Both the position numbers and the translations under genes were made by a program. Positions 1 through 64,000 of a stretch of DNA of 64,000 bases are shown one piece after another (position 1 is the first letter of the stretch; every line of letters begins with the position of its first letter). The notes under the pieces are model-generated. The model saw nothing but the letters and a program-made list of their open reading frames with translations, did not search any database and was not told the DNA's origin. This DNA comes from Longimicrobiales bacterium (lineage in GTDB: Bacteria; Gemmatimonadota; Gemmatimonadetes; Longimicrobiales; Gaopeijiaceae): positions 928,001 to 992,000 of the forward strand of contig CBDCNQ010000004.1 in the NCBI GenBank assembly GCA_965219445.1, given 5' to 3'.

Positions 1-620
1 GTGAGGAGGGCCAGGAGCTCACGGGCCAGGTCCTCTTCGGCTCCCAGGAGGCGTCGCCCGGCGTTCGGGCCCTCTCCCACCACGTGCGGATTGGAACCTA
101 GGAACGTTGGGGTCACCGACGGAAGCTCGCCTCCCGCCGAGGCGACGTTCATCGAGACGTGGTGTCCCTCGAATCGCCAAGCCCAGGCCCCATCCTCGGA
201 GGGGGCGCCGAAGATGTTGAAGTAGTAGTCCTCGGGATCGCGTCGGTCTGGCCGTCCCTCGATCTGGCCGAGGATCCCCTCGAGCTGCATCACTCCAGTC
301 GCCTTCAGGTAGCCCTGCGAGCTGAGAAGGCTCTGCAGGAGCCCGTGGGCGGCCTTACGCTGCTCCGTGTTCATGTCCTTGATCCGCGCGCCGTATCGCT
401 CGCGCGGTATGAAATGCCAATCGAAGCGTTGCTCGGCGTCCAGCTCCCACGTGCCCCGATCGCGCTGGCGACTACCCAAGGTTTCCATAAACGCATCGGC
501 GGCCGCGGCCATACCGCCGACCATCTCGGCCGGCTGGGGCACCGGAGCGCGGACCGCGAATGCGGCCACGAGGAACACGGTCAGGAAGACCGCACCGAGG
601 GTGGTCAGGACGCTGCGCAT
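1..620 (-). CDS. DUF3500 domain-containing exported protein (3' end runs off the window)
   Basis: Not in the ORF track because there is no stop in the window. Manual translation from ATG 620 (GGAGG RBS) gives the signal peptide MRSVLTTLGAVFLTVFLVAAFA, then WHFIPRERYG, RDPEDYYFNIFGAP, WAWRFEGHHVSMN and TPTFLGSNP, typical of DUF3500. Confidence 0.8.
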   Translation of the reverse strand, partial: MRSVLTTLGAVFLTVFLVAAFAVRAPVPQPAEMVGGMAAAADAFMETLGSRQRDRGTWELDAEQRFDWHFIPRERYGARIKDMNTEQRKAAHGLLQSLLSSQGYLKATGVMQLEGILGQIEGRPDRRDPEDYYFNIFGAPSEDGAWAWRFEGHHVSMNVASAGGELPSVTPTFLGSNPHVVGEGPNAGRRLLGAEEDLARELLALL

Positions 621-752
621 GAGTATCCTCCCGCTTACGACGTTGGAACGGCAACGGTACCAAGGTGGCAACATGCGGCTGGGAAGTCGCCCGCGACAGA
701 GGCAGGGCCAGGGGGCGCCCTCGGTATTTGAGCCCTACTCGGGAGGATCCTC

Positions 753-2240
753 TTACGCCACTCCGAATGCGGGCCACCACCTGGCCAGTCCGTATCCCAA
801 CACCACCAGAGTCACGAGTACCAGAAGCGAGGCGAAGAGACCTTTGACGGCCATCGTGTGCAGGTTCACCCCGTATCCCGCCGCTACGGCGGGGCCGCCG
901 GCGGACGAGGGAAGGAGGAAACCGCAGTTTCCGATCACCGTGACGATATAGACGAACGGAATGGGATTCAGATCGAGCGACTGGAACGTACTGATCGTTA
1001 CAGGGACGACGATGGCGATGGCGGCCGTGTTACTGGTGACCTGCGTGAGCACCATCGTCAGGAGAGCGAACACGAGCACCGCCGTGAAGCCGCCGGAGCC
1101 GGCGTACGGTACCAGCGCGTTCGCGAAGGCCTGGGCGGCTCCCGAGCCACTCAGGATCCGGCCCAGGGCGATTCCTCCAGCGAAGAGATAGAACAGGCCC
1201 CAGTACATGTTCGCCTGCGCGAAGTCCCACGTGATGAGCGGCCCCTCGCGCGTGCGAATCACGAAACTCGCCACGGCCATCGCAACGAATGCGAACGCGG
1301 GCGTGAGGCCGGGGACCAGCTCCGCATACAGGGGTCGTCCGAACGCTAGCGCGGCCGCCACGGCAAACAGGGCGAGCCCCCACTTCTCCTCCGTCTTCAT
1401 GGGGCCCAACGCACCCAACTCCTCCCGGAGATAGTCCTCGGAGCCGGGTAGCTTGGCGACGTCCGGCCGCATGGCGAACCGCAGGAAGAAGAACATCATG
1501 AGCACGATCACCGCGGTGATCGGAGCCAGTCGCATGACCCAGGTCAGAAAGAGGAATTCCTGACCGGTGACGGACTCTTCGATGAAGCCGACGGTCAAGA
1601 GATTCGGGGCGCCACCGAGCGGGGTCGCGGCCCCCCCCGCGCTCGTGCCCCAGGCCACGGCGATGACGAGTGCCGTGCCGACGCGGCTGTTCCAGAGATC
1701 CTCGATGCCGACGGACCGTAACATCGCGACGACGATCGGAATCATCGTGGCGGCGACGATCGTGTTCGGGAGAACGCCCGAGAGGGCCGCGCTGACCAGA
1801 AACCAGACGAGGATCTGCCTGGACGTGTCGGTCCCCACGCCGAGTAGCGAAGCGAGGCCGATTCTCCGATCGAGCCCCCATCGAGCCCAGACGCTCGTCA
1901 GGACGTTCGCACCCAGCAGGAGAAGGATCGTGTCCTGTGAGTACGAGGTCGCGACCTCATCCATGGGCGCGAGTCCGAAGATCGCGGCCACGGGGATCGG
2001 GAGTAGTCCTGTGACGGCCAGGTGCACCGGCCGGGTGATCCACCACCAGGCCATCCAAACGAGCAGGCCCATGGCGCCGCGAGTCTCGAACGGAAGCCCA
2101 CCCAAGGGCATGAGCAGCAGCACCGCAAAGACGACCGGTCCCGCCACGAGATGACGAAGCTTCGCGGGCGGGACGGGCCTTGGCTGGGCCGCCGGGGCTC
2201 TGATGCCGTCTCCCGCCTCAGGGGGCGGTGCAGAGGGCAA
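753..2240 (-). CDS. SLC13/DASS family sodium:dicarboxylate/sulfate symporter
   Basis: Multi-TM protein with TPLGGAPNLL, TQVTSNTA and FLLPSSAGGP motifs. The TTG start is uncertain. Confidence 0.85.
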   Translation of the reverse strand: MPSAPPPEAGDGIRAPAAQPRPVPPAKLRHLVAGPVVFAVLLLMPLGGLPFETRGAMGLLVWMAWWWITRPVHLAVTGLLPIPVAAIFGLAPMDEVATSYSQDTILLLLGANVLTSVWARWGLDRRIGLASLLGVGTDTSRQILVWFLVSAALSGVLPNTIVAATMIPIVVAMLRSVGIEDLWNSRVGTALVIAVAWGTSAGGAATPLGGAPNLLTVGFIEESVTGQEFLFLTWVMRLAPITAVIVLMMFFFLRFAMRPDVAKLPGSEDYLREELGALGPMKTEEKWGLALFAVAAALAFGRPLYAELVPGLTPAFAFVAMAVASFVIRTREGPLITWDFAQANMYWGLFYLFAGGIALGRILSGSGAAQAFANALVPYAGSGGFTAVLVFALLTMVLTQVTSNTAAIAIVVPVTISTFQSLDLNPIPFVYIVTVIGNCGFLLPSSAGGPAVAAGYGVNLHTMAVKGLFASLLVLVTLVVLGYGLARWWPAFGVA

Positions 2241-2274
2241 TGCTAAGTCTCTTGGTCCGCGTGATTCCGAACAC

Positions 2275-3396
2275 TCACCTCGGTCCCTGGGCCTCCATCC
2301 GTTCCTCGTAACGCGCGCCCCTCAAGATGTTCGCGAGCGCGTAGTTGGCCTCGTGACAGGCGTACTCGTAGATCTGCTGGTCGAACTTCACCCAGGGAAT
2401 CTGTCCGCCCCACACCTGGGTGTAGGTCCTCGGGTCGTGAATCTCGAATTCATAGAGGATCGCGTGGTCAGCGACCCGGGTGAGGCGCTCGATCACCTTC
2501 AGATCCTCAGAATTCAGGATCTTGTCAATTTGCTCCTTGTAGCCCATGTCCGGGTGGATGTTGGTGGTCTGGACCACGAGAGTGTTGCCCTCCCAATGGC
2601 CCCACGAGTCTCCGAACCAGGGCCGAACGCGTTTTGGCAGCGGGTCCGGCTCGCCTAGTTTGACGATCCGGACGTCGTGGACCATCTCGGTGAAGATCAG
2701 CACATGGTCGGCGTTCTGAACGATCTTGATATTGTTGTTGTACCCCGAGCTGGGCGTCATCGGAGGTCCCATCGTGCTGTTGTAGCTCGAGCCGTAGAAG
2801 GCGAGGCAACGGGTTGCGATCGGCAAGAGTTCCGGATGGTCGTAGGGGCCGAACTGGGATCGGAACCCGTGGTATTCGTCCTTCCGCTCCTGGCCCTCGG
2901 CCGTGAGCGCGGGAATCCGGCCGTCTGCCGGAAAGGTGATGAGGGACGTCCGAGGCTCGCCGTAAACCCTCGCCACCCGCTTCTGATCCGCATTGTAATA
3001 GATTCGGTTGGCACTCCGGCTCGTCCACTGCTCGCCGCTTGCCTGTGGCGCGCGATCCGGGTCACTCGGCTCTTGGTCCTCCTGGAAGGAAGCCTGAGAC
3101 AGCCGTTCGCGTTCGATTGCCTCCTCCTCCGTGTAGACGGGACCGAGCCCGGGCCGGCGCTCGAAGGGTGTGAGCGTCGAGTTCTTCCAGTTGCCCTGGA
3201 GGTCGGGATGGCCCCATTCGTTTCTGGGCGGTTGCCAGTCGGGATCCCATCGCTGGGCTCCGTCGGGAGTCTGGGCCTCAGCCCAGGAGAAGAACCCCGT
3301 CGATGCGAAGGCGAGACAAAGCGCGAGTCCCGATTTTGACGCTCGCGTGATCATCGCCGACAGCAGGAATCGGGTAGTCCTCAGGTTCACCATCAT
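2275..3396 (-). CDS. Exported protein of unknown function (PDLQGxW ... YEYACHExNY family); paralog of 33663-34706
   Basis: Start moved to ATG 3396 after a GGAGA RBS. Signal peptide ends WAEA. Motifs GHPDLQGNW, WFGDSWGHWEGNTLVV and YEYACHEANY. Confidence 0.75.
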   Translation of the reverse strand: MMVNLRTTRFLLSAMITRASKSGLALCLAFASTGFFSWAEAQTPDGAQRWDPDWQPPRNEWGHPDLQGNWKNSTLTPFERRPGLGPVYTEEEAIERERLSQASFQEDQEPSDPDRAPQASGEQWTSRSANRIYYNADQKRVARVYGEPRTSLITFPADGRIPALTAEGQERKDEYHGFRSQFGPYDHPELLPIATRCLAFYGSSYNSTMGPPMTPSSGYNNNIKIVQNADHVLIFTEMVHDVRIVKLGEPDPLPKRVRPWFGDSWGHWEGNTLVVQTTNIHPDMGYKEQIDKILNSEDLKVIERLTRVADHAILYEFEIHDPRTYTQVWGGQIPWVKFDQQIYEYACHEANYALANILRGARYEERMEAQGPR

Positions 3397-3424
3397 CACG
3401 TCTCCGTCAGTCAGAACACCCCGA

Positions 3425-4417
3425 TCAGAACACTGCGATCGGGTTGAGCGGGGAACCGGTGCCACCGGTAACAGGAATCGGAGCTGCCGTCAGCAAGAAC
3501 TCCCAACGGTTCAGACGGGCCGCGGTCTCGGCGAGCGCCTCGAGGTCCATGTTGTCGAAGATGTTCGAGCCGAGGCCGGCGATCAAAAAGGTATGGAGCG
3601 GCTGCGTGATACCCTCGACCAGCGAAGGCATTACGTCGGTGGCCGCATCGCTCCCTACGAACGCGACGTCGCGTTCCTTGATCCAGGGGAGGACGGACGC
3701 GTGCAGCCCGGCGCTGTTGCCCGACACCCGCCACGGTCCGAGCGCTTCGCGTCGCGCCCAACGGCCCGTGTATACGAAGATGACGTCTCCGGCCGAGACG
3801 GTGACCCCGGCTTGCCGCTCCCAGGCCTCGATATCTTCGATGTAGATCGGTGTCGTGGGCTCGAGGTAGGCAACGCCCTTGAGGCGCGGGAAATCGAGCA
3901 GGATACCGCGCGTGACGATGCCGCTCTTGAGGTTGTGGATACCGTTCCTGCCGCACCCCTCGGACGAGTTCGCGGACAGGGGAACGTCATTGTAGAGTCG
4001 GCCGTTGTGGGCGAAGTGGCAGAGCGCGTCGATGTGGCTGACCCCGTAGCCGTGATACGTGAACGTGTAGGTGTCACTCCGGAGACTCCGGCCCATGACA
4101 TGATCGAACGCGGCGTCAGGGTTGTCGGGAGCCTCTTCCGGAATTGGATTGTGGGCCAAGGATACGGTGATCCCGCTTCGGACCAGTGAGGCCGCCTCGC
4201 GGGTCTTGGCGGGGGTAATCAGGTTCATCGTCCCGCGCTCGTCGTCGGCGCCCCAGCGCCCCCAATTCGAGTGCTCGCGGAACATCGCGTCGAACTCCTC
4301 CAGGTTGCGCGGAGCCCGCGTCGCGTCCTGGGCCTCGACCGTCACCACTGCCCCGCCCAAGTAGACCGTCACCGCCGCCGCAAACACCAATGGCGACCTC
4401 ATCAACCCCACGTTCAT
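3425..4417 (-). CDS. Cyclase family (kynurenine formamidase-like) metal-dependent hydrolase with signal peptide
   Basis: NWGRWGADDERGTMNLITP, HGYGVSHIDALCH, GIVTRGILLD and GGTGSPLNPIAVF. GGAGG RBS upstream. Confidence 0.85.
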   Translation of the reverse strand: MNVGLMRSPLVFAAAVTVYLGGAVVTVEAQDATRAPRNLEEFDAMFREHSNWGRWGADDERGTMNLITPAKTREAASLVRSGITVSLAHNPIPEEAPDNPDAAFDHVMGRSLRSDTYTFTYHGYGVSHIDALCHFAHNGRLYNDVPLSANSSEGCGRNGIHNLKSGIVTRGILLDFPRLKGVAYLEPTTPIYIEDIEAWERQAGVTVSAGDVIFVYTGRWARREALGPWRVSGNSAGLHASVLPWIKERDVAFVGSDAATDVMPSLVEGITQPLHTFLIAGLGSNIFDNMDLEALAETAARLNRWEFLLTAAPIPVTGGTGSPLNPIAVF

Positions 4418-4586
4418 CGTTTCCCCCCTCCGGTTGACGTGCGCGCGCGCCGCAAGACCAGGTCCCTTGAGGAACGAGGGCGGCCGGGCCCGCGCTGATA
4501 ATAGGAAGGCCCACAGTCGGGTGGCAAACGCGCGAGTACGATCGGACTCACCAGTGACGGCGGGGACCCGCTCGAGTCTCCAGCGG

Positions 4587-7370
4587 CTAAGGGTTCAGCC
4601 AGTAGTTCACCTTGATCATGAAGATGTTGTCCGGAGCGACGTCGAATATGTCCCCCGTGTCACGCCCGAGATCGAAGGTCCCCACCCAGTCGTCCGTCCC
4701 GGGTGCTCTGTGGCCCGTTACCGAATCGATTCTCCGCTGCTGCCACACGAAAAACAGCGTCGAGCCCGGCCTCCACTCCCATCTCAGAACCGCGTTTCCG
4801 AGCAGGCTTCGATAGCTGAAGTCTCGGTCGGAAACCGGAAAGCTCGGCGCGGGGTCATCCCCGTCCGGATCGACCTCGAACTCGCCCTCGGGGGTGCGCA
4901 CGACCGTGCCGACGTCTCGCCCGTACTCGAGAAAATCGAAGGTTCCCGGAGCTCGGAACTCCTTCAGCGCACCGTAGTCACCGGTCGAAATGAAGGGCTC
5001 CACGTACATCTGGAGAGAAAGGGTCGGGGAAAAGGTGAGGTTCACCCGGGTCTCGAGTGAGAGTGTGGACCGCTTCAGGTCTGCGAAGACGTAGCGAGTT
5101 TCGAACGTCTGCGTTGCTAGCGGGTCGCCCACGCGAGTCACGTACTGCGCCGCCGACCGGAACCAGGAGTAGGACGGACCGACGCTGATCTGAAGCGTCT
5201 CCTGGAAACGCGCGTTCAGACTCAGCTGAACGCCCCGACTCCACCCACCCGCCTCATCCGAGCCCCAGGTGAACGAGCCGCTCCCGACCGCGGCCCTTCG
5301 CCCGTCGGAGTTCAAACGGAAGGTCACCGACTTGCGGGCTGGAGAGCGTGCGATCGGCCCCCCTCTGGTGAGCCGATCGTCCTCGTTCCACGGGTCGTAT
5401 TGGAGGCGAACCGTGGTGCGCCAATAGTTCAGGAAGGTTAACGAATTCGACAGGTTGACGTTCGCGCGCGTTCGGTCTCCCGCGAAATTCCAAACCGCAT
5501 CGGGGCCTCCGAAGACCCTCCATGACCTGAAAACCCGACCGGGGTCGGGCTGCGTGTACTGATAGTGCGTGTCGAGTAGGAAACGGTCGGCATTGGTGTG
5601 GAACCCGAGGTCGTTTACCTCATAGCCGGGGCTGATCGCCGCGAAGCCGTTCCTCATCGTGAAGTTTCCGGCCTGTTTGCCGACGTATCCCATCGCATAG
5701 AAGCCGCTCAGGGATGTCGCCGCCGGGTCCAACTCCAGGTGGGAGGCGTCGGGTCTGTGAAGGTACCGGGTCGAGGATTCCTGGGTACGTCGAATCGCGT
5801 CGATTCCGCCCCCGACGCGGCTACCCGAGATCAGGCCGGTGAAGAGCCAGATGCGGTCTGCTGATTCATGTGCGAAGTCGAATCCGCCGGCGTAGGCCGA
5901 GGTGTGCAGGCTCGCCTCCAGAGGGGTGCCCGACGCATCTCGATTCACCGCAGAGGCGATCATCCCGAACCGGGTCTGCCCCCCACGAATCTGGCGCCGT
6001 GCCCTCCCCACGAAGTAGTTCGCCGCCGGCTCGACCATCCGCCGATGGTCCATAGCCCCCCCATCCACATACGTGGCAACCTCCTTGGCGGTCACAGCCT
6101 CTAGAATCCCCAGCGACCAGCCGTCCCCGATCCGGCCCGTGACCTTGGCCGCCCCTGCGATCGTCGTAGCGGTCGGCACGTCCGAGAACACCGCGTCAGA
6201 GGGGACGTCCCCACTGGGCGGCCGCCCGATTCGGCGCGAATAGACGAGCGCCGGTCCCCGACCGATGCTGCCCATGGGTCCGGCTTCGCCGAAGTTGAAA
6301 ATGTCGGCTCCTTCGACGAAGAAGGGCCTTCGCTCGGCGTACTGCGTCTCGAATGCTGTGAGGTTGATGATCGAGGGATCCAGCTCCACCTGCCCAAAGT
6401 CGGGGTTCACCGTCGCGTCGAGGGTCACGTTGGAGGTGATCCGGTACTTGAGATCCAAGCCCACAGCACCGAAGTGATCCGATCCCGACCGATAGGGGTT
6501 CGCGAAATTTATGCCCGAGGGGTCCTCCAGCTGCAAGTACTCCCCACGGGCGGCGACGTAGGGAAGAAGCTCCAGCCTGCGACCCGTCTCGATCCCCTCG
6601 ATTCCGTCCACATGGGCAAACCGCGATACACCGGCCCTCTCGAGCGTCGGAGTGAACGGGAAGGTCGCGTTCTCCTGGTTCCGGTTGATGTCCCGCTCGA
6701 ACTGGACGCCCCACACCTGCAGGTCACTTGGACTGAAGCGAAGTTGGCTGAACGGAATCCGCATCTCGACCACCCATCCCGCGTCGGTCACTTCCGTGGC
6801 CAGGTCCCAGACCGGATCCCACGACGAGTCCCCACGACCCAGGCTGTTTCCGGTGATGATCGCGTCCCCCTTGACGCCCGACGGATTCGTCCAAAAGCGG
6901 TAGGCGGTTTCGTGGTCGTGGTAGCTGTCCAAAAGCACTACGAGCACGTCGGAATCGTCGAGGCCGGCATCCCGCCGGGCAAGACGGGTCGTGACCGGAC
7001 TCCGGTCATCCAGGATCGCTCCGATGTAGATCGCAACGTCATCGTAGGCCAAACGCACCTCGGTGCGCTCTGATGCGGCCTCGCCTTCGAACGGCAGGGT
7101 CTGAAGAAAATCGGTAATCGGGGGGGCATCCAACCACGCCGCGTCGTCGAGCGCTCCATCGATGGAGATCGGAGCGTCGACTCGTGCGGCCCGGGCGCGG
7201 GGCGCGAGGGCATGTCGGTACTCCGAAGTCGGCTGGACCGTGACAGCGGGCTGCGTCCCTTCCTCGACGGGGCGCTGCGCCACGAGCTCTAGCGCTGTGC
7301 AAAGCGTAACGAGGCATCCAATCGGCAAGAAGAGAGCCGTTGAACGCCGCGATGGGGTCTGAGAATGCAT
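4587..7370 (-). CDS. DUF5916 domain protein with N-terminal CBM9-like domain (probable outer-membrane barrel)
   Basis: IDGALDDAAW, TEVRLAYDD, WVVEMRIPFSQLRF, TVNPDFGQVELD, ERRPFFVEG and a C-terminal KVNYW. Start trimmed to ATG 7370 (ORF track gives 7511). Confidence 0.85.
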   Translation of the reverse strand: MHSQTPSRRSTALFLPIGCLVTLCTALELVAQRPVEEGTQPAVTVQPTSEYRHALAPRARAARVDAPISIDGALDDAAWLDAPPITDFLQTLPFEGEAASERTEVRLAYDDVAIYIGAILDDRSPVTTRLARRDAGLDDSDVLVVLLDSYHDHETAYRFWTNPSGVKGDAIITGNSLGRGDSSWDPVWDLATEVTDAGWVVEMRIPFSQLRFSPSDLQVWGVQFERDINRNQENATFPFTPTLERAGVSRFAHVDGIEGIETGRRLELLPYVAARGEYLQLEDPSGINFANPYRSGSDHFGAVGLDLKYRITSNVTLDATVNPDFGQVELDPSIINLTAFETQYAERRPFFVEGADIFNFGEAGPMGSIGRGPALVYSRRIGRPPSGDVPSDAVFSDVPTATTIAGAAKVTGRIGDGWSLGILEAVTAKEVATYVDGGAMDHRRMVEPAANYFVGRARRQIRGGQTRFGMIASAVNRDASGTPLEASLHTSAYAGGFDFAHESADRIWLFTGLISGSRVGGGIDAIRRTQESSTRYLHRPDASHLELDPAATSLSGFYAMGYVGKQAGNFTMRNGFAAISPGYEVNDLGFHTNADRFLLDTHYQYTQPDPGRVFRSWRVFGGPDAVWNFAGDRTRANVNLSNSLTFLNYWRTTVRLQYDPWNEDDRLTRGGPIARSPARKSVTFRLNSDGRRAAVGSGSFTWGSDEAGGWSRGVQLSLNARFQETLQISVGPSYSWFRSAAQYVTRVGDPLATQTFETRYVFADLKRSTLSLETRVNLTFSPTLSLQMYVEPFISTGDYGALKEFRAPGTFDFLEYGRDVGTVVRTPEGEFEVDPDGDDPAPSFPVSDRDFSYRSLLGNAVLRWEWRPGSTLFFVWQQRRIDSVTGHRAPGTDDWVGTFDLGRDTGDIFDVAPDNIFMIKVNYWLNP

Positions 7371-7524
7371 CTGTTGGGGACTTGTGGTGGGAAGTGTCTG
7401 AACGGCGCTAAGCTCTCCCGATCCCTTCGGGAAAGCAAGCGAGAGAGGGATATTACAGCTCCGAGAGGAGCCGACTTCACAGACTCGGAGCGGCACACCC
7501 CACATTGCCAACTCAGAGATATCA

Positions 7525-7548
7525 TATCATGATGTAGGTATCATGATG
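7525..7548 (+). promoter_or_regulatory. Putative antitoxin autoregulatory operator: two TATCATGATG direct repeats, each with the palindrome ATCATGAT
   Basis: Copies at 7525-7534 and 7539-7548. The second overlaps the antitoxin start codon. Confidence 0.55.
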
Positions 7549-7842
7549 GCACGCACACAACTTTCCTTTGAGAGAGAAATGCTCCAGAAGGCCCGGGAGC
7601 GGGCAGGTCAGCTTGGAATCTCGCTTGCCGAATACGTACGCCGGCTGGTGGCGGAGGATCTGGGCGGCGGAATAGAGCCGGTGGGCCCCACCGCAGTTTT
7701 CAATCTCGGGAGTTCGGGGGGCTCAGACGTCGCGCGGGACAAGGACGCAATGCTTGGACAGGCTTTCTCGGAAGCGGCACGGCCAAGGGTAGATCGTTCT
7801 AAGGAAGATCGTCTCCCGGATGGAGGAGAGGCTGAGCGTTGA
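7543..7842 (+). CDS. vapB: Ribbon-helix-helix/CopG-like antitoxin
   Basis: N-terminal RTQLSF...GISLAEYVRRLV pattern. Its stop overlaps the PIN gene start (TTGA). Confidence 0.7.
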   Translation: MMARTQLSFEREMLQKARERAGQLGISLAEYVRRLVAEDLGGGIEPVGPTAVFNLGSSGGSDVARDKDAMLGQAFSEAARPRVDRSKEDRLPDGGEAER

Positions 7843-8252
7843 GCTTGTTCGTCGACACCTCCGCCTGGTACGCTGCCGCGGACTCTGGTGATGTAGCAAA
7901 CAGTAGAGCCCGCGAGATCTTGGGTTCCGGAGAGTCCCTTTTGACGACGGATCACATCTTGATCGAAACCTGGACCCTACTTCGTTTTCGAGTTCACCGA
8001 ACGGCGGCGGAGGCTTTTTGGGCCGGGCTCCGAAGCGGGGTTGCGAGAATTGAGGTTGTCGGGGCTGCAGATCTTCAGGCGGCATGGACGATCGGGCAGG
8101 ACTTTCCCGATCAGGGCTTCTCTTTGGTCGACCGAACCAGCTTCGCGGTCATGGAGAGGCTGGGAATCCAGCGCGCCGCATCATTCGATGACGATTTTGC
8201 CGTCTATCGTTTCGGGCCCCGACGGTCGCAAGCTTTCGAGGTGGTGAGGTAG
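7839..8252 (+). CDS. vapC: PIN-domain toxin (VapC family ribonuclease)
   Basis: Acidic PIN residues in FVDTSAW, ILIETW, SLVDRTSF and ASFDDDF. Confidence 0.9.
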   Translation: MSLFVDTSAWYAAADSGDVANSRAREILGSGESLLTTDHILIETWTLLRFRVHRTAAEAFWAGLRSGVARIEVVGAADLQAAWTIGQDFPDQGFSLVDRTSFAVMERLGIQRAASFDDDFAVYRFGPRRSQAFEVVR

Positions 8253-8295
8253 CCGTTCCATGCTATTATCCCACTCCCTCAACAGGAGTGAATAC

Positions 8296-8658
8296 ATGAC
8301 CCATTACGGCTCCAAGGAACTCGCGCAGAGCTTTCGCACCGTTCGCAAGAACACCCTCGAGACGGCGCGGGACATTCCCGAAGACAAGTACGACTTTGCG
8401 GCGGCACCGGATTGTAAGAGTGTCGAGAAACTGCTGACCCATATCGCGCTTGCCTATCGGCTTCAGCATCAGGTTCACGCCGTCGAGAAGCGGTCCAGCA
8501 TGGAGGGCCTAGACTTCCCGGCGATCATGGCCGAGCTCGGGGCGCAAGAAGCGCAACCCCGAACGAAGAGCCAGGTGATCGCGATGCTCGAGGAGGGGGG
8601 CGAGATCTGGGCGACCTTTTTGGATGGTTTGTGCCGGAGGAGCGTGCACGGGCTCTGA
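8296..8658 (+). pseudogene. DinB family protein, 3'-truncated
   Basis: AGGAG RBS. MTHYGSKELAQSFRTVRKNT...PEDKYDF...LLTHIA is DinB-like. Similarity stops at FLDGL (about 8630), and I found no C-terminal His-containing helix (EHExHHRGQ-type) downstream in any frame. Confidence 0.7.
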
Positions 8659-8791
8659 ATAGTGTAGCCGGAGTGTAGCTCTGGTGCCGGAATCCATTCA
8701 CGGCACCCGGAATCGCTATTGACATCCGAGGGTGCCGTGACGTAGGACAATGGGGCACTTCGGATTCCGAGACTCCAGACCAAGGGACATT

Positions 8792-9943
8792 ATGCGACTC
8801 ACGCCCAGCTTCGGCGTGATCACCGCGTTCATCCTGCTCGCCGCCTCTGCCGGGCTCTCCGCCCAAGCGGCCGAGGTCACCGAGCCGTTCAAAGTAGGAA
8901 CGTTCGAGATCGATGGGATCCCCACAGTGGGACTCGTCTTCCGCGACGCGATCGTCGCCGATCTCAGCGCGGCGAACGATCTGCTCGAGACCAATCCGGC
9001 CTATCCGCACGTCCCGATGCCGGAGGACATGCTCGCGCTGATCGGTCAATATGGGTATGGGCTCAAGTACCGCCTTTACGAGATCGCCAACAACCTCGTG
9101 GACGGGGGCCGGCTCACGGGATCTACGCGCGCCGAGTTCGTTCATGACGTGGAGGACATCCGGACGCTCCCGCCGATCATGTACCCCAGAAAGGTTCTGA
9201 ACGCGGCGGGAAACTTCTACAGCCACGTGGGAGAGGGCGGCGGCCCCGAAGCACAGGCGGCAGCGGCACGCGAACGGGCTGCCAACCGAGGCGTCCCGTA
9301 CCTCTTCATGAAGCCGACATGGGGCTCGATCATCGGAAATGGCGATGCGATCACGATTCCATACGGTCGTGACCGGACGGACTGGGAGGTCGAGATAGGG
9401 ACGGTGATCGGCCGCGCGGCAAAGTACGTCACCTCTGCAGACGCCCAGGACTACGTGTTCGGCTACATGGTCACGATCGACGTCTCCGACCGTGGCGGCC
9501 GTCCGCCGGGAAACCGGGAGTCTGGCGGCGACTGGTTCGTCGGTAAGGGCCACGACACCTTTGCGCCCCACGGACCCTGGATTGTTCCAAAAGAGTTCTA
9601 CGGCGACCCGATGCAGAACCTGCGGCAGACGCTGAGCGTGGACGGTCGGATCCTGCAGGAAGCCAGGGCGGGCGATATGATCCATTCGCTCTGGGAGCTG
9701 ATCGAGTACGCTTCGTCGATCAACACGCTCCTCCCCGGTGACGTGATCAACGGTGGCACCTCGGGCGGCACCGGGATGGCTGTGGTGCAGACCGGTGAAG
9801 CACAGTGGCTGCAACCGGGCGACGTGGTAGAGGCCACCGTCGATGGAATCGGGACACTGAGGATGCCCGTAATCGGCGAGGACAGGCCCGCCGGTGACAC
9901 GGGAGTCCGGCTGCCCCCGGTGAACACCTACCGAAACCGGTGA
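8792..9943 (+). CDS. Fumarylacetoacetate hydrolase family protein with signal peptide
   Basis: PYLFMKP, DWEVEIGTVIG, IDVSDR, GKGHDTFAPHGP and LLPGDVINGGT. N-terminal hydrophobic leader ends SAQA. Confidence 0.9.
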   Translation: MRLTPSFGVITAFILLAASAGLSAQAAEVTEPFKVGTFEIDGIPTVGLVFRDAIVADLSAANDLLETNPAYPHVPMPEDMLALIGQYGYGLKYRLYEIANNLVDGGRLTGSTRAEFVHDVEDIRTLPPIMYPRKVLNAAGNFYSHVGEGGGPEAQAAAARERAANRGVPYLFMKPTWGSIIGNGDAITIPYGRDRTDWEVEIGTVIGRAAKYVTSADAQDYVFGYMVTIDVSDRGGRPPGNRESGGDWFVGKGHDTFAPHGPWIVPKEFYGDPMQNLRQTLSVDGRILQEARAGDMIHSLWELIEYASSINTLLPGDVINGGTSGGTGMAVVQTGEAQWLQPGDVVEATVDGIGTLRMPVIGEDRPAGDTGVRLPPVNTYRNR

Positions 9944-10053
9944 GCCGAGCCGGAGGGGGCGGCGATCGTCCCCGCGAGTTCCTCGATGCGCTGAGGAGCT
10001 GGAAAGATGGCAGGAGTTAAGAGATCACTCGAAAATAGGATGAGGAGGAAGCT

Positions 10054-10530
10054 ATGATACGCTCCCGATTGGTCATGTGGGCTTGCTGTGTGTCCGGCAC
10101 TCTGTTGCTCTGGGGCAACGCGGTATCGGGCCAGATAGTAGCGCCGGACGACGAAGGATTCTTCATCGCGCACCCCGAAGACCTCATGCCCGCCGAGGGC
10201 TCGCGGTCGGTGACGATTCTCGGCAATCCCCGGGAGCCCGGGCTCTACGTGGTCCGAATCACCTTCGGGCCGGGTCAGGGCAGCCGCCCCCACTTCCACA
10301 GTACAGCCCGGCATATCACGGTTCTGAAGGGCACGTGGTGGGTGTCCACCGGCGCCGCATCCGACGTCTACGATCCCGACAACAACATGAGGCCCGTCGA
10401 GGCTGGCACCTTCATCTACGAGCCGCCTAACGGCCATCACTACGACATGGCCAAGGATGAAGAGGTCACGGTCCAGATCATGGGATTCGGGCCCGTAGTG
10501 ACGACCCGGATCGAGACCGACGGCCCCTAG
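10054..10530 (+). CDS. Exported cupin-domain protein
   Basis: PHFH...ITVLKGTWW and PNGHHYD cupin motifs. Signal peptide and GAGGAGG RBS. Confidence 0.8.
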   Translation: MIRSRLVMWACCVSGTLLLWGNAVSGQIVAPDDEGFFIAHPEDLMPAEGSRSVTILGNPREPGLYVVRITFGPGQGSRPHFHSTARHITVLKGTWWVSTGAASDVYDPDNNMRPVEAGTFIYEPPNGHHYDMAKDEEVTVQIMGFGPVVTTRIETDGP

Positions 10531-10616
10531 AAGAAGGGCGTTGAGAAAAAGGTGTCGTGCTAGTCTGGACCCGACGCCGGAGTTAGGCTGAAGGCAATCC
10601 CACACGGAGTTGCCCT

Positions 10617-11622
10617 ATGACCCTGAAGACTACGTCGTCGCGATCGTCGGGCGCGCTGCTCCTCGCACCCATCGTGCTCTGCCTCACTGCCGCAGCGTGC
10701 CAGGTCCCCAACGCCCCGGCGCAGGCCACACCCGACCCGTCCGAGCCGTGGAACTGGTCGGAGGAGTACGTACGCTCCGTCGTGAACCAGGTCCGCGCGG
10801 GCCGCGACCTCAATCCGGAGTCGTGGCCGGGCGGGGCGCGGGTTGCGGTCCTGCTCTCCTTCGACGTGGACAACGAGACAGTCCAGGGGCTCCGCTCGGG
10901 AACGCCCAGCATCGGCCCACTGTCGCAGGGCGAATACGGGTCGCGCGTCGCGCTACCCCGCGTCGTGCGCCTGCTCGACAGCGAGAACGTCCCGGCGACC
11001 TTTTTCTTCCCGGCTTGGAGTCTCAAGCTCGCCCCTCAACAGGCCGATGTGATCAACGGGTCGGGGATGCACGAGATCGGGGTGCACGGATGGATCCACG
11101 AGCTGAATACTGCCCTCGACGGCCCGACGGAGGAGCGCCTACTCCGCCAGGCCCCTCGAGACGATCGAAGAGATCACGGGCGAGCGGCCGGTCGGCTACC
11201 GCGCCCCGTCGTGGAACCACAGCCCCAACACGCTCCAGATCGTGCGTGAGCTGGGCTTCCTCTATGAGAGCTCTCTCATGGCCGACGACCGTCCGTATGA
11301 ACTCATGCAGGCCGGCGAAGCGACCGGTGTCGTGGAGCTTCCGGTCGAATGGATTCTGGACGATGCGCCGCTCTTCAACCCACGTGGCAACAGCTACATG
11401 AATCCGCGTGACGTCATGCAGGTGTGGATCGACGAGTTCGACAAAGCGTGGGAAGAGGGCACGATGTTCTTGCTCACCATGCACCCGCACGTGAGCGGCC
11501 ACCGCTCACGGATTGTCGCGCTGGAGGGGCTGATCGACCACATGCAGGCAAAGGGAGACGTCTGGTTCGCCACGCACGAGGACGCGGCGCGGTATGTGAG
11601 GGAGCAGGCAGGCATGGACTGA
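10617..11622 (+). pseudogene. Polysaccharide deacetylase (PuuE/PgdA-like CE4) lipoprotein with a +1 frameshift near 11152
   Basis: SFDVD, HEIGVHGWIHE, GYRAPSW and LTMHPH. Removing one C from GCCCCTC (11151-11157) joins the frames as RQALETIEEITGERPVGYRAPS. Probably intact in vivo. Confidence 0.85.
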
Positions 11623-11765
11623 GGGTCGGGAAAACCCTGATCGATGATGACCGTAACACTAGTCAAACCCGCCGCGCGTCCTTACTTGTACTATTCCACA
11701 ACCAAACGCGACGGGGGGGGAAAGATGTGACCCGTCGGGAGTGTACATCGAGCTGACCGAGGGCT

Positions 11766-12623
11766 ATGACGAGTATTGAGCCCGGACGTGCTTTTCCGCT
11801 TCTCCTGATCCTTCTGCTTTCCTCGTGCGGTCGAGCGGAGCGTGAGCGGGAGGCGGCCGTTGAGGCTGCTCGAGCGGCCACCTTCGTCCAGATCGAATCT
11901 GCACTGTCGGAGACGATCCGGCTCGCGGACCGGCTCGCGGGCTCGGCCGACCGGATCCTGCGGCCACTCCCCGTCATGACGCCGGCCGAGGAGGACGCAC
12001 TGCGCCGATTCCTGAATGACCAGCATGTGGCTCGTGCTCGTGCGCTCGGCGTCCGCGCGGTCAACAGTGAGGCGACGGACTCGCTCGTTGCCACAGGAAG
12101 CCTCGTCCAGCTCGAGGACAGCACGCATCACTGGATCGTCAGGCGGGGTACTTCCCCCGCCTATGTCGTGCCCCACCTGCGCACCCTGCTCGAGGTACTG
12201 GGGGGGCGCTTCCAGGAGCGGCTGGCCGCGATAGGGCTTCCGCCCTACCGCTTCGAGGTCACCAGCGCCTCACGTACCTCCGAGCGTCAGGAACGACTGC
12301 GGCGATCCAACGCCAACGCGGCGGCCGGGGTGAGCTCGCACGAATTCGGCACGACCGTGGACCTCTCCTACGCGGCCTTCGCACCCCCCGCCGACCCGCC
12401 CGAAGAGATCCTCACGGATGTTCCAACGGAATTCACTCCGCATCTGGAGCGCATCGTAGACCTGGCGCTCGAATCGGTCTCGGCCCGCAAGTCGCGGGAG
12501 TTGGGGGCCATCTTCAGCCAGGTGCTCCGGGAGGCGCAAGCTGAAGGACTGGCGCTCGTGATCTACGAACGACAGCAGACGATCTATCACCTCACGGTCG
12601 CGCGTGCGCTGGCGGACCCATAG
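11766..12623 (+). CDS. DUF5715 family lipoprotein (peptidase M15-like fold)
   Basis: Lipobox-like LSSC. TSASRT...NANAAAGVSSHEFGTTVDLSY and C-terminal YHLTV. Confidence 0.75.
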   Translation: MTSIEPGRAFPLLLILLLSSCGRAEREREAAVEAARAATFVQIESALSETIRLADRLAGSADRILRPLPVMTPAEEDALRRFLNDQHVARARALGVRAVNSEATDSLVATGSLVQLEDSTHHWIVRRGTSPAYVVPHLRTLLEVLGGRFQERLAAIGLPPYRFEVTSASRTSERQERLRRSNANAAAGVSSHEFGTTVDLSYAAFAPPADPPEEILTDVPTEFTPHLERIVDLALESVSARKSRELGAIFSQVLREAQAEGLALVIYERQQTIYHLTVARALADP

Positions 12624-12643
12624 CGCGCCAGCCACAACGAGAC

Positions 12644-13576
12644 TTGATAAGGAGTCCCCTCATCATCGTGCCACCTCTCTTCTTGACGGTTGCTCTTGTT
12701 CTCGCGCCCAACCCTCAGGCCGATCCGCTTGGATTCATCATGTGGGACTCTTCGGAGCTGGAAGAGCGGAATTCAGCCCTCGGGACCAGGGTGGGGCCGG
12801 ATGATTCGGCCCGGGAGACTCTCGCCGACTACGTAACCCCGTCCGGATCGCATCGCTTCCGGTTCATTCGTCGAGATGGAGACGGAAGGCCGGAACAACA
12901 TGACGACATCAACGACGTCGTATACATACAGAGCGGGGAGGGGACCCTGCTGGTGGGTGGCGAAATGCTCGGCCGCACGGGCAACGTTGGCACGGCGATC
13001 AATGGTGGTTCGCGGTATCCTGTGGCTGCCGGCGACGTTCTCCGAATTCCGGCCGGGACTCCTCACGCCTATCTGGTGCCGGATGGCGGCCACGTTACGT
13101 ACGTGCTCGTGCGAGTCCCGGTATTCGTTGGCCAAGTAGGGGACGGGCCGGCACCTCAGCTGGACCCGCCAGGATTCGGCATGTGGCGGTCTTCGGAACT
13201 GGAAGAGCGGAATGCGGCCCTTGCGACCAGAGTGGGGCCGGATGATTCCGCACGTGAGACTCTTGCCGATTACGGTGAGGGGGGCGTGTCACATCGTTTT
13301 CGATTCATTCGTCGGGACGGGGACGGAAGGCCCGAGCTGCACGACAACATTATCGATGTCGTGTTTGTCCAAAGCGGCGAGGGGACCCTGCGGGTGGGCG
13401 GGGAGATGATCGGCCGGTCGAACGCTCCTGGATCCGCGATCAATGGTGGGTCGCGGTATCCTGTGGCCGCCGGCGACGTGCTCCACATTCCGGCCAGAAC
13501 GCCTCACGCATATCTGGTGCCGGATGGCGGGCACATTACCTACGTGCTCATACGCGTCCCGGCGCTCGACGGCTAG
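12644..13576 (+). CDS. Exported tandem (bi)cupin protein
   Basis: Signal peptide followed by two near-identical domains, each with PExHDxIxDVV...GDVLxIPAxTPH. Confidence 0.8.
   Translation: MIRSPLIIVPPLFLTVALVLAPNPQADPLGFIMWDSSELEERNSALGTRVGPDDSARETLADYVTPSGSHRFRFIRRDGDGRPEQHDDINDVVYIQSGEGTLLVGGEMLGRTGNVGTAINGGSRYPVAAGDVLRIPAGTPHAYLVPDGGHVTYVLVRVPVFVGQVGDGPAPQLDPPGFGMWRSSELEERNAALATRVGPDDSARETLADYGEGGVSHRFRFIRRDGDGRPELHDNIIDVVFVQSGEGTLRVGGEMIGRSNAPGSAINGGSRYPVAAGDVLHIPARTPHAYLVPDGGHITYVLIRVPALDG
12731..13561 (+). repeat. Intragenic tandem duplication, period 441 bp
   Basis: 12731-13120 aligns with 13172-13561 at a constant 441-bp offset at both ends, with long near-identical DNA runs. Confidence 0.9.
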
Positions 13577-13639
13577 AACTAGACTGCGATTGCCCTGAGC
13601 GTGGTGATCGCAAAGGGTTGGCCCAGCAGTGCGACGCCG

Positions 13640-15208
13640 TCAGGCGGGATCCGCTGCGTACGTTTGGTGGAAGCCGGTGATTGCCTGGTATGCCGCGGCC
13701 ACTGCGAACAAGCGCTCTTCTCCGAACGGTGGCGCGGCCATGACGACGCCGCGGGGCACGGTTTTCCCCGTGTCGGTGTCGGTATCGAAACCGATCGGCA
13801 TGCACATCAACGGAATTCCCGTGCCGTCGAATGCTCCAGTCGCGGTGGTCAGGACCACGTCACACTGGTTGAAGAGCTGCGTCAGCATCCTGCTCAGCAG
13901 CAGATTGCGTGCTTGTTGGACCTTCACGTACGTATCCGCGCTCTGTAGCATCCCGTTGAGGAAGCGAGGAAGCCGGTCGGCGAAGTTCCGAACGTCCTTT
14001 CGCAGGTGCTCGATGAAGAATGCCGTCGGGTCGCCATGCGACCCGCCCAGCGGCTCGCCCGTCAGCTCCTCCCATTGATCCGGGAGCGTCACGTCCGGCA
14101 CGATCTGCACCGAAGGATTCCGCTCGAGCTCGGTGATGAAGGCCCGACGCAGCTCGTTTACGCGCTCGTTGTCGTCCGACAGATACTCGGGCCAGACGCC
14201 TACGCGGGTGGGCCACCGAAGCCGGGGGCGATCCCCTCCGAAAGCCGTAGCGGCCAGTGCGTAGTTTGGCGCGGTGGGGAGTCCGAGACTCCTTGCGTCG
14301 CTGGGGTCGGGCTGAGCCAGGACTTGTAGGAGAATCGCTGTATCCTTCGCGTCGCGGGCCATGACCCCGACGTGATCCCGTGTGTAGCTCAGAGGGATTA
14401 CGCCGTGCAGGGAGATGCGTCCGAACGTAGGCTTGATGCAGGTCAGTCCCTGTGCGTTTCCAGGCCCCATCACCGAGCCGCCCGTCTCGGTGCCGAGGCC
14501 CGCGATCGCAAGCCTGGCTGCAACCGCCGTTGCGGGCCCCGAGGACGAGCCGCCAGGGCTGTAGCGCCCGTCATCCGGACTCCACGCGTTGCGTGTCGTG
14601 GGTGTCGTGGTGCCGTACACTCGGGCACGGCCTCCGGCCAGGTTCCCCATCTGCCCCTTGCCGACAATGAGAGCGCCTGCGGCCCGTATGAGCGCGACCG
14701 CGGTGGCGTCGTAGTCGGGTTGGAATCCTTCGAAGACGAGCGACCCTCCTTCAGTGAGCAGATCAGACGTATAGAAGTTGTCTTTCGGCACCAGGCACAT
14801 CCCCCTGAGTGGCGAGCTTTGCTCGTCGTCAGGCGTTCCGTCCAGCTGGGCCAGCAGGTCTTCCCGATCGGGTCGGTCCGCGTAGGCCTCGTAGATGCCG
14901 TCGAACGCCTCGATGCGGTCTACGTACGCGTTGACCAGATCCGTGGGCGCGAGGGTCCCGGCGCGCATCAGGCTCATCGACTCCGACATCGTGAGCGTCG
15001 TGAGATCACTGACAGACTGAAGACGCACGTCCGTCGCGAAAGCCTCCGCAGTCACAACGGGACCCTTGGAACTCGCCGAAGCGGGCACCCTCGAAGGAAG
15101 GGAACCCGTCGCAGCTGCCGAGGAGACCCACGCCATCCGATTGAGAAACCAGCGACGAGAAACCCTCTCGTCCTGGGGGATGTCCATCGCTGAAGTCGCG
15201 TCGCTCAT
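13640..15208 (-). CDS. Amidase-signature family enzyme with Tat signal
   Basis: Tat motif SRRWFL. Triad motifs PKDNF, PGGSSSG and GTETGGS. ATG 15208 overlaps the upstream stop (ATGA). Confidence 0.9.
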   Translation of the reverse strand: MSDATSAMDIPQDERVSRRWFLNRMAWVSSAAATGSLPSRVPASASSKGPVVTAEAFATDVRLQSVSDLTTLTMSESMSLMRAGTLAPTDLVNAYVDRIEAFDGIYEAYADRPDREDLLAQLDGTPDDEQSSPLRGMCLVPKDNFYTSDLLTEGGSLVFEGFQPDYDATAVALIRAAGALIVGKGQMGNLAGGRARVYGTTTPTTRNAWSPDDGRYSPGGSSSGPATAVAARLAIAGLGTETGGSVMGPGNAQGLTCIKPTFGRISLHGVIPLSYTRDHVGVMARDAKDTAILLQVLAQPDPSDARSLGLPTAPNYALAATAFGGDRPRLRWPTRVGVWPEYLSDDNERVNELRRAFITELERNPSVQIVPDVTLPDQWEELTGEPLGGSHGDPTAFFIEHLRKDVRNFADRLPRFLNGMLQSADTYVKVQQARNLLLSRMLTQLFNQCDVVLTTATGAFDGTGIPLMCMPIGFDTDTDTGKTVPRGVVMAAPPFGEERLFAVAAAYQAITGFHQTYAADPA

Positions 15209-15477
15209 CGTGATTCCTCCTCCGTCCACGCGGTGAACGGAGCGGGATGCGGCACCGGCAGGTGAAACTGCGGATCGATGTCGAAGTCGGCAGCCGTGAC
15301 GTCCTGACGAAGAATCGATCTGGCGTTTTCGAGAAGGCGCTCCTGATCCATCGGCGCGTCTTCATCGGACTCGGGCAATACGGAGATGTCGATCCCAAGA
15401 AGCGCATAGCGCGTGAGAATGTACGCGTTCAGCTCTTCGTCGGTCGGCGGATCCGGGCGGGCGGGAACTTGCGTCAT
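15205..15477 (-). CDS. Small acidic protein (90 aa) translationally coupled to the amidase; possible GatC/AtzG-like partner
   Basis: GGAGG RBS before ATG 15477 and an ATGA overlap with the amidase. The function is inference only. Confidence 0.65.
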   Translation of the reverse strand: MTQVPARPDPPTDEELNAYILTRYALLGIDISVLPESDEDAPMDQERLLENARSILRQDVTAADFDIDPQFHLPVPHPAPFTAWTEEESR

Positions 15478-15666
15478 GCGGGCCTCCGGTAAGTGGCCGC
15501 TAGCGGCTTCGGATGGCCACCGTAGACCGGGGGCGGGCCACCCGTCAAGGCAGCGCGTCTCAAGCGATTGGCCTCTTCGAGACCGTGAAGCGATCATACA
15601 GCGGAAGACTCACCTCGATTCTGAAAAGGATGCGGCATGTCGATACACAGCGGCAAGCGCTCGCGT

Positions 15667-16731
15667 ATGGTGAATGGGCTGATCCTCTTGGCGCTCCTGA
15701 CCGTGGCCTGCGCCGACCCATCGGACATTCCTCAATTTCGAGTGGACCCGTTCTGGGCAAGCGAGCTGCCGAACAACTGGATATTGGGACAGGTCTCCGG
15801 CGTGGCGGTCGACAACCGGGACCACGTCTGGATCGTCCACCGGCCGCGCACGCTCGACGCCCGACAACGCGGCGAGGAAGGGATGTGCTGCGTGCCGGCA
15901 CCGCCGGTGATCGAGCTCGACCCGGATGGAAACGTGGTGCGCTCGTGGGGCGGGCCAGGCGACGGCTTCGAGTGGCCTGAGAACGAGCACGGCATCCACC
16001 TCGATCATCAGGGCAACGTCTGGATCGGCGGCAATGGGGCGGGTGACGCCCACGTGCTCAAGTTCACGGCCGATGGCGAGTTCCTCCTGCAGATCGGTCG
16101 GGCCGGCCAGAGCGCGGGCAGCAACGACACGGAGAACCTGGGCCGGCCGGCCTCGATCGAAGTGGACCCGGCGGCGAGCGAAGTTTACATCGCCGACGGC
16201 TACGGCAATCGCCGTGCGATCGTGTTCGACTCCGAAACCGGAGAGTACAAGCGGCACTGGGGGGCGTACGGTGAGCGCCCGGCCGACACGGACCTACCAC
16301 CGTACGACCCGGAGGCTGAGCCGATCCGCCATTTCCGCAGCCCGGTGCACGGCGTGGCCATCGCGAACGACGGTCTAGTGTATGTGGCCGACCGGACGAA
16401 CAACCGCTTGCAGGTGTTCCAGAAGGATGGTCAGTTCGTGACCGAGGCGTTCGTGCGAACCGAGACGCTCGGCAGTGGCTCAGCGTCCGGCGTGACCCTC
16501 TCGGAGGATGGGGACCAACGATGGCTCTTCATTCCTGACGGGACCAACAACGTGGTGTGGATCATGAACCGGTCCTCGCTCGAAGTAGTGGATTACTTCG
16601 GACGGCTCGGTAAGAACGCCGGTCAGTTCTACCGACTGCACAACCTGGCGATCGACTCGCGAGGTAATCTCTACACCACCGAGGTCAACGTGGGACAGCG
16701 CCTGCAGAAGTTCGATCGGGTCGGAAGATGA
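15667..16731 (+). CDS. NHL-repeat lipoprotein, peptidyl-alpha-hydroxyglycine alpha-amidating lyase (PAL)-like
   Basis: Lipobox-like TVAC. Motifs EHGI, ADGYGNRR, VHGV, ADRTNNR and LHNL. Confidence 0.85.
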   Translation: MVNGLILLALLTVACADPSDIPQFRVDPFWASELPNNWILGQVSGVAVDNRDHVWIVHRPRTLDARQRGEEGMCCVPAPPVIELDPDGNVVRSWGGPGDGFEWPENEHGIHLDHQGNVWIGGNGAGDAHVLKFTADGEFLLQIGRAGQSAGSNDTENLGRPASIEVDPAASEVYIADGYGNRRAIVFDSETGEYKRHWGAYGERPADTDLPPYDPEAEPIRHFRSPVHGVAIANDGLVYVADRTNNRLQVFQKDGQFVTEAFVRTETLGSGSASGVTLSEDGDQRWLFIPDGTNNVVWIMNRSSLEVVDYFGRLGKNAGQFYRLHNLAIDSRGNLYTTEVNVGQRLQKFDRVGR

Positions 16732-16861
16732 CCGGAGCGGGCCAGAGCGAAGCCTGTCGGTTGGACCAGGGATGGCCCCTCAACATGAGTAATCGATATG
16801 TTCCGCTTCGAAGGGCCACAGAAGACCACTCACACACCACCCCCACGCGTGGAGGACCCGT

Positions 16862-18601
16862 ATGAAGCACGTTCGCTTGCTGCTTAGCGGTGCGGTTATT
16901 GCGTTTACCCTGGGAGTAGTCGGGACGGACGCACAAGTGAGTGATTTTCAGCCGGTTACCGACGAGGTGCTGCGTAATCCCTCTGACGCTGACTGGCTTC
17001 AGTGGCGACGCACCTACGATGGTTGGGCTTACAGCCCGCTCGACCAGATCGACCGCGAGAATGTGCGGAATCTGCAGTTGGTGTGGTCTAGAGCGCTGAA
17101 CGCTGGACAGGTAGAGCTCATCCCACTTGTGTACAATGGAGTCATGTACATTCCCCATCCTGGGAGTGTAATCGAGGCCGTCGACGCCACTACGGGTGAT
17201 CTGATTTGGCGATACCGCCGTGATACCTCCGAAGGCGCCGGCAGCGCCTCCGGTGTTCGGAACATCGCAATTTATGACGACAAGATTTTTTTCGCGGTGC
17301 CGGCCGGTGGCTTTCTGATCGCCCTAGATGCCCGAACGGGAGCGGTGGTTTGGGAAACTCAGATCGAGGCGTTGACTCGCCACACGTCCGGCCCGATCGT
17401 AGTTGGCGGCAACGTCCTCACCGGGCGGCGCTGTACTCCCGGCCCTGCCGGCGGTGTAGTAGGAGGCTGCTTCATTGCTGCTCACGATGCCGAAACCGGC
17501 GAAGAATTGTGGCGCAGGTTCACCATCGCCCGTCCAGGTGAGCCGGGTGGGAATAGCTGGGGTGGCCTTCCTCTCAATCGCCGGTGGCACGTATCGGTCT
17601 GGATGCCTGGTACCTTCGATCCGGAGCTCAACTTGGTATACTGGGGGACTGGGGTTCCCGGCCCGTATCCTGAAGTAGCGCGCGGCTCAGATGGTGGGGA
17701 TCTGCTGTATTCCAACTCTACGCTCGCCTTGAACCCGGAGACAGGTGAAATCGTCTGGTACTATCAGCATCTGCCCGGCGACGATATGGATATGGACCAC
17801 GTCCATGAGCGAATTCTAGTAGACATCTCTTTTGAGCCTTCGAATGCGCTCGAGTGGTACAACCCCGCCGCTGCCGGCGAGGAGCGCAAGGTGCTGTGGG
17901 CAGCTGGAAAAGCGGGCACCCAGTTCGTGCTCGATCGTGAAACCGGGGAGTTCCTGTGGGCACGACCGATGCTTCACCAGAACGTCATAGTGGACATCGA
18001 TGAGGCGGGTCGTGTCACAAAAAACGCGGGCCTTGTCCACAAGGACTTCGGTGACGTCTTGGTCGCTGGTCCCAGGGCTGGGAAAGACTGGTGGTATGGA
18101 ACCTATAGCCCACTGACTAACGCCGTTTATCAGCCGCTGCTCAACGCGTGGGTTGAGCAGACAAGTACCGTATGGGACGGGGCTGGTAGCGGCACGATAC
18201 GGAGAACCATCCCTTCACCCGATCAGTCAGGATTCGCCGGCATGGTCAAGGGGTACAACGTCGCGACGGGCGAGCTTTTGTGGGAATACAAACAAGCTGC
18301 GCCGTGGCTCGGTGGGCTGGTATCGACTGGCGGTGGCTTACTCTTCGGTGGTGACATCAATCGGAGATTCAGGGCGCTTGATCAAGAGACCGGAGAGGTG
18401 CTGTGGCAGTCCATCCTCAACAGCAGAATCACGGGCGGCGCGATCAGTTATGCGGTCGATGGCCGGCAATACGTTGCGGTGGCGGCGGGCGGCGGAAGTT
18501 CGAGCGCATACGAGACGTTCGGCATTACGCCCGAGCTGGATCTGGAGGCGCCTCGTGGCAGCAACACCATTTTCGTGTTTGCCTTGCCCGAGTCCGAATA
18601 G
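16862..18601 (+). CDS. PQQ-binding beta-propeller dehydrogenase
   Basis: Signal peptide. WLQWRRTYDGWAYSPLDQI, repeated ALDAxTGxxxW motifs and YAVDGRQYVAV. Confidence 0.9.
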   Translation: MKHVRLLLSGAVIAFTLGVVGTDAQVSDFQPVTDEVLRNPSDADWLQWRRTYDGWAYSPLDQIDRENVRNLQLVWSRALNAGQVELIPLVYNGVMYIPHPGSVIEAVDATTGDLIWRYRRDTSEGAGSASGVRNIAIYDDKIFFAVPAGGFLIALDARTGAVVWETQIEALTRHTSGPIVVGGNVLTGRRCTPGPAGGVVGGCFIAAHDAETGEELWRRFTIARPGEPGGNSWGGLPLNRRWHVSVWMPGTFDPELNLVYWGTGVPGPYPEVARGSDGGDLLYSNSTLALNPETGEIVWYYQHLPGDDMDMDHVHERILVDISFEPSNALEWYNPAAAGEERKVLWAAGKAGTQFVLDRETGEFLWARPMLHQNVIVDIDEAGRVTKNAGLVHKDFGDVLVAGPRAGKDWWYGTYSPLTNAVYQPLLNAWVEQTSTVWDGAGSGTIRRTIPSPDQSGFAGMVKGYNVATGELLWEYKQAAPWLGGLVSTGGGLLFGGDINRRFRALDQETGEVLWQSILNSRITGGAISYAVDGRQYVAVAAGGGSSSAYETFGITPELDLEAPRGSNTIFVFALPESE

Positions 18602-18612
18602 GAACGTCTGCT

Positions 18613-19566
18613 CTACGGGGTGACCGTAACGTTCACATAAGCGTTGGTCCAACAGCACTGGCTGCTAAAGCTCCCGTTGAGCACTTGCACGAGCAGGACG
18701 TAGTCGCCGGGTTGGTTGAATGTCACTTCCGTAGTCTGCTCCGTCGGATCCGGGCCCACCTGGAACCGGCTCCTCCGCGGTCGGAAGCTCGTCGTAGCCG
18801 CCGGTCCACTGAATTTACTCCACTTCAGTGACTGCTCGACAAGGACGCCCTCTTCATCCGGGTCCAAGTCATCGAACGCGACAGTGCCCTCGTCGGGGTC
18901 GGACACCGAGATCGTAAGCGATAGCGGGTTTCCCACCCGAGTCGTGAAAGGCCCGGCTGTCATCCCACCCTTGCCTCTCCCCTCCGACCCGAATGGCTCG
19001 ACGAATCGGACCACCGGCGCCGTAAGAACGCCGGCTACGCCAGCATCATTTTCGAAATCCATCAACGCCGCCCCGACGGAATTCACGAGGTTGTCCACCC
19101 TCCAGGGGCGAGACGTAATGTGGCCAGGGACCCTGAAGGTTTGACCATCAATTCGCAGATTCCACCAAACGCGCTCGCTCCCAATATCGCCTGGCACGTT
19201 CACGGCGAAAACGCAGTATTCCCGAACCATGCGGCCAGGACGAAGATCATCCCCGGGTCCCAGGGCGGGAAAGTGAGTCGGCTGAGCCCCCTGAAAGCGG
19301 GCCGGCTCGATGAAGTTGTTCTCACCTATCGGGATGTCGAGTGATTCTTCCCGATTCAGGTTGAAGAATCCGAAGCATAGATCGTACGTCCCGTTTTCGT
19401 TGGCGTACCATCCCTCGAACACGGGGATTACGGGCTGGCCGGACGCGCGCACAGTTCGTAGCTGCCAGTCCATTTGTGTTACCGGAGGCCGCGTCGCCAC
19501 CTGCGCATGCAAAGCTGGCGTGCCTGCCAGGAGAAGCCCAGCAATCAGAAATCCAGCCAGGGTCAA
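18613..19566 (-). CDS. Exported protein of unknown function with C-terminal PKD/Ig-like region; follows the Cu monooxygenase gene
   Basis: GQPVIPVFEGWY...LCFGFFNLN and C-terminal QCCWTN. The likely TTG start at 19566 is 4 bp after the upstream stop (ORF track start 19641). Confidence 0.7.
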   Translation of the reverse strand: MTLAGFLIAGLLLAGTPALHAQVATRPPVTQMDWQLRTVRASGQPVIPVFEGWYANENGTYDLCFGFFNLNREESLDIPIGENNFIEPARFQGAQPTHFPALGPGDDLRPGRMVREYCVFAVNVPGDIGSERVWWNLRIDGQTFRVPGHITSRPWRVDNLVNSVGAALMDFENDAGVAGVLTAPVVRFVEPFGSEGRGKGGMTAGPFTTRVGNPLSLTISVSDPDEGTVAFDDLDPDEEGVLVEQSLKWSKFSGPAATTSFRPRRSRFQVGPDPTEQTTEVTFNQPGDYVLLVQVLNGSFSSQCCWTNAYVNVTVTP

Positions 19567-19570
19567 CGCT

Positions 19571-20968
19571 CTACCGGCTGTTGACGGCGATCGGCTGCTG
19601 GCGGCCCTCCCTCTCTGCGACCAGCCGCGCGAAGTCCTCATCGTCGTAAAACGTCATCCCCAACCGTAATCTGAACATTTCGTCGACGGTCCGTGAGCCA
19701 CCTGTTATCCACTGGTCGGGATCCGTGTTGGCGGCGTTATTCTCAGTGTTGTCAAACACCGACGTTATGATGACCGTGGTGCCCTTCGGCAATAACGGCC
19801 TCGCATCGTCCTCGTACAGGAACGCGGTGTGCCAGCGCTGGTCGCAGTCGAGCTTGTTGATCAACTCATACTGGCCGTCAGGATAGACTACCTCTAAGAC
19901 ATTGTATGCGCCGAGCAGGTGCATATGACCCCGGATAGCGTGAACCTGGGCATTGCCCTCCAGTCGAAATGCGCTCCGGAAAGTCGCCTGGCTATTCGGT
20001 GCAATGAGGAGCGGAGTGTCCTGCATACCCGGCATGCTACCCTGGTCGAACACCACGTCGCCCTCGGTCGGATAGGGAAGCTCTCCCTCCGGGTACAGCC
20101 ACACGCCTACCTGCAACGCGACCTCTTCCAGATCCGCTTCGAGCTTCGCCGGGTAGAAATGCGGGTTGAAAGTGATCAGGTCTCCCTCCTTGAGCAGTCT
20201 GCCCGTACCCTCAGGGAAGATCGATCCTTGCACTCCCACCGCCGCTTCCGCCAGTTGGTCTCGATTCCCCCTCACCGCGTGGGTGCCCGGGCCCTGATAC
20301 AGATCCTCTGGCGCCCGATTCGCCACGCGAGCGGAGCCGTGATGGAAGACAGATGCCGATCCGGGGTTCATGGGCCTGAGCTCCACGGCCCTGACCCACC
20401 GCTCCCCGGCGACGCCCATGTCGCTCGTCATCTCCACGGGGGGCAGATTCGGCCATTGGTCCATCCCGTCGGCCTTCACCGTGTAGAACGGCGAAGTGAT
20501 CACCACGTCCGGAGCACGACCGAACTCATCTTCGTACGCCCACGCCTCTCCCCATGCGGGCCAGTCGATCGGAGGCGGCTCGTCCGCCGGGTCACCGCGC
20601 GGCGCGCCCGCATCCACCCATCGAACGATCGTTTCGATCTCCTCACTGCTCAGCGACCGGTCATTCTTGAAGCTCTGGATCCCCACCTCCGTGTCCATCG
20701 GCCACGGCGGCATGATTCGCTTTGATACCTGGTCCTTGATCAGGGGCGCCCACGAGCTTGCGTCTTCGTAGGTCAAGAGGGACATCGGAGCGACGCTGCC
20801 CGGCCGATGGCACACCTGGCAGTTCTCCTGAATGATCGGCGCCACGTCCTTCGCGTACACGACAGCGTCGTCCGCTTGGGCTGAAGCCAGCGCTGGCAAC
20901 ACCAACCCAGCCAGCCCTCCCCACAGCAAGCGTTCAAGCCTCTTTGGAAAGAACGTTTTCCCGTTCAT
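19571..20968 (-). CDS. Cytochrome c - copper type II (PHM/DBH-like) monooxygenase fusion, exported
   Basis: Signal peptide ends ASA. Heme motif CQVCH plus MPPW. Cu-ligand pattern FHH, PHFY, HMH and DEM. Confidence 0.8.
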   Translation of the reverse strand: MNGKTFFPKRLERLLWGGLAGLVLPALASAQADDAVVYAKDVAPIIQENCQVCHRPGSVAPMSLLTYEDASSWAPLIKDQVSKRIMPPWPMDTEVGIQSFKNDRSLSSEEIETIVRWVDAGAPRGDPADEPPPIDWPAWGEAWAYEDEFGRAPDVVITSPFYTVKADGMDQWPNLPPVEMTSDMGVAGERWVRAVELRPMNPGSASVFHHGSARVANRAPEDLYQGPGTHAVRGNRDQLAEAAVGVQGSIFPEGTGRLLKEGDLITFNPHFYPAKLEADLEEVALQVGVWLYPEGELPYPTEGDVVFDQGSMPGMQDTPLLIAPNSQATFRSAFRLEGNAQVHAIRGHMHLLGAYNVLEVVYPDGQYELINKLDCDQRWHTAFLYEDDARPLLPKGTTVIITSVFDNTENNAANTDPDQWITGGSRTVDEMFRLRLGMTFYDDEDFARLVAEREGRQQPIAVNSR

Positions 20969-21103
20969 CTCACGGTGCTCCTGCTGGTGAGTTTCGCAGC
21001 TATTTTTCCACTGATGATACGTAACCCACCATAACAATGCAGGCAAGCCGCCCACCGCCGTACGGGTCGGATCGCTCCCAGGTAGTAACGGCTCGCCGGG
21101 TAT

Positions 21104-21132
21104 TTGACAGGCCCCAGAAGGGCCGATATTCT
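21104..21132 (+). promoter_or_regulatory. Putative sigma70 promoter for the amidohydrolase
   Basis: TTGACA-N17-TATTCT. Confidence 0.6.
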
Positions 21133-21245
21133 TGCCGTTCTTTACCTGTGCGTACTGCGGTAGCTCTTGGCTGGATGATGGGAACCTACTGGACAATGGG
21201 AGCCCAAATGTTTTACTCCCGCCAAGGCGTGACAGGAGGGGTTCC

Positions 21246-22640
21246 ATGCGCTGGACAAGGATGTCAAGGGCGGCCGTTGCCTTAACGGCCTCGATCTGGA
21301 GCACAGCTGGGTCCCTCGTAGCCCAGGGGGGCGCAGGGCAAGGAGACAATCCATTCTTCGCGCCGGCCGACCAGGTGGTCGCGATTCGTGCGGGTCGTTT
21401 GTTTGATGGCACGTCATCCATGCACTTGGCAGATCAAATCATCCTCATCAGGGGCGATCGGATTGTAGACGTGGGTTCGAACGTGCGGATCCCGTCCGGG
21501 GCCACCGTGATCAATCTGGGTGGGGCGACGGTGCTTCCGGGATTGATCGACACGCACCTTCACATGATGGGGAACGGGACGCCTGGGCAGCAGTGGATTG
21601 TGGGGGTGCAAGCGGCCCAGATGGCCTTGAACGGAGGCTGGACGACCGTGGTCGACCAGGGCTCGCGCGAGAATTTACCCTGGGCCACGATCGAAATGAA
21701 GAACGCGATCAATAGCGGCCAAATGCTTGGGCCACGAATGCAAGTTGCAGGACCCGTCCTGAATCCGCGGGGCGGCGGGGCCGTACGGCAACTGCCGATC
21801 GGCTACGAGGACCTTCAGGTTCCTGGCGATAGGCTGGGCGTGTCGGGTCCATGGGAAGCCCGCCGCGCCGTTCGCACGCTCAAGTTGTACGGCGCCGATT
21901 GGGTAAAAGTCTACAGCACGTGGGACTTCCTGGACCCGGCGCAGGGCAGGTTTTACCAGGCGGACGGGACGATGCTCGGCCTTCCGGCGCTGACCTTCGA
22001 GGAATTCGAGGCAATCGCGGACGAGTCTCGCCGGTTGGGGTTGAGAACCACATGTCACACCTATGGGCACGAAGAGGCCGCCTATAGCTGCGTGCGTGCG
22101 GGATTCGACGTGCCCATGCATATGATGGACCTCGACGACACGCTCCTGCAGGAGGTCGTCGAGAACGGTACGTCTGTGCAGATTACCTTCAACGATGCAT
22201 ACAATGGTGGATTTCCCGAGGGACGGGGTCCGCGCTGGATCAAGACGGAGGAGCTCTTCGTCAGACTGCTCGCCGCCGATATACCGATCCCGTTCGGGAG
22301 TGGCTCCCAGGGCTCTCCGTTCTCAGACACCAGGCCGAGAAGGATCGGTAAACAGGCGAACATTTTTTCCGTATTCGTAAGGCTGGGGATGACCCCGGCG
22401 CAGGCGCTTAACTCGGCCATGATGGTCGCGGCCGACGACTTGAATTACGACTGGGCAGAGGACATAGGGAGCATCGAGGCCGGAAAGTACGCCGACATTG
22501 TTGCGGTTGCGGGTGACCCGCTGGTCGATATTACCGAGATGGAGCGGGTCCGGTTTGTGATGAAGGGTGGAGTGGTGATCCGCGACGACCTCACGGACGA
22601 CCGGCCCGAGATCCTGTCCCTGCGCGGGGCCGGGAACTGA
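21246..22640 (+). CDS. Amidohydrolase family protein (Xaa-Pro dipeptidase-like), exported
   Basis: AGGAGG RBS and signal peptide. LPGLIDTHLH, WVKVY, TCHTYG and GSIEAGKYADIVAV. Confidence 0.9.
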   Translation: MRWTRMSRAAVALTASIWSTAGSLVAQGGAGQGDNPFFAPADQVVAIRAGRLFDGTSSMHLADQIILIRGDRIVDVGSNVRIPSGATVINLGGATVLPGLIDTHLHMMGNGTPGQQWIVGVQAAQMALNGGWTTVVDQGSRENLPWATIEMKNAINSGQMLGPRMQVAGPVLNPRGGGAVRQLPIGYEDLQVPGDRLGVSGPWEARRAVRTLKLYGADWVKVYSTWDFLDPAQGRFYQADGTMLGLPALTFEEFEAIADESRRLGLRTTCHTYGHEEAAYSCVRAGFDVPMHMMDLDDTLLQEVVENGTSVQITFNDAYNGGFPEGRGPRWIKTEELFVRLLAADIPIPFGSGSQGSPFSDTRPRRIGKQANIFSVFVRLGMTPAQALNSAMMVAADDLNYDWAEDIGSIEAGKYADIVAVAGDPLVDITEMERVRFVMKGGVVIRDDLTDDRPEILSLRGAGN

Positions 22641-22650
22641 CTGAGGAGCC

Positions 22651-23583
22651 TCAAGGAACCTTCGAGTACTTCCTCAAGTAGTGGCTTCGATTCGAGGCGG
22701 CGTAGACATTCCCCGACGGGTCCGCAGCGACCCAATGGATGCCTTCTGTTCCCTCGATCACACCCAGGAGCTTCCCGTCGCTGGCGTCGGCGATCCACAC
22801 TTTGGCGTTGACGCCATCGGCGACAAAGAGCCGGTCATCCTTGGTCAGGAACAAGGCGTAGGGGGTACCCAGGTGGGTCCACTGGTCGAGAAAAGCGCCT
22901 TCAAAATCGAAAATCTGCACGCGACTGTTTCCGCGGTCGGCCACCAACACCCGATTCCGCGAGTCGATGGTGATGCTGTGCACCGTGTTGAACTGGCCTG
23001 GCTCCGTGCCTGCGTCGCCCCAGTCCTTGATGAACTCGCCGGTCCTGTCGAACTTGGCCACTCTCGTGTTGACGTAACCGTCCGACACGAAGAAATCGCC
23101 GTTCGGAGCGACAGCCACATCGGTAGGCCGGTTGAACGTGCGCGGTCCGTCCCCGGCAACGTCGTACCGACCTAGGGTCATCAGGAGCTCGCTCCCGCTG
23201 GGGCTCCACTTCTTGACCTGATGACCCTGACCGTCGATGGTCCAAATATATCCTTCGTGGTCGACGCGGATGGCATGGGTCCACATGGCGATGTCCTGGC
23301 CCCACTCCTTTACCAGATTACCCGCCCGATCGAGGTTCCAAACATTGTTGGCGTCGCGCCTGAATGCGTAGATATTACCCTCGTCATCGGTGGTTACCCC
23401 GGATACTCCACCGATGTCTTCCGGCCCGGTAATCCAGTCCTCGACCATTCGATAGCTGCCGCCGGATAGTCGGTCCTGGGCCGTATAATTCGCCGACGCT
23501 TCGGTGCTCTCCGCTGGCCCACAGCTCGCTCCGAACGCAGTGATCACGCCAAGAGACGGCAACCACCGCGCGAAAGGCCTCAT
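22651..23583 (-). CDS. NHL-repeat lipoprotein, PAL-like
   Basis: Lipobox-like GASC. Motifs THAI, SDGYVNTR, VHSI, ADRGNSR and IHWV. ATGA overlap with the ankyrin gene. Confidence 0.85.
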   Translation of the reverse strand: MRPFARWLPSLGVITAFGASCGPAESTEASANYTAQDRLSGGSYRMVEDWITGPEDIGGVSGVTTDDEGNIYAFRRDANNVWNLDRAGNLVKEWGQDIAMWTHAIRVDHEGYIWTIDGQGHQVKKWSPSGSELLMTLGRYDVAGDGPRTFNRPTDVAVAPNGDFFVSDGYVNTRVAKFDRTGEFIKDWGDAGTEPGQFNTVHSITIDSRNRVLVADRGNSRVQIFDFEGAFLDQWTHLGTPYALFLTKDDRLFVADGVNAKVWIADASDGKLLGVIEGTEGIHWVAADPSGNVYAASNRSHYLRKYSKVP

Positions 23584-25064
23584 CGAGGCGAACCGGGCTC
23601 AGTCGCCGTGATGGCGCCCTCACCGACAAGAAACTCCGCGACCGAGTCGTACCCCAGGGCGACCGCGGCCTCAAGTGCCGTGCTCGCCCCACCCACACCC
23701 CGATTTCGTGCATTCCCGACGGCATTCAGATCGACACCGGCCTCCACCAGCAACTTGACGGTGTCCAGCACCCTCGCCTCATCAGCCTCGAGAACAGTCC
23801 ACGCCCTCCCGGTACCCATCTTGACCGCTGCCATCAGGGTCGTGGTAATCTCCTCCTGTCGTGGAGACAGAATGCCGCCCTGACCCCCACCGTAGTACAC
23901 GCCGTGATGCACGAACATCGGATCGGCTCCGTGCTCCAGCAGGCCGCGTACGATGGGCGGGGTACTGAAACGAGCAGCCAGCCAGAGTGGAGTGGCTCCA
24001 ACCCACGCTTTGTTCAGATAGAAATCGGTGGTCGATCCGCGTTGGTGGGGTGTGAAGTCCCCGAGCGGGAGGTTGGGATCCGCGCCCTGTGCCAGGAGAA
24101 GCTCCACTGTCTCCTCGTTCTGACGCAGGACCGCTGCGATCAGCGGCGTGAAGCGGTGGGCTCCCGCGTTCGGGTCGGCGCCCTGCTCGAGCAGAAACTC
24201 TACGAATTCGGGGAATTGCCCAGGGAGAATCTGATCACGATCGAAATACACGAGCTGCCTGGTTGTCTGCTCCCGGATCAGGAACTGTTCTCCAAAGTCG
24301 GCGTAGGTCGCGATGGCCAACGGTGTAGTGCCCCAGGCGGATGGCGCGTCCACGTCGGCGCCAGCGGCCACGAGGTACTTCGCGGACTCGAGGTCGCCCA
24401 CCCGCGCGGCGAACATCAGCGCGGTGTTGCCTCCATGCCTGAACCATCCCTGATGCTCCGGGTGGGCATGCGGGGACTGGGCCATGTACTGGTCCCAGGC
24501 ATCCGATGCGGTATGCACGTCCGCACCGTGCTCGATCAAGACCTTCACGACGTCCGGGTGGCGCTGAGCGGCCGCGAACATGAGCGGCGTCTGGCCGCGG
24601 GCCCCGTGGGCGTTCACGTCGGCGCCTTTCTCGAGGAGCATCCTGACCACCTCGGGGTTACCCGAGCGAGAGGCGGTGATGAGCGGCGTCTCGCCGAGTA
24701 GCAGCGGCGCGTCGGGATCTGCTCCCGCAGCTAACAACTCGTCGGCCACGGCCGCGCTGCCGTTCCGGCTGGCAGCCCAGATCGGCGTTGCACCGAGATC
24801 ATTGGCGATGTTCACGTCGGCGCCGGCGCGAATGAGAAGCTCTACGCTCTCGAAATCGTCCCTGTAACTCGCCCACAGGAGAGCGGTGGAGCCGTCCGCC
24901 GTCTGCACGTCGACGTCGGCTCCTGCATCCAAGAGCGCCCGCAGCGCGCCCCGGTCACCGTTCTTTGCCGCGTCGACCAGCGGGTCATCACTCCAACCGG
25001 CCCCGATGAGGATCAGGGCCAGCCCGAGTGAGGTCAGGCATTGCAGCCTGCGTGTCATCCACAT
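23580..25064 (-). CDS. Exported ankyrin-repeat protein
   Basis: Many GxTPL/TALxxAA...LLxxGADVN repeats after a signal peptide. Confidence 0.9.
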   Translation of the reverse strand: MWMTRRLQCLTSLGLALILIGAGWSDDPLVDAAKNGDRGALRALLDAGADVDVQTADGSTALLWASYRDDFESVELLIRAGADVNIANDLGATPIWAASRNGSAAVADELLAAGADPDAPLLLGETPLITASRSGNPEVVRMLLEKGADVNAHGARGQTPLMFAAAQRHPDVVKVLIEHGADVHTASDAWDQYMAQSPHAHPEHQGWFRHGGNTALMFAARVGDLESAKYLVAAGADVDAPSAWGTTPLAIATYADFGEQFLIREQTTRQLVYFDRDQILPGQFPEFVEFLLEQGADPNAGAHRFTPLIAAVLRQNEETVELLLAQGADPNLPLGDFTPHQRGSTTDFYLNKAWVGATPLWLAARFSTPPIVRGLLEHGADPMFVHHGVYYGGGQGGILSPRQEEITTTLMAAVKMGTGRAWTVLEADEARVLDTVKLLVEAGVDLNAVGNARNRGVGGASTALEAAVALGYDSVAEFLVGEGAITATEPGSPR

Positions 25065-25087
25065 CCTCCCGACTCCGTGGCCAGTCC

Positions 25088-26440
25088 CTACATCTCGGCG
25101 AGTGTATCGATCTCGAGTCGGCCGGTACTGCCCCCGACCCGACCGAGCGGCATGTCGAACTTGTCGAGCAGTGTGACGAGTAGGTTCGCCATCAGGGGTG
25201 AGTCGAGATAGTTGAGATGCCGGCCGCCGTTGAGGCGTCCATTCCCACCGCCGGTCAACATCAGGGGCAGATCCACGTGCGAGTGCCGCGTGCTGTTGGA
25301 AATGCCGCCGCCGTACAGGATCGTCATATGGTCGAAAAGCGAGCCATCGCCGTCGGGCGTCTGGCGAAGCTTCTCCAGATATCGGGTAACCAACTCGACG
25401 TGGTACCGATTGATCTTCGACATTCGCTCGATCAACTCGGGAACGTTGTTGTGGTGCGACAGCGGGTGGTGCGCGTCGGGCACGCCGATCTGCGGGTACG
25501 GTCGAGCGTTCTGCTCCTTGCCGAACATGAACGAGCTGACCCTGGTCAGGTCAGCCTGGAAGGCCAGGAGCTGAAGGTCGAACATCAGCTCCATGTGCTC
25601 TTCATATGAGGTCGGTGCGCCCTCCGGTGCTTCGAAGAACGGCAGCTCGATGTCGATCTGTTCCTCGGCAATTTGAATGCGCCGTTCGACGTCACGGACC
25701 GCCTCTGCATATTCATCGATCTTCAGGTTGTCCTGCGGCCCGAGCTCTCTCTTGAGAGCCGCCACCTCATCGATTACCGAGTCCAGAAGGCTCCGCTGCT
25801 GCCGCAGACGCCGTTCCCGCGCTCCCCGCTCCGTGCTGCCGCTGTCGCCAAACAACCGCTCGAACACCGCTCGCGGGTTGGACTCCATGGGCAACGGCTG
25901 GGTTGGGCTGCGCCAGGAGACGGTATGTGTGTAGACACAATTCAGTGTCAGATCACAAACCCCCGCGTTGGCGGGTTTGTCCATCGAAAGCTCTAGCGAC
26001 GCGACTTGCGTCTCCTTTTCGAATCGCCTGGCTAGCAACTGGTCGAATGAAACGTCTGCCACCGTCTCCGTGTTGTTACGCCCATGACGTGTCGTGCCCG
26101 TCAGGAACGACCCGGAGGCGCCGGCATGGTTGCCGCTCCAAGTCGCATCGAGGCCGGAGAGCACCAACATCTGGTCCTTGAACGGTGCCATCGGTTCCAG
26201 GATGGGTGAAAGCTCGAAGTCCCTTCCCACTCCCTGTGGGGTCCAGTACTCCATGGCCATCCCGTTCGGCACATAGATGGTCTGGAACCGATGCGCGGGG
26301 TCGGCGCGCGCCTGCCCGCGCAGACCGAACCTGGTTGGCGACATGGCTTCCAGGAAGGGCAACGCCAACACCGCCCCCGCACCCCGCAGGACAGTCCGAC
26401 GGGAGAGTGGTCTTCCAATGATGAATGCCATCTGTCGCAT
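25088..26440 (-). CDS. DUF1552 domain protein (Tat signal)
   Basis: LSRRTVLRGAG...LPFLEAM, YVPNG, NPRAVFERLFG and HHPLSHH. Confidence 0.9.
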   Translation of the reverse strand: MRQMAFIIGRPLSRRTVLRGAGAVLALPFLEAMSPTRFGLRGQARADPAHRFQTIYVPNGMAMEYWTPQGVGRDFELSPILEPMAPFKDQMLVLSGLDATWSGNHAGASGSFLTGTTRHGRNNTETVADVSFDQLLARRFEKETQVASLELSMDKPANAGVCDLTLNCVYTHTVSWRSPTQPLPMESNPRAVFERLFGDSGSTERGARERRLRQQRSLLDSVIDEVAALKRELGPQDNLKIDEYAEAVRDVERRIQIAEEQIDIELPFFEAPEGAPTSYEEHMELMFDLQLLAFQADLTRVSSFMFGKEQNARPYPQIGVPDAHHPLSHHNNVPELIERMSKINRYHVELVTRYLEKLRQTPDGDGSLFDHMTILYGGGISNSTRHSHVDLPLMLTGGGNGRLNGGRHLNYLDSPLMANLLVTLLDKFDMPLGRVGGSTGRLEIDTLAEM

Positions 26441-26453
26441 CTCCTCTGCGCTG

Positions 26454-26487
26454 TGGAACCGGTCCTCTGCTGGAACCGGTCCTCTGC
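26454..26487. repeat. Perfect 17-bp tandem duplication (TGGAACCGGTCCTCTGC x2)
   Basis: Copies at 26454-26470 and 26471-26487, between the DUF1592 and DUF1552 genes. Confidence 0.9.
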
Positions 26488-26506
26488 TATCGAACCAAGC
26501 GACCGC

Positions 26507-29101
26507 TTACTGCGTCATACGTGCCCGCATCAAGAAGCCAGGGCTCTCGACAATTCCGGCGATGACCGAGGACCAACGGTACCCGTCGGCCTTCGCGTCG
26601 TTCACGATCCTGCGTACCGCGGGGCGATCGTAGTACTCCAATCTACGCCCCAGAGCGTAAACCATGAGCTTTGCGGTCACGGTGTTGGCAAACTGATCGC
26701 CCTGATCGAGCAACATCGCACGCAAGCCCGCAAATCCATCCACCGCCGCACCGCTCGGCGAGGCCCCGGAATCATCGACCGGATTGCCCTTTCCGTCGCG
26801 TGTCCGCCAAGCCCCAACGGCGTCGAAGCTCTCCAGCGCGAACCCGAGCGGATCCATGACCGAGTGGCACGTGGCGCACACGGGATCGGTCCGGTGTGAC
26901 TCCAGCCGTTCACGTATCGTTGCGTCCGGAGAAAACCTCTCGTCCTCGATGTCGGTGTTCACACCAGCCGGAGGTGCGGGCACGGGCGTGCCCAGAATGT
27001 TATCGAGCAGCCATTTGCCACGCAGCACGGGCGAAGTCCGGTTGGGGTACGACGTCAGGGTCAAAAGCGCGCTTTGCCCGAGCAATCCGCCACGCTCCTG
27101 GAGGTTGGGGAGGACAACCCGCCGCATGCGGCTGCCGTAGACGTCCGAAATCCCGTAGTGCCGTGCCAGCCGTTCGTTGAGGAACGTGTAGTCCGCGCTC
27201 AAGAGGTCGAACACGCTCCGGTCCTCGGTGATCGTGCTGGCGACGAACATTTCGGTCTCGAGGCGCATCGCCTCCAGCAGGTTGTTGTCGAATCGAGGAA
27301 ACAGGTCTTCGTCCGCGACCTCGTCCGCGAGGACGCGTAGATTCAGCCACTGACTGGCGAAACCGTTGGTAAGAGCATCGGCGGCGCGCGGATCGGCCAA
27401 CATTCGCAGCACCTGCTGTCTCAGAACCGTGGGGTCCGTAAGCCTTCCCTGCTCCGCCAGGTCGAGGAGTGTTTCATCTGGAATGCTGCTCCACACGAAG
27501 AAAGACAGCCGCGAGGCGATCTCCAGGTCGCTGAGGCGATAGGCGTCGGACGCCTGCGACGGCGGATCCCGATGGACGCGCAGCAGAAAAGCCGGGTCAA
27601 CCAGCATCCGTTCGAGGGCGAACTGAATTCCCGCCTCGAAGCTCTGCCCGTCTTGCCTACCCTGATCGAAGAACTCCATCAACTTCTGGACGTCCTCGCT
27701 CGTGACCGGTCGCCGATAGGCGCGCCGGGCCATCCGTTCGACGATCCTGGCAGCGCACTCCTGCTCCTCCGCTTCGGCCTCCGGCTCGCAAACGAAGATC
27801 TCCCGACGACTGGGGGTGTCGCCCGTCGATACGGAGATCTGGTACGGGCCTTCGATCATGAGATCGTTCACGCCCTGATAGTCCATATACCTGGCGTCAT
27901 CCTTCAACGTCTTCCCCCACTCCCGCAGCGGCGGTTGTGGGAGAAGATTTTCCAGCTCCCACATGTACATGGGGAATGCCACTCCGACGACGTGGGGTCC
28001 GCCCGTGATGAACGTGCGAACCTGCAAATGATCGTCCGCCGCGCCTTGCATGTAGGCTTCCCACTCCCAGTCGCCCTCGAAGCCAGGGCTACCGGCCCCT
28101 TCGTAGGTGCCCGGAGCGGGTCGATATGCCCCAGCCTCCCCCCCGGCTGTAAACCGGCCCATCAGCCCACCATCGAGGCGGAACTCGATCTCTTGTGGCC
28201 ACCCCATCCCCTTGAGGTAGTCCGCATAATTCGCAGTCAGGTTGACCTTGATGAGGTACTCACCATCGGCTGGGAAGTGGTATCGGATCGCCATGCCCCC
28301 ACGGGATCCGAGCGGCAGATCTTCGTCCATCAGATCCGTCTGTTTCAGGAGCTCGTCGACTCGGAAGATCTTGAAGTCCGCCCCTACGGGGGGCAGACCT
28401 GTCGCCAGACGCGTCACCTGACGGGCCACCGACACGTATCGTTCCAGATGGGCTGTCGAAATCGTGAGGGACGCTGCGATGTTGTCGAAACTACCGTCCG
28501 CCGTCTCGTCCCCGGGCAAGAGGTCCCTTACCTCGATATCGAGCGCCAACAGGTCGCGAATCGCGTTGTTGTACTCCGTGCGGTTCAAGCGGTGGATTGC
28601 GTCGATCCTGCCTGGATACGGATTGGCGGCCCACGCCGCGTCGAGCTCCGTCTCCAACTGGCCCGCCACGGCCGCATAGGTATCGCGATCGGGCCGCCGC
28701 CGCCCGACCGGTGGCATCGTGCCCGTCCGAAGTTTCGTGACCACCTTCTCCCACGTTGCGGGATGGGTGCCCGGGCGCGACGCATCCAGGGTGTCGAACG
28801 ACAAGTTGGCATTGCCTAGTCTCTCGTTATGACAGACGACGCAGTATTCGTTCAGGACGGCCTCAACATCAACTGCCTGTTGATGGACTTCCGGCTGGCT
28901 GTCATCGAACCCGGGAGCTTGCAGCGATGGGGTCTGCCCCGATGGGGTCTGCACTGGTTGGGCGTGCCCGAGCGATCCGCCGGCACCCCACACGAACACC
29001 CCCACGATCCCAGTGCTCAGCAGGAGCGCGTAGCCAGTCGCATATCCAGCCCGCGAGCGGTCCCTTGACATCTGTCGGGCGTTCGGCCTGATGAACCGCA
29101 T
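26507..29101 (-). CDS. DUF1592/DUF1587/DUF1588/DUF1585/DUF1595 multi-domain diheme cytochrome c protein
   Basis: CVVCH, HRLNRTEYNNAIRDLL, ASRLSFFVWSSIPD, RTSPVLRGKW and CATCH. Confidence 0.9.
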   Translation of the reverse strand: MRFIRPNARQMSRDRSRAGYATGYALLLSTGIVGVFVWGAGGSLGHAQPVQTPSGQTPSLQAPGFDDSQPEVHQQAVDVEAVLNEYCVVCHNERLGNANLSFDTLDASRPGTHPATWEKVVTKLRTGTMPPVGRRRPDRDTYAAVAGQLETELDAAWAANPYPGRIDAIHRLNRTEYNNAIRDLLALDIEVRDLLPGDETADGSFDNIAASLTISTAHLERYVSVARQVTRLATGLPPVGADFKIFRVDELLKQTDLMDEDLPLGSRGGMAIRYHFPADGEYLIKVNLTANYADYLKGMGWPQEIEFRLDGGLMGRFTAGGEAGAYRPAPGTYEGAGSPGFEGDWEWEAYMQGAADDHLQVRTFITGGPHVVGVAFPMYMWELENLLPQPPLREWGKTLKDDARYMDYQGVNDLMIEGPYQISVSTGDTPSRREIFVCEPEAEAEEQECAARIVERMARRAYRRPVTSEDVQKLMEFFDQGRQDGQSFEAGIQFALERMLVDPAFLLRVHRDPPSQASDAYRLSDLEIASRLSFFVWSSIPDETLLDLAEQGRLTDPTVLRQQVLRMLADPRAADALTNGFASQWLNLRVLADEVADEDLFPRFDNNLLEAMRLETEMFVASTITEDRSVFDLLSADYTFLNERLARHYGISDVYGSRMRRVVLPNLQERGGLLGQSALLTLTSYPNRTSPVLRGKWLLDNILGTPVPAPPAGVNTDIEDERFSPDATIRERLESHRTDPVCATCHSVMDPLGFALESFDAVGAWRTRDGKGNPVDDSGASPSGAAVDGFAGLRAMLLDQGDQFANTVTAKLMVYALGRRLEYYDRPAVRRIVNDAKADGYRWSSVIAGIVESPGFLMRARMTQ

Positions 29102-29161
29102 CCGCCTCCTAGGCAGGCACCCTCTACGGAACCCGTTGATTCTGAACCTTAACAGTCAAGC

Positions 29162-29191
29162 AACGTAGAAGCGGGCGTTGAGGGGTGTCAA
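29162..29191 (-). promoter_or_regulatory. Putative sigma70 promoter for the DUF1592 operon
   Basis: Minus strand TTGACA-N18-TACGTT, about 60 bp upstream of the start codon. Confidence 0.45.
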
Positions 29192-29424
29192 GCGCGTTGC
29201 CGCCACTCGGGTTTTAGGGGATCACTTTGCTATGATGGAGTATCGGATCGGGTCGGAGTAAGGCCGCGCAGGGACACCAGCGAGAGCTCGATTAGGGTAG
29301 CCGCTAAGCAGGGCTGTAGCGGCTTTGCGCCGGTAGAGTCGCCGGAGTATCATGCCTCCCTGTTGTTTGGTTGTACTCTGACCCCCCGGCTACCCCCATA
29401 GCATGGGCCAAGGATGGTGGTATC

Positions 29425-29787
29425 GTGGCGCGTGTGCTCATCGTCGAAGATGAACCGACGGATCTGGCCGTCGTTAAAGGTATCGTCGAGCTATTGGGTC
29501 ATGAGCCCCATATTGCCTCGGATGGTGAGGAAGCCTACAGGAAGTACCTGAGGAAGGACATCGATGTCGTCATTACCGATCTCGAGATGCCTGGTGTGGG
29601 CGGGCTGGAGTTCATCGAGTCGTTGCTAGGGTTGTACCCCGAGGCGAAAATCATCGCTGTGTCCGGTGAAGGCCCGGACGGGCTCCACGCTGCGAGGCGC
29701 GCGGGTGCCATCGTGCTGATCAGCAAGCCCATCGGCCCCGAGGAGCTAGGCAAGGCCCTGGCAGAGGCAGGCCTCGAAAGTCCCTAA
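29425..29787 (+). CDS. Single-domain response regulator (CheY-like receiver)
   Basis: VLIVEDE, ITDLEMP, AVSG and SKP. The GTG start at 29425 is inferred. Confidence 0.9.
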   Translation: MARVLIVEDEPTDLAVVKGIVELLGHEPHIASDGEEAYRKYLRKDIDVVITDLEMPGVGGLEFIESLLGLYPEAKIIAVSGEGPDGLHAARRAGAIVLISKPIGPEELGKALAEAGLESP

Positions 29788-29797
29788 GGGAGGCGGC

Positions 29798-31768
29798 ATG
29801 ATGCGAACGCTGCTCTACGTCGTTGCGTGTACCGTTGCGATGAGTGTGCTCGTCGCCGTGCCAGCTGTCGCTCAACAGGGGGCGAGGGACGGGCAGTGGC
29901 GTGCGTTTGCTGCCGACGTTGGCGCAACGAAGTATTCACCGCTCGACGAAATCACGCGGAGCAACGTAGATGACCTGCGGATCGTCTGGCGCCGGCCGTC
30001 GGTCGATCAGTCGATCCTCGAGCACACGCCCGACGTCCGTAACCGGGCCCTCGACGCGACCCCGCTCATGGTCGACGGTGTGCTCTACAGCCCCAACGGT
30101 GTGGGGCTGGTGGAGGCGTTTGACCCGGGTACGGGCGAGACGCTCTGGGTACAGGAGCCGATGGAGAACGGACCGCACGCCTATCGACAAGGGGCCTCCA
30201 CCCGTGGCGTGGCCTATTGGACCGACGGCACCGACCGGAGAATTCTGGTGCAGAGGGCGCGATATCTTTACGCCCTTAACGCCGTCACCGGACGACCCTA
30301 CCCCGAATTCGGAGATGGCGGTCGGGTCGACCTGACGACGGGGCTCCAGGAAGGCGCCCTTTACCTTTGGGGCGGCGCACCCACCGTCGTGCGGGATGTC
30401 GTCGTCCTCGGCCAATCTATGTCGGACGACTTTGTGGCTAAGGAGGGTATCCGCGGCGATGTCAGGGCATTCGACGTGCGTACCGGCGAGCTTCGCTGGG
30501 TTTTTCACACGATCTCGCAGCCCGGCGAAATCGGGGACGAGACGTGGGAAGACGGCTCGTGGGAGTACACCGGGCACGCGCCGGTGTGGTCGCTGTTCAG
30601 CGCCGACGAGGAGTTAGGCTACGTCTATATGCCCGTGTCGTCATCGACGAGCGATATGTACGGTGGCCATCGCCTTGGTGACAATCTTTTCAGCCAAAGC
30701 CTGGTCTGTGTAAACGCCGAGACGGGCGAAGTCGTCTGGTACTATCAGCTCGTACATCACGGTTTGTGGGACTACGATCCGCCTGCGGCCCCGATTCTGA
30801 TGGATCTGGTCGTCGACGGGCGTCCGGTCCCAGCCGTTACGCAGATTACGAAGCAGGCGTTCGCCTTCGTGTTCGACCGTGCGACCGGTGAGCCGGTCTG
30901 GCCGATCGAAGAACGACCCGTGCCGCAGTCGGAAATGCCTGGCGAGAGGACGTCACCGACTCAGCCGTTTCCGACCAAGCCCCCGGCGTTCGACCGGCAG
31001 GGCTCCACCGAGGACAACCTGATCGACTTCACGCCGGAGTTGCGTGCCGAAGCGCTCGAAATCGTCGAACGTTACACGACCGGTCCGCTCTTCACGCCGC
31101 CTACGGTCCGTGGCGACGAACCGAACTCCAACCTGGGGACGATTCAGCTCCCGGGGTCTCAAGGGGGCGCCGACGTGCAGGGCGCGGCGTTCGATCCCGA
31201 GACGAACATGCTCTACGTACCGTCGATCACGGCGCCGTTCGTCGCCGACGTCCTCGAAGGCGATCCCGATCGCACGAACCTGCGGTACGTGAAGGGGACT
31301 CGCATGTGGATCGGAGGCCCCCGGGGTTTGCCTCTCATGAAGCCCCCCTACGGCCGGATCACCGCTTTCGACATGAACGCGGGGGAGATCGTCTGGCAGG
31401 TGCCGAACGGAAACGGGCCACGCGACCACCCTGCCATCAGACATCTCGGTCTGGACCGACTCGGCAACCCGGGCCGCCCCTCACCGCTGGCAACGGGGAC
31501 GTTGCTCTTCATTGGTGAGTCTGCCGGCATTCCACCCGGCGGTTTGAGGGTCCCGGAAGGGATGCCGGTCGAGATCTCCACCAACTACGGTGAACCGTGG
31601 TTCCGAGCGTACGATAAGGCAACGGGTGACGTAGTATGGGAGTTCGAGTTGCCCTCAAGAATGACGGGCGCACCGATGACTTACACGCACGAGGGCAAGC
31701 AGTACATCGTAGTCGCCCTCGGCGGTCAAGATTTGCCGAGCCAGTTCGTTGCGTTGAGCTTGCCCTAG
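29798..31768 (+). CDS. PQQ-dependent dehydrogenase, glucose/quinate dehydrogenase-like, without N-terminal TM domain
   Basis: KYSPLDEI, TRGVAYW, HHGLWDYDPPAAP, PVWPIEERPVP and KPPYGRITA. Confidence 0.9.
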   Translation: MMRTLLYVVACTVAMSVLVAVPAVAQQGARDGQWRAFAADVGATKYSPLDEITRSNVDDLRIVWRRPSVDQSILEHTPDVRNRALDATPLMVDGVLYSPNGVGLVEAFDPGTGETLWVQEPMENGPHAYRQGASTRGVAYWTDGTDRRILVQRARYLYALNAVTGRPYPEFGDGGRVDLTTGLQEGALYLWGGAPTVVRDVVVLGQSMSDDFVAKEGIRGDVRAFDVRTGELRWVFHTISQPGEIGDETWEDGSWEYTGHAPVWSLFSADEELGYVYMPVSSSTSDMYGGHRLGDNLFSQSLVCVNAETGEVVWYYQLVHHGLWDYDPPAAPILMDLVVDGRPVPAVTQITKQAFAFVFDRATGEPVWPIEERPVPQSEMPGERTSPTQPFPTKPPAFDRQGSTEDNLIDFTPELRAEALEIVERYTTGPLFTPPTVRGDEPNSNLGTIQLPGSQGGADVQGAAFDPETNMLYVPSITAPFVADVLEGDPDRTNLRYVKGTRMWIGGPRGLPLMKPPYGRITAFDMNAGEIVWQVPNGNGPRDHPAIRHLGLDRLGNPGRPSPLATGTLLFIGESAGIPPGGLRVPEGMPVEISTNYGEPWFRAYDKATGDVVWEFELPSRMTGAPMTYTHEGKQYIVVALGGQDLPSQFVALSLP

Positions 31769-31772
31769 CGGT

Positions 31773-32588
31773 TCACGGGCCCGTGTAGTTTCCACGTCCC
31801 GAGGTGAAGATCCTGAATCCCTGTTTGACGCGATATGCCTGACCACAGACCGGATCCGGACAGGCGCCGTCGGGAGGGCTCTGGTACGAGCCGCATAGCT
31901 TTCCCATATCCAAGCACGCTTCTGCGACCTTAGCGACCAGGGCCTCGACCTCGGGGTGGTACGGGTTGGAGGCTGGAGTCCCGACACCCAACCTGATGCT
32001 GAGATCGCCCTGGCCGACGAGCACGCCGCTCAAGCCCGGCACGCTCAGGACATCGCGGATCATGTCCACCATCTCAGGCGTTTCAATCATGATAAGCGCC
32101 ATGAGCTCGCCCTGCGGGTTGAGCGGCCACACGTCGGCCATGGTCACGTACACGTCCGGCTCCAGCCCCCAGTACCGGATCGCCGCGCCATCATTCCAGC
32201 CACGAGTTCCGTAGGGGTAGCGCAGGTTATCAGGAGTCGCCCGCTGCGGCGGATGACGCATCGTGGCGACGAACTTGGAGATCTCCGGGATCGTCTCGAC
32301 CATCGGGAGAATGATCCCCCCGAATCCCCGGTTCAGGAGGCCTGTCACGAGATGGTTGTATTCCTGGAACCCTTCGAAATCGATTCGGACCACCGGGAAG
32401 CCCGTGGGCTTCGTGGAGCCTTCGGGCCGGAGCGCGGCGAGCGCCGCTTCAACCAGGGGATAGGCGAACGGGTTGTGCTCAATGCCCGGGAGGTTGTTCC
32501 AGTGTTCACCGTTGAAGGAAGGCAGGTCGGCCTCGAACCGCTCAAGGCTTTCGACTTCAGGGACGCAGCGCCTCGGGGCTCTGCTCCA
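31773..32588 (-). pseudogene. HpcH/HpaI aldolase/citrate lyase family protein, probably 5'-truncated
   Basis: IEHNPF, GIILPMVET, YPYGTRG, DVWPLNPQGE, IMIET and VGQGDLS. The frame is open back to a stop at about 32589, with no ATG/GTG/TTG upstream of the EH motif. Confidence 0.7.
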
Positions 32589-32710
32589 TCAGCCAGTCCC
32601 AAAGCGCAGCTCCCCCGCCGACGACCCGCCCAAGATCTTCGCTCAGGAGATAGCCCTCCTCGACCAAGAGCCGGGCGGCCTCAACTCCGGTGGCTCGGGC
32701 AAACGACCCA
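32557..32710 (-). pseudogene. Possible C-terminal remnant of an alpha/beta-hydrolase-domain protein
   Basis: Reads VEAARLLVEEGYLLSEDLGRVVGGGAALWDWL*, which resembles the tail of that family as I recall it. No start or upstream body is present. Confidence 0.4.
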
Positions 32711-32743
32711 TGGCAGGATCGCGATAATTCCCTTGGACGAGTG

Positions 32744-33610
32744 CTACGCGAGCGCCCTTTCGAACAGAGCCAGTAGACGGCTCCACGCCCGCTCCGCCTG
32801 CGCCTCATGGTAGACGGTTGAATCGGGCGGGCACCATCCGTGCATCGCGCCGGCGTACACCTCAATCTCCGCTCGCAGTCCTGCCTGCGAGAACGCGTCG
32901 CGAAGCACGTCCTTGGCTTCTGGCTGGTTGTTGTCGTCGTTCTCGGCGATCGCGAACAGATACTGCGCCTTCATCTGGGGAACGAGGAGATGCGGGCTAT
33001 CGGCCTGATCCGTCACCAGTCCGCCACCGTGGAACGACGCGGCGGCGCCGATGCGATCTGGGACCGCGGCGGCGGTCCGCATCGTGAACGGTCCGCCCAT
33101 GCAGTAGCCCATCGTCCCCATCCCCCGGTTCCGGTCCACCGCTGGCTGGGTATCGAGGAAGCCGACGAACGCCCTCGCGTCCCTCGTCTGAGTGCCCGCA
33201 TTCAGCGACCCCATCAGCGGCCTGAGCTGGTCACGCACTTCGGCGAAATTCGTAGTGTTTACGATCGGTGCCCGCTGCGACCGGTAGTACTGGTTGACCA
33301 CCAAGACCGAGTAGCCGGATTCCGCAAGCCGGCTGGCCATCTGCTTCTTGGCGGACCGCAAGCCAAACGCATCGGGCCAGATCAGGACGCCCGGATGAGC
33401 CCCACTCGAAGGATGCACGAAGTAGCAATCCGCGACACCATCGGGGGTCGTGACGTCGATGTCGGCTTCCGACACGGCCTGGGCGTTCGCGGCCCGCGGC
33501 AAGAGCCACGCCAACCCCGCTCCCGCAGACACGGCTCCAAACTGCCGCCGTGTCATTTTCGTCGTACGCACGTACTCGGTGTTGTCGGTATCGGTTCGGT
33601 CATCGCACAT
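32744..33610 (-). CDS. Dienelactone hydrolase family protein with Tat signal
   Basis: TRRQFG, WPDAFG, GYCMGG, ASFHGG and AMHGW. Confidence 0.9.
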   Translation of the reverse strand: MCDDRTDTDNTEYVRTTKMTRRQFGAVSAGAGLAWLLPRAANAQAVSEADIDVTTPDGVADCYFVHPSSGAHPGVLIWPDAFGLRSAKKQMASRLAESGYSVLVVNQYYRSQRAPIVNTTNFAEVRDQLRPLMGSLNAGTQTRDARAFVGFLDTQPAVDRNRGMGTMGYCMGGPFTMRTAAAVPDRIGAAASFHGGGLVTDQADSPHLLVPQMKAQYLFAIAENDDNNQPEAKDVLRDAFSQAGLRAEIEVYAGAMHGWCPPDSTVYHEAQAERAWSRLLALFERALA

Positions 33611-33662
33611 GAGTGCCTCCTCGCTGACAGGGATCTTCTCGGGGGCGGTGGCTCAGGGATCT

Positions 33663-34706
33663 CTATTCGGGCCGGTTTCCCACCGACTGCCTTTCCTGGT
33701 AACGCGCGCCACTCAAGACGTTCGAGAGCGAGTAGTTACCCTCGTGACAGGCGTACTCGTAAATCATCTGGTCGAACGCGTGCCAGGGGATCTGCCCGCC
33801 CCACACCTCGGTGTAGGTCCTCGGGTCTTGAACCTCGAACTCGTAGAGGATGTTGTCCTCGTCGAGCCGGGTGATGCGCTCGATCACCTTCAGATCCTCG
33901 GAATTCGGGATCTTGTCGCTCGACTCATTGAAGCCCATGTCAGGGTGGATGTTGGTGGTCTCGACCACGAGGGTGTTACCCTCCCAACGGCCCCACGAGT
34001 CGCCGAACCAGGGCCTTACGTGGGCCGGCAGTCGATTCGGCTCACCGAGCCGGATGATCCGCGTGTCGTGGATCATCTCCCCGTGAATCACGACGTAGTC
34101 CGCCGTCTGGATGACACGGATGTTTTGGTTGTATCCCCCGGAGGGTGTCATCGGAGGCCCGAGGGTGGCCGTGGGGCTCGAGGCGTAGTAAACGATGCAC
34201 CGATCCGCCAGCGGCCGTAGCTCCGGATGGTCGTATTCGCCGAACTGGTCTCGGAACCCGTGGTACTCGTCCTTCCGCTCCTGGCCCTCTGCCGTAAGCG
34301 CGGGTATCCGGCCATTCGACGGATAGGTGATGAGTGAGGTCCGGGGCTCGCCGTTGACGATGGCCACGCGCGCGCCTTGCTCGAACCAGACTTGGTTGTA
34401 GCTACCGACCCCGCCAGTCACTTCCGGTGCAGGGCGGTTCGGGTCGCTCGGCTGGGAACCACGGACGACACGGTCCACAAATCCTTGTTCGAGCTGGGCA
34501 ACCTCTTCGGGCGTGTAGACCGGACCCTGGTTCCCTCGACGTTCGAACGGCGTCATCGTCGCGTTTCTCCACGTTCCCTGAAGGTCCGGATGACCATCGG
34601 GCGTCCTGGGCATCACCCACTGCTGAGCCGCGACCGGGGCGAAAAGCCCTGCCGCCGCGGTCACGAGGCAGAGCCACAGAAACGAAGTCGAATGTCGTGT
34701 CCTCAT
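33663..34706 (-). CDS. Exported protein of unknown function; paralog of 2275-3396
   Basis: GGAGG RBS before ATG 34706 and a signal peptide. GHPDLQGTW ... YEYACHEGNY. Confidence 0.8.
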   Translation of the reverse strand: MRTRHSTSFLWLCLVTAAAGLFAPVAAQQWVMPRTPDGHPDLQGTWRNATMTPFERRGNQGPVYTPEEVAQLEQGFVDRVVRGSQPSDPNRPAPEVTGGVGSYNQVWFEQGARVAIVNGEPRTSLITYPSNGRIPALTAEGQERKDEYHGFRDQFGEYDHPELRPLADRCIVYYASSPTATLGPPMTPSGGYNQNIRVIQTADYVVIHGEMIHDTRIIRLGEPNRLPAHVRPWFGDSWGRWEGNTLVVETTNIHPDMGFNESSDKIPNSEDLKVIERITRLDEDNILYEFEVQDPRTYTEVWGGQIPWHAFDQMIYEYACHEGNYSLSNVLSGARYQERQSVGNRPE

Positions 34707-34971
34707 CTCCCGTCCTCCTGGCCGGTAGGATCCCTCCACAGATCTAACGCACGCGTAAGAGAAAAGCGATCGGAGCAACTGCTTTCGTCTACCGACCGAC
34801 GGCCAGCCGATTTCTATTTCGTAGACCGGTGGGGGACTTGCGGTGAAGCCACATTGTTGTATTAAGAGTTCACATAAGTGCCCATCGCCTGAGGGGTCAA
34901 AGACATCTGGGCACCCAGGGCCCGCAGAGGTGTAAACGGGGCAGTGCACAGACGATAGGAGATCTTGAACG

Positions 34972-35376
34972 ATGCTGAAGGAGACCAACAAGTCTATCGC
35001 TCTCGCCGCCACGCTCGCGTTGGGCCTACTGGCCTCGGCTCCGCTGTACGCCGACGCCGTGATTCAGCACTTCGCGCTGTCCAGCTCGACACCGGCAGCC
35101 GGCGCGACGATCGAGGAGGTCCCCGCGATCCAGCTCACCTTCACCCAGGTGCCCAAGGAAGAGGGCAGGCTGATCCGTTTGGCCAACCCCCAGGGACAGC
35201 AGGTGAAGCTCGGCTCGATCCAGATGGACGCCGCGAGAGTCATGTCGGCTCGTGTCGAGACGCAAAGCCTGCACGACGGCACCTATACGGTCAATTGGCG
35301 AGGCGCCGGGGACGACGGTCACTTCATCACGGGTGAGTACACCTTCACGCTCCAGGCTACGACGGCGAGCCGCTAG
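34972..35376 (+). CDS. copC: Copper resistance protein CopC
   Basis: HFALSSSTPAAGA and YTVNWRGAGDDGHFITGEYTF. Confidence 0.85.
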   Translation: MLKETNKSIALAATLALGLLASAPLYADAVIQHFALSSSTPAAGATIEEVPAIQLTFTQVPKEEGRLIRLANPQGQQVKLGSIQMDAARVMSARVETQSLHDGTYTVNWRGAGDDGHFITGEYTFTLQATTASR

Positions 35377-35400
35377 TAAGCAGCGACCCGCTAATAATCT

Positions 35401-36330
35401 GTGTCGCTAATCGGCACGATAGGCCCCACCGCACGGTGGGGCCTTTTTGTAGGCATTACGCTCATGCTGGGGGTGATCGCATTCCGACTGGCGGTATTGC
35501 CCCGTTGGAAGGGGGCCCACCCCTGGCCTCAGACCATTCCCGGAGCTGATGAGACATCGGCCAAGCTCGGGCTCGGAGCGGCCCTGGGGTTGGTCTTGGT
35601 GCTCCCATTCATCCTGCTCGACCAAATTCTGCTGTTCCGAGATCCCCTCTCACCGTTCGGAGCGGAGCTCGACCTCCTCGTCACGGCCACGACGTGGGGA
35701 AGGATGTGGCAGCTCCAACTGCTCTCAGGGATTCTGGCCGTGGTGGCCTTCGCGATCGTACAGGGGCGCCGTGAAGCGAGGATCTGGTGGCGCTTCGCCG
35801 CGGCAGCTGTGCTTTTCTGCGCTACCATTCCCGCGCTGTCCGGTCACTCCGCAGGCACAGAGCGATTCCACGTGCTGGCCGTCGGAGCAGACGCGCTCCA
35901 CGTCATCAGCGCGGGTACGTGGCTCGGAGGACTCGGAGCGCTCGTGATCGTCGTGGGAGTTGCCGTAAGGAGGGGAGCCGTGGCGTCCGAGATGCTTCCG
36001 GGCGCCGTGGCAGCGTTTTCCCCCCTGGCCCTCTTGAGCGCGAGTAGTGTGGTGGGCACCGGACTCATCGCGACGTGGCTTCACGTGGGATCGCTGGGCG
36101 GATTGTTCGGCTCCACGTACGGACGCATCCTGCTGCTCAAGGTGGGGCTGGTGGGAGTGGCCGCGGGCCTGGGCGCCTACAACTGGAAGCGCGTGACTCC
36201 CCGTCTGGGGTCGCCCGAGGGCTCCAAGGCGTTCATGTCGGGTTCCGGGCGGTCCGAGATCGTGATCGGGCTCCTGATTCTTCTCCTCACAGCCATCCTC
36301 GTGGTGACGCCCCATCCCACGGAGGGCTAG
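35401..36330 (+). CDS. copD: Copper transport protein CopD
   Basis: Multi-TM protein with ALSGHS, LHVISAGTWLGGL and YGRILLLK. Directly follows copC. Confidence 0.85.
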   Translation: MSLIGTIGPTARWGLFVGITLMLGVIAFRLAVLPRWKGAHPWPQTIPGADETSAKLGLGAALGLVLVLPFILLDQILLFRDPLSPFGAELDLLVTATTWGRMWQLQLLSGILAVVAFAIVQGRREARIWWRFAAAAVLFCATIPALSGHSAGTERFHVLAVGADALHVISAGTWLGGLGALVIVVGVAVRRGAVASEMLPGAVAAFSPLALLSASSVVGTGLIATWLHVGSLGGLFGSTYGRILLLKVGLVGVAAGLGAYNWKRVTPRLGSPEGSKAFMSGSGRSEIVIGLLILLLTAILVVTPHPTEG

Positions 36331-36391
36331 GGTGGACGGCCTCCGGCGGAGAAGCCTACTTTGTTCGAGCCTTTCCCCACAGAGGTATCCG

Positions 36392-37291
36392 ATGCGCACC
36401 CTGAAGAAACTCGGCTCACTGATGGCTCTCGTCGCCCTCGTTTCGCTACTCACCCTTGCGGCGGGGCAGCAAGTCCCCACCCTCACGCCCCAGCAGGAGG
36501 CGCGGCTGCGGATTCGTGAAGTGATGGACGGCCTCTACGTCCTTCCCGGGTTCGACGGCGGGCAGTCGGGTGGGAACGTGGCGGTCCGGGTGACCGACGA
36601 CGGTGTCATTATCGTCGACGACAAGTTCCCCTACAGCTTCGATTTCATCACCGCGCAGGTCAGCAGCGTCACCAATCAGCCGATCAAGTACGTGCTCAAC
36701 ACCCATCACCACGACGACCATTCCGGCAGCAATGCCGACTTCATGCCCTCAGCCGAAGTGATCGCGCACAAGAACGCCCGCGCGAACATCGTCCGCAACA
36801 ACCAGCCTGGCGCGCCGCGCGTCATCTTCGCGGACGAAACCGCGGTATTCCTGGGCGGTGCGGAAGTCCAGATGTTTCACTTCGGACGGGGCCATACCAA
36901 CGGGGATGCCATAGTCTATTTCCCTGATCTCCGCACGGTCCACACGGGCGATCTCTTAGTCTATGGCCAGCGTTTGGACGGCAGCACCCTGTCGCCGTTC
37001 TGGGACTTCGGTAACGGCGGCAGCGTGCTCGAGTGGCCGGCCACGCTGACCCGCCTGTTGGCCCTCGACTTCGACACCGTGATTCCGGGTCACGGGCCGA
37101 TCCTGACCAAGGCCGACATCAGGACGTTCCGCGGCAAGCTCGAGACCGTGATCGATCGAGTCCGCGCCGAAATCGCGGCAGGCGCGAGGCGAGATGACGT
37201 CGCCTCTCGGGTCGACACGACCGACCTGGACTGGCCGCTCGCGCCGGTGCGCATCCAGAACGTGTTCGACGAGTTGACCGCAGCCCAGTAG
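36392..37291 (+). CDS. MBL-fold metallo-hydrolase, exported
   Basis: NTHHHDDHSG, GHTNGD, HTGD and IPGHG. Signal peptide. Confidence 0.9.
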   Translation: MRTLKKLGSLMALVALVSLLTLAAGQQVPTLTPQQEARLRIREVMDGLYVLPGFDGGQSGGNVAVRVTDDGVIIVDDKFPYSFDFITAQVSSVTNQPIKYVLNTHHHDDHSGSNADFMPSAEVIAHKNARANIVRNNQPGAPRVIFADETAVFLGGAEVQMFHFGRGHTNGDAIVYFPDLRTVHTGDLLVYGQRLDGSTLSPFWDFGNGGSVLEWPATLTRLLALDFDTVIPGHGPILTKADIRTFRGKLETVIDRVRAEIAAGARRDDVASRVDTTDLDWPLAPVRIQNVFDELTAAQ

Positions 37292-37399
37292 TGCCTGGGG
37301 GCGCGAGTGCGATTACGCTGTCCCTGCGTAATACGAGGTCGTTATCGCAGGGCAATGCTTGAAAAATAGGCGCCGATAATCGTGGGAGAGGATTTCTCG

Positions 37400-38308
37400 A
37401 TGGATCAGCAGATCGAATGGCCGATAAAGACACGAGAGTTCCAGTCAGCCGCTATTGACTCGACCTACTGGAACGATTTCGCGTTCCGCGATGACGACAT
37501 CATCATCGGAACGTACGCCAAGTCGGGCACCACCTGGGTTCAGCAGATCGTCGCCCAGCTCATCTTCAACGGTGAGGAAGGATTGCCGGTAGCCCAGATG
37601 TCACCCTGGCTCGATTTTCGTCTGCCGCCGCTCGAAGAGAAGCTGCCCGGCATCGAGGCCCAGGAACATCGGCGTTTCATAAAAACTCACCTTCCGGTAG
37701 ACGCGCTGGTGTTCTCTCCGAAGGCGAAATACCTCTACATCGCTCGCGATGGCCGTGACGTGGTGTGGAGTTTCTACAACCACCACTACTACATGAACGA
37801 CATTTTTTACGACGGCATAAGGGCCCTACCGTATCTCGGCCGCGTGTGGGAGCGGCCGCGCACCAACGACCTCAGAGAATATTTTCTCGACTGGTTCAAT
37901 AATGAGGGCTTCCCGCTGTGGCCATTCTGGGAAAACCTTCGCACCTGGTGGGCAATCCGCGACCTTCCCAATGTCTATTTGGTTCACTACCAGAATCTCA
38001 AGGACGACATGGAAGGCGAGATGCGCAGGATGGCCGCGTTCCTCGAAATCCCCATCGACGAGAGTCGATGGGAAGAAATGGTCCTCCATTGCACCTTCGA
38101 CTACATGAAGAATCACGCGCCCCTGAGCACCCCGTTAGCCGGGGAGATCTTCGACGGCGGCGCCAAGGTGTTCATCAACAAGGGCACCAACGGCCGTTGG
38201 TGTGACACGTTGACAAAGGAAGACGTCGAGGCTTACGAGGCCCGGGCGACCGATGAGCTCGGGCCCGAGTGCGCGCATTGGCTGGCGACGGGTGAGTTTC
38301 TGAAGTAG
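37400..38308 (+). CDS. PAPS-dependent sulfotransferase (Sulfotransfer_1)
   Basis: TYAKSGTTW (5'-PSB), KTHLP, YIARDGRDVVWS (3'-PB) and KGTNGRW. Confidence 0.9.
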   Translation: MDQQIEWPIKTREFQSAAIDSTYWNDFAFRDDDIIIGTYAKSGTTWVQQIVAQLIFNGEEGLPVAQMSPWLDFRLPPLEEKLPGIEAQEHRRFIKTHLPVDALVFSPKAKYLYIARDGRDVVWSFYNHHYYMNDIFYDGIRALPYLGRVWERPRTNDLREYFLDWFNNEGFPLWPFWENLRTWWAIRDLPNVYLVHYQNLKDDMEGEMRRMAAFLEIPIDESRWEEMVLHCTFDYMKNHAPLSTPLAGEIFDGGAKVFINKGTNGRWCDTLTKEDVEAYEARATDELGPECAHWLATGEFLK

Positions 38309-38311
38309 GGG

Positions 38312-40141
38312 TTAATCCCTATGACCAAGCCTTTCGCGGACTGCCCGGAAGCGGGGCTCGTCCAAGACCGGATGAGAATAGGCGTTCGACTTTATGTGCG
38401 TCACGCTGAAATAGCCTACATAGGGCTCGGGGCTATCGGCGGCCGTATTCAGCCAATGAAGCGCTTGCTCATCGTCGCCCAGCGCCAGGTAGCCCGTTAC
38501 CCAGGCAGCGCTCGGAATACGGTGGGTCTTCGCCGTCTCTTCTAGCCGATGGAAAATTCTTTCTGCGTCTTCCCGATGCCCACATCGCGAATAGTTAAAC
38601 GCCAACTCACCCAGAAAGACGGGATTGACATCGTCGCGCAGGAGTTGCTCGGCAATCTGAGTGTGCATTAGCGTCTCGGCATGGTTGCCTTGAGCAAACC
38701 CCTGAATCCCGAGCATGAGATGCGCGAGACCAAATGTCGGGGACAGCTCCACCGCACGGCGCTGCCCATCAATGGCTGCGTCGTGATCGCCACTGTGCAT
38801 GTATATGACAGCCATCCAAGAGTGTCCGAAAGCACTGTTCGGATCGAGTGTTATCGCCCGTTCCCCGAGCTCGATCGCCTCCTCCGTACGGCCGATAAGC
38901 GCACAGAAGACGGCGTAGTCCATAAGCACTTCGGGATCGTTTGGACTGAGCCGCAATGCGTGGCCGTAAGCTTCCCGAGCGTCCGATCCACGCCAGTTGA
39001 ACTGATGGATTCGGGCGAGGGCACCATGCGCGGCTCCCGCGCTGGGGTCGAGCTCCAAGGCTTGCCGCAGATCCCCGAGAGCGAGACCCTCCAGCTCGGC
39101 TCGGCGACTGGCGTAATTCTCGTGGATTCCCGGATCCTGGTTTAGCATGGACAGATAAACACGCGCCCGCTCGACATACGCCATCGCGAAGTCAGGATCG
39201 AACGCTATCGCCTGGTCCAGGTAGGATCGACTACTCGAGCGCAGCTCTGGATGCCCGCCCACTACACCCCCGTGCTCCTGGAGGATCGCCAGCGCCCGCA
39301 AGTAAAGGGCATAAGCCTCAGGTGACTTCGTGGGCGGCTTCTCTATGCTTTCTTTCTCAGCCACGGAGAACTCCGCCTCGAGCGCCTCGGCGATCTTCGC
39401 TGCAACGTCCGCCTGGATCGCGAAGACATCGGCGAGATCCCGCTCGTAGACCTCCGACCACAGGTGATCTTGTGTCGCCGCATCGATCAGCTGCGCCGTC
39501 ACGCGCACACGCTCTCCCGCATATCGTACGCTTCCCTCCATGACCGTGCCGACCCCGAGCTCTGCGGCGATCTCGGCTATCGACTTGTCTGTGTCACGGT
39601 ACTTCTTGACCGAAGTGCGGGCGATGACACTGAGGTCCTTGATCTTCGTCAGGCAATTGAGGATCTCCTCATGAATGCCGGCCGCGAAATACGCGTCGGC
39701 CGGGTTGGGGCTCAGGTTCTCCAAGGGCAGAACTGCTACCGAGTTACGAAGAATTTCCGGCCGCGGTCTTATCGATTCTGCCGGCGGACTTGGTGCCGTT
39801 CGCTCGGGGCTCGGCGCCGGCTGTTCGGGACTCGGTGCCGGCCGCTCGATGCTCGGCGCCGGCTGCTGAGGCGTGCCGAGGGAGACGCCGGTCTCCGAGA
39901 CCGCATCACTGGCCGGTGTACGAACCACCCCTGCGGGCGTGAGATCGAACGCCCAGGCGAGAACCACGGCGATGGGAAACCCCACCGCGAGCAGAACGAT
40001 AATGACCGTATCGAACCAGGCCGGTAAATTCAGCGGATCGTTTACGACATCAATGATCTGAATGAGCAGCCAAGCCACCACTGTATAGACGGCGGCGACC
40101 TGAAAGACTTTGCGTCTCTTGATTTCCCCCAGAAAAGACAA
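38312..40141 (-). CDS. Membrane-anchored TolB_N-like plus TPR protein (adenylate cyclase-associated type)
   Basis: EIKRRKVFQVAAVY N-terminal TM pair, SVAVLPLENLS...YFAAGIHEEIL, then TPRs. Confidence 0.85.
   Translation of the reverse strand: MSFLGEIKRRKVFQVAAVYTVVAWLLIQIIDVVNDPLNLPAWFDTVIIVLLAVGFPIAVVLAWAFDLTPAGVVRTPASDAVSETGVSLGTPQQPAPSIERPAPSPEQPAPSPERTAPSPPAESIRPRPEILRNSVAVLPLENLSPNPADAYFAAGIHEEILNCLTKIKDLSVIARTSVKKYRDTDKSIAEIAAELGVGTVMEGSVRYAGERVRVTAQLIDAATQDHLWSEVYERDLADVFAIQADVAAKIAEALEAEFSVAEKESIEKPPTKSPEAYALYLRALAILQEHGGVVGGHPELRSSSRSYLDQAIAFDPDFAMAYVERARVYLSMLNQDPGIHENYASRRAELEGLALGDLRQALELDPSAGAAHGALARIHQFNWRGSDAREAYGHALRLSPNDPEVLMDYAVFCALIGRTEEAIELGERAITLDPNSAFGHSWMAVIYMHSGDHDAAIDGQRRAVELSPTFGLAHLMLGIQGFAQGNHAETLMHTQIAEQLLRDDVNPVFLGELAFNYSRCGHREDAERIFHRLEETAKTHRIPSAAWVTGYLALGDDEQALHWLNTAADSPEPYVGYFSVTHIKSNAYSHPVLDEPRFRAVRERLGHRD
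39786..39869. repeat. Four imperfect 21-bp tandem repeats encoding a (PAPSxEx)n linker
   Basis: Units start at 39786, 39807, 39828 and 39849. The protein reads QPAPSIERPAPSPEQPAPSPERTAPSP. Confidence 0.85.
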
Positions 40142-40172
40142 ACTCGCTCCAGATTATTGATGCACAGTGGGC

Positions 40173-41975
40173 TCAGTCTCTGCTCGGTAGTGCGAACACG
40201 AACAGGCTGGTGCCCCTGCTCGGACGGAGCTCGGGTGTCAGATTCATCGATCCGGCCCCGGTGTTGACCGCCACGTACTGGCGTCCGTCGACGGCGTAGG
40301 TGATCGGATAGCCGCTGACCGATGAGCCCAGATTGATCTCCCAAAGAACCTCGCCCGTCTCGTCGTCGAAGGCCCGGAACCGTCCGTTGGAATCGCCACC
40401 GAAGACGAGCCCGCCGCCGGTCGCCACGAGTGACATCGTGCCGGCCCGCTGCTCGTGGAGCCACCTCGTCTCGCCGGTCTCCACCGAGATGGCTCGCACG
40501 GTCCCGAGATTGTCGGTGTCGGGAGCGACCTGATGTCGTGCTGCGAGCGAGTAGATCGCGAGGCCGGCCTGTCCGCCGGCCGTCAGGGCCTGTGCCCGGA
40601 CGCTCTCGAAGTCGGCCGTGGCCAACATCTGCGCACAGGTGTTGCGCAGCGGGTAGTACATCGCGCGGGTCAGGGGGCTGTAGGCGCCGGCTTCCCAGTC
40701 CTTGCCGCCCGCCCAGGTGGGGCAGACGAACACTTCCTGCTCCGACTCCCGGAAGACGACCTCCTGATTTACCGTCACCGCGCCGGTGGCGCCGTCGATA
40801 TTGTCGATCACGTTCTGGCGGACCGTGGGTGTCGCCCAGAGAAACTCACCGGTCTCGCGATCGAGCGTGTAGACTAATCCGGTCTTGCCGGGAATACCGG
40901 TAATCACCTTGCGGACCTCTCCCGATTGGAGCCGCGGATTGATCCAGCTCACCGCATCCGGGTCTGGCGCGACCGGAGTGTCGACGAGGAGCCGCTCGAA
41001 AGGATGGTCGAGATCCCAGTGGTCGTTCAGGTGCTGGTAGTACCACCGGATCTCGCCGGTCTCGACCTCGAGTGCGAGCGTGGAGTTGTGGTACAGGTGT
41101 GTGTTTTCCGTGCCGCCCAGGTAGAACTTCGGCGCGGGTGAGGTTACCGACGTGCCCATGTAGATCAGCTCCAGCTCGGGATCGTAGCTCGGCACCATCC
41201 AGGCGCCGACGTGTTGCCGCCCCTCGAACGGGACGTCGCCCCATGTCTCGTCCCCCGGCTCTCCCGGGGCCGGAATGAGACGTCGCCGCCACAGCTCCGC
41301 ACCCGTGCGTGCATCGTGGGCTGCGATGATGCAGGCGTTCGGTCCACCCCACGGCCGGCAGCTGCGCCCCGAGATGACCCTGCCGTCCGCGATGATCGGG
41401 CCCGAGCTGTGCGTGGCCGAGTTGACCTGATAGTCGAAGATCTGCGTTTCCCAAACGGTCTCGCCGGTCAGAGCGTCGAGCGCGAACACGTGGTTGTCGT
41501 CGCTGGTGTTGATGATCAGTCGGTCGTAGATGGCAACGTTACGGTTGTTGCGGGCATTGCCCCCGACCAAGCCGTAGAGGTCCTCCGGCAAGTCGCGGCT
41601 ATACTCCCATATGAGGTCGCCGGTCACAGCGTCAAGCGCCTGAATGACGTCCTCCGCCTGCGGCATGTACAGGACGCCGCCGTATGCCAACGGGGTCACT
41701 TCACCGGTGCGAGCCGCCAGGTCTCGGGTCCAGACCATCTGGAGCTCGCCCACGTTGTCCCGGTTGACCTGATCGAGTGGGCTGTAGCCCCAACTGTCGA
41801 GCGTCCGGCGCCACATGAGCCAGTCCTCTGGTGCCGGGTCTTGGAGCATCGCGTCCGTGACCGGGATGAAGTCGACGGATGACTGCGCCTCGGCGGACGG
41901 GGACAAAGCAAGGGTCACCCAAACCAGTGCCAGCCCACCCACCGCGAGACGTCGCGGCCACGAACGTGTGCCCAT
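40173..41975 (-). CDS. PQQ-binding beta-propeller dehydrogenase
   Basis: GGAGG RBS before ATG 41975 and a signal peptide. WLMWRRTLDSWGYSPLDQ and DHWDLDHPFE. Confidence 0.9.
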   Translation of the reverse strand: MGTRSWPRRLAVGGLALVWVTLALSPSAEAQSSVDFIPVTDAMLQDPAPEDWLMWRRTLDSWGYSPLDQVNRDNVGELQMVWTRDLAARTGEVTPLAYGGVLYMPQAEDVIQALDAVTGDLIWEYSRDLPEDLYGLVGGNARNNRNVAIYDRLIINTSDDNHVFALDALTGETVWETQIFDYQVNSATHSSGPIIADGRVISGRSCRPWGGPNACIIAAHDARTGAELWRRRLIPAPGEPGDETWGDVPFEGRQHVGAWMVPSYDPELELIYMGTSVTSPAPKFYLGGTENTHLYHNSTLALEVETGEIRWYYQHLNDHWDLDHPFERLLVDTPVAPDPDAVSWINPRLQSGEVRKVITGIPGKTGLVYTLDRETGEFLWATPTVRQNVIDNIDGATGAVTVNQEVVFRESEQEVFVCPTWAGGKDWEAGAYSPLTRAMYYPLRNTCAQMLATADFESVRAQALTAGGQAGLAIYSLAARHQVAPDTDNLGTVRAISVETGETRWLHEQRAGTMSLVATGGGLVFGGDSNGRFRAFDDETGEVLWEINLGSSVSGYPITYAVDGRQYVAVNTGAGSMNLTPELRPSRGTSLFVFALPSRD

Positions 41976-42112
41976 GCGAGCCTCCCTGATGTGTCGGCAA
42001 TCATACCATGTCCCGAGTCGCATCGCGACAGGACGAACAGACAGGTGTGCGGGTTTCAACCCTCAATCCGCTCGGTGACGGCCGGATCGGAAAAACGTTT
42101 CGTCCCCTGCAA

Positions 42113-43240
42113 CTACAGCGCGATCACGATCTTCCCAAGGTGGCTCCCACTGGCCATGTGCTCGTATGCCGCGGGCGCGTCCTCGAAGGAAAATACCCTG
42201 TCGATGATCGGGCGCAGCCGATGTTGGGTGATGAAGGCGTTCATCGCCTCGAAGTCCTCCCTCGATCCCACGTAGATTCCCGTCACCGAAGTCCCGCGGC
42301 CGATGAACGAACCGAGGGGCATGTCGTTGGCGGAGCCCGACAGGCCTCCGATGATCGCGATATGGGCGCCGTATCCGATTGCCCGCATGGCCCTGGGCAG
42401 TGTTTCGCGGCCGCCCACTTCGAGGACTTGGGTGACGCCCGCGTCGTCGGTGATGTCCCGCACCTCGTCCTGCCACTCGAGGTTGGTCCGGTAGTTGACG
42501 GTGCCGTACGCCCCCAGCTCGCGAGCACGTACCAGCTTTGCGTCGCTCGAGCTCGTAATGATCGGCCTCGCTCCAGCGGCCACCGAGAACTGAAGCCCGA
42601 AGATGGAGACGCCGCCCGTGCCTTCCAACAGGACGAAGTCGTCTTCGGACAGATCTCCATGTTTGAAGAGCGCGTTCCACGCGGTCAGACCCGCGCAGGG
42701 GAGGGTGGCGGCCTCCTCGAACGTGAGGTGCCCCGGTATCTCGACGAGCCCGTCCTCATGACTGACGATCATCTCCGAGAGCATGCCGTCGATCGCGCCG
42801 CCTCTTGCCGATGCGTTCGTGAGGGCGCTCCGTCTTCCGTCGATCCAGCGAGCGAAGAAGGTCCCGGCCACGCGATCCCCGACCTCGAAGCGGGCGACGC
42901 CGGGTCCTACGCCGATGACCTCCCCCGCACCGTCCGAGAGAGGCACGAGGCCGGTTCGCGGGCTCCCGCCGCCATACTGCGACTCGAGGATGGAAAGGTC
43001 TCGCCGGTTCAGGGACGTGGCTCGTACTCGGACCAGGACTTCGTTGGCGCCCGGAACGGGACGGTCCACTTCCTTCATCACGAGGGCGACCTCGGCGTCG
43101 ACCATGCCGAACTGGTACTGCCGCATGGTCTCGGCCTGGGCGCCCGTGGCCGGGTCTGGACTCGCGAGCAGCGTGGCCAGCGTGCCGGCCCGCACGACCT
43201 GTTGGAAGCGAGAGGTCCTCCGGAAGAAGTTTGTCTTCAT
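42113..43240 (-). CDS. NAD(P)-dependent medium-chain dehydrogenase/reductase (zinc-binding ADH superfamily)
   Basis: SLNRRD, PLSDGAGEV, EAATLPCAGLTAW, GTGGVS and HLGKIVI. N-terminal leader ends AQA. Confidence 0.9.
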   Translation of the reverse strand: MKTNFFRRTSRFQQVVRAGTLATLLASPDPATGAQAETMRQYQFGMVDAEVALVMKEVDRPVPGANEVLVRVRATSLNRRDLSILESQYGGGSPRTGLVPLSDGAGEVIGVGPGVARFEVGDRVAGTFFARWIDGRRSALTNASARGGAIDGMLSEMIVSHEDGLVEIPGHLTFEEAATLPCAGLTAWNALFKHGDLSEDDFVLLEGTGGVSIFGLQFSVAAGARPIITSSSDAKLVRARELGAYGTVNYRTNLEWQDEVRDITDDAGVTQVLEVGGRETLPRAMRAIGYGAHIAIIGGLSGSANDMPLGSFIGRGTSVTGIYVGSREDFEAMNAFITQHRLRPIIDRVFSFEDAPAAYEHMASGSHLGKIVIAL

Positions 43241-43393
43241 GACTCAGCTCACAGAGTTGTGGTCGAGGCCCATCAACATGCAGTGCTTTTCCGTGGCCGC
43301 CAAGCCGGATCAAGGGCATCTGGGGCGGGGCTTCTGCTTGCGCCTACCGGCCAACTCTCGGATGTTGACCGCAGTCTGACCCGGAGTCCGCCC

Positions 43394-46051
43394 ATGTCCG
43401 ATCCCATCGCCCGCATCAACGTAGCCCTGGAAGGCCGCTACGCCATCGAGCGAGAGCTGGGCGAGGGCGGCATGGCCACGGTCTATCTGGCCGACGACCT
43501 CAAGCACGAACGCAAGGTCGCGCTGAAGGTCCTCAGGCCCGAGCTCGCCGCGGTCGTCGGTGCCGAACGCTTCCTGGCCGAGATCAAGACGACGGCGAAC
43601 CTCCAGCACCCGCATATCCTGCCGCTGTTCGATTCGGGCGAAGCCGGCAGCTTTCTCTTCTACGTCATGCCTTACGTGGAAGGCGAGACCCTCGCGGACC
43701 GCATCGACCGCGAGAAACAATTACCGGTGGACGAGGCGATGCAGATCGCAACGGCTGTGGCGAACGCACTGGATCACGCCCATCGGAACAAGGTCATCCA
43801 CCGCGACATCAAGCCCGCCAACATCCTGCTTCAAGACGGTGAGCCGGTGGTCTCGGACTTCGGGATCGCTCTGGCGGTTGGGGTCTCTGGCGGGCGGCTG
43901 ACGGAAACCGGCCTGAGCGTGGGCACGCCCCACTACATGAGTCCCGAGCAGGCGACCGGCGACCAAACGGTCGGTGCTGCGACGGACATCTACGCTCTCG
44001 GGGCGGTTCTCTACGAGATGTTGGTTGGCGACCCGCCTTATGTGGGGAGCACGGCTCAGGCGATCCTCGGCAAGATCATCGCGGGGAAGCTCGCGTCGGC
44101 GACCGAAGAGCGGGCATCGGTCCCCAGCAACGTGGACGCGGCGATCAGAAGGGCGCTGGAGAAGCTCCCGGCAGACCGCTTCACAGGCGCACAGGACTTC
44201 GCCAAGGCGCTGGCAGATCCCGCGTTCCGGCACGGTGACGAAGCGGTCGCAACCGCCACGGCCACCGTCGGCTCGTGGAAGCGCGTGGCGATTGCCACGT
44301 CGGCACTGTCCGTGGTCCTGGCGGCGGGCCTGGGATGGGCGCTCATGGGTGACAACGCGGCACCACCCCTGACCCGCTTCACCGTTCCACCCCCGGATGG
44401 TCTCAACTTGGGTGGGGTCTGCTGCGGCCCCGTGACAGCGCTCTCCCCGGACGGGGAGTGGCTGGCCTTCGTCGGGATCGGCGGAGGTCCCGTGTATCGC
44501 CGCAGACTCGGGCAGCTCGAAGCCGAGGAGGTGCCCGGAACGGAGGGAGCCTCCATCCCGTTCTTCTCCCCGGACGGGCGCTGGCTCGGCTTCCACTCCG
44601 GCGCGCGACTCCTCAAGGTCCCGATGAGCGGCGGTCCGCCGGTACCGATCACCGAGACACCGTCGGCAGGGGGAGCCAGTTGGGGTGACAACGACGTCAT
44701 CGCGTTCGTTGACAATAGCACCGGTACCGGTGCGCTCTTCACGGTTCCGGGCGCGGGGGGCGTGGCGACTCCGGTCTTGGGGCCCAGCGACGGGGTTGAG
44801 TACAATTTTCCGTGGATGTTGCCGGGAGGCGAAGCCGCGCTCATGACGGTGCGAGCTGGTAACCCCGCGGAACTCCGCATGGTCGTCGTCGATCTGGAGA
44901 CCGGCGCGGCGGACACACTCGGGTTCGGTACGCGGGCGGCCTACGCCTCCGGCCACCTCGTCTTCTCGGGTTCGGACGGCACGCTGCTGGCCCAGCCATT
45001 CGATCCGGAGACCCGCCGCACCACGGGGCAATCCGTCGCGATCCTCGACGGCGTCGCCCTCTCGGGCCCGGGGCTCGGCCAGTTCGCGCTGTCGGCTCAG
45101 GGGGGGCTGGCGTACGAGGCCGGCGGGGGGGCGGGAGGGAATACCCTGGTCATCGAAGGCCCGGGCGGGTCTGCTGCGGTGAGCCTCCCCGAGCAAGGCA
45201 ACATCGAGGATCCCGCGTTCTCGCCCGACGGACGGCGCATCGCCATGCGGTTCGTGAACGTAGGCGAGAACCAGGACATCTGGATCTTCGACCGCGACCA
45301 GGGGACGCTCGAGCGTCTCACCGAGGAAGGCTCCCAGAACGCGGTGCCGGTGTGGACGCCCGAGGGCGCGCGTATCGCCTTCGCTAGCGTCCGAGACGGT
45401 GAGCCCCCCCAGCTCTACTGGCAGCCAGCCGACGGCAGCGGATCCGCCGAACGGCTGCTGGCGACGGACTTCCGAACGATGCCGGGCTCGTGGTCCCCGG
45501 ACGGGCAGACGCTGGCGTTCGTCGGAGAGCGCAACGGGAGCTGGGACGTCGGGCTGCTCACGCTAGGGGACTCGACGCCCCGCTGGATCCTCGAGACCGA
45601 GTTCAACGAGCTCCAGCCGCAGCTGTCGCCTGACGGGCTCTGGCTCGCATACACGTCCGGCCGCTCGGGCGAACAGGAGGTCTACGTGGAGGCCGCGAGC
45701 GGGGAAGGCCGCCGGGCCCAGGTGTCGATCGACGGAGCCCACTCCCCGCGCTGGGCGCCCGACGGCGACGTCCTCTACTACGCGACCGGGGACGGCGGCC
45801 AGGCCGGCACCATCATCGCGGCCACGGTCTCAACGGACGGGGGCTTCCGCGTAACGTCGCGCGTCGAGCGATTCGAGGTGAGCGATCTGAACAGCTTGAA
45901 CGTGCCCGGACAGGCCCCGAGCGTGAACTACGACGTGCACCCCGAGGGAGAGGAGTTCGTGCACATCAGGCTAGTGGGTGCCGGGGGACAGACTCTCATC
46001 TGGATCCTCAACTGGCCCGAGATCGTCCGGGAGATGACGAGCGTACGGTGA
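43394..46051 (+). CDS. Hanks-type Ser/Thr protein kinase with TM segment and C-terminal TolB-like (PD40) beta-propellers
   Basis: True start is ATG 43394. GEGGMATVY, HRDIKPANIL, DFG, YMSPEQ and repeated SPDG motifs. Confidence 0.95.
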   Translation: MSDPIARINVALEGRYAIERELGEGGMATVYLADDLKHERKVALKVLRPELAAVVGAERFLAEIKTTANLQHPHILPLFDSGEAGSFLFYVMPYVEGETLADRIDREKQLPVDEAMQIATAVANALDHAHRNKVIHRDIKPANILLQDGEPVVSDFGIALAVGVSGGRLTETGLSVGTPHYMSPEQATGDQTVGAATDIYALGAVLYEMLVGDPPYVGSTAQAILGKIIAGKLASATEERASVPSNVDAAIRRALEKLPADRFTGAQDFAKALADPAFRHGDEAVATATATVGSWKRVAIATSALSVVLAAGLGWALMGDNAAPPLTRFTVPPPDGLNLGGVCCGPVTALSPDGEWLAFVGIGGGPVYRRRLGQLEAEEVPGTEGASIPFFSPDGRWLGFHSGARLLKVPMSGGPPVPITETPSAGGASWGDNDVIAFVDNSTGTGALFTVPGAGGVATPVLGPSDGVEYNFPWMLPGGEAALMTVRAGNPAELRMVVVDLETGAADTLGFGTRAAYASGHLVFSGSDGTLLAQPFDPETRRTTGQSVAILDGVALSGPGLGQFALSAQGGLAYEAGGGAGGNTLVIEGPGGSAAVSLPEQGNIEDPAFSPDGRRIAMRFVNVGENQDIWIFDRDQGTLERLTEEGSQNAVPVWTPEGARIAFASVRDGEPPQLYWQPADGSGSAERLLATDFRTMPGSWSPDGQTLAFVGERNGSWDVGLLTLGDSTPRWILETEFNELQPQLSPDGLWLAYTSGRSGEQEVYVEAASGEGRRAQVSIDGAHSPRWAPDGDVLYYATGDGGQAGTIIAATVSTDGGFRVTSRVERFEVSDLNSLNVPGQAPSVNYDVHPEGEEFVHIRLVGAGGQTLIWILNWPEIVREMTSVR

Positions 46052-46113
46052 CGACTTCCGATGCCGTCAGCCGCATTAACACAGCCCTAGAAGGCCAAGG
46101 AGTGATGTCATGA
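46048..46113 (+). other. 21-codon mini-ORF homologous to the kinase N-terminus, coupled to both neighbouring genes
   Basis: VTTSDAVSRINTALEGQGVMS*. Its GTG overlaps the kinase stop (GTGA) and its TGA overlaps the next ATG (ATGA). Confidence 0.7.
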
Positions 46114-47782
46114 GTCGAACGCCCCTCTATGCGAATCGCGCAAAGTTCTGGAACCTGCTTCTTACGACCGTTTTCGTGGCGAGCACGACGGCATGTGCGT
46201 ATGGGGGGGACGATGGGGGAGCCGCGGTCGCGGTCACGGACGGCAGCGGTGCCGCGATGGGAAGCGTGGCCTTCCCCGTCTCGTGCGGCGAGGAGGCCAG
46301 CGCCGAGATGCGACTCGGGTTGGCGCTGCTTCACAACATGACCTATCCAGAGGCAGAGGCCGTATTCAGGCGTGCAGCCGAGTCCCGAGCCATCCTGCGC
46401 GTTGGCCTACTGGGGGCAAGCGATGACCTACCTTCACCCCCTCTGGCCGGACAATCCCACTGCGGAGCAGTTCGATCGCGGTTGGGAGCTGCTGCAGGAG
46501 GCCCGCAGTCAGGGCCTACCGACGCCGCGGGAAGAGGCGTACGTGACTGCGCTCGAGGCGTACTACCGGGATGCGAGCCAGCGGGATGAGACCACTCGGT
46601 TGGCGACCTACGAGGATGCATGGGCCCAGGTCCGCGCAGACTATCCGTCTGACCAGCGAGGCAGCCCTGTTCAGTGCCCTTGCGTTGATCGCCACCGCCT
46701 CGGGTGCCGCGGACGGGCTCGACCGGCGGGTCGACGCCGGTTCCATCGCGGAGGCGGTGCTCCAGGCCATCCCCGACCATCCGGGAGCGCACCACTATGT
46801 GATTCACGCTTTCGACATGCCTTCCCTGGCCGACCGTGCCCTTCCGGTTGCCCGGCGGTACGGGAACGTGGCGCCCGACAACTCGCACGCGTTACACATG
46901 ACCTCACACATCTTCACGAGGCGGGGCCTGTGGGGGGAGTCGATCACCTACAATACACGAGCGGCAGACTTGGCTGGGCCGGTCGACGGTGCAGTCTCAG
47001 GTCCGCGACTCCATGCCATCGACTACCTCGTGTATGCACGCCTGCAGCGTGGCGAGGATGATGCCGCTCGGGAGGTGCTCGACGGGGTGAACGCGATCGA
47101 CGGCCCCATCGAGGACCACGCGGCCGCGATCTACGCTCTTGCTGCGGTCGAGTCCAGGCTGGCGCTCGAGCGACACCGGTGGGCGGACGCCGCGGATGTG
47201 AAGGTCCGCCAACCGGCTGCCGTCGCTTGGGACAGGTATCCACACCTGGAGGCGATTCCGTGGTTCGCCCGTGCCCTGGGCGCGGCACACACCGGGGATC
47301 TGCAGGCCGCCCGCCGATCGGCTGAACGGCTCGCCGAACTTGAGACGGCCGCGGCGGGCGTCCCCGACGCGTACGATTGGGCTGCCCAGGTCAGAATCCA
47401 ACGGATGGGGGCACTGGCCTGGATCGCGCTCGCGGAGGGCCGAACAGACGAGGCCGTCTCGCTCATGACCGAGGCCGCCGAGCTCGAGGCTACCACCGAG
47501 AAGAACCCGGTCACGCCTGGAGGGGTGCTCCCTGCTGGAGAGCTTCTGGGCGACATGCTCATGGAGCTCAACCGGCACGTCGAGGCGCTGGAGGCCTATA
47601 CCGCCGAGCTGGAGCGAACCCAGAATCGGTTCAACAGCCTGTACGGGGCTGGTCTCGCTGCCGAAACCTTCGACAGGGAGATCGCCGCGGGCTACTACTA
47701 TCAGCTCCTCGAGGTGGCAGGCACGGAGGTCACGAGACTGGCGCCGCTGGAGCACGCCGAGGCGTTTCTCGCGGAGGGATAA
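46110..47782 (+). pseudogene. Exported TPR-like protein with conserved His motifs; two +1 frameshifts (about 46385 and 46653)
   Basis: Three overlapping ORFs join into one protein with GLALLHNM, CALAYWG, PDHPGAHHYVIH, HALHMTSHIF and LHAIDYLVY if one C is removed at each site. Confidence 0.8.
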
Positions 47783-47812
47783 GCCGTTTTAGGTTACCGC
47801 CCTCTCTCACCC

Positions 47813-50068
47813 GTGTGCCCGATCGCGACGATCGCCCGCGTGGGAGTGTTTGCCTTCGTCTGCCTGATCACTGTCCTGCCCGCTGGCGCCCAGCAGCTCT
47901 TTTCCGCGAGACCGGGTGAGGCCCCGTACGTGGTACCACGGATCGAGGGATCCATCGTCCTGGACGGAAGAATGGACGAGACGGCCTGGCAAGCCATCGA
48001 GCCCCTGCCGGCTTCCATGCATTTGCCCACGTTCGGTGCACCGCCTACCGAGCGCACCGAGTTCCGCCTCGCCTACGATGCCAGGTACTTGTACTTCTCG
48101 TGTCAGTCGCATGACTCGGATGTCGACGGCATCCGTATGTATTCGCTCGAGCGGGACGAGAGATCGTTCCGAAGCGATTTCTGCTCCATCTATATCGACA
48201 CCTTCAATGACGAAGAGAACGCGCTGCAGTTCAAAACGTCTCCCTCGGGAAATCGTACCGACTCACACCGCTCGAACGACGGCGAGGGAATCAGCAACCA
48301 GAGTTGGGACGCCTTCTGGGATGTGGCGGTGTTCAGGGACGAGAACGGATGGTTCGCCGAATTTCGCATTCCCTTTTCGAGCATGCTCTTTCAGGCGACC
48401 GACGGACGGGTGGTCATGGGTGTGTCGATGCTACGCAATATCTCTCGGAAGAACGAGCGGCACGTGCACCCGGCCATCCCGCCCGATCTGGGTACCTCCG
48501 CGTTTTCCAAACCGTCACAGATGCGCAAGATCATCCTCGAAGCGGTGGAGGAGCAGGGCAAGCCCGCCTACGTCACCCCGTACCTTCTCGGCGGCGGTGG
48601 TCATTCCCAGGTGCTCAACGAAATCGGAACGGGCTACGACCGCAGCACGGATCGAGTGGAGGAAGCGGGTCTCGACGTGCGCTACGGCCTCACGTCCAAC
48701 CTCACGCTGCAGCTTACGGTGAACACCGACTTCGCCCAGGTGGAGGCCGACGACCAGCAAGTCAACCTCACCCGCTTCTCCCTCTTTTTCCCCGAGAAAA
48801 GGCGCTTCTTCCAGGAGCGAGCGCCGAACTTCGAGTACTCGCTCGGAGGGCAGGACCGGCTATTCCACTCCCGGACCGTCGGGCTATCCGAGGGCAGGCC
48901 GGTCCGGATCTACGGCGGGGGGCGTGTGGTGGGGCGGGTCGGAGATTGGGACGTCGGCGTCCTGAACCTTCAGACCGCGGAGTCCGAAGCTCTTCCCTCG
49001 GAGAACCTAGGCGTGGCCCGCCTCCGGCGTCGCGTGTTGAACCCCAACTCCTACGTGGGCGGAATCCTGACCAGCCGGTTGGGTTCGGGGGGGCGCCGCA
49101 ACATCGTCTACGGGGCGGACGCGATCTTCCGCGTTGCGGGGAACGATTATTTGGTCCTGAACTGGGCCCAGAGTTTCGACGACCAAGAGCCGGCCACAGG
49201 ATCGGTCGGGCCCCTCGACCGAGGCATCGTGCGCTTGAACTGGGAGCGTCGGGGGTCGGATGGGCTCACCTACGCCCTCGATGTCGCCCGGACGGGAGAA
49301 CTGTTCGATCCGGGAATGGGCTTTCTTCGGCGCAGTGACTTTACGAAGGGTCAGGCCAGCTTGGGTTATGGGTGGCGTCCGGGAATCAGAGGGAGGATGT
49401 TCACCTACGCGCTCCAATTCGACGGATCAGCCTTCCGCCGCAACGACAATGGGAATATCGAGACGGCGGAAATCGAGACGAGGCTGATCCTCGAGACGTG
49501 GGGCCGACACCAAGTGAACCTTTCCGTACCGTACCGCTACGAGAACCTGGAGTCGTCGTTCCCCCTACCGGAGGGTAATTCGGTTCCAGCAGGGATCCAC
49601 CGCTTCGCCGCGGTCGGACTCCAGTACCGGTCGCCCCAGGGTGATCGGTTTCGAACCAACGTAGCCGTCGAAGGCGGGCGGTTCTTCGATGGACGGCAGG
49701 TCTCCCTGTCCGTCGGGCCGATCTGGGATCCATCTGCGCACTTGAACCTGTCCGCAAACTACCGCCTCGACTATGTGGAATTCCCCCGCCGTGACCAAAG
49801 CTTCACCTCAAATCTCGTCCGGCTCCGGATTCAGGTATCGCTCTCGACCGAGATCTCTGCCGCCTGGTTCGTCCAGTTCAGCAATACCGACCGGGAGATC
49901 GTCTCGAACCTTCGCTTTCGCTACAATCCCAGCGAAGGCAACGACCTTTACATCGTCTGGAACGAGGGCCTCGTGACGGACCGCAACTACTTCGATCCGG
50001 TGCGTCCGCTGAGCGATGAGCGGACGATCCTGATAAAATACTCCCACACCCTCCAGTTCGGCCTTTAG
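47813..50068 (+). CDS. DUF5916 domain protein with CBM9-like N-terminus
   Basis: LDGRMDETAW, WFAEFRIPFS and VNTDFAQVEAD...NLTRFSLFFPEKRRFF. Confidence 0.85.
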   Translation: MCPIATIARVGVFAFVCLITVLPAGAQQLFSARPGEAPYVVPRIEGSIVLDGRMDETAWQAIEPLPASMHLPTFGAPPTERTEFRLAYDARYLYFSCQSHDSDVDGIRMYSLERDERSFRSDFCSIYIDTFNDEENALQFKTSPSGNRTDSHRSNDGEGISNQSWDAFWDVAVFRDENGWFAEFRIPFSSMLFQATDGRVVMGVSMLRNISRKNERHVHPAIPPDLGTSAFSKPSQMRKIILEAVEEQGKPAYVTPYLLGGGGHSQVLNEIGTGYDRSTDRVEEAGLDVRYGLTSNLTLQLTVNTDFAQVEADDQQVNLTRFSLFFPEKRRFFQERAPNFEYSLGGQDRLFHSRTVGLSEGRPVRIYGGGRVVGRVGDWDVGVLNLQTAESEALPSENLGVARLRRRVLNPNSYVGGILTSRLGSGGRRNIVYGADAIFRVAGNDYLVLNWAQSFDDQEPATGSVGPLDRGIVRLNWERRGSDGLTYALDVARTGELFDPGMGFLRRSDFTKGQASLGYGWRPGIRGRMFTYALQFDGSAFRRNDNGNIETAEIETRLILETWGRHQVNLSVPYRYENLESSFPLPEGNSVPAGIHRFAAVGLQYRSPQGDRFRTNVAVEGGRFFDGRQVSLSVGPIWDPSAHLNLSANYRLDYVEFPRRDQSFTSNLVRLRIQVSLSTEISAAWFVQFSNTDREIVSNLRFRYNPSEGNDLYIVWNEGLVTDRNYFDPVRPLSDERTILIKYSHTLQFGL

Positions 50069-50119
50069 TCTCCCACTGAATCTCGCCCCTCCAGAGTGGC
50101 TGCGATCCTGGGATCTAGC

Positions 50120-50551
50120 CTAGGGATTCGCACTGATGACAATGCGGTCCAGGCCCTCGTGCTCGAGTTCGTTTGCCCCCGCGGGATAGCTGTTGGCACT
50201 GAGAACGAAGGCCATGATGTCTCGATAGGTTTGTGCCGACAGAGTGCCGGGTCGATCGGGCGGCATCCGTTCTTGGATTCGCTCGAACAAGGCACCCAAA
50301 GTGAATCCGCCCCAGAGAAACGCGAAGCTCTGTCCGACGAGGCTCGGCGAAGTATTGTCGCCCCGCAGGTCCGGCGCGTGATACCCGGAGCACGACATCG
50401 TGTACTCAACCCGTCCACGCTCGGCCTGGGCCTCGCTATAGACCCCGTCCCACACAGTGCGCTGAGCGTCGGCCGGTGTTTCTTGCGCGTAGGCGGGACT
50501 CGTAGTGGCGAAAACGAGCGACATGGTCAGGAGCCTCTCCCATCGCTTCAT
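50120..50551 (-). CDS. Small c-type cytochrome partner of the PQQ dehydrogenase; heme motif reads CSGYH
   Basis: Signal peptide, TVWDGVYSEAQAERG and RMPP. ATG overlaps the upstream stop (TGATG). Confidence 0.8.
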   Translation of the reverse strand: MKRWERLLTMSLVFATTSPAYAQETPADAQRTVWDGVYSEAQAERGRVEYTMSCSGYHAPDLRGDNTSPSLVGQSFAFLWGGFTLGALFERIQERMPPDRPGTLSAQTYRDIMAFVLSANSYPAGANELEHEGLDRIVISANP

Positions 50552-52253
50552 CAGTTGCCGTCCGGCAACGCAAAGACGTAGATGGAGTTCCCGTGGTTCG
50601 GGCGGTGAATCTCGGGAATCAACTCGCTTGGAATCAGGTTGCTCCAGCTCGCGCCACCGACTCCCGCCGGCACGGCCAAGTACTGTTTCCCGTTCGCCAA
50701 GTACGTCACGGGAAATCCTTGCGCCGAGGTGGCCAGGCGGGTTTGCCAAAGGATCTCTCCGTCGGTTGCGTCATAGGCGTACACATGACGATCCCAATCG
50801 CCCGCGAACACGAGGCCGCCGCCCGTCGTGAGGGCTGCTGTGTTGATCGGCGACACCGTGCGATGGCGCCACAGGGGTTCCCCGGACCTGATGTCCAGCG
50901 CCTGGAGCTGGCCCAGATGATCCGGGGCGTCGGGATGCCTGTAGTCGGCCCGCCTCACCGGACCCGTTCCGCCTCCGCCGATGACCCGCTCGGTCGGGCC
51001 AAAGGTGGCCCGCTCGCAGTTGAGCGTCATGGGGATGTACAGCGCGTTGGTTTCCGGGCTGAATGCGATCGCACGCCAACTCTTGAACCCCGACGTGCTC
51101 GGGCACATCGTCATTTCGACGCCGATCTCGGGGATCCTGTCCGCTAGATAAGTGACCTCGCCGGTTTCGGGATCCACATCCACGATGTTCTGATATCCGA
51201 GATCGGTGGCGTGGATGAACGCGCCGGTTTCCCGATTGAGCTGCCAGAGAATCGCCAGCTTGCCCATCTTGAATAATGACGGCTGCCCTCCGACGTCGAT
51301 CAGGATGTTCTCGAACCCGTCGTCCATGTCGTTCGTCTCACCGGGAAGGTGCTGGTAGTACCAGACCAATTCTCCGGTGTCCGGATCGAGCGCGAGCGTC
51401 GAATTGGTATAGAGGGCATCGCCATCCGTGCCCCGGACCGACCGGGCCCACGGTTTGGCCTGGGACGTGCCCCAGTAGACCAAATTGGCGTCTGGGTCGT
51501 AGCTACCCGTGATCCACGCGTCGCTGCCCGCCCTGAACTCCAGTGGCAAGTCGCCCCACGTGTCGCCGCCGGGCTCGCCCGGAAGGGCAACGGTCGCTGT
51601 TCGCCACTTTTCCTCGCCGGTGGCCGCTTCGAGCCCCGCGATGAAACAGACATCCTCCTTGTATCGCTCACAGCCGGTGATCCCGGCGATCACCGTGCCT
51701 CGAACCACGATCGGGCCCGCCGAGTACCCGTAGCCCAGACTCGAGTCCGCCGTCTCCGTGTCCCACACGACCTGCCCCGTCCTCGCGTCCAGAGCGACGA
51801 TATGCGCACCGCGTGTGGTCCCGAAGATCTTGTCACCGTAAATGGCGATGCTCTTTTGAGCTCCGCTTCCCCCGCCGGTCCCGTCGGGGTCGACTTCCGG
51901 ACGGTATTCCCAAATCAGGTCTCCCGTCGCTGCGTCGAGCGCCTGAATGACGTCGTGGGGATTCGGCAGGTACATGATCCCGTCGTACACGAGAGGCGTC
52001 GCCTCCTGCGCGCCGCCGTCGTCCATGGCCCACGACCATGCGAGCTGAAGCTGGCCGACGTTGTCCCGGTCGATCTCATCGAGCGGGCTGTACCCCCAGC
52101 GTTGTCGGTGCGCCTCCAGTTGAGCCAGTCCCCGGGGGCAGGGTTGCGTAGCGCTTCCTCTGTAACCGGACGGAAGTCGGTCACTTGAGCCGTGAGACCG
52201 GGGCTCCCTAGCAACACCACCACCGAAAACGGGACAAGGGACCGGACGATCAT
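50551..52253 (-). pseudogene. PQQ-binding beta-propeller dehydrogenase with a -1 frameshift near 52099
   Basis: ORF 51915-52253 supplies the signal peptide and WLNWRRTDNA. Adding one base restores WGYSPLDEI and joins ORF 50551-52026. Confidence 0.85.
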
Positions 52254-52268
52254 CGGTTGCCCTCTCTT

Positions 52269-52487
52269 TCAGCCGACGATCTGCGGTATCAGCGTCCCCT
52301 CAACGTCCGTGAGCCGCCAGTCGCGGCCACTGAATCGATACGTCAGCTCCCTGTGGTCCATGCCGAGCAGGTGTAGCATCGTCGCGTGCAGGTCGTGCGC
52401 CGAGACTGGCTGCTCCAGAGCCTTGTAGCCGAAGTCGTCGCTCGAGCCGATGACCTGCCCCCCGCGGATTCCCGCGCCGGCCATCCG
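52269..52487 (-). pseudogene. C-terminal remnant (about 70 aa) of a DUF1501 protein
   Basis: MAGAGIRGGQVIGSSDDFG...HDLHATMLHLLGMDHRELTYRFSGRDWRLTDVEG is the characteristic DUF1501 tail. The rest of the gene is absent. Confidence 0.8.
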
Positions 52488-52636
52488 ACCGACGGACGTC
52501 TGGAGTGCGTGCATTGCCACCTCGCCTTGATCCCCTCTCCCGAAACCGCCGATCAGGGTTGTTCGGGCAAGAAAGGGATTCGTTGAGCCAGAATAGGTGG
52601 CTTCGCGCTCGTCACGCAAGGAAAGAACGCAGCCCC

Positions 52637-52694
52637 GCGGCCCTCGAAAAAAGCCGCTACGCGATCGAGCGTGAGCTGGGGTGAGGGCGGCATG
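52637..52694 (+). pseudogene. Remnant of a Hanks kinase 5' end
   Basis: Reads AALEKSRYAIERELG(+1)EGGM, versus VALEGRYAIERELGEGGM in the intact kinase. Confidence 0.8.
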
Positions 52695-52717
52695 CGGTCC
52701 CGAAGGTCCGTAATCGA

Positions 52718-54479
52718 CTAGTTCTGGGGCGTCAGCAGCTCGTAGTACGCCGGCACCGAGAACCCGACCGGATCGACTTGATAATACTGACCTTTGGCAA
52801 AATGCCCCGTGGTGGGGTAATACGGTGGAGGCTCGGTCGCCGCACATGAATCGTAGCTGTAGCGCTTCACGTATCCGGTTCCAGCGCCCGTGCCGACCGC
52901 ACCACGCGTCTTCTGGATGATTCCACCCGTGATGTAGAGGCAACCCCGGCCCCACGTCTTGGCTTCGCAGCTCTCGTCGTTCCGGCTGCCCGCGTTGTAG
53001 CCTTGCACAGTAAAGATGTCGAGGGCCAGAATCACACCGTGGAAGAACTCGTCCTTGGTGTCGTCGTACGTCCGGTAGTCCCAGTTGGTGCGCGGCCTTT
53101 GCGGAGCATTCAAGAGGTTGTCGGCAACGATCACGCGTTTGCCGGAGAACATGCCGAACATGTCCTGGCACAGACCCGCCCCGGGATCCGTAGCATAGAT
53201 GATGTCGTCGGCGAAGATGATGTCGTCTGTAGATGCCAGGGTCACCCGGCCCCGTAGCACACCGCTCACCGCCACTTTGCCCGTGACCGAGATCACGCCT
53301 TTGAAGCTGGGGTTGTACTGACGAGAAAGGGGAAAGAGGTAACCGGCGTCGGGACGGCCCGCGAGCCCGGGAGCCTGGATTCCGGTGTAGGGAAGCCAAC
53401 TTCCCTTCCCGTCATTGACCACGAAACCGTTGGTGATGGCGTCCTGTCCGCCCAGGTAGCAGCGACGGGCGGAAGACGTCAGGGCCTGCAGGGCCGTCAC
53501 ATCGGGAGTGCCGGGATCGTTGTCGTGATCATACGGGTGGTTCGCTGCCGCCACGAAAGTGCCGCCGTACCAGGCACCGCAGTTCTCGTTATTCCTGAGG
53601 TCGCTGTCCCATGTACCAACGACCCAGGCCTCATTCGTGGACTGGAAGACTTTTGAAGAAACCCTCGTCGTCGTCCGTGACGTCACCGTCGTTGTTCAGG
53701 TCGATGGCGACGAACTCGATGCGCGTGCTCGCCTGGCCGTAGCCGCCGTTGCTGTCGCCGGTAAAGAGCGTGCCGCCCGCCGCGGCCTGGGCGGCGACTT
53801 TGCTGAGGTCCGCCGTCTGAGGCATCTCGATCCTGGGCACGTACTCGTCGTAGCCCATCATGAATGTGCCGTATTGCGGAGAAGGTACCCTCTTTGCCGT
53901 CCGCACCTCTTGGTGGAAGGTGGCTCCCGACGCATAGATCTTCAGGTCCGAGTTGGAGTGCACGGGGCCAAAAATCTGGTCGCCCCCGCCGAACGAGATG
54001 TAGGACGGCTCGATGTCGGTGAAGTAGGCGAATTTCGCGAAGCTCTCCTGGTAGACCTGAGCACGCCGGATAACCTCGCCGCCACCGTCGTCCCGTACGA
54101 TGGAGACGACGCTTCCGAAGATACCGTACTGACCGGTGGTCACACCGGTGGGACCCACATATAGCCACCGCTTGACGCCCGGGATCGTGTTGCCGTCGCC
54201 GTCCTTGAGCGCCACGCCGTCCTCGAGCGTAGCGTAGGCGCTGTCTGGGTAGAGGGTCGGGTCGCCGTTGACGAGGGCACGAGCGTACTCGAGGCCGCTG
54301 TTGGCCATAATCTGGAGCTGATTGGTCCGTTCGTAGTAGCGGTTCGCCAGGATGTGGTTTCCGCCCACCAAAACCGCTCCGGTGGTCAGTGCGCCCACAA
54401 CGAGCACGACGAGCATCGTGACGACCAGGGCGAACCCGTCCTTTTCGGAGACGTTCGTGAGGTGGGTAAGTGCTTTCAT
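52718..54479 (-). pseudogene. PilX-like minor pilin with a large C-terminal domain; +1 frameshift near 53651
   Basis: Prepilin-like GFALVVTMLVVL, GPVHSN and GGIIQ...GYVKRYSYD. Removing one T from TTTT (53651-53654) joins EGFFK to VFQST. Confidence 0.8.
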
Positions 54480-54507
54480 GATGCGATCCTTCTTTTCGAT
54501 CTGGGGC

Positions 54508-55677
54508 CTAGTTTACCGTGATCTGCTGAGCCGGCGACAGCGGGGACAGAGACGGTGTGCAGTCCTGGGCCGCATGGGCGTACTGATACGTGCTGCCGAC
54601 CTGCACCGTGGCGTCCTCGTACGTATACGAGGCGGCGCCTGCGGGTATGCTGAGGAACGGATCTCCCCAGTCACCAAGGTTCGGGACATTGCGGCGGTAG
54701 AGCACGTAACGGATGACGTCCCGCTCGCCCACAGACTCGTCCGTGGCCGGGGGCCAGTCGAGCCGAACGATGGGCGTGCCGCCAGGGCTGACGACCTGTA
54801 CGGTCAAAGGGCTCCCGAGAATCGGCTCGTCACCACACGTCAACACGATGCCGAAGCCGGCGCTGGGCAGATCGATTACGCGGCTCAGGTCGGCAAACCA
54901 TTCGGCAGCTCCCGGCCGCCCGTTGGTGGAGCGAAAGCTGACACGCACCCCACGGATGCTGTCTGCCCTGGCGCTGTTCGCCGTGTCCGTGGTTGATCCA
55001 TGAAGCAGGACCGAGTGAAAAAGAGGGAGGTCAGCGTCGGGAATGCTGTCGAGCTCGGAACTCTGACTCGTGTACCTGCGCTCACCGAAGTAACGGAAGA
55101 ACGGCATCGATCCCTGCTTCAACAGATTCCTTGCGAGGACCTCGGGTGCCGCGTCGTTCACTTGCCGTTTGAGGACATAATCGTCGGCCCGGGCCGTCGT
55201 GGCGTCGGGCTCGAAGAAGTAGATGATCAACTCGGCCAAGCTGGGCGTGCCCCCCGGGGCCAGATAGATGGTGTCCGGCCACGCGAAGGGCGAGTTAGGA
55301 ATGTTGATCTTTACGCGAGGCGCCTGAACCAGTCCGTTGGGGGCATCGACGTCGACGTACACGGCGGACACGTCGTTGACCAGGTTCGACGTGTAGTCCC
55401 CGGTAAAGGCGATCACGTCTTCGCCTGCCAGCACCATCCCCGGCTGTCCCGCCGGCACGTTGCTGCCCAGGGTCGTGAGATCGATCTCCATCGTCTGATA
55501 CGCATACCGGAGGTTCTGAAGCGTCATCAATTGATTGGCGCCCTTGAGGAAAGCTCTGTGCTGCACCGTCATGAACCCCAATGCGCCGGTAATTACGATT
55601 CCGAATACGACGGTGACGATGAGGAGCTCGATCATCGTAAACCCCGCCTTCCTCCAAGAATTATCTCGCCTGTTCAT
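54508..55677 (-). CDS. PilW/PulJ-like prepilin with C-terminal FN3-like domain
   Basis: AGFTMIELLIV N-methylation motif. C-terminal VRLDWP...YVLYRR...YEDATV...YQY. Confidence 0.85.
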   Translation of the reverse strand: MNRRDNSWRKAGFTMIELLIVTVVFGIVITGALGFMTVQHRAFLKGANQLMTLQNLRYAYQTMEIDLTTLGSNVPAGQPGMVLAGEDVIAFTGDYTSNLVNDVSAVYVDVDAPNGLVQAPRVKINIPNSPFAWPDTIYLAPGGTPSLAELIIYFFEPDATTARADDYVLKRQVNDAAPEVLARNLLKQGSMPFFRYFGERRYTSQSSELDSIPDADLPLFHSVLLHGSTTDTANSARADSIRGVRVSFRSTNGRPGAAEWFADLSRVIDLPSAGFGIVLTCGDEPILGSPLTVQVVSPGGTPIVRLDWPPATDESVGERDVIRYVLYRRNVPNLGDWGDPFLSIPAGAASYTYEDATVQVGSTYQYAHAAQDCTPSLSPLSPAQQITVN

Positions 55678-56060
55678 GGTGACCCCACGACGATGGTTCG
55701 GGACAAGCCCTCGTCGAGACCCGGACCCGAAACGGAAACCATCACCTCTTTGAAGTCGGTGACACGACCCCCCTGACCCTGAGTCTTCACGTGGGTGATT
55801 TTGGTCACGCGATCGAAGCCTTCGAGGCCGGGCAGGTCACCCTCCGTTTTCGCGTACAGTAACTCCAGGTCCTCATATCTCGGATCCATCACGATCAGGG
55901 AGATCCGCCCCTGCACAGCCTGGAGAGCTTCGGACTTCACTCCGGCGCTGGATGCGGCCTGCAACATGTAGGTTGCGGAGGCACCTATGCCCAGAATGGC
56001 GGTCGTGAGGATGAAGACCACCACGGTCATCTCGATGATCGTGAATCCACGTTTATCCAT
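55674..56060 (-). CDS. PilV-like prepilin
   Basis: MDKRGFTIIEM. Overlaps the next gene (ATGA). Confidence 0.85.
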   Translation of the reverse strand: MDKRGFTIIEMTVVVFILTTAILGIGASATYMLQAASSAGVKSEALQAVQGRISLIVMDPRYEDLELLYAKTEGDLPGLEGFDRVTKITHVKTQGQGGRVTDFKEVMVSVSGPGLDEGLSRTIVVGSP

Positions 56061-56062
56061 GA

Positions 56063-56620
56063 TCAGCAGCCCTCCTGCCAAGCCAGGGTCCGATAGGTAA
56101 AGCAACGGACCCGCCCGGTAGCCCGCTCGACCTGGAGAGCCCGCGTATCCTGGGAGTTGTTGCCCGCACTGGCGGCGCGAAAGGAGGTGAGATAGATGAC
56201 CCCCTCTTCGCTGGCGGCTCCGTTGCGATGGAACGTGAGCGCCGGGAGTTGCTCGGCCCTCTTCTTGAACGAGATGGCCTCGACCAGGCCCAGGATCGGT
56301 GTGGCCCCCCCGCGGTCGAACGTCACGCCCTCGGGGAGCTGCACCGTTCTGCGCTCCTCTCCGGCGTCCGTCTTCCCGTTGTTGTTCGCGTCGTCGAGCA
56401 AGACGAACCCGTCGTCGTGGAAGATGAGCACATAGTCGTGCTGGCGTAGAATCGCCCGCCCCCTTGCGGACGCCACGGCGGACCCGACCTCTCGCATGGC
56501 TGCGTCGAGCTGGAAGCGGGGGACGTCGATCCTGGGAACCACGATGAGCATGAGGATTCCGGCCACAGCCAGAACGATGAGGACCTCGATCAGGGTGAAC
56601 CCGACTTGGGGGGCGGGCAC
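56063..56620 (-). CDS. FimT/GspH-like prepilin
   Basis: GTG 56620 after a GAGGGG RBS. GFTLIEVLIVLAVAGIL and ARGRAI. Confidence 0.85.
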   Translation of the reverse strand: MPAPQVGFTLIEVLIVLAVAGILMLIVVPRIDVPRFQLDAAMREVGSAVASARGRAILRQHDYVLIFHDDGFVLLDDANNNGKTDAGEERRTVQLPEGVTFDRGGATPILGLVEAISFKKRAEQLPALTFHRNGAASEEGVIYLTSFRAASAGNNSQDTRALQVERATGRVRCFTYRTLAWQEGC

Positions 56621-56712
56621 AGGATCCCCTCTGCGTACACCGGGGGGCGTACCGCTCCAGAACTGAGCGGAGGGTTTATACGTCATGCGGTAGTCCAACG
56701 GACCACAGTGGA

Positions 56713-56729
56713 TGCAAGGGGTGTGCCCA
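56713..56729 (-). promoter_or_regulatory. Putative sigma54 (-24/-12) promoter of the minor-pilin operon
   Basis: Minus strand TGGGCACACCCCTTGCA, with exact GG-N10-GC spacing, about 90 bp upstream of the first pilin gene. Confidence 0.7.
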
Positions 56730-56962
56730 GAGGCGAAGAAAGGCCGAAAACCGGTGATAAGCCAGTTCCCTCCCGGCATATCACCGGTGTCCATCGTGGG
56801 TGACAATGGGGGAAAACGGACAACGTTTTCCCGTATTGGACAAAATATCCGAGACCATCTTGTGTCCGAACTACTGCCGGGCTGCCGGGGGTGTTCAACG
56901 TTGGGTCAGTGACAGAACAATCTTGCCAACCAGTATCCTCCGGTGACATACGTTTTGGTACC

Positions 56963-58027
56963 ATGTCTGCCGACACACTTGAATGTACCGAGCACGTCGA
57001 AGCCGCCGATCGGGCCGGCCTCCGTTACACGACGGACTCGGTCCGCGGAATAAGTCGCAAGCGCGTAGGCGACGGATTTATCTACGTCGCGGCGAACGGA
57101 ATCCCCGTCACGAGCGAACGGAAGCTCCGCCGCATCCGCGGACTCGCTATCCCGCCAGCGTGGACCGACGTGTGGATCTGCCCGCACGCGACAGGGCATC
57201 TCCAGGTCACCGCCCGCGACACGAAGGGGCGTAAGCAATACCGATACCACACGAAGTACCGCGCTGTCAGAGACGAGAGGAAGTTCAACCGGATGCTCGA
57301 TTTCAGCCAAGTGCTCCCGACGACACGTGAGCACGTCGAAGCGCACCTCCGGTTGCGCGGCCTCCCCCGTGAAAAAGTGCTGGCGACGGTCATTTGGTTA
57401 TTGGAGCGGACACTGATTCGCGTCGGAAACGCGGAGTACGCGAAGGAGAACGAGACCTTCGGCCTGACCACGATGCAGACCCGGCATGCCGAAGTGAGGG
57501 GGTCCCAGGTCATGTTCTCGTTTCGTGGAAAGAGCGGGAAGGACCACTCGGTCTCGGTCAGCGATCGCCGGCTCGCCCGGGTCATCCAGAGGTGCCACAC
57601 GCTGCCCGGAGAGGAGTTATTTCAATATGTCGACGAGAGTGGTTGTCTCCGTAACGTCGAGTCCGGCCATGTCAATGAGTATCTGCGGGCGGTCGCCGGT
57701 CTGGGCGTCTCCGCCAAGGACTTTCGCACGTGGGGTGGCACCATGCTTGCCGCGCAGCTCTTACGTGAGTTCGGTCCCGCCCACCGGGTGCGTCAGAGGG
57801 AGTCGAACATCGTGAGGGCGGTCGATCAGGTGGCAGAGCGGCTTGGCAACACGCGAACGGTCTGTCGTAAGTATTACATCCACCCGGTGGTTCTCGGCGC
57901 TTACCGGCGTGGTCGGGTTCTGCCACCGCTGGCCGAAAAGACCGAGATCGTACGCCGCAAGAACCAGCCGCGCCTTCGGCACCACGAGAGCGAGGTCATG
58001 CAGTTCATCCAGGAGAACCAAAGCTGA
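56963..58027 (+). CDS. DNA topoisomerase IB (bacterial/poxvirus-like)
   Basis: IPPAWTDVWIC, GRKQYRYH, IRVGN, FRGKSGK, KDFRTW and LGNTRTVCRKYY. Confidence 0.95.
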   Translation: MSADTLECTEHVEAADRAGLRYTTDSVRGISRKRVGDGFIYVAANGIPVTSERKLRRIRGLAIPPAWTDVWICPHATGHLQVTARDTKGRKQYRYHTKYRAVRDERKFNRMLDFSQVLPTTREHVEAHLRLRGLPREKVLATVIWLLERTLIRVGNAEYAKENETFGLTTMQTRHAEVRGSQVMFSFRGKSGKDHSVSVSDRRLARVIQRCHTLPGEELFQYVDESGCLRNVESGHVNEYLRAVAGLGVSAKDFRTWGGTMLAAQLLREFGPAHRVRQRESNIVRAVDQVAERLGNTRTVCRKYYIHPVVLGAYRRGRVLPPLAEKTEIVRRKNQPRLRHHESEVMQFIQENQS

Positions 58028-58217
58028 AGAAGGTGTGAGACGATCATGCGCGCGCTGTGGTATTGAGGATGACCAGAAAGCATGACCGGCCCCGAGAGAC
58101 TTAGGGTCGCCGCTGCTGAATCGCGAGCACCGCACTGGGATCGACGGGCAATCCTCACCCCTGTGCCCCCGTTCGGCCTTTAGAGGCAGGAGAATTCCAC
58201 ACGTCGCCGACGCTGCT

Positions 58218-59735
58218 TTATTGTTCGACTTGTGGTACGGCCTCCAGTAGCAGCTCGAATGCTCGGTTCAGTGCCTGGCCACCGGCTCGTGCGCCCGTGT
58301 ACTTACCCAGCCGCACCACCACGAGTTGATGCGTTGGGATCATGGTGGCGCTCTGCCCTCCGGCCCCTCGCATGCCGTACGCGCTCTCAGGTAGTGGCCA
58401 GCCGCCGTCGCCGTTCACCCACGTGAAGGCGCCGCCGTATCGGGGGCGCCCGTCGGCGACCCAGGCTGGCGCGAGCGTCGTCGCGTATTCGACATACCCC
58501 TCAGGCAGAATCCGCTCTCCGTTCCACACACCATCTTGGAGATAGAGATTTCCCAGCCTCGCCCAGTCTCGGGCTGGAAGGAACTCGTACCCTTGAGCCA
58601 AGAAATTTCCGTATGGGTCGGTCTCGATGATCGCGTCGCGAATCCCGATCTTGTCGAACAGGTTCCTCTGTGGGAACGAGTGATAGTCCTCCCCTCTCCC
58701 CTCCACCGCCAATCGGATGAGATAGTTGGCGAGCACCGGATCGCTGTTCCGGTACCTGCCCACGGTGTTCGGCTCCCACTCCTGGGGCCGAGTCGCCGCC
58801 CACTCGAATGAGTTCACACTGCCCGTGTAGAGATAGAGATGGTCTGCGTACCCGATTGAGGGATCGAAGTCGGGGTCCTGTGGGGCGCGGATCCGGATCC
58901 CACTCGACATCCTCATGATGTCGCCGATGCGGATAGCCTGCCGGGGGTCCCCAGCCGACTGCCACTCGGGAATGGGCGCCGGCTGCCAGAGCTCGTACGC
59001 GCCCTGCTCAATGAGCACGCCCATGAGGGCGCCCGTCAGGCTCTTTGCCATGGACCAACCCTCGAGCGGCGAATGCATGTCGACCTCGGGCCCATAACGT
59101 TCGCCGAGGATTCTTCCTTTGTACGTAACGACCAGGGCGAGGGTACGAGCTTCCGGCGGACCGAACCCCGCGTCGAGCACCTCCTCGACCTTGGTCATGT
59201 CCACCTCTTCGGGCCATGGCTCATCGGTGAGTACGTCCCCCATGGGCCACGGCGTTGACGCGGCAGGCGGAAGCTTCCGCTCTACCTCTGTCGGCGTGAA
59301 GCGCACGGAATCCTCGCCGATGGCGTGCGTCACGCATCCCTGGTTCTTGTACCTCTTCGCGGTGCGAATGACGCCGTCCGGCAAGGTCAGACTCACCTGT
59401 TGACGCTGGAAATCGACTAGCGTGTCCACCACGTGTCGCCGTTCCTCGAACGGGCTCGTGAAGCCGCCCACGTTTGCCGCTGCATCGTTGGGGTCGAGAC
59501 CCGTGATGAACACGGCCGAGCACAGGGTCTTCGCGAAGCCGGATGTATAGTGGTGGAGCGCCTGGCCGGGGGGTGGAACGTAGTCGGTGTCCAGTTCGAG
59601 CGACGCAGCCCGACCGATAAGGGCCGCACGGGCATCGTCGGAGCCGGCCTCAGACTGACTTTCAGGGCCGGCACATGCGAGCAACCCGAGAAGGGCGACC
59701 GAGATGAGAAACTGTCGGTGCGAGGCCGGGTGCAT
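58218..59735 (-). CDS. Serine hydrolase (beta-lactamase-related) lipoprotein
   Basis: AGGAGG RBS, lipobox LLAC, SMAK (SxxK), YRN and GAGGQ. Confidence 0.9.
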   Translation of the reverse strand: MHPASHRQFLISVALLGLLACAGPESQSEAGSDDARAALIGRAASLELDTDYVPPPGQALHHYTSGFAKTLCSAVFITGLDPNDAAANVGGFTSPFEERRHVVDTLVDFQRQQVSLTLPDGVIRTAKRYKNQGCVTHAIGEDSVRFTPTEVERKLPPAASTPWPMGDVLTDEPWPEEVDMTKVEEVLDAGFGPPEARTLALVVTYKGRILGERYGPEVDMHSPLEGWSMAKSLTGALMGVLIEQGAYELWQPAPIPEWQSAGDPRQAIRIGDIMRMSSGIRIRAPQDPDFDPSIGYADHLYLYTGSVNSFEWAATRPQEWEPNTVGRYRNSDPVLANYLIRLAVEGRGEDYHSFPQRNLFDKIGIRDAIIETDPYGNFLAQGYEFLPARDWARLGNLYLQDGVWNGERILPEGYVEYATTLAPAWVADGRPRYGGAFTWVNGDGGWPLPESAYGMRGAGGQSATMIPTHQLVVVRLGKYTGARAGGQALNRAFELLLEAVPQVEQ

Positions 59736-59808
59736 GACCATCCTCCTGTTCGGGTTCGCCGGTAGCGTACGGTCGGCGCTCGCCGCTGGCAATCTGCCCG
59801 GCCTCAGC

Positions 59809-62394
59809 TCAGTTCCGGTTGCTTCCTCCGATCGGATCACCGGCAAGCATCTGCAGCTGCGGTCCGGGCACGGTGTTCTCGATGCGCGCCTGCCAGCGGC
59901 GAATGTCCGCGGCCACGAGCCGCTGGTGCGGCGACGGTGCCGACGTGCTCTCGATGCCCTCCGCGAGCCTATCGAGGCGATCGGACAGAACGGCACGGAC
60001 CTCGGCAGGGTTACCGGCACTGCTCGCTTGCTGCATCATCCGATCGGCCACCGAGCGCTGAACGCCATGGATGACGCGCTGGCGGTATTCGTCCGCCGCC
60101 GGGGGCGAGTCCCAGGTGGCCTCGATCAGCCGATCGGCGACCTCCTCCAGGTCGGGATAGTCCCCCATGCTCCCGAAGACGACCAGCCGGGCCATCCGCT
60201 GCGGGTGGAGGATTTCCCCGACAGAGAAGTTGGCCGCGGCCTCAGCGGCTGCCAGGGGATCGAAGAGGAGCTCGGTATGACCGGGGAAGGCCTCGCCTTC
60301 ACCATGCCGGAAGGCCGCTGGCGGGATCAGGGACACGATGTCCTCCGGGAGCGCCAGGAAGTCGACCGTAAGGGTGGACAGGATGGTCTCTAGGGCGTCG
60401 CGCTGCGCCTCTCCGGGAACGATCGTGAAGGGGCTCTGGCCGTCTCCTTTCACCGCGTTCCGGTAGTCTGCACCCCCGAGGCTCTGGGCCGCCGAGCGGA
60501 GCTGAAAGCGGTGATGCATGTACAGAGGGAGCAACACGTACTCCAGATTCGAAAGTGGCTCGCCCGTCCGAATCGCATTCACCCCGAACCGTTCGAGCCC
60601 GATCTCGCGCACGTGGATCTCGAGCTTGAGGTGGTCGACGAGGTTCGCGCCGTTGTCCCAGACGCTCGCATACTGGTGACCTGCCCCGATGAAGTTGTTG
60701 TTGGTGTGCCCCATGTAGATGAGGCCGTCCTCGACCCCCTGCTGAGCGATCTGGGCTAGCGAACCGACTTCATCCGCGCCGGTCGGAAATTCACGATAGA
60801 GCCAGTTCACGGAGAGCTTGTCGTACTCTCCGATCCGCTGCAGGTAGGCGTTGGACAGATCGAGGCTGCCATCCTCATCGATCTCGACTAGCGGTGCGGG
60901 ATAGTCCATCACGCTCTCCCGTCCGTAGCTGCTCGCAATATAGTTGTGAGGAAATCCGAGCGTATGGCCGACCTCGTGGGCCGAGAGCTGACGGACCCGC
61001 GCCAGCGCCATCTCTACCGCCTCCGATTCGTCCACCACCTGAGCCAGGTATTCGAAGTTCGGCGCCCCGGCCAGCTCGCCCCCCTCGTAGTAGGCACCGC
61101 TTCTGTCCCGGCCCGCAGTGAAATCGAAGTACCCGCCGCCACCCGCCGAGGAGATCCCTTCGGGAAAGGGGGCCACCATACCCTGGCCGTGAAGGTAGTC
61201 CTGCCTCAGCCGAAGGCTCCCGAGGTTTACCACCCCACGCACGATCTCACCTGTGCGCGGGTCCGCCACCGTGTTCCCGTAGGAGTAGCCACGGGTTCGG
61301 CGGTGGGTCCAGTGGATCATGTTGTAGCGGATGTCCTGTGGATCCACGCCTTCGGGCAGCACCTCGACCCGGAAGGCGTCGATGAATCCCGCGGCCTCGA
61401 AGGCCTCGTTCCACCAGCTCGCCCCGTCGATCAACGCGCTGCGAATCGGCTCGGGTGTGCCCGGATCCACGTAATAGACGATGGGCTCGACGGGCTCGGA
61501 CGGCCCGGGCCCGGGATTGCGCTTCTGCAAGCGATGGCGCGCCGCCCATCTCTGGCGCGTGTCCTCGTCGATGGGGGTAGCGTAGTCGTACACGGTGGGA
61601 CCGTTCACTCCTACCCTCGGGTCCGCTGTGCGGGTGCGATAGCCGTCATCGGGTAGCCGGATGAAGGAGTGGTGCTGGCGCAGTGTTATGGCTCCGCCGG
61701 TCGCGGCTACGCCCCGAACCAATCCGCCCGGCTCGGCACTCGTGAACGTGAGGATGGCCTCGACCTCGGTATTTTCCGGGAACGACCGAGTCGCGGGCAA
61801 GTGGATCGCACTCCGGGACCGGTCGAGCTCAAAGCGACCCTGGTTCCGCTGCGCGATCTGCTCTATGACGCCGCGGGCGTCACGAAGGAAGAACTCCGTC
61901 GCATCCACCAGAACCCGGTCTCCGGTCTCGGCAACGATGTCGAAACCCCAGTGCACCGAGGGTGCGAAGGCATCTCGCACCGCTTGAGCTTCCGTCGGGT
62001 TGTCGCTGCGCGCCCGGAACCGGTAGTTGGGCTCCATGAGGAGTACGCGGGGACCGATGCGCCTCGGCTCCAGAACGTGCGTGCCCGAGAGCTGACCCCT
62101 GTCGATGCCGACCGGATTGCTTCCGAGTCCCGAGCCCATGGAGATCTGATAGAGGAACTCGCTACCCGGCTCGTCGATCTCCCAGTACAGAGACCCGCTG
62201 GAATCCTCCCAGTAGAGGGAGAAGAACCCTTCCATGCGATCGGCGTTCTGGGTCTTTTCTTCGATGCTGGGCAGTGGGCCTTCCTGTGACAGGGCCGAGG
62301 GTGCGAAGCCGGCGGAGGCCGCCACACTGAGAGCCGTGACTGCTGCGAGCCGGCCGAGCCCGCCGGCAGCCCGCCAGATGGATGAACAGGACAT
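59809..62394 (-). CDS. Exported zinc-dependent metalloprotease (metzincin; DUF5117/DUF4953 type)
   Basis: HEVGHTLGFPHN, SVMDY Met-turn, EPIVYYVD and DPRTGEI. Confidence 0.9.
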   Translation of the reverse strand: MSCSSIWRAAGGLGRLAAVTALSVAASAGFAPSALSQEGPLPSIEEKTQNADRMEGFFSLYWEDSSGSLYWEIDEPGSEFLYQISMGSGLGSNPVGIDRGQLSGTHVLEPRRIGPRVLLMEPNYRFRARSDNPTEAQAVRDAFAPSVHWGFDIVAETGDRVLVDATEFFLRDARGVIEQIAQRNQGRFELDRSRSAIHLPATRSFPENTEVEAILTFTSAEPGGLVRGVAATGGAITLRQHHSFIRLPDDGYRTRTADPRVGVNGPTVYDYATPIDEDTRQRWAARHRLQKRNPGPGPSEPVEPIVYYVDPGTPEPIRSALIDGASWWNEAFEAAGFIDAFRVEVLPEGVDPQDIRYNMIHWTHRRTRGYSYGNTVADPRTGEIVRGVVNLGSLRLRQDYLHGQGMVAPFPEGISSAGGGGYFDFTAGRDRSGAYYEGGELAGAPNFEYLAQVVDESEAVEMALARVRQLSAHEVGHTLGFPHNYIASSYGRESVMDYPAPLVEIDEDGSLDLSNAYLQRIGEYDKLSVNWLYREFPTGADEVGSLAQIAQQGVEDGLIYMGHTNNNFIGAGHQYASVWDNGANLVDHLKLEIHVREIGLERFGVNAIRTGEPLSNLEYVLLPLYMHHRFQLRSAAQSLGGADYRNAVKGDGQSPFTIVPGEAQRDALETILSTLTVDFLALPEDIVSLIPPAAFRHGEGEAFPGHTELLFDPLAAAEAAANFSVGEILHPQRMARLVVFGSMGDYPDLEEVADRLIEATWDSPPAADEYRQRVIHGVQRSVADRMMQQASSAGNPAEVRAVLSDRLDRLAEGIESTSAPSPHQRLVAADIRRWQARIENTVPGPQLQMLAGDPIGGSNRN

Positions 62395-62606
62395 GGGATC
62401 ACCTCGTTTTGGAGTCGATTCCGGAGGGCCCGACTTTCTCGGAGCACGACCAGGTTAGTCGCGCCCAATCTGCCGTGAGCGGGAAACCGGGCGCAAGCAG
62501 GAACCAGGGCCCGGGGCCGGGCCACGCTGGAGCGAGTAGAGCACGGCCGTCCTCGTCTCTGCGCCCTCCTTGCCGCCCAACACCCCTTCGACGCATCTTG
62601 TCGGCC

Positions 62607-62684
62607 ATGTCCATTCCCGTTATCCCCTTAAACGCCGCCCTGGAGGGCCGCTACCACCCGGGAATGGGGGAGCCTCTCGCTTGA
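62607..62684 (+). other. 25-codon mini-ORF homologous to the kinase N-terminus
   Basis: MSIPVIPLNAALEGRYHPGMGEPLA*. Preceded by TTGCCG-N18-CATCTT ending 7 nt before the ATG, which could be a leaderless promoter. Confidence 0.75.
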
Positions 62685-62786
62685 CCCATACCGATCGAGG
62701 CGCCAGCGGTCTGTGCCAGGAGCTCGAGCGCCGACGATCCGACAACCCCTCCCGACCCCACAGGAGTACTGCACCGGAATGACCAA

Positions 62787-64000
62787 ATGATACGTATCAC
62801 GTTCATCGTCCCCCTCGCGATGCTTTTCTCGGCTTCGATGGTCTCTGGGCAAAACGCCGGCCGGGTCGGGCAAGCGACGTTTGCCGACGAAGCCCCGACG
62901 ATCGACGGGTTCATCGATGATGCGGTTTGGGCACGGGCTGAGCCCTTCACCGGATTCGTTCAGCAGATGCCCATCGAGGGTAGTCCCGCGACGGAGAAGA
63001 CCGAGGTTCGGATCCTCTACGACGAAAGCGCGATTTTCATCGGAGTGATCCTCTACGACAGTGAGCCCGACGAAATCTTGGTCACGGACAGTCGTCGTGA
63101 CTCCGGGCTGGGCGGCATGGACTCGTTCCAGATCATCTTCGACACCTACCATGATCGCCAGAATGGATTTGTTTTCGGGACCAACCCCGCGGGCATCGAG
63201 TACGACGGCCAGGTCACGAACGAGGGTGGGGGCATGAGCGGTGGCAACCGAGCTACTGCGAATGTGGGCTCGGGAGCGGGCTTCAATCGAAACTGGGATG
63301 CCAGTTGGACGGTGCGCACTCGAGTGACCGAAGTGGGTTGGACGGCCGAGTTCGAGATTCCGCTCATCAGCCTTCGCTACGGCGCGAGGCCCCAGGTTTG
63401 GGGAGTGAATTTCCAGCGTAACATCAGTCGCAGCCGCGAGCAGCTTTTCTGGGCCCCCATCGGGCAGGTCTATAACCTCCACCGGCTCTCGCAAGCGGGA
63501 GAGCTCCACGGCCTCGAGCTGGAGGAGCCGCGAAATCTCAAGGTCACGCCCTACGCGGTGGGCTCGGCCTCCCGCGAATATACGAACCCCCTGGAGACCG
63601 AGCCCGACTACAATGGCGATTTCGGTATCGATGTGAAGTACGGCGTGACGCCGAGTCTGACCTTGGATCTCACGTATAACACCGACTTCGCCCAGGTCGA
63701 AGTCGATGAGCAGGTGATCAACCTGACGCGCTTCAACGTTCGCTTTCCCGAGAAGCGACCGTTCTTTCTCGAGAACGCGGGCCAGTTCACGGCGGGCAAG
63801 CCCGGGGTCGACCTCTTCTTCAGCCGGCGGATCGGCGTCGACGCGGCGACGAGGGCCGCAGTCCCGATCCTCGGTGGCGCCCGCATGAGTGGAAGGGCTG
63901 GCGCCTTCAACCTCGGCTTCCTCACCATGCAGACCGATCGTCTTCTGGCCGACGAGCGTCTCGGGGATCCGCGGGCGGTACTCACGCCATACAACAACTA
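62787..64000 (+). CDS. DUF5916 domain protein (3' end runs off the window)
   Basis: Not in the ORF track because there is no stop. Manual translation gives a signal peptide, PTIDGFIDDAVW, TEVRILYD, WTAEFEIP and NTDFAQVEVD...PEKRPFFLE. The start could be ATG 62779 if one A is missing at 62785-62787. Confidence 0.85.
   Translation, partial: MIRITFIVPLAMLFSASMVSGQNAGRVGQATFADEAPTIDGFIDDAVWARAEPFTGFVQQMPIEGSPATEKTEVRILYDESAIFIGVILYDSEPDEILVTDSRRDSGLGGMDSFQIIFDTYHDRQNGFVFGTNPAGIEYDGQVTNEGGGMSGGNRATANVGSGAGFNRNWDASWTVRTRVTEVGWTAEFEIPLISLRYGARPQVWGVNFQRNISRSREQLFWAPIGQVYNLHRLSQAGELHGLELEEPRNLKVTPYAVGSASREYTNPLETEPDYNGDFGIDVKYGVTPSLTLDLTYNTDFAQVEVDEQVINLTRFNVRFPEKRPFFLENAGQFTAGKPGVDLFFSRRIGVDAATRAAVPILGGARMSGRAGAFNLGFLTMQTDRLLADERLGDPRAVLTPYNN

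Follow-up and report, generated by a model that had tools for sequence, protein, structure and literature searches.

The window analysed here (the whole stretch of DNA, 64,000 nt) raises the question of whether a haem-bearing copper monooxygenase candidate and the two PAL-like propellers encoded near it act together, as a sequence-only reading had proposed in suggesting an oxidative N-C cleavage pathway. The features considered are the following.

13640..15229, minus strand: amidase with a twin-arginine-like leader
15637..16731, plus strand: PAL1, PAL-like NHL propeller 1, with R69, H118, Y189, H238, R253 and H335 (alignment to rat PAL)
16862..18601, plus strand: PQQ-dehydrogenase-like propeller without CxxCH
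18613..19641, minus strand: partner protein, two beta-sandwich domains, exported, C-terminal CCWTN; start uncertain, probably near 19560
19571..20968, minus strand: candidate two-copper monooxygenase, cytochrome c plus PHM/DBH fold, exported, 465 aa (motifs, alignment, predicted model)
20807..20821, minus strand: CQVCH haem c attachment motif, monooxygenase residues 50-54
21246..22640, plus strand: exported amidohydrolase, Xaa-Pro dipeptidase-like (below cut-off)
22651..23583, minus strand: PAL2, PAL-like NHL propeller 2, with R76, H103, Y170, H202, R217 and H283 (alignment to rat PAL)
23580..29101, minus strand: DUF1592 (PSCyt)-DUF1552-ankyrin genes, conserved context of PAL2

The order is PAL1 (+), PQQ-like (+), partner (-), monooxygenase (-), amidohydrolase (+) and PAL2 (-), with four transcription directions across the locus, in agreement with the earlier warning that these genes do not form a single operon. 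The PQQ-like dehydrogenase, amidase, amidohydrolase and copD lie where the sequence-only reading had placed them; the copC-like ORF (34972-35376) was recognised by visual inspection alone. PAL1 starts at 15637, position 15667 of the earlier reading being its second Met. A promoter and terminator scan returned sites no commoner than in shuffles, and the region was recovered in pieces among the contigs of two runs.

The N terminus of the 19571-20968 product resembles a signal peptide, and the protein carries the motifs C50-Q-V-C53-H54, F-H209-H210, P-H270-F-Y, R346-G-H348-M-H350 and D-E-M431, confirming the leader, haem and His/Met motifs first noticed. By motif, H209, H210 and H270 are the CuH residues and H348, H350 and M431 the CuM residues; their order and spacing agree with the PHM ligands H107/H108/H172/H242/H244/M314, as given, like R240, the Arg that binds the C-terminal carboxylate, in an excerpt of PMC12164859. 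CxxCH and all six His/Met residues are invariant in an alignment of 100 sequences and are kept in 108-111 of 111 more diverse family members; the search for natural variants gave 6139 matches among 8000 scored candidates. M86 is likely the distal haem ligand. Sequence searches of PDB, Pfam and NCBIfam returned no copper-monooxygenase match for this protein, the Pfam families Cu2_monooxygen and Cu2_monoox_C included, and PF03712 was found in 13% of the members of two look-alike Atlas clusters.

The predicted model (pLDDT 88) shows the PHM fold with its pair of beta-sandwich subdomains, and its best 26 structural matches are all PHM or DBH (Foldseek E 3e-11). More specifically, VIA gave Z 19.6 over 296 aligned residues (rmsd 3.6) for the copper core of DBH (PDB 4ZEL) and Z 17.6 over 243 aligned residues (rmsd 2.8) for PHM (EC 1.14.17.3; catalytic core of rat PAM; PDB 1PHM, 1OPM, 5WJA), with the next fold at Z 7.5. 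The PHM-type fold, ligand set and haem fusion of the earlier reading were thus borne out (Z 17-19.6 to PHM/DBH, all six ligands kept), and we consider the 19571-20968 product to be, with high confidence, a PHM-type copper monooxygenase. It shares with PHM the His-His/His and His-x-His/Met order, an Arg two positions before the first CuM His and an exported location. Unlike PHM, to which it is 14-19% identical, it has an N-terminal cytochrome c fusion and an obligate partner gene and lacks a PAL fusion, it has only two Cys, both within the haem motif, and it belongs to a family with 20-30 PHM-like paralogues per genome. DBH and tyramine beta-monooxygenase also have an additional N-terminal domain ahead of the copper core, a DOMON domain, whereas the bacterial protein has cytochrome c there, and Arg instead of an amine-type pocket. 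By motif offset, not superposition, R346 appears to occupy the position of PHM R240, two before H348. R433 and R435 stand at the same offsets from M431 as the substrate contacts N316 and Y318 of PHM; these contacts are not kept, Arg being found at both positions.

The gene next to the monooxygenase, unannotated and missed by the first reading although an obligate component, encodes a protein with no match in Pfam or NCBIfam. All 15 partner ORFs of this genome have a PHM-like ORF at a distance of 300 bp or less; a partner ORF stands at most 400 bp away on the same strand in 71 of 78 PHM-like loci, and at 7/7 loci orthologous to 19571-20968. Complex prediction for partner and monooxygenase scored 0.82, a value reached by 116/157 solved complexes and 2/215 mismatched pairs, while the best of three controls scored 0.00; the runs share at least 58% of contacts, with a partner pLDDT of at least 77. 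The partner is predicted to bind next to the loop preceding M431, and we regard it as probably a subunit of the monooxygenase. Fold searches with the partner gave generic Ig-like matches only (best Z 10.6), mostly to the C-terminal domain, the N-terminal domain being barely covered.

The copper protein might not be an oxygenase but an oxidase or dehydrogenase, or a copper or electron-transfer device, whose haem passes electrons to the respiratory chain: haem fusions are also found on dehydrogenases, neither PHM nor DBH has an equivalent of the obligate Cys-Cys partner (C329/C330), and no PQQ source was found, with pqqC found in 0/5 and pqqE over cut-off in 0/12 genomes (controls silent in both cases). 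However, the protein retains every CuH and CuM ligand of the PHM type together with the Arg position that binds substrate, and residues of the substrate pocket differ between subfamilies, as they should in enzymes; a non-oxygenase role is in our view quite improbable. For the oxygenase, the PQQ-like protein 16862-18601, which scores under the cut-offs of TIGR03075 and TIGR04528 alike, is a candidate electron source. We set copCD aside as a dedicated copper supply, the one point in its favour being a distance of ~14 kb, and its membership of the system was not supported.

In sequence profiles both proteins match the six-bladed NHL propeller of PAL over its length as one continuous stretch; by summed score TRIM-family NHL domains fit PAL1 and PAL2 equally well or better. 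The three His, DGY and DR motifs described in both proteins held up on alignment, with the equivalents of rat PAL R533, H585, Y654, H690, R706 and H786 all retained. In PAL the three His bind metal, and Arg533 is a further active-site residue. Tyr654 and Arg706 (human 651/703) form a dyad in PAL, as described in an excerpt of PMC10303134. Unlike PAL, the window proteins are stand-alone and have ~40 paralogues; half of these belong to a variant in which His replaces the Tyr and Glu the third His. Because their lipoboxes are imperfect (T-V-A-C and G-A-S-C), it is only plausible that PAL1 and PAL2 are lipoproteins.

As a dedicated split PAM system, the locus would join its PQQ-like dehydrogenase, amidase and amidohydrolase with PAL1, PAL2 or both in one pathway. 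This would fit the retention of all six active-site residues in both propellers, a property of 14/38 PAL-like paralogues of this genome, and the finding of PQQ-like and amidohydrolase orthologues beside the monooxygenase orthologue, each in 2/7 loci. Synteny nevertheless largely refutes it. An orthologue of PAL1 or PAL2 was found beside the monooxygenase orthologue in 0/7 loci, both having their orthologues elsewhere in relatives, and the PAL-like that is co-directional with the monooxygenase orthologue, in 2/7 loci, is neither of them but a third, encoded in this genome on a different contig (C2, 658842-660029). In contrast to PAL, PAL2 is tied to another set of genes: it closes the DUF1592-DUF1552-ankyrin operon, sharing 4 bp with the ankyrin gene upstream, and travels with that operon in 7/9 loci of relatives, where a PHM-like was found in 0/9. 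The amidase orthologue was not found beside monooxygenase orthologues, and its proposed membership was not supported either. With the four transcription directions also against it, we consider such a dedicated pathway unlikely, and equally unlikely that the two flanking PAL-likes are the monooxygenase's own lyases.

We then considered the association at the level of the families. This genome (4.56 Mb) has 21 PHM-like, 42 NHL/PAL-like and 38 PQQ-like ORFs, and because paralogues are so many, adjacency of PHM-like and PAL-like genes is weak evidence alone. Here 7/42 PAL-likes lie within 3 kb of a PHM-like, against 19/152 for other expanded exported families (p 0.45); in three relatives the counts are 9/113 for PAL-likes and 17/127 for PQQ-likes. 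Among 101 genomes, 34 are PHM-positive, of which 33 are PAL-positive and 32 DUF1592-positive; because DUF1592 tracks PHM equally well, we set this co-occurrence aside as evidence.

The neighbourhood enrichment that had been suggested as a check, absent overall, appeared in one subtype. A PAL-like lies within 3 kb of 18/59 Arg-type PHM-likes against 1/51 other PHM-likes. Within six genomes the neighbour is present for 17/59 Arg-type genes and 5/79 others (Mantel-Haenszel OR 5.4, p 0.006, in a post hoc test on genomes that are kin to each other), and with this genome left out for 12/47 and 5/71 (p 0.044). PQQ-like neighbours show no such bias (18/59 against 18/79, p 0.40). Counting same-strand neighbours only, the difference is not significant (10/59 against 3/79, p 0.10), and for 42/59 Arg-type genes no PAL-like stands within 3 kb. 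The Arg-type genes all belong to a single clade of 66 tips with weak support (0.68), so that residue and clade effects are inseparable. Pairings are many-to-many, 28 pairs joining 12 PHM clusters and 16 PAL clusters in 23 combinations. A weak PHM-like ORF without HH (C3:50271) was left out of the this-genome, subtype and pairing counts; for the three-relative and six-genome counts two non-PAL NHL ORFs were dropped and split matches merged; the set of 138 PHM-like genes omits a weak G006 match, a G007 gene with a frameshift, and fragments from G107 and G221.

These results leave some room for two independent modules, in which the cassette hydroxylates another carboxylate or an aromatic compound (DBH-like, or dealkylating with spontaneous decay of the product) and the PAL-likes are unrelated carbinolamide lyases in the same gene islands. 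The lack of overall excess over control families and the attachment of PAL2 to a PHM-free operon are consistent with this, as are two genomes, G014 (97% complete) and G036 (95%), that have close PAL-likes and no PHM-like match, the absence of the Arg from 79/138 PHM-like paralogues, and DBH as top structural match, though merely by ~2 Z units over PHM. Against it stands the bias of Arg-type genes towards PAL-like and not PQQ-like neighbours, and we hold it to be a doubtful but real contender.

A second argument against independent modules comes from malate synthase. Eight of 12 genomes of the genus have a single malate synthase match each, and in this genome malate synthase G is over cut-off. 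In 5 of the 8 it lies downstream of a partner and an Arg-type PHM-like, all on one strand; 4 of these have a CxxCH-bearing PQQ-like gene in the interval, and 3 a PAL-like gene. Isocitrate lyase was over cut-off in 0/12 genomes of the genus (control 5/14). This cluster, which in this genome occupies 1290240-1297490 of contig C5, represents a single inherited event within one genus, involves a paralogue and not 19571-20968, and was seen in 0/78 PHM-like loci examined; its PAL-like is the His/Glu variant without the catalytic Tyr.

Taken together, a route may be proposed whose core is a two-gene cassette, visible in motifs and gene order and, by prediction, in fold and complex: a monooxygenase with a haem c motif and six copper-ligand residues, bound to the product of the adjacent partner gene. 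The monooxygenase would hold two Cu sites; its Met86-ligated haem would be reduced by dehydrogenases of the periplasm or by the cytochrome c pool, likely replacing ascorbate as reductant. R346 would hold the substrate carboxylate, with R433/R435 where PHM has N316/Y318, and the enzyme would likely use O2 to hydroxylate an N-acyl-glycine-type carboxylate at its alpha carbon. The genomic context suggests that PAL-likes may split the product into amide and glyoxylate, drawn as interchangeable lyases from the large genome-wide pool and probably not specifically the two flanking ones, and that malate synthase G may assimilate the glyoxylate, for a catabolic purpose. Such haem-fed, glyoxylate-yielding N-C cleavage in the periplasm with PAL-likes is, in our judgement, close to an even call, if slightly short of it. 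Of the pathway first proposed, the catabolic glyoxylate route thus finds some support at family level (Arg-type bias, malate synthase link), while this locus as its unit does not (0/7).

Hydroxylation of an N-bound carbon followed by loss of an aldehyde has bacterial precedents. MicC and MovX are hydroxylase routes to N-C cleavage in RiPP amidation (PMC12912966), and MgdH/MgdL cleave methylguanidine, MgdL being the dedicated lyase of a catabolic operon and stated to be without homology to PAL (PMC12508155). In contrast to the proposed route, these are iron enzymes of unrelated folds.

In conclusion, we tentatively suggest a periplasmic catabolism based on PAM chemistry, in which banks of haem-fed, ascorbate-free, two-subunit PHM-types and PAL-types would strip glycine-type units of N-acylated compounds or peptides as glyoxylate, assimilated by malate synthase G without isocitrate lyase; it would be a bacterial counterpart, and a possible source, of animal peptide amidation. 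PHM and DBH have been studied almost only in animals, and the electron route to their two copper sites is still debated; a soluble relative from bacteria that carries its own haem and exists in thousands of natural variants would make this question approachable by optical spectroscopy. If the proposal is true, an ascorbate-free amidation catalyst becomes possible, and three large unannotated families of abundant uncultured Gemmatimonadota and Acidobacteriota would have a catabolic role.

The genes around the PHM-like monooxygenase, and the further PQQ-like propellers of the window, are as follows.

15637-16731 (+): PAL1, PAL-like protein
16862-18601 (+): PQQ-like protein
18613-~19560 (-): partner, the gene just downstream of the monooxygenase
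19571-20968 (-): PHM-like monooxygenase
21246-22640 (+): amidohydrolase
22651-23583 (-): PAL2, PAL-like protein
23580-29101 (-): ankyrin, DUF1552 and DUF1592 genes, in this order by coordinate (PAL2 is the last gene in the direction of transcription)
29798-31768, 40173-42059 and 50551-52026: PQQ-like propellers, with 16862-18601 among 38 in the genome

The 465-residue product of the monooxygenase ORF has a hydrophobic leader and contains CQVCH (50-54), HH (209-210), H270, R346-G-H348-M-H350 and M431. These haem and His/Met motifs, described in the sequence-only reading, were confirmed by translation and conservation: every row of a 100-sequence alignment (99 of the 120 matches listed, plus the query) has them, and so do 108-111 of the 111 sequences in a more varied set. 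That set also retains M86, part of an MPPW motif, throughout (111/111), and M86 is likely the distal haem ligand. Sequence searches of PDB, Pfam and NCBIfam gave no copper-monooxygenase match for this protein. The closest folds to its predicted model (pLDDT 88) are those of dopamine beta-hydroxylase (VIA Z 19.6) and PHM (Z 17.6), with Foldseek E 3e-11 and the next fold far below at Z 7.5, in agreement with the PHM-like fold that had been claimed. The ligand order is that of PHM (H107/H108/H172, then H242/H244/M314), and R346, placed by its offset from the His and not by superposition, stands at the position of PHM R240, which makes a salt bridge to the C-terminal carboxylate of the substrate according to PMC12164859. 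PHM-like proteins with this Arg are here called Arg-type. At the offsets of N316 and Y318, which contact the substrate in PHM, the monooxygenase has R433 and R435 instead, so that the pocket likely binds an anion, yet differs from that of PHM. In all tests applied the protein behaves as a PHM-family enzyme, an assignment from sequence and model to the family, short of PHM proper. Titles and opening lines of abstracts in the literature, with subscription journals largely outside coverage, revealed no work on a PHM-like enzyme from bacteria with a fused haem domain, and look-alikes in Atlas clusters carry automatic names only. Bacterial PAL-like sequences have been mentioned in evolutionary papers. 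PMC12912966 and PMC12508155 describe iron enzymes of bacteria whose chemistry is similar but whose folds are unrelated.

The most constant neighbour of the monooxygenase is its partner, for which domain and family profile searches gave no family match. All 15 partner homologues in the genome sit <300 bp from a PHM-like ORF, and a same-strand partner lies <400 bp from the PHM-like gene in 71 of 78 loci of other genomes, mostly Gemmatimonadota and Acidobacteriota. Two beta-sandwich domains make up its predicted model. Near its C terminus is a Cys-Cys motif, retained in 12/15 paralogues and 70/81 locus copies (some incomplete). Complex prediction scored the monooxygenase-partner pair 0.82 (best control 0.00), a mark attained by 116/157 solved complexes and 2/215 mismatched pairs, with at least 58% of contacts common to runs and partner pLDDT of at least 77. 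The predicted interface sets monooxygenase loop 415-428, just ahead of M431, against partner residues adjoining the Cys pair, which suggests that the partner may help to load copper, relay electrons or shape the CuM site. The paralogues without Cys-Cys (C3:153323, C3:156049 and C5:1391673, on contigs C3 and C5) flank Glu-type (EPH/EAH) monooxygenases, suggesting that the two subunits may co-vary. In three loci (L011, L015, L056), two of them without the usual partner, the gene directly after the PHM-like gene is homologous to 33663-35012 and 2275-3465, two of the 14 genome copies of an exported family that lacks annotation.

PAL1 and PAL2 are NHL propellers by domain search. In alignments to rat PAL, the HR/RR motif of both proteins falls at R533, their three His in turn at H585, H690 and H786, DGY at Y654 and DR at R706. 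In PAL the three His bind metal and R533 is an active-site residue; the three His, DGY and DR had been read correctly. The Tyr/Arg dyad is described, in human numbering 651/703, in PMC10303134. The 38 full-length PAL-like paralogues of the genome fall into two active-site types, one with Tyr (17/38; 14/38 keep all six residues) and one swapped, with His for Tyr in 18/38 and Glu for the third His in 16.

The locus as drawn, with a monooxygenase and flanking PAL-likes, is not a conserved system. Among seven loci with a monooxygenase orthologue (L001-L004, L019, L109, L116; 57-80% identity, three with short flank), the partner is adjacent in 7/7, orthologues of the PQQ-like protein and of the amidohydrolase in 2/7 each, a third PAL-like in 2/7 and a PAL1 or PAL2 orthologue in 0/7. 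That third PAL-like lies on contig C2 of the own genome, adjoining another PHM-like array. PAL1 has three close orthologues, of which two lie ~9 kb from a PHM-like paralogue other than the window one, and the third has none. PAL2 is tied instead to a DUF1592-DUF1552-ankyrin operon: its coding sequence and that of the ankyrin gene share 4 bp, 7/9 fetched relatives come after DUF1592-DUF1552, 0/9 have a PHM-like gene within 20 kb, and two further relatives, from coordinates alone, are consistent with this context. ORF counts in the genome are 21 for PHM-like, 42 for NHL/PAL-like and 38 for PQQ-like proteins. PAL-likes are closer to PHM-likes than random, yet, taken whole, no closer than other expanded exported families (7/42 vs 19/152 within 3 kb; 12/42 vs 37/152 within 10 kb); in three relatives, 9/113 PAL-like vs 17/127 PQQ-like genes lie near a PHM-like. 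Two genomes, G014 and G036, lack any PHM-like match but contain close PAL-likes. Genome-wide co-occurrence, proposed as a check, is not specific to PAL-likes: 33 of the 34 PHM-positive genomes among 101 of the order are also PAL-positive (44 in all), but DUF1592 (38 positive) tracks PHM likewise (32/34), in tallies where kin are not independent and two unpublished-flagged genomes are included (G106 in all three, G055 for PAL). Outside these tallies, no result draws on G055, G106 or G178.

Conservation of the active-site-intact PAL-like within the DUF1592 (PSCyt)-DUF1552-ankyrin operon, at 22651-29101 and in L119 and L124-L129, hints that this cytochrome module may also yield a carbinolamide-type product. 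PSCyt/PSD genes are described as having unknown function in PMC5615132. The amidohydrolase retains four metal-site residues, and an orthologue adjoins the third PAL-like in three genomes. In such enzymes a catalytic Asp is usual on strand 8; FGSG(S/T)QG (FGSGSQG here) replaces it as a subfamily feature, kept in two relatives. A copC-like ORF and copD (34972-36330) lie 14 kb from the monooxygenase. Elsewhere in the window, a frameshift near 11150-11250, from either a true break or an assembly error, interrupts the polysaccharide-deacetylase-like gene at 10617-11622, and 56891-58027, which matches Pfam Topoisom_I and Top1B_N_bact, encodes a bacterial type IB topoisomerase.

An association of PHM-likes with PAL-likes does appear to survive at family level for the Arg-type subset, in a post hoc split whose Arg-type genes group as a single clade of weak support in the tree. 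A PAL-like lies within 3 kb of 18/59 Arg-type and 1/51 other PHM-likes, and none of six control families showed similar bias at p < 0.05. In six paralogue-rich genomes the counts were 17/59 vs 5/79 (OR 5.4, p 0.006), 16/54 vs 5/58 with tandem copies merged (p 0.025) and 12/47 vs 5/71 with the own genome excluded (p 0.044). PQQ-like neighbours showed no such bias in these genomes, the same-strand-only test was not significant (p 0.10), and pairings are many-to-many.

We propose, from motifs and gene context only, that a periplasmic dehydrogenase or cytochrome pool would likely feed the haem, which would reduce CuH and CuM; with O2 activated at CuM, the enzyme would hydroxylate the carbon beside the carboxylate held by R346, giving a carbinolamide that a PAL-like lyase would cleave to amide and glyoxylate; and amidases would release ammonia and acid, with malate synthase G fixing glyoxylate. 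The electron donor is uncertain, since the PQQ-like protein (16862-18601) scores about equally as a PQQ dehydrogenase and as one of the 'acido-empty-quinoproteins', in both cases below cut-off, and searches found neither pqqC (0/5) nor pqqE over cut-off (0/12), with controls silent too.

One malate synthase match each was found in 8/12 genus genomes, and isocitrate lyase over cut-off in 0/12 (control positive in 5/14). The own-genome enzyme is malate synthase G, in a cluster on contig C5.

1290240-1297490 of C5 (L236 10741-17991), one strand: partner, Arg-type PHM-like, CxxCH-bearing PQQ-like, then malate synthase G
Further loci of this cluster: L237, L110, L239, L240

With the G011 locus left out, this order recurs in G005, G006, G008 and G010, with a PAL-like inside it, a variant without Tyr, in G005, G008 and G010. 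The malate synthase of G004 adjoins non-Arg PHM-likes, and that of G007 is a different one with no PHM-like near. The cluster is absent from the 78 wider loci; it is one inherited event and concerns a paralogue, not the window monooxygenase. Malate synthase G behind an Arg-type cassette in genomes where no isocitrate lyase was found would fit glyoxylate as a product of partner and Arg-type PHM-like cassettes, and the C5 malate synthase cluster is better suited to bench work than the locus in the window.

Follow-up and report, generated by a model that had tools for sequence, protein, structure and literature searches.

Remnants of kinase gene starts as likely recombination anchors in marine Longimicrobiales

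INTRODUCTION

It is an open question how single accessory genes enter bacterial chromosomes without integrases and gain promoters there. A paper on promoter reuse likewise left open, and called unknown, the way in which promoters move (PMC3575422). For the type VI secretion (T6SS) effector-immunity arrays of Vibrio cholerae and for Rhs loci, homology-facilitated illegitimate recombination has been proposed (PMC5361080). Here we analyse a 64,000-nucleotide stretch of DNA from a Longimicrobiales bacterium (genome G000; the stretch is called the window), in which an intact kinase gene is accompanied by three short fragments resembling its beginning. The fragments are referred to as stubs, and the genes behind them as cargo. 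The original prediction regarded the kinase 5′ end as a recurrent breakpoint or homology anchor through which unrelated genes replace kinase bodies.

RESULTS

The kinase gene predicted to start at 43394 was confirmed as intact, with a kinase domain and a PD40 propeller (Table 1). The Pkinase match in a profile search (PF00069, E 8.9e-49) gives it the class feature of Hanks-type kinases; none of the NCBIfam equivalog cut-offs was reached. It is one of 17 full kinase-domain copies in the genome. The promoter-like sequence in front of it includes a 27-nt leader carrying GGAG.

Table 1. Features of the window and genomic contexts of junction 1
Feature	Position	Strand	Remarks
Promoter-like sequence, type B, before intact kinase	43326..43393	+	TTGCGC 43338-43343, 17 nt, GATGTT 43361-43366; putative function
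Hanks-type Ser/Thr kinase, intact	43394..46051	+	885 aa; Pkinase, hydrophobic stretch, PD40/TolB-like beta-propeller
Conserved kinase C-terminal coding segment	45751..46051	+	Genome-wide also found as 3′ remnant
Stub 1, start of second, tandem kinase	46048..46113	+	Kinase homology 46056-46096
TPR-containing protein, stub 1 cargo	46110..47782	+	Two ORFs in assembly
DUF5916/CBM9-like gene, second co-oriented cargo behind stub 1	47813..50068	+	Different neighbours in G006
DUF1501 gene fragment adjoining stub 2	52269..52626	-	Absent between same flanking genes in G002, G005
Stub 2, kinase nt 27-81	52636..52694	+	One-base frameshift; no promoter, no start codon
Pilin-like gene cluster converging on stub 2	52718..56620	-	Elsewhere in G001, G007
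Promoter-like sequence, type A, before stub 3	62567..62606	+	TTGCCG 62570-62575, 18 nt, CATCTT 62594-62599; putative function
Stub 3, kinase codons 1-16 (62607-62654)	62607..62684	+	Frame open until stop at 62684
Stub 3 cargo, 746-aa gene	62787..64000	+	Extends past window end; G006 counterpart 91% identical
Junction 1 behind promoter A	G007, L112
Junction 1 behind promoter B	G006, L030
Junction 1 behind tandem kinase end	Metagenome contig, L256
Junction 1 behind promoter C	G000 C5:314261		Further 50-nt deletion

The three intergenic fragments on the + strand, read as predicted, were each found in a genome-wide search with a nucleotide HMM of the kinase domain: stub 1 with E 0.055 (46056-46096, model nt 3-43), stub 2 with E 2.3e-7 (52636-52694) and stub 3 with E 0.046 (62607-62654, model nt 1-48). 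The same HMM gave 0 hits at E<0.1 in the reversed genome. All three stubs are real and supported by reads. Stub 1 is bridged by public contigs of two studies (46023-48119, run X1; 46003-46949, X4) and stub 3 by one contig (62381-62914, run X1). The contig bridging stub 2 (52408-53086, X4) does so with 0 differences, thus its frameshift is real.

At stub 1 a 21-aa frame overlaps the end of the kinase gene at GTGA and the beginning of the cargo at ATGA. The TPR cargo is likely a single gene of about 556 aa, because at two places the contigs are one base shorter. At stub 3 the original prediction had overlooked a promoter-like copy directly upstream (E 2.7e-9); its type A sequence leaves 7 nt to the ATG, a leaderless spacing. 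Stubs 1 and 3 represent the kinase 5′ end as predicted, whereas stub 2, which lacks codons 1-8, is not start-anchored. Stub 2 is an old remnant. In G002 and G005 the pilin-like cluster adjoins a PQQ gene without a stub, and the flanks are syntenic, which at this site is one of the outcomes named beforehand as refuting the original prediction. None of the window's own stubs was shown to be swapped: the stub 1 junction had 0 matches in metagenome contigs, the stub 3 cargo in G006 stands behind a type-B promoter at a different junction, and the stub 2 flanks are syntenic.

The genome-wide count favoured the original prediction, stubs being common (32 start-anchored) and internal kinase pieces fewer (11). 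The genome also has 5 near-start pieces and 34 promoter-like copies without a detectable stub. The pattern is genus-wide in marine Longimicrobiales. On its left side the conserved unit usually starts with a promoter-like sequence, 39-72 nt ahead of the ATG. The ends of 89 start-anchored stubs from 7 genomes lay between nt 45 and 502, 52 of them at nt 45-90. The claim that no more than the first 15-27 codons ever survive was therefore wrong: stub ends span codons 15 to 167, shorter stubs and promoter-only copies occur, and kinase 3′ ends persist as well (12 pieces anchored there in this genome). The ratio of full genes to stubs ranged from 32:11 in G005 down to 4:21 in G006. A co-oriented ORF started within 400 nt of 62 of the 89 stubs (median distance about 73 nt). 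Gene debris in general showed no 5′ bias, with 79 non-kinase fragments from 5′ ends, 153 from 3′ ends and 147 internal, in a noisy census made up mostly of remnants of IS and integrases.

Type A and type B promoter-like sequences had 35 and 30 hits in the genome, respectively, and a genus-wide promoter motif had 50 matches versus 12 in the control (G000). Promoter A went undetected in a strict sigma-70 scan. Similar upstream sequences, the stub-less copies included, stand before unrelated genes, as in putative mobile promoters. It is plausible that cargo inherits kinase expression signals from the putative promoter. Orientation bias was rejected as proof of promoter capture, because the next gene was co-oriented at 23 of 32 stubs, no higher than the 70% found for ordinary genes. 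Translational coupling between stub frame and cargo start, striking at stub 1, was likewise not general (15/62 versus 18/124 in other frames, p 0.11). Coupled or fused frames taken together (27/62 versus 37/124, p 0.07) are not claimed either. Rfam gave 0 matches in the window.

Evidence for reuse of the stubs came from 97 stubs, among which 9 groups shared cargo across genomes. Junction 1 joins kinase nt 1-59 to a 529-aa gene, and is identical behind three unrelated upstream sequences. Since the three have no sequence in common ahead of the ATG, the crossover must be inside the 59-nt stub. Junction 2 (nt 80 joined to a 307-aa gene) stands behind promoter B in G006 and behind a promoter C remnant in G000 and G007; junction 3 follows promoter A in G006 and promoter B in G005, the two joins differing by a short indel. 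Thus 3 of the 9 groups carry the signature of a crossover within a homologous one-sided anchor. The other six require no crossover in the stub: two are vertical, three break at or left of the promoter and one has different junctions. In the two groups where G000 permitted the comparison (junctions 1 and 2), homology with G000 stops 4-5 nt beyond the cargo stop, pointing to a non-homologous join at the far end. In G011 the 529-aa cargo stands behind a kinase C-terminus, plausibly the state preceding stub formation.

These junctions suggest that the stubs likely serve as integrase-free recombination anchors, which move genes and give them a promoter; that no integrase takes part is something we infer, since the genomes encode many recombinases. 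The anchor idea of the original prediction thereby passed a direct test that might have gone against it, with identical stub-cargo junctions behind non-homologous upstreams in different genomes, and stubs far outnumber internal pieces. Its details need correction: stub length is continuous, the 3′ end persists too, and the stubs themselves look like illegitimate joins.

Could deletions within one chromosome produce the same picture? Co-oriented kinase starts are direct repeats, and collapse of an array between them would leave cargo behind the promoter of the upstream copy, the stub being a crossover point without capture of foreign DNA. Neighbouring 5′ sites within 6 kb were co-oriented in 24 of 28 cases, tandem kinases are common (other genera have long runs with about 2.7-kb spacing), and kinase starts fused directly to kinase ends exist (C2:796395, C5:341904, G005 L088). 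However, the cargos of junctions 1 and 2 are 95-98% identical to G000, the median identity to G000 being 89.8% for G006 and 86.9% for G007, and the swapped cargos have different neighbours in each genome. The four upstream types at one junction would also demand repeated rebuilding of suitable arrays, and we regard such deletions as an unlikely explanation. Across species, genes behind the elements were slightly more alike (40 versus 300 genes, p 0.016), with no excess in G005.

It is still less probable that the stubs reflect pure decay with promoter capture, kinases being gained and lost while deletions leave the promoter and an arbitrary part of the gene start intact, and the stubs having no further role in recombination. 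The continuous stub ends, reaching from inside the promoter to codon 167, the variable ratio of full genes to stubs and the closeness of the following ORFs would all fit. Decay accounts for the formation of stubs, but not for their reuse: a base-exact junction behind three non-homologous upstreams is impossible by independent deletions, and the three swapped groups contradict it unless they are artefacts.

Gene order relative to G000 was broken at 13 of 15 junctions with an element and, among matched junctions without one, at 17 of 57 (p 2e-4, the junctions not being independent). The 17 broken controls, together with a 735-aa gene that moved without arms, indicate that other routes also shuffle genes. 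Kinase domains and propellers are mosaic. A 791-nt tract (nt 37-827) is identical in two G000 kinases (C4:997532 and C4:859227) whose upstreams differ and whose bodies are 87% identical; this tract may be an assembly artefact. Identical tracts among kinases start at many codons (12, 13, 15, 25, 77, 86, 124). Silent-site identity among 59 paralogues was 0.60-0.64 over codons 1-40 and about 0.4 beyond them, an excess partly due to base composition (expected 0.48 versus 0.34-0.37); 100 orthologue pairs showed no such 5′ effect.

At the other end, the right (R) arm consists of a kinase 3′ remnant, often followed by ~17 codons from the start of a second gene. For 23 orphan R arms, a 5′ element was found within 4 kb upstream on the same strand in 16 cases and on the opposite strand in 0. 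A hairpin in the R arm was rejected, folding being no better than in shuffled sequences (z 0.06). Matches to the motif of one integrase subfamily lay within 3 kb of an R arm in 4 of 8 cases. Annotation by eye places toxin-antitoxin-like pairs in the arrays.

Searches found recA and dprA in 5/5 genomes, the latter gene split in two in G000, and comEC in 8/11 congeners. Ku occurred in 4/11 congeners, and end-joining is therefore not a shared explanation. As predicted, no integrase or IS was seen in the window: none of the 46 ORFs scanned out of 257 encodes an integrase or transposase, and the window has no PF00589 match. The genome, however, has 66 PF00589 matches and an integron integrase on a different contig (C2:398589-399521). 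An integron integrase match was obtained in 5/5 genomes, above the TIGR02249 cut-off in 4/5. As regards transposons or MITEs, the right ends vary, and no transposase was seen among the window ORFs scanned.

In integrons, mostly single genes form co-oriented arrays close to promoter-like sequences, with toxin-antitoxin-like pairs among them. The arrays described here share this layout and such pairs, and the genome has an intI gene. They differ from integrons in their variable junctions, in the promoter-like copy that each unit has of its own and in not being tied to intI; two heuristics for attC sites at the boundaries, run without a positive control, gave 0 hits. That an integron integrase or tyrosine recombinase acts in trans near kinase codons 11-20, giving integron-like cassette exchange, is quite doubtful: the swapped stubs are indeed best conserved at nt 31-59 and the 791-nt tract begins at nt 37, but the stub-to-cargo joins, from inside the promoter to nt 502, have no fixed recombination point (the later swaps may still have one), identical tracts start at many codons and no integrase was seen among the window ORFs scanned.

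DISCUSSION

The stubs are remnants of the beginning of a multi-copy kinase gene, often together with a promoter-like sequence, and probably act as short homology anchors; on balance we favour a route in which near-identical starts recombine and the far end is joined non-homologously. To judge from the junctions, an illegitimate and often microhomology-guided join would first remove the kinase body and place another gene behind the stub, a product likely to be retained when promoter and start now drive the cargo gene. DNA carrying stub and cargo could then recombine with any of the ~50 kinase starts per genome, within the first 20-30 codons, and the cargo would arrive at a new locus behind a new promoter. 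The junctions show the position of this crossover, and RecA is the putative strand-exchange enzyme. The far end would be closed by an illegitimate join just beyond the cargo stop, or through a second remnant made of the kinase 3′ end and the start of the next gene. Foreign DNA, acquired by transformation, may often be the donor. For RecA, anchors of 25-60 bp with 85-95% identity are short. Homology-facilitated illegitimate recombination is reported to be rare in experiments (PMC5361080).

A bolder reading is that the genus runs a genome-wide, integrase-free cassette system. Selection would keep both ends of a disposable kinase as 50-100 docking arms (left, promoter and start; right, C-terminus and start of the next gene), and genes tagged with such arms would be integrated, be expressed immediately and be exchanged across species, the host recombination machinery doing the integron's job. 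This is conceivable, and we put it forward tentatively.

Several known systems resemble parts of the preferred route of anchored recombination. The T6SS arrays of V. cholerae and the Rhs loci share the conserved 5′ one-sided anchor, the illegitimate far-end join, remnants in co-oriented arrays and the lack of an integrase; there the anchor lies at three fixed loci and the cargo consists of effector-immunity genes, whereas here ~50 dispersed kinase starts per genome precede unrelated accessory cargo, and the remnants are mainly 5′ ends, many with a promoter-like sequence (PMC5361080). In the lpl cluster of Staphylococcus aureus a conserved intragenic stretch also recombines and variable parts are shuffled among paralogues, the evolutionary unit (one gene's 3′ end with the next gene's 5′ end) resembling the R arm; that shuffling is confined to one tandem cluster, whereas the kinase stretch is dispersed and joined to unrelated genes (PMC2568036). 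Minimal mobile elements of Neisseria likewise swap variable gene content through homologous recombination in conserved flanks, which there are long single-copy genes at one orthologous locus and here multi-copy remnants of 40-150 bp exchanging between loci (PMC3787668). Only the thrS-infC site has variable content between conserved single-copy flanks at one locus; the kinase arms, multi-copy and dispersed, fall outside that class. Putative mobile promoters are alike in placing near-identical promoter regions ahead of unrelated genes. That survey left out cases with paralogous coding sequence, whereas here the adjoining coding stub marks the crossover (PMC3575422).

Most likely, the stubs are made by illegitimate joins and reused via short-homology recombination, as in homology-facilitated illegitimate recombination. 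The crossover evidence for their reuse is new. A literature search, mostly of open-access main texts, found no description of this system in Gemmatimonadota; the passages of PMC11316326 examined have the word 'kinase' once, in another context. The base-exact junctions present remnants of a signalling-gene family as dispersed natural crossover points with a promoter-like sequence attached, and they outline a specific route, open to testing, by which genes could be gained and promoters reused. They also suggest that expanded gene families of other lineages may leave similar docking sites, which annotation discards as pseudogene debris.

Fragments of the kinase gene

The original prediction of an intact Hanks-type kinase gene and three leftover 5′ pieces of such genes (stubs) in the window was borne out: the gene carries the elements listed in the table, and all three stubs lie at the predicted positions and are bridged by public contigs. 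The promoter-like sequence at stub 3 had been overlooked. The nearest relatives of the kinase start were labelled Gemmatimonadota and Longimicrobiales. With the kinase-domain nucleotide HMM, which recognized the stubs at the E values shown, the reversed genome gave no hits at E<0.1. The window corresponds to G000:C4:928001-992000, G000 being the genome under study. Besides the likely indels in the gene behind stub 1, the assembly has further frameshifts, for example in split kinases and in dprA, which may be artefacts too.

Coordinates of the features (window positions unless a contig or extracted locus, L, is named; genes behind stubs are called cargo)
Feature	Position	Strand	Description
Kinase	43394-46051		Pkinase domain, hydrophobic stretch, PD40 propeller
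Stub 1	46048-46113	+	Beginning of a second, tandem kinase; frame overlaps kinase stop and cargo start; E 0.055
Stub 2	52636-52694	+	Frameshifted, lacks codons 1-8; E 2.3e-7
Stub 3	62607-62684	+	Promoter-like sequence immediately 5′; E 0.046
Stub 1 cargo	46110-47782		Two ORFs, likely a single ~556-aa gene split by assembly indels; public contigs are one base short at both 46384 and 46655
Prepilin-type gene cluster	52718-56620		Neighbours differ in relatives G001, G005 and G007; in G007 a related cluster converges on its counterpart
Bacterial topoisomerase IB gene	56963-58027		In relative G008 the homologue sits ~4 kb away from where a full kinase ends
TolB-like/TPR-family stub	G000:C4:995863-997515 (L158)		Just outside the window; short stub fused to amidase gene, promoterless full kinase directly after
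Integron integrase	G000:C2:398589-399521		Above TIGR02249 cut-off; no obvious cassette array adjoining
Three-part mosaic	L092:7553-7680 (G005)		Promoter B, R arm and kinase stub directly abutting one another
thrS-infC gap	L141, L059, L161-L174		Recurrent insertion site
Tandem kinase runs	G033:C5, G078:C2 and C16, G051:C3		Genera of another family; long runs of full-length kinases, ~2.7-kb spacing

Across G000 the HMM picked up 65 matches, of which 17 were full domains, 32 were pieces beginning at model nt 1-8, five began at nt 26-42 and 11 were internal. Independently, a blastn census that used 59 full kinases as queries, and left out nine internal hits lying within other ORFs, found 32 clusters anchored at the start, 12 at the 3′ end, six inside the kinase domain and six inside the body. 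Detection of 60-nt test pieces, measured along the gene, was 59/60, 58/60 and 54/60 for the kinase domain, 27/60 and 21/60 for the body and 27/48 for the C-terminus; the 5′ excess is therefore real, and the 3′ count is underestimated. By both methods, start-anchored pieces clearly outnumbered internal ones. Other gene debris showed no 5′ bias (79 5′, 153 3′, 147 internal).

Stub ends were distributed continuously over nt 45-502 (89 stubs, seven genomes), 52 of the 89 falling at nt 45-90. Promoter HMMs also detected shorter stubs and copies cut within the promoter. The tally of G000 sites was 17 full genes, 18 promoter plus stub, 15 stub-only and 34 promoter-only.

The two ends of the kinase unit

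Upstream, homology usually sets in sharply, at a CTTGC motif. In type A a -35-like and a -10-like hexamer lie 18 nt apart, and the latter is separated from the ATG by 7 nt; type B carries a GGAG-containing leader of 27 nt; type C and other upstreams also occur, among them the end of a preceding kinase. Their spacing suggests that types A, B and C are promoters. The pattern CTTGC-N19/20-SATVTTG was present in 12/12 congeners at 10-51 copies per genome (0-12 in the reversed control). Type A is found, too, in front of another expanded family, the TolB-like/TPR proteins.

Sites less than 6 kb apart were co-oriented in 24 of 28 neighbouring cases, and co-oriented sites form arrays with single cargo genes. 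The strongest rival mechanism is deletion between co-oriented repeats, which may also be at work alongside. At 23 of 32 stubs the gene that follows points the same way, a share no different from that of ordinary genes, and translational coupling of the stub frame to the cargo was not significant.

Often the kinase C-terminus runs into the opening ~17 codons of a second gene (together, the R arm). This gene was truncated in the 22 copies tabulated, one of which runs on into another ORF. There were 16 R arm copies in G000 and 51 across all sequence examined. In 23 copies no kinase end was detected; 20 of these lie behind a co-oriented gene, and a 5′ element (kinase start and/or promoter-like copy) lay within 4 kb upstream on the same strand in 16 and on the opposite strand in none; because the relatives' loci had been picked around 5′ elements, proximity is biased, strand is not. 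From R-arm position and strand counts, therefore, both ends of the kinase unit often bracket cargo in the original order. A candidate R-arm hairpin was rejected, folding no better than shuffled sequences.

Swapped stub-cargo junctions

If the kinase start acts as an anchor, the same stub-cargo junction was predicted to occur behind upstreams unlike each other before the ATG. Nine groups of shared cargo across genomes were found among 97 stubs. In group 1 the stub meets its cargo at nt 59, and this junction is the same to the base whether promoter A (G007), promoter B (G006) or a tandem kinase end lies upstream. The kinase-end case comes from L256, a metagenome contig retrieved with a cargo-side pattern, and has the arrangement of stub 1 of the window. 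In G000 the junction is preceded by promoter C and another 50 nt are deleted, and in G011 the cargo stands behind a kinase C-terminus. The group 2 junction, at nt 80, has B upstream in G006 and the remnant of a type C in both G000 and G007; B plus nt 1-80 also occurs in a contig of G010. Group 3 has A versus B upstream and a short indel at the join. Of the remaining six groups, two are vertical, three have their break at the promoter or to its left, and one has differing junctions. That three groups have their crossovers within the stub supports the original prediction of a breakpoint or homology anchor.

Homology of groups 1 and 2 to G000 ends 4-5 nt past the cargo stop codon, and cargo identity to G000 is 95-98%, far higher than the genome medians of 89.8% (G006) and 86.9% (G007). 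This fits a recent transfer that was anchored on one side and joined illegitimately on the other. Part of the cargo moved without arms. No swap was seen for the window's own stubs: the stub 1 junction was not found elsewhere, in G006 the stub 3 cargo follows type B through another junction, and the stub 2 flanks are adjacent without a stub in G002 and G005.

Gene order in relatives

Gene order relative to G000 was broken at 13 of 15 element junctions and 17 of 57 element-free junctions (Fisher p 2e-4; genomes not independent). As controls served element-free junctions, divergent or tandem, whose gaps measured 50 nt or more; most pairs dropped out for lack of an orthologue of one gene.

Within the genus the kinase start occurs in multiple copies, with 17-47 matches in six of 11 congeners and 0-7 in the remaining five; nine other sampled genomes had 0-3. 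In element-centred loci the ratio of full genes to stubs was 32:11 (G005), 9:21 (G007) and 4:21 (G006). Many copies, chiefly in long open frames and in tandem runs, also occur in certain genera of another family; the runs may form a sensor repertoire in which the propeller varies and the kinase stays constant. In five relatives there is no kinase in the thrS-infC gap; it holds one kinase and another gene in G000, four kinases and three toxin-antitoxin-like pairs in G005, kinases in G008, a second-gene remnant in G007 and a different gene in G011.

Signs of recombination and a probable mechanism

In the assembled sequence, two G000 kinases appear to have an identical 791-nt tract in common that starts at nt 37; their upstreams differ, and their bodies are 87% identical. 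In 20 pairs the C-lobes are 86-89% identical, yet the bodies only 43-58%; in one pair it is the other way round. At fourfold sites, identity is 0.60-0.64 over codons 1-40 and ~0.4 later, an excess for which composition accounts in part (expected 0.48 versus 0.34-0.37). In 100 orthologue pairs it is flat, 0.78-0.80.

Stubs would be born by illegitimate joins and retained through promoter use; RecA-type strand exchange would then act at them, the donors probably often being foreign DNA. Genes recA, dprA and comEC are present. The predicted shuffling is probably integrase-free, in that junctions vary and linkage to recombinases is lacking, not in that recombinases are absent: the genome encodes an integron integrase and 66 tyrosine-recombinase matches. 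Many of the latter are repeated copies on C5, IS remnants are abundant, and the chromosome is unusually dynamic. G006 has a broken integron integrase copy.

The system lacks the fixed site of integrons and the single locus of minimal mobile elements. The proposed working of the kinase stubs resembles lpl shuffling (PMC2568036) and the homology-facilitated illegitimate recombination described for T6SS and Rhs loci (PMC5361080), whereas here ~50 dispersed signalling-gene starts are the anchors for unrelated cargo. Our literature search found no report of such a system for this lineage. Kinase stubs are a possible route for promoter reuse (PMC3575422), and the in-stub swaps go past promoter reuse alone.
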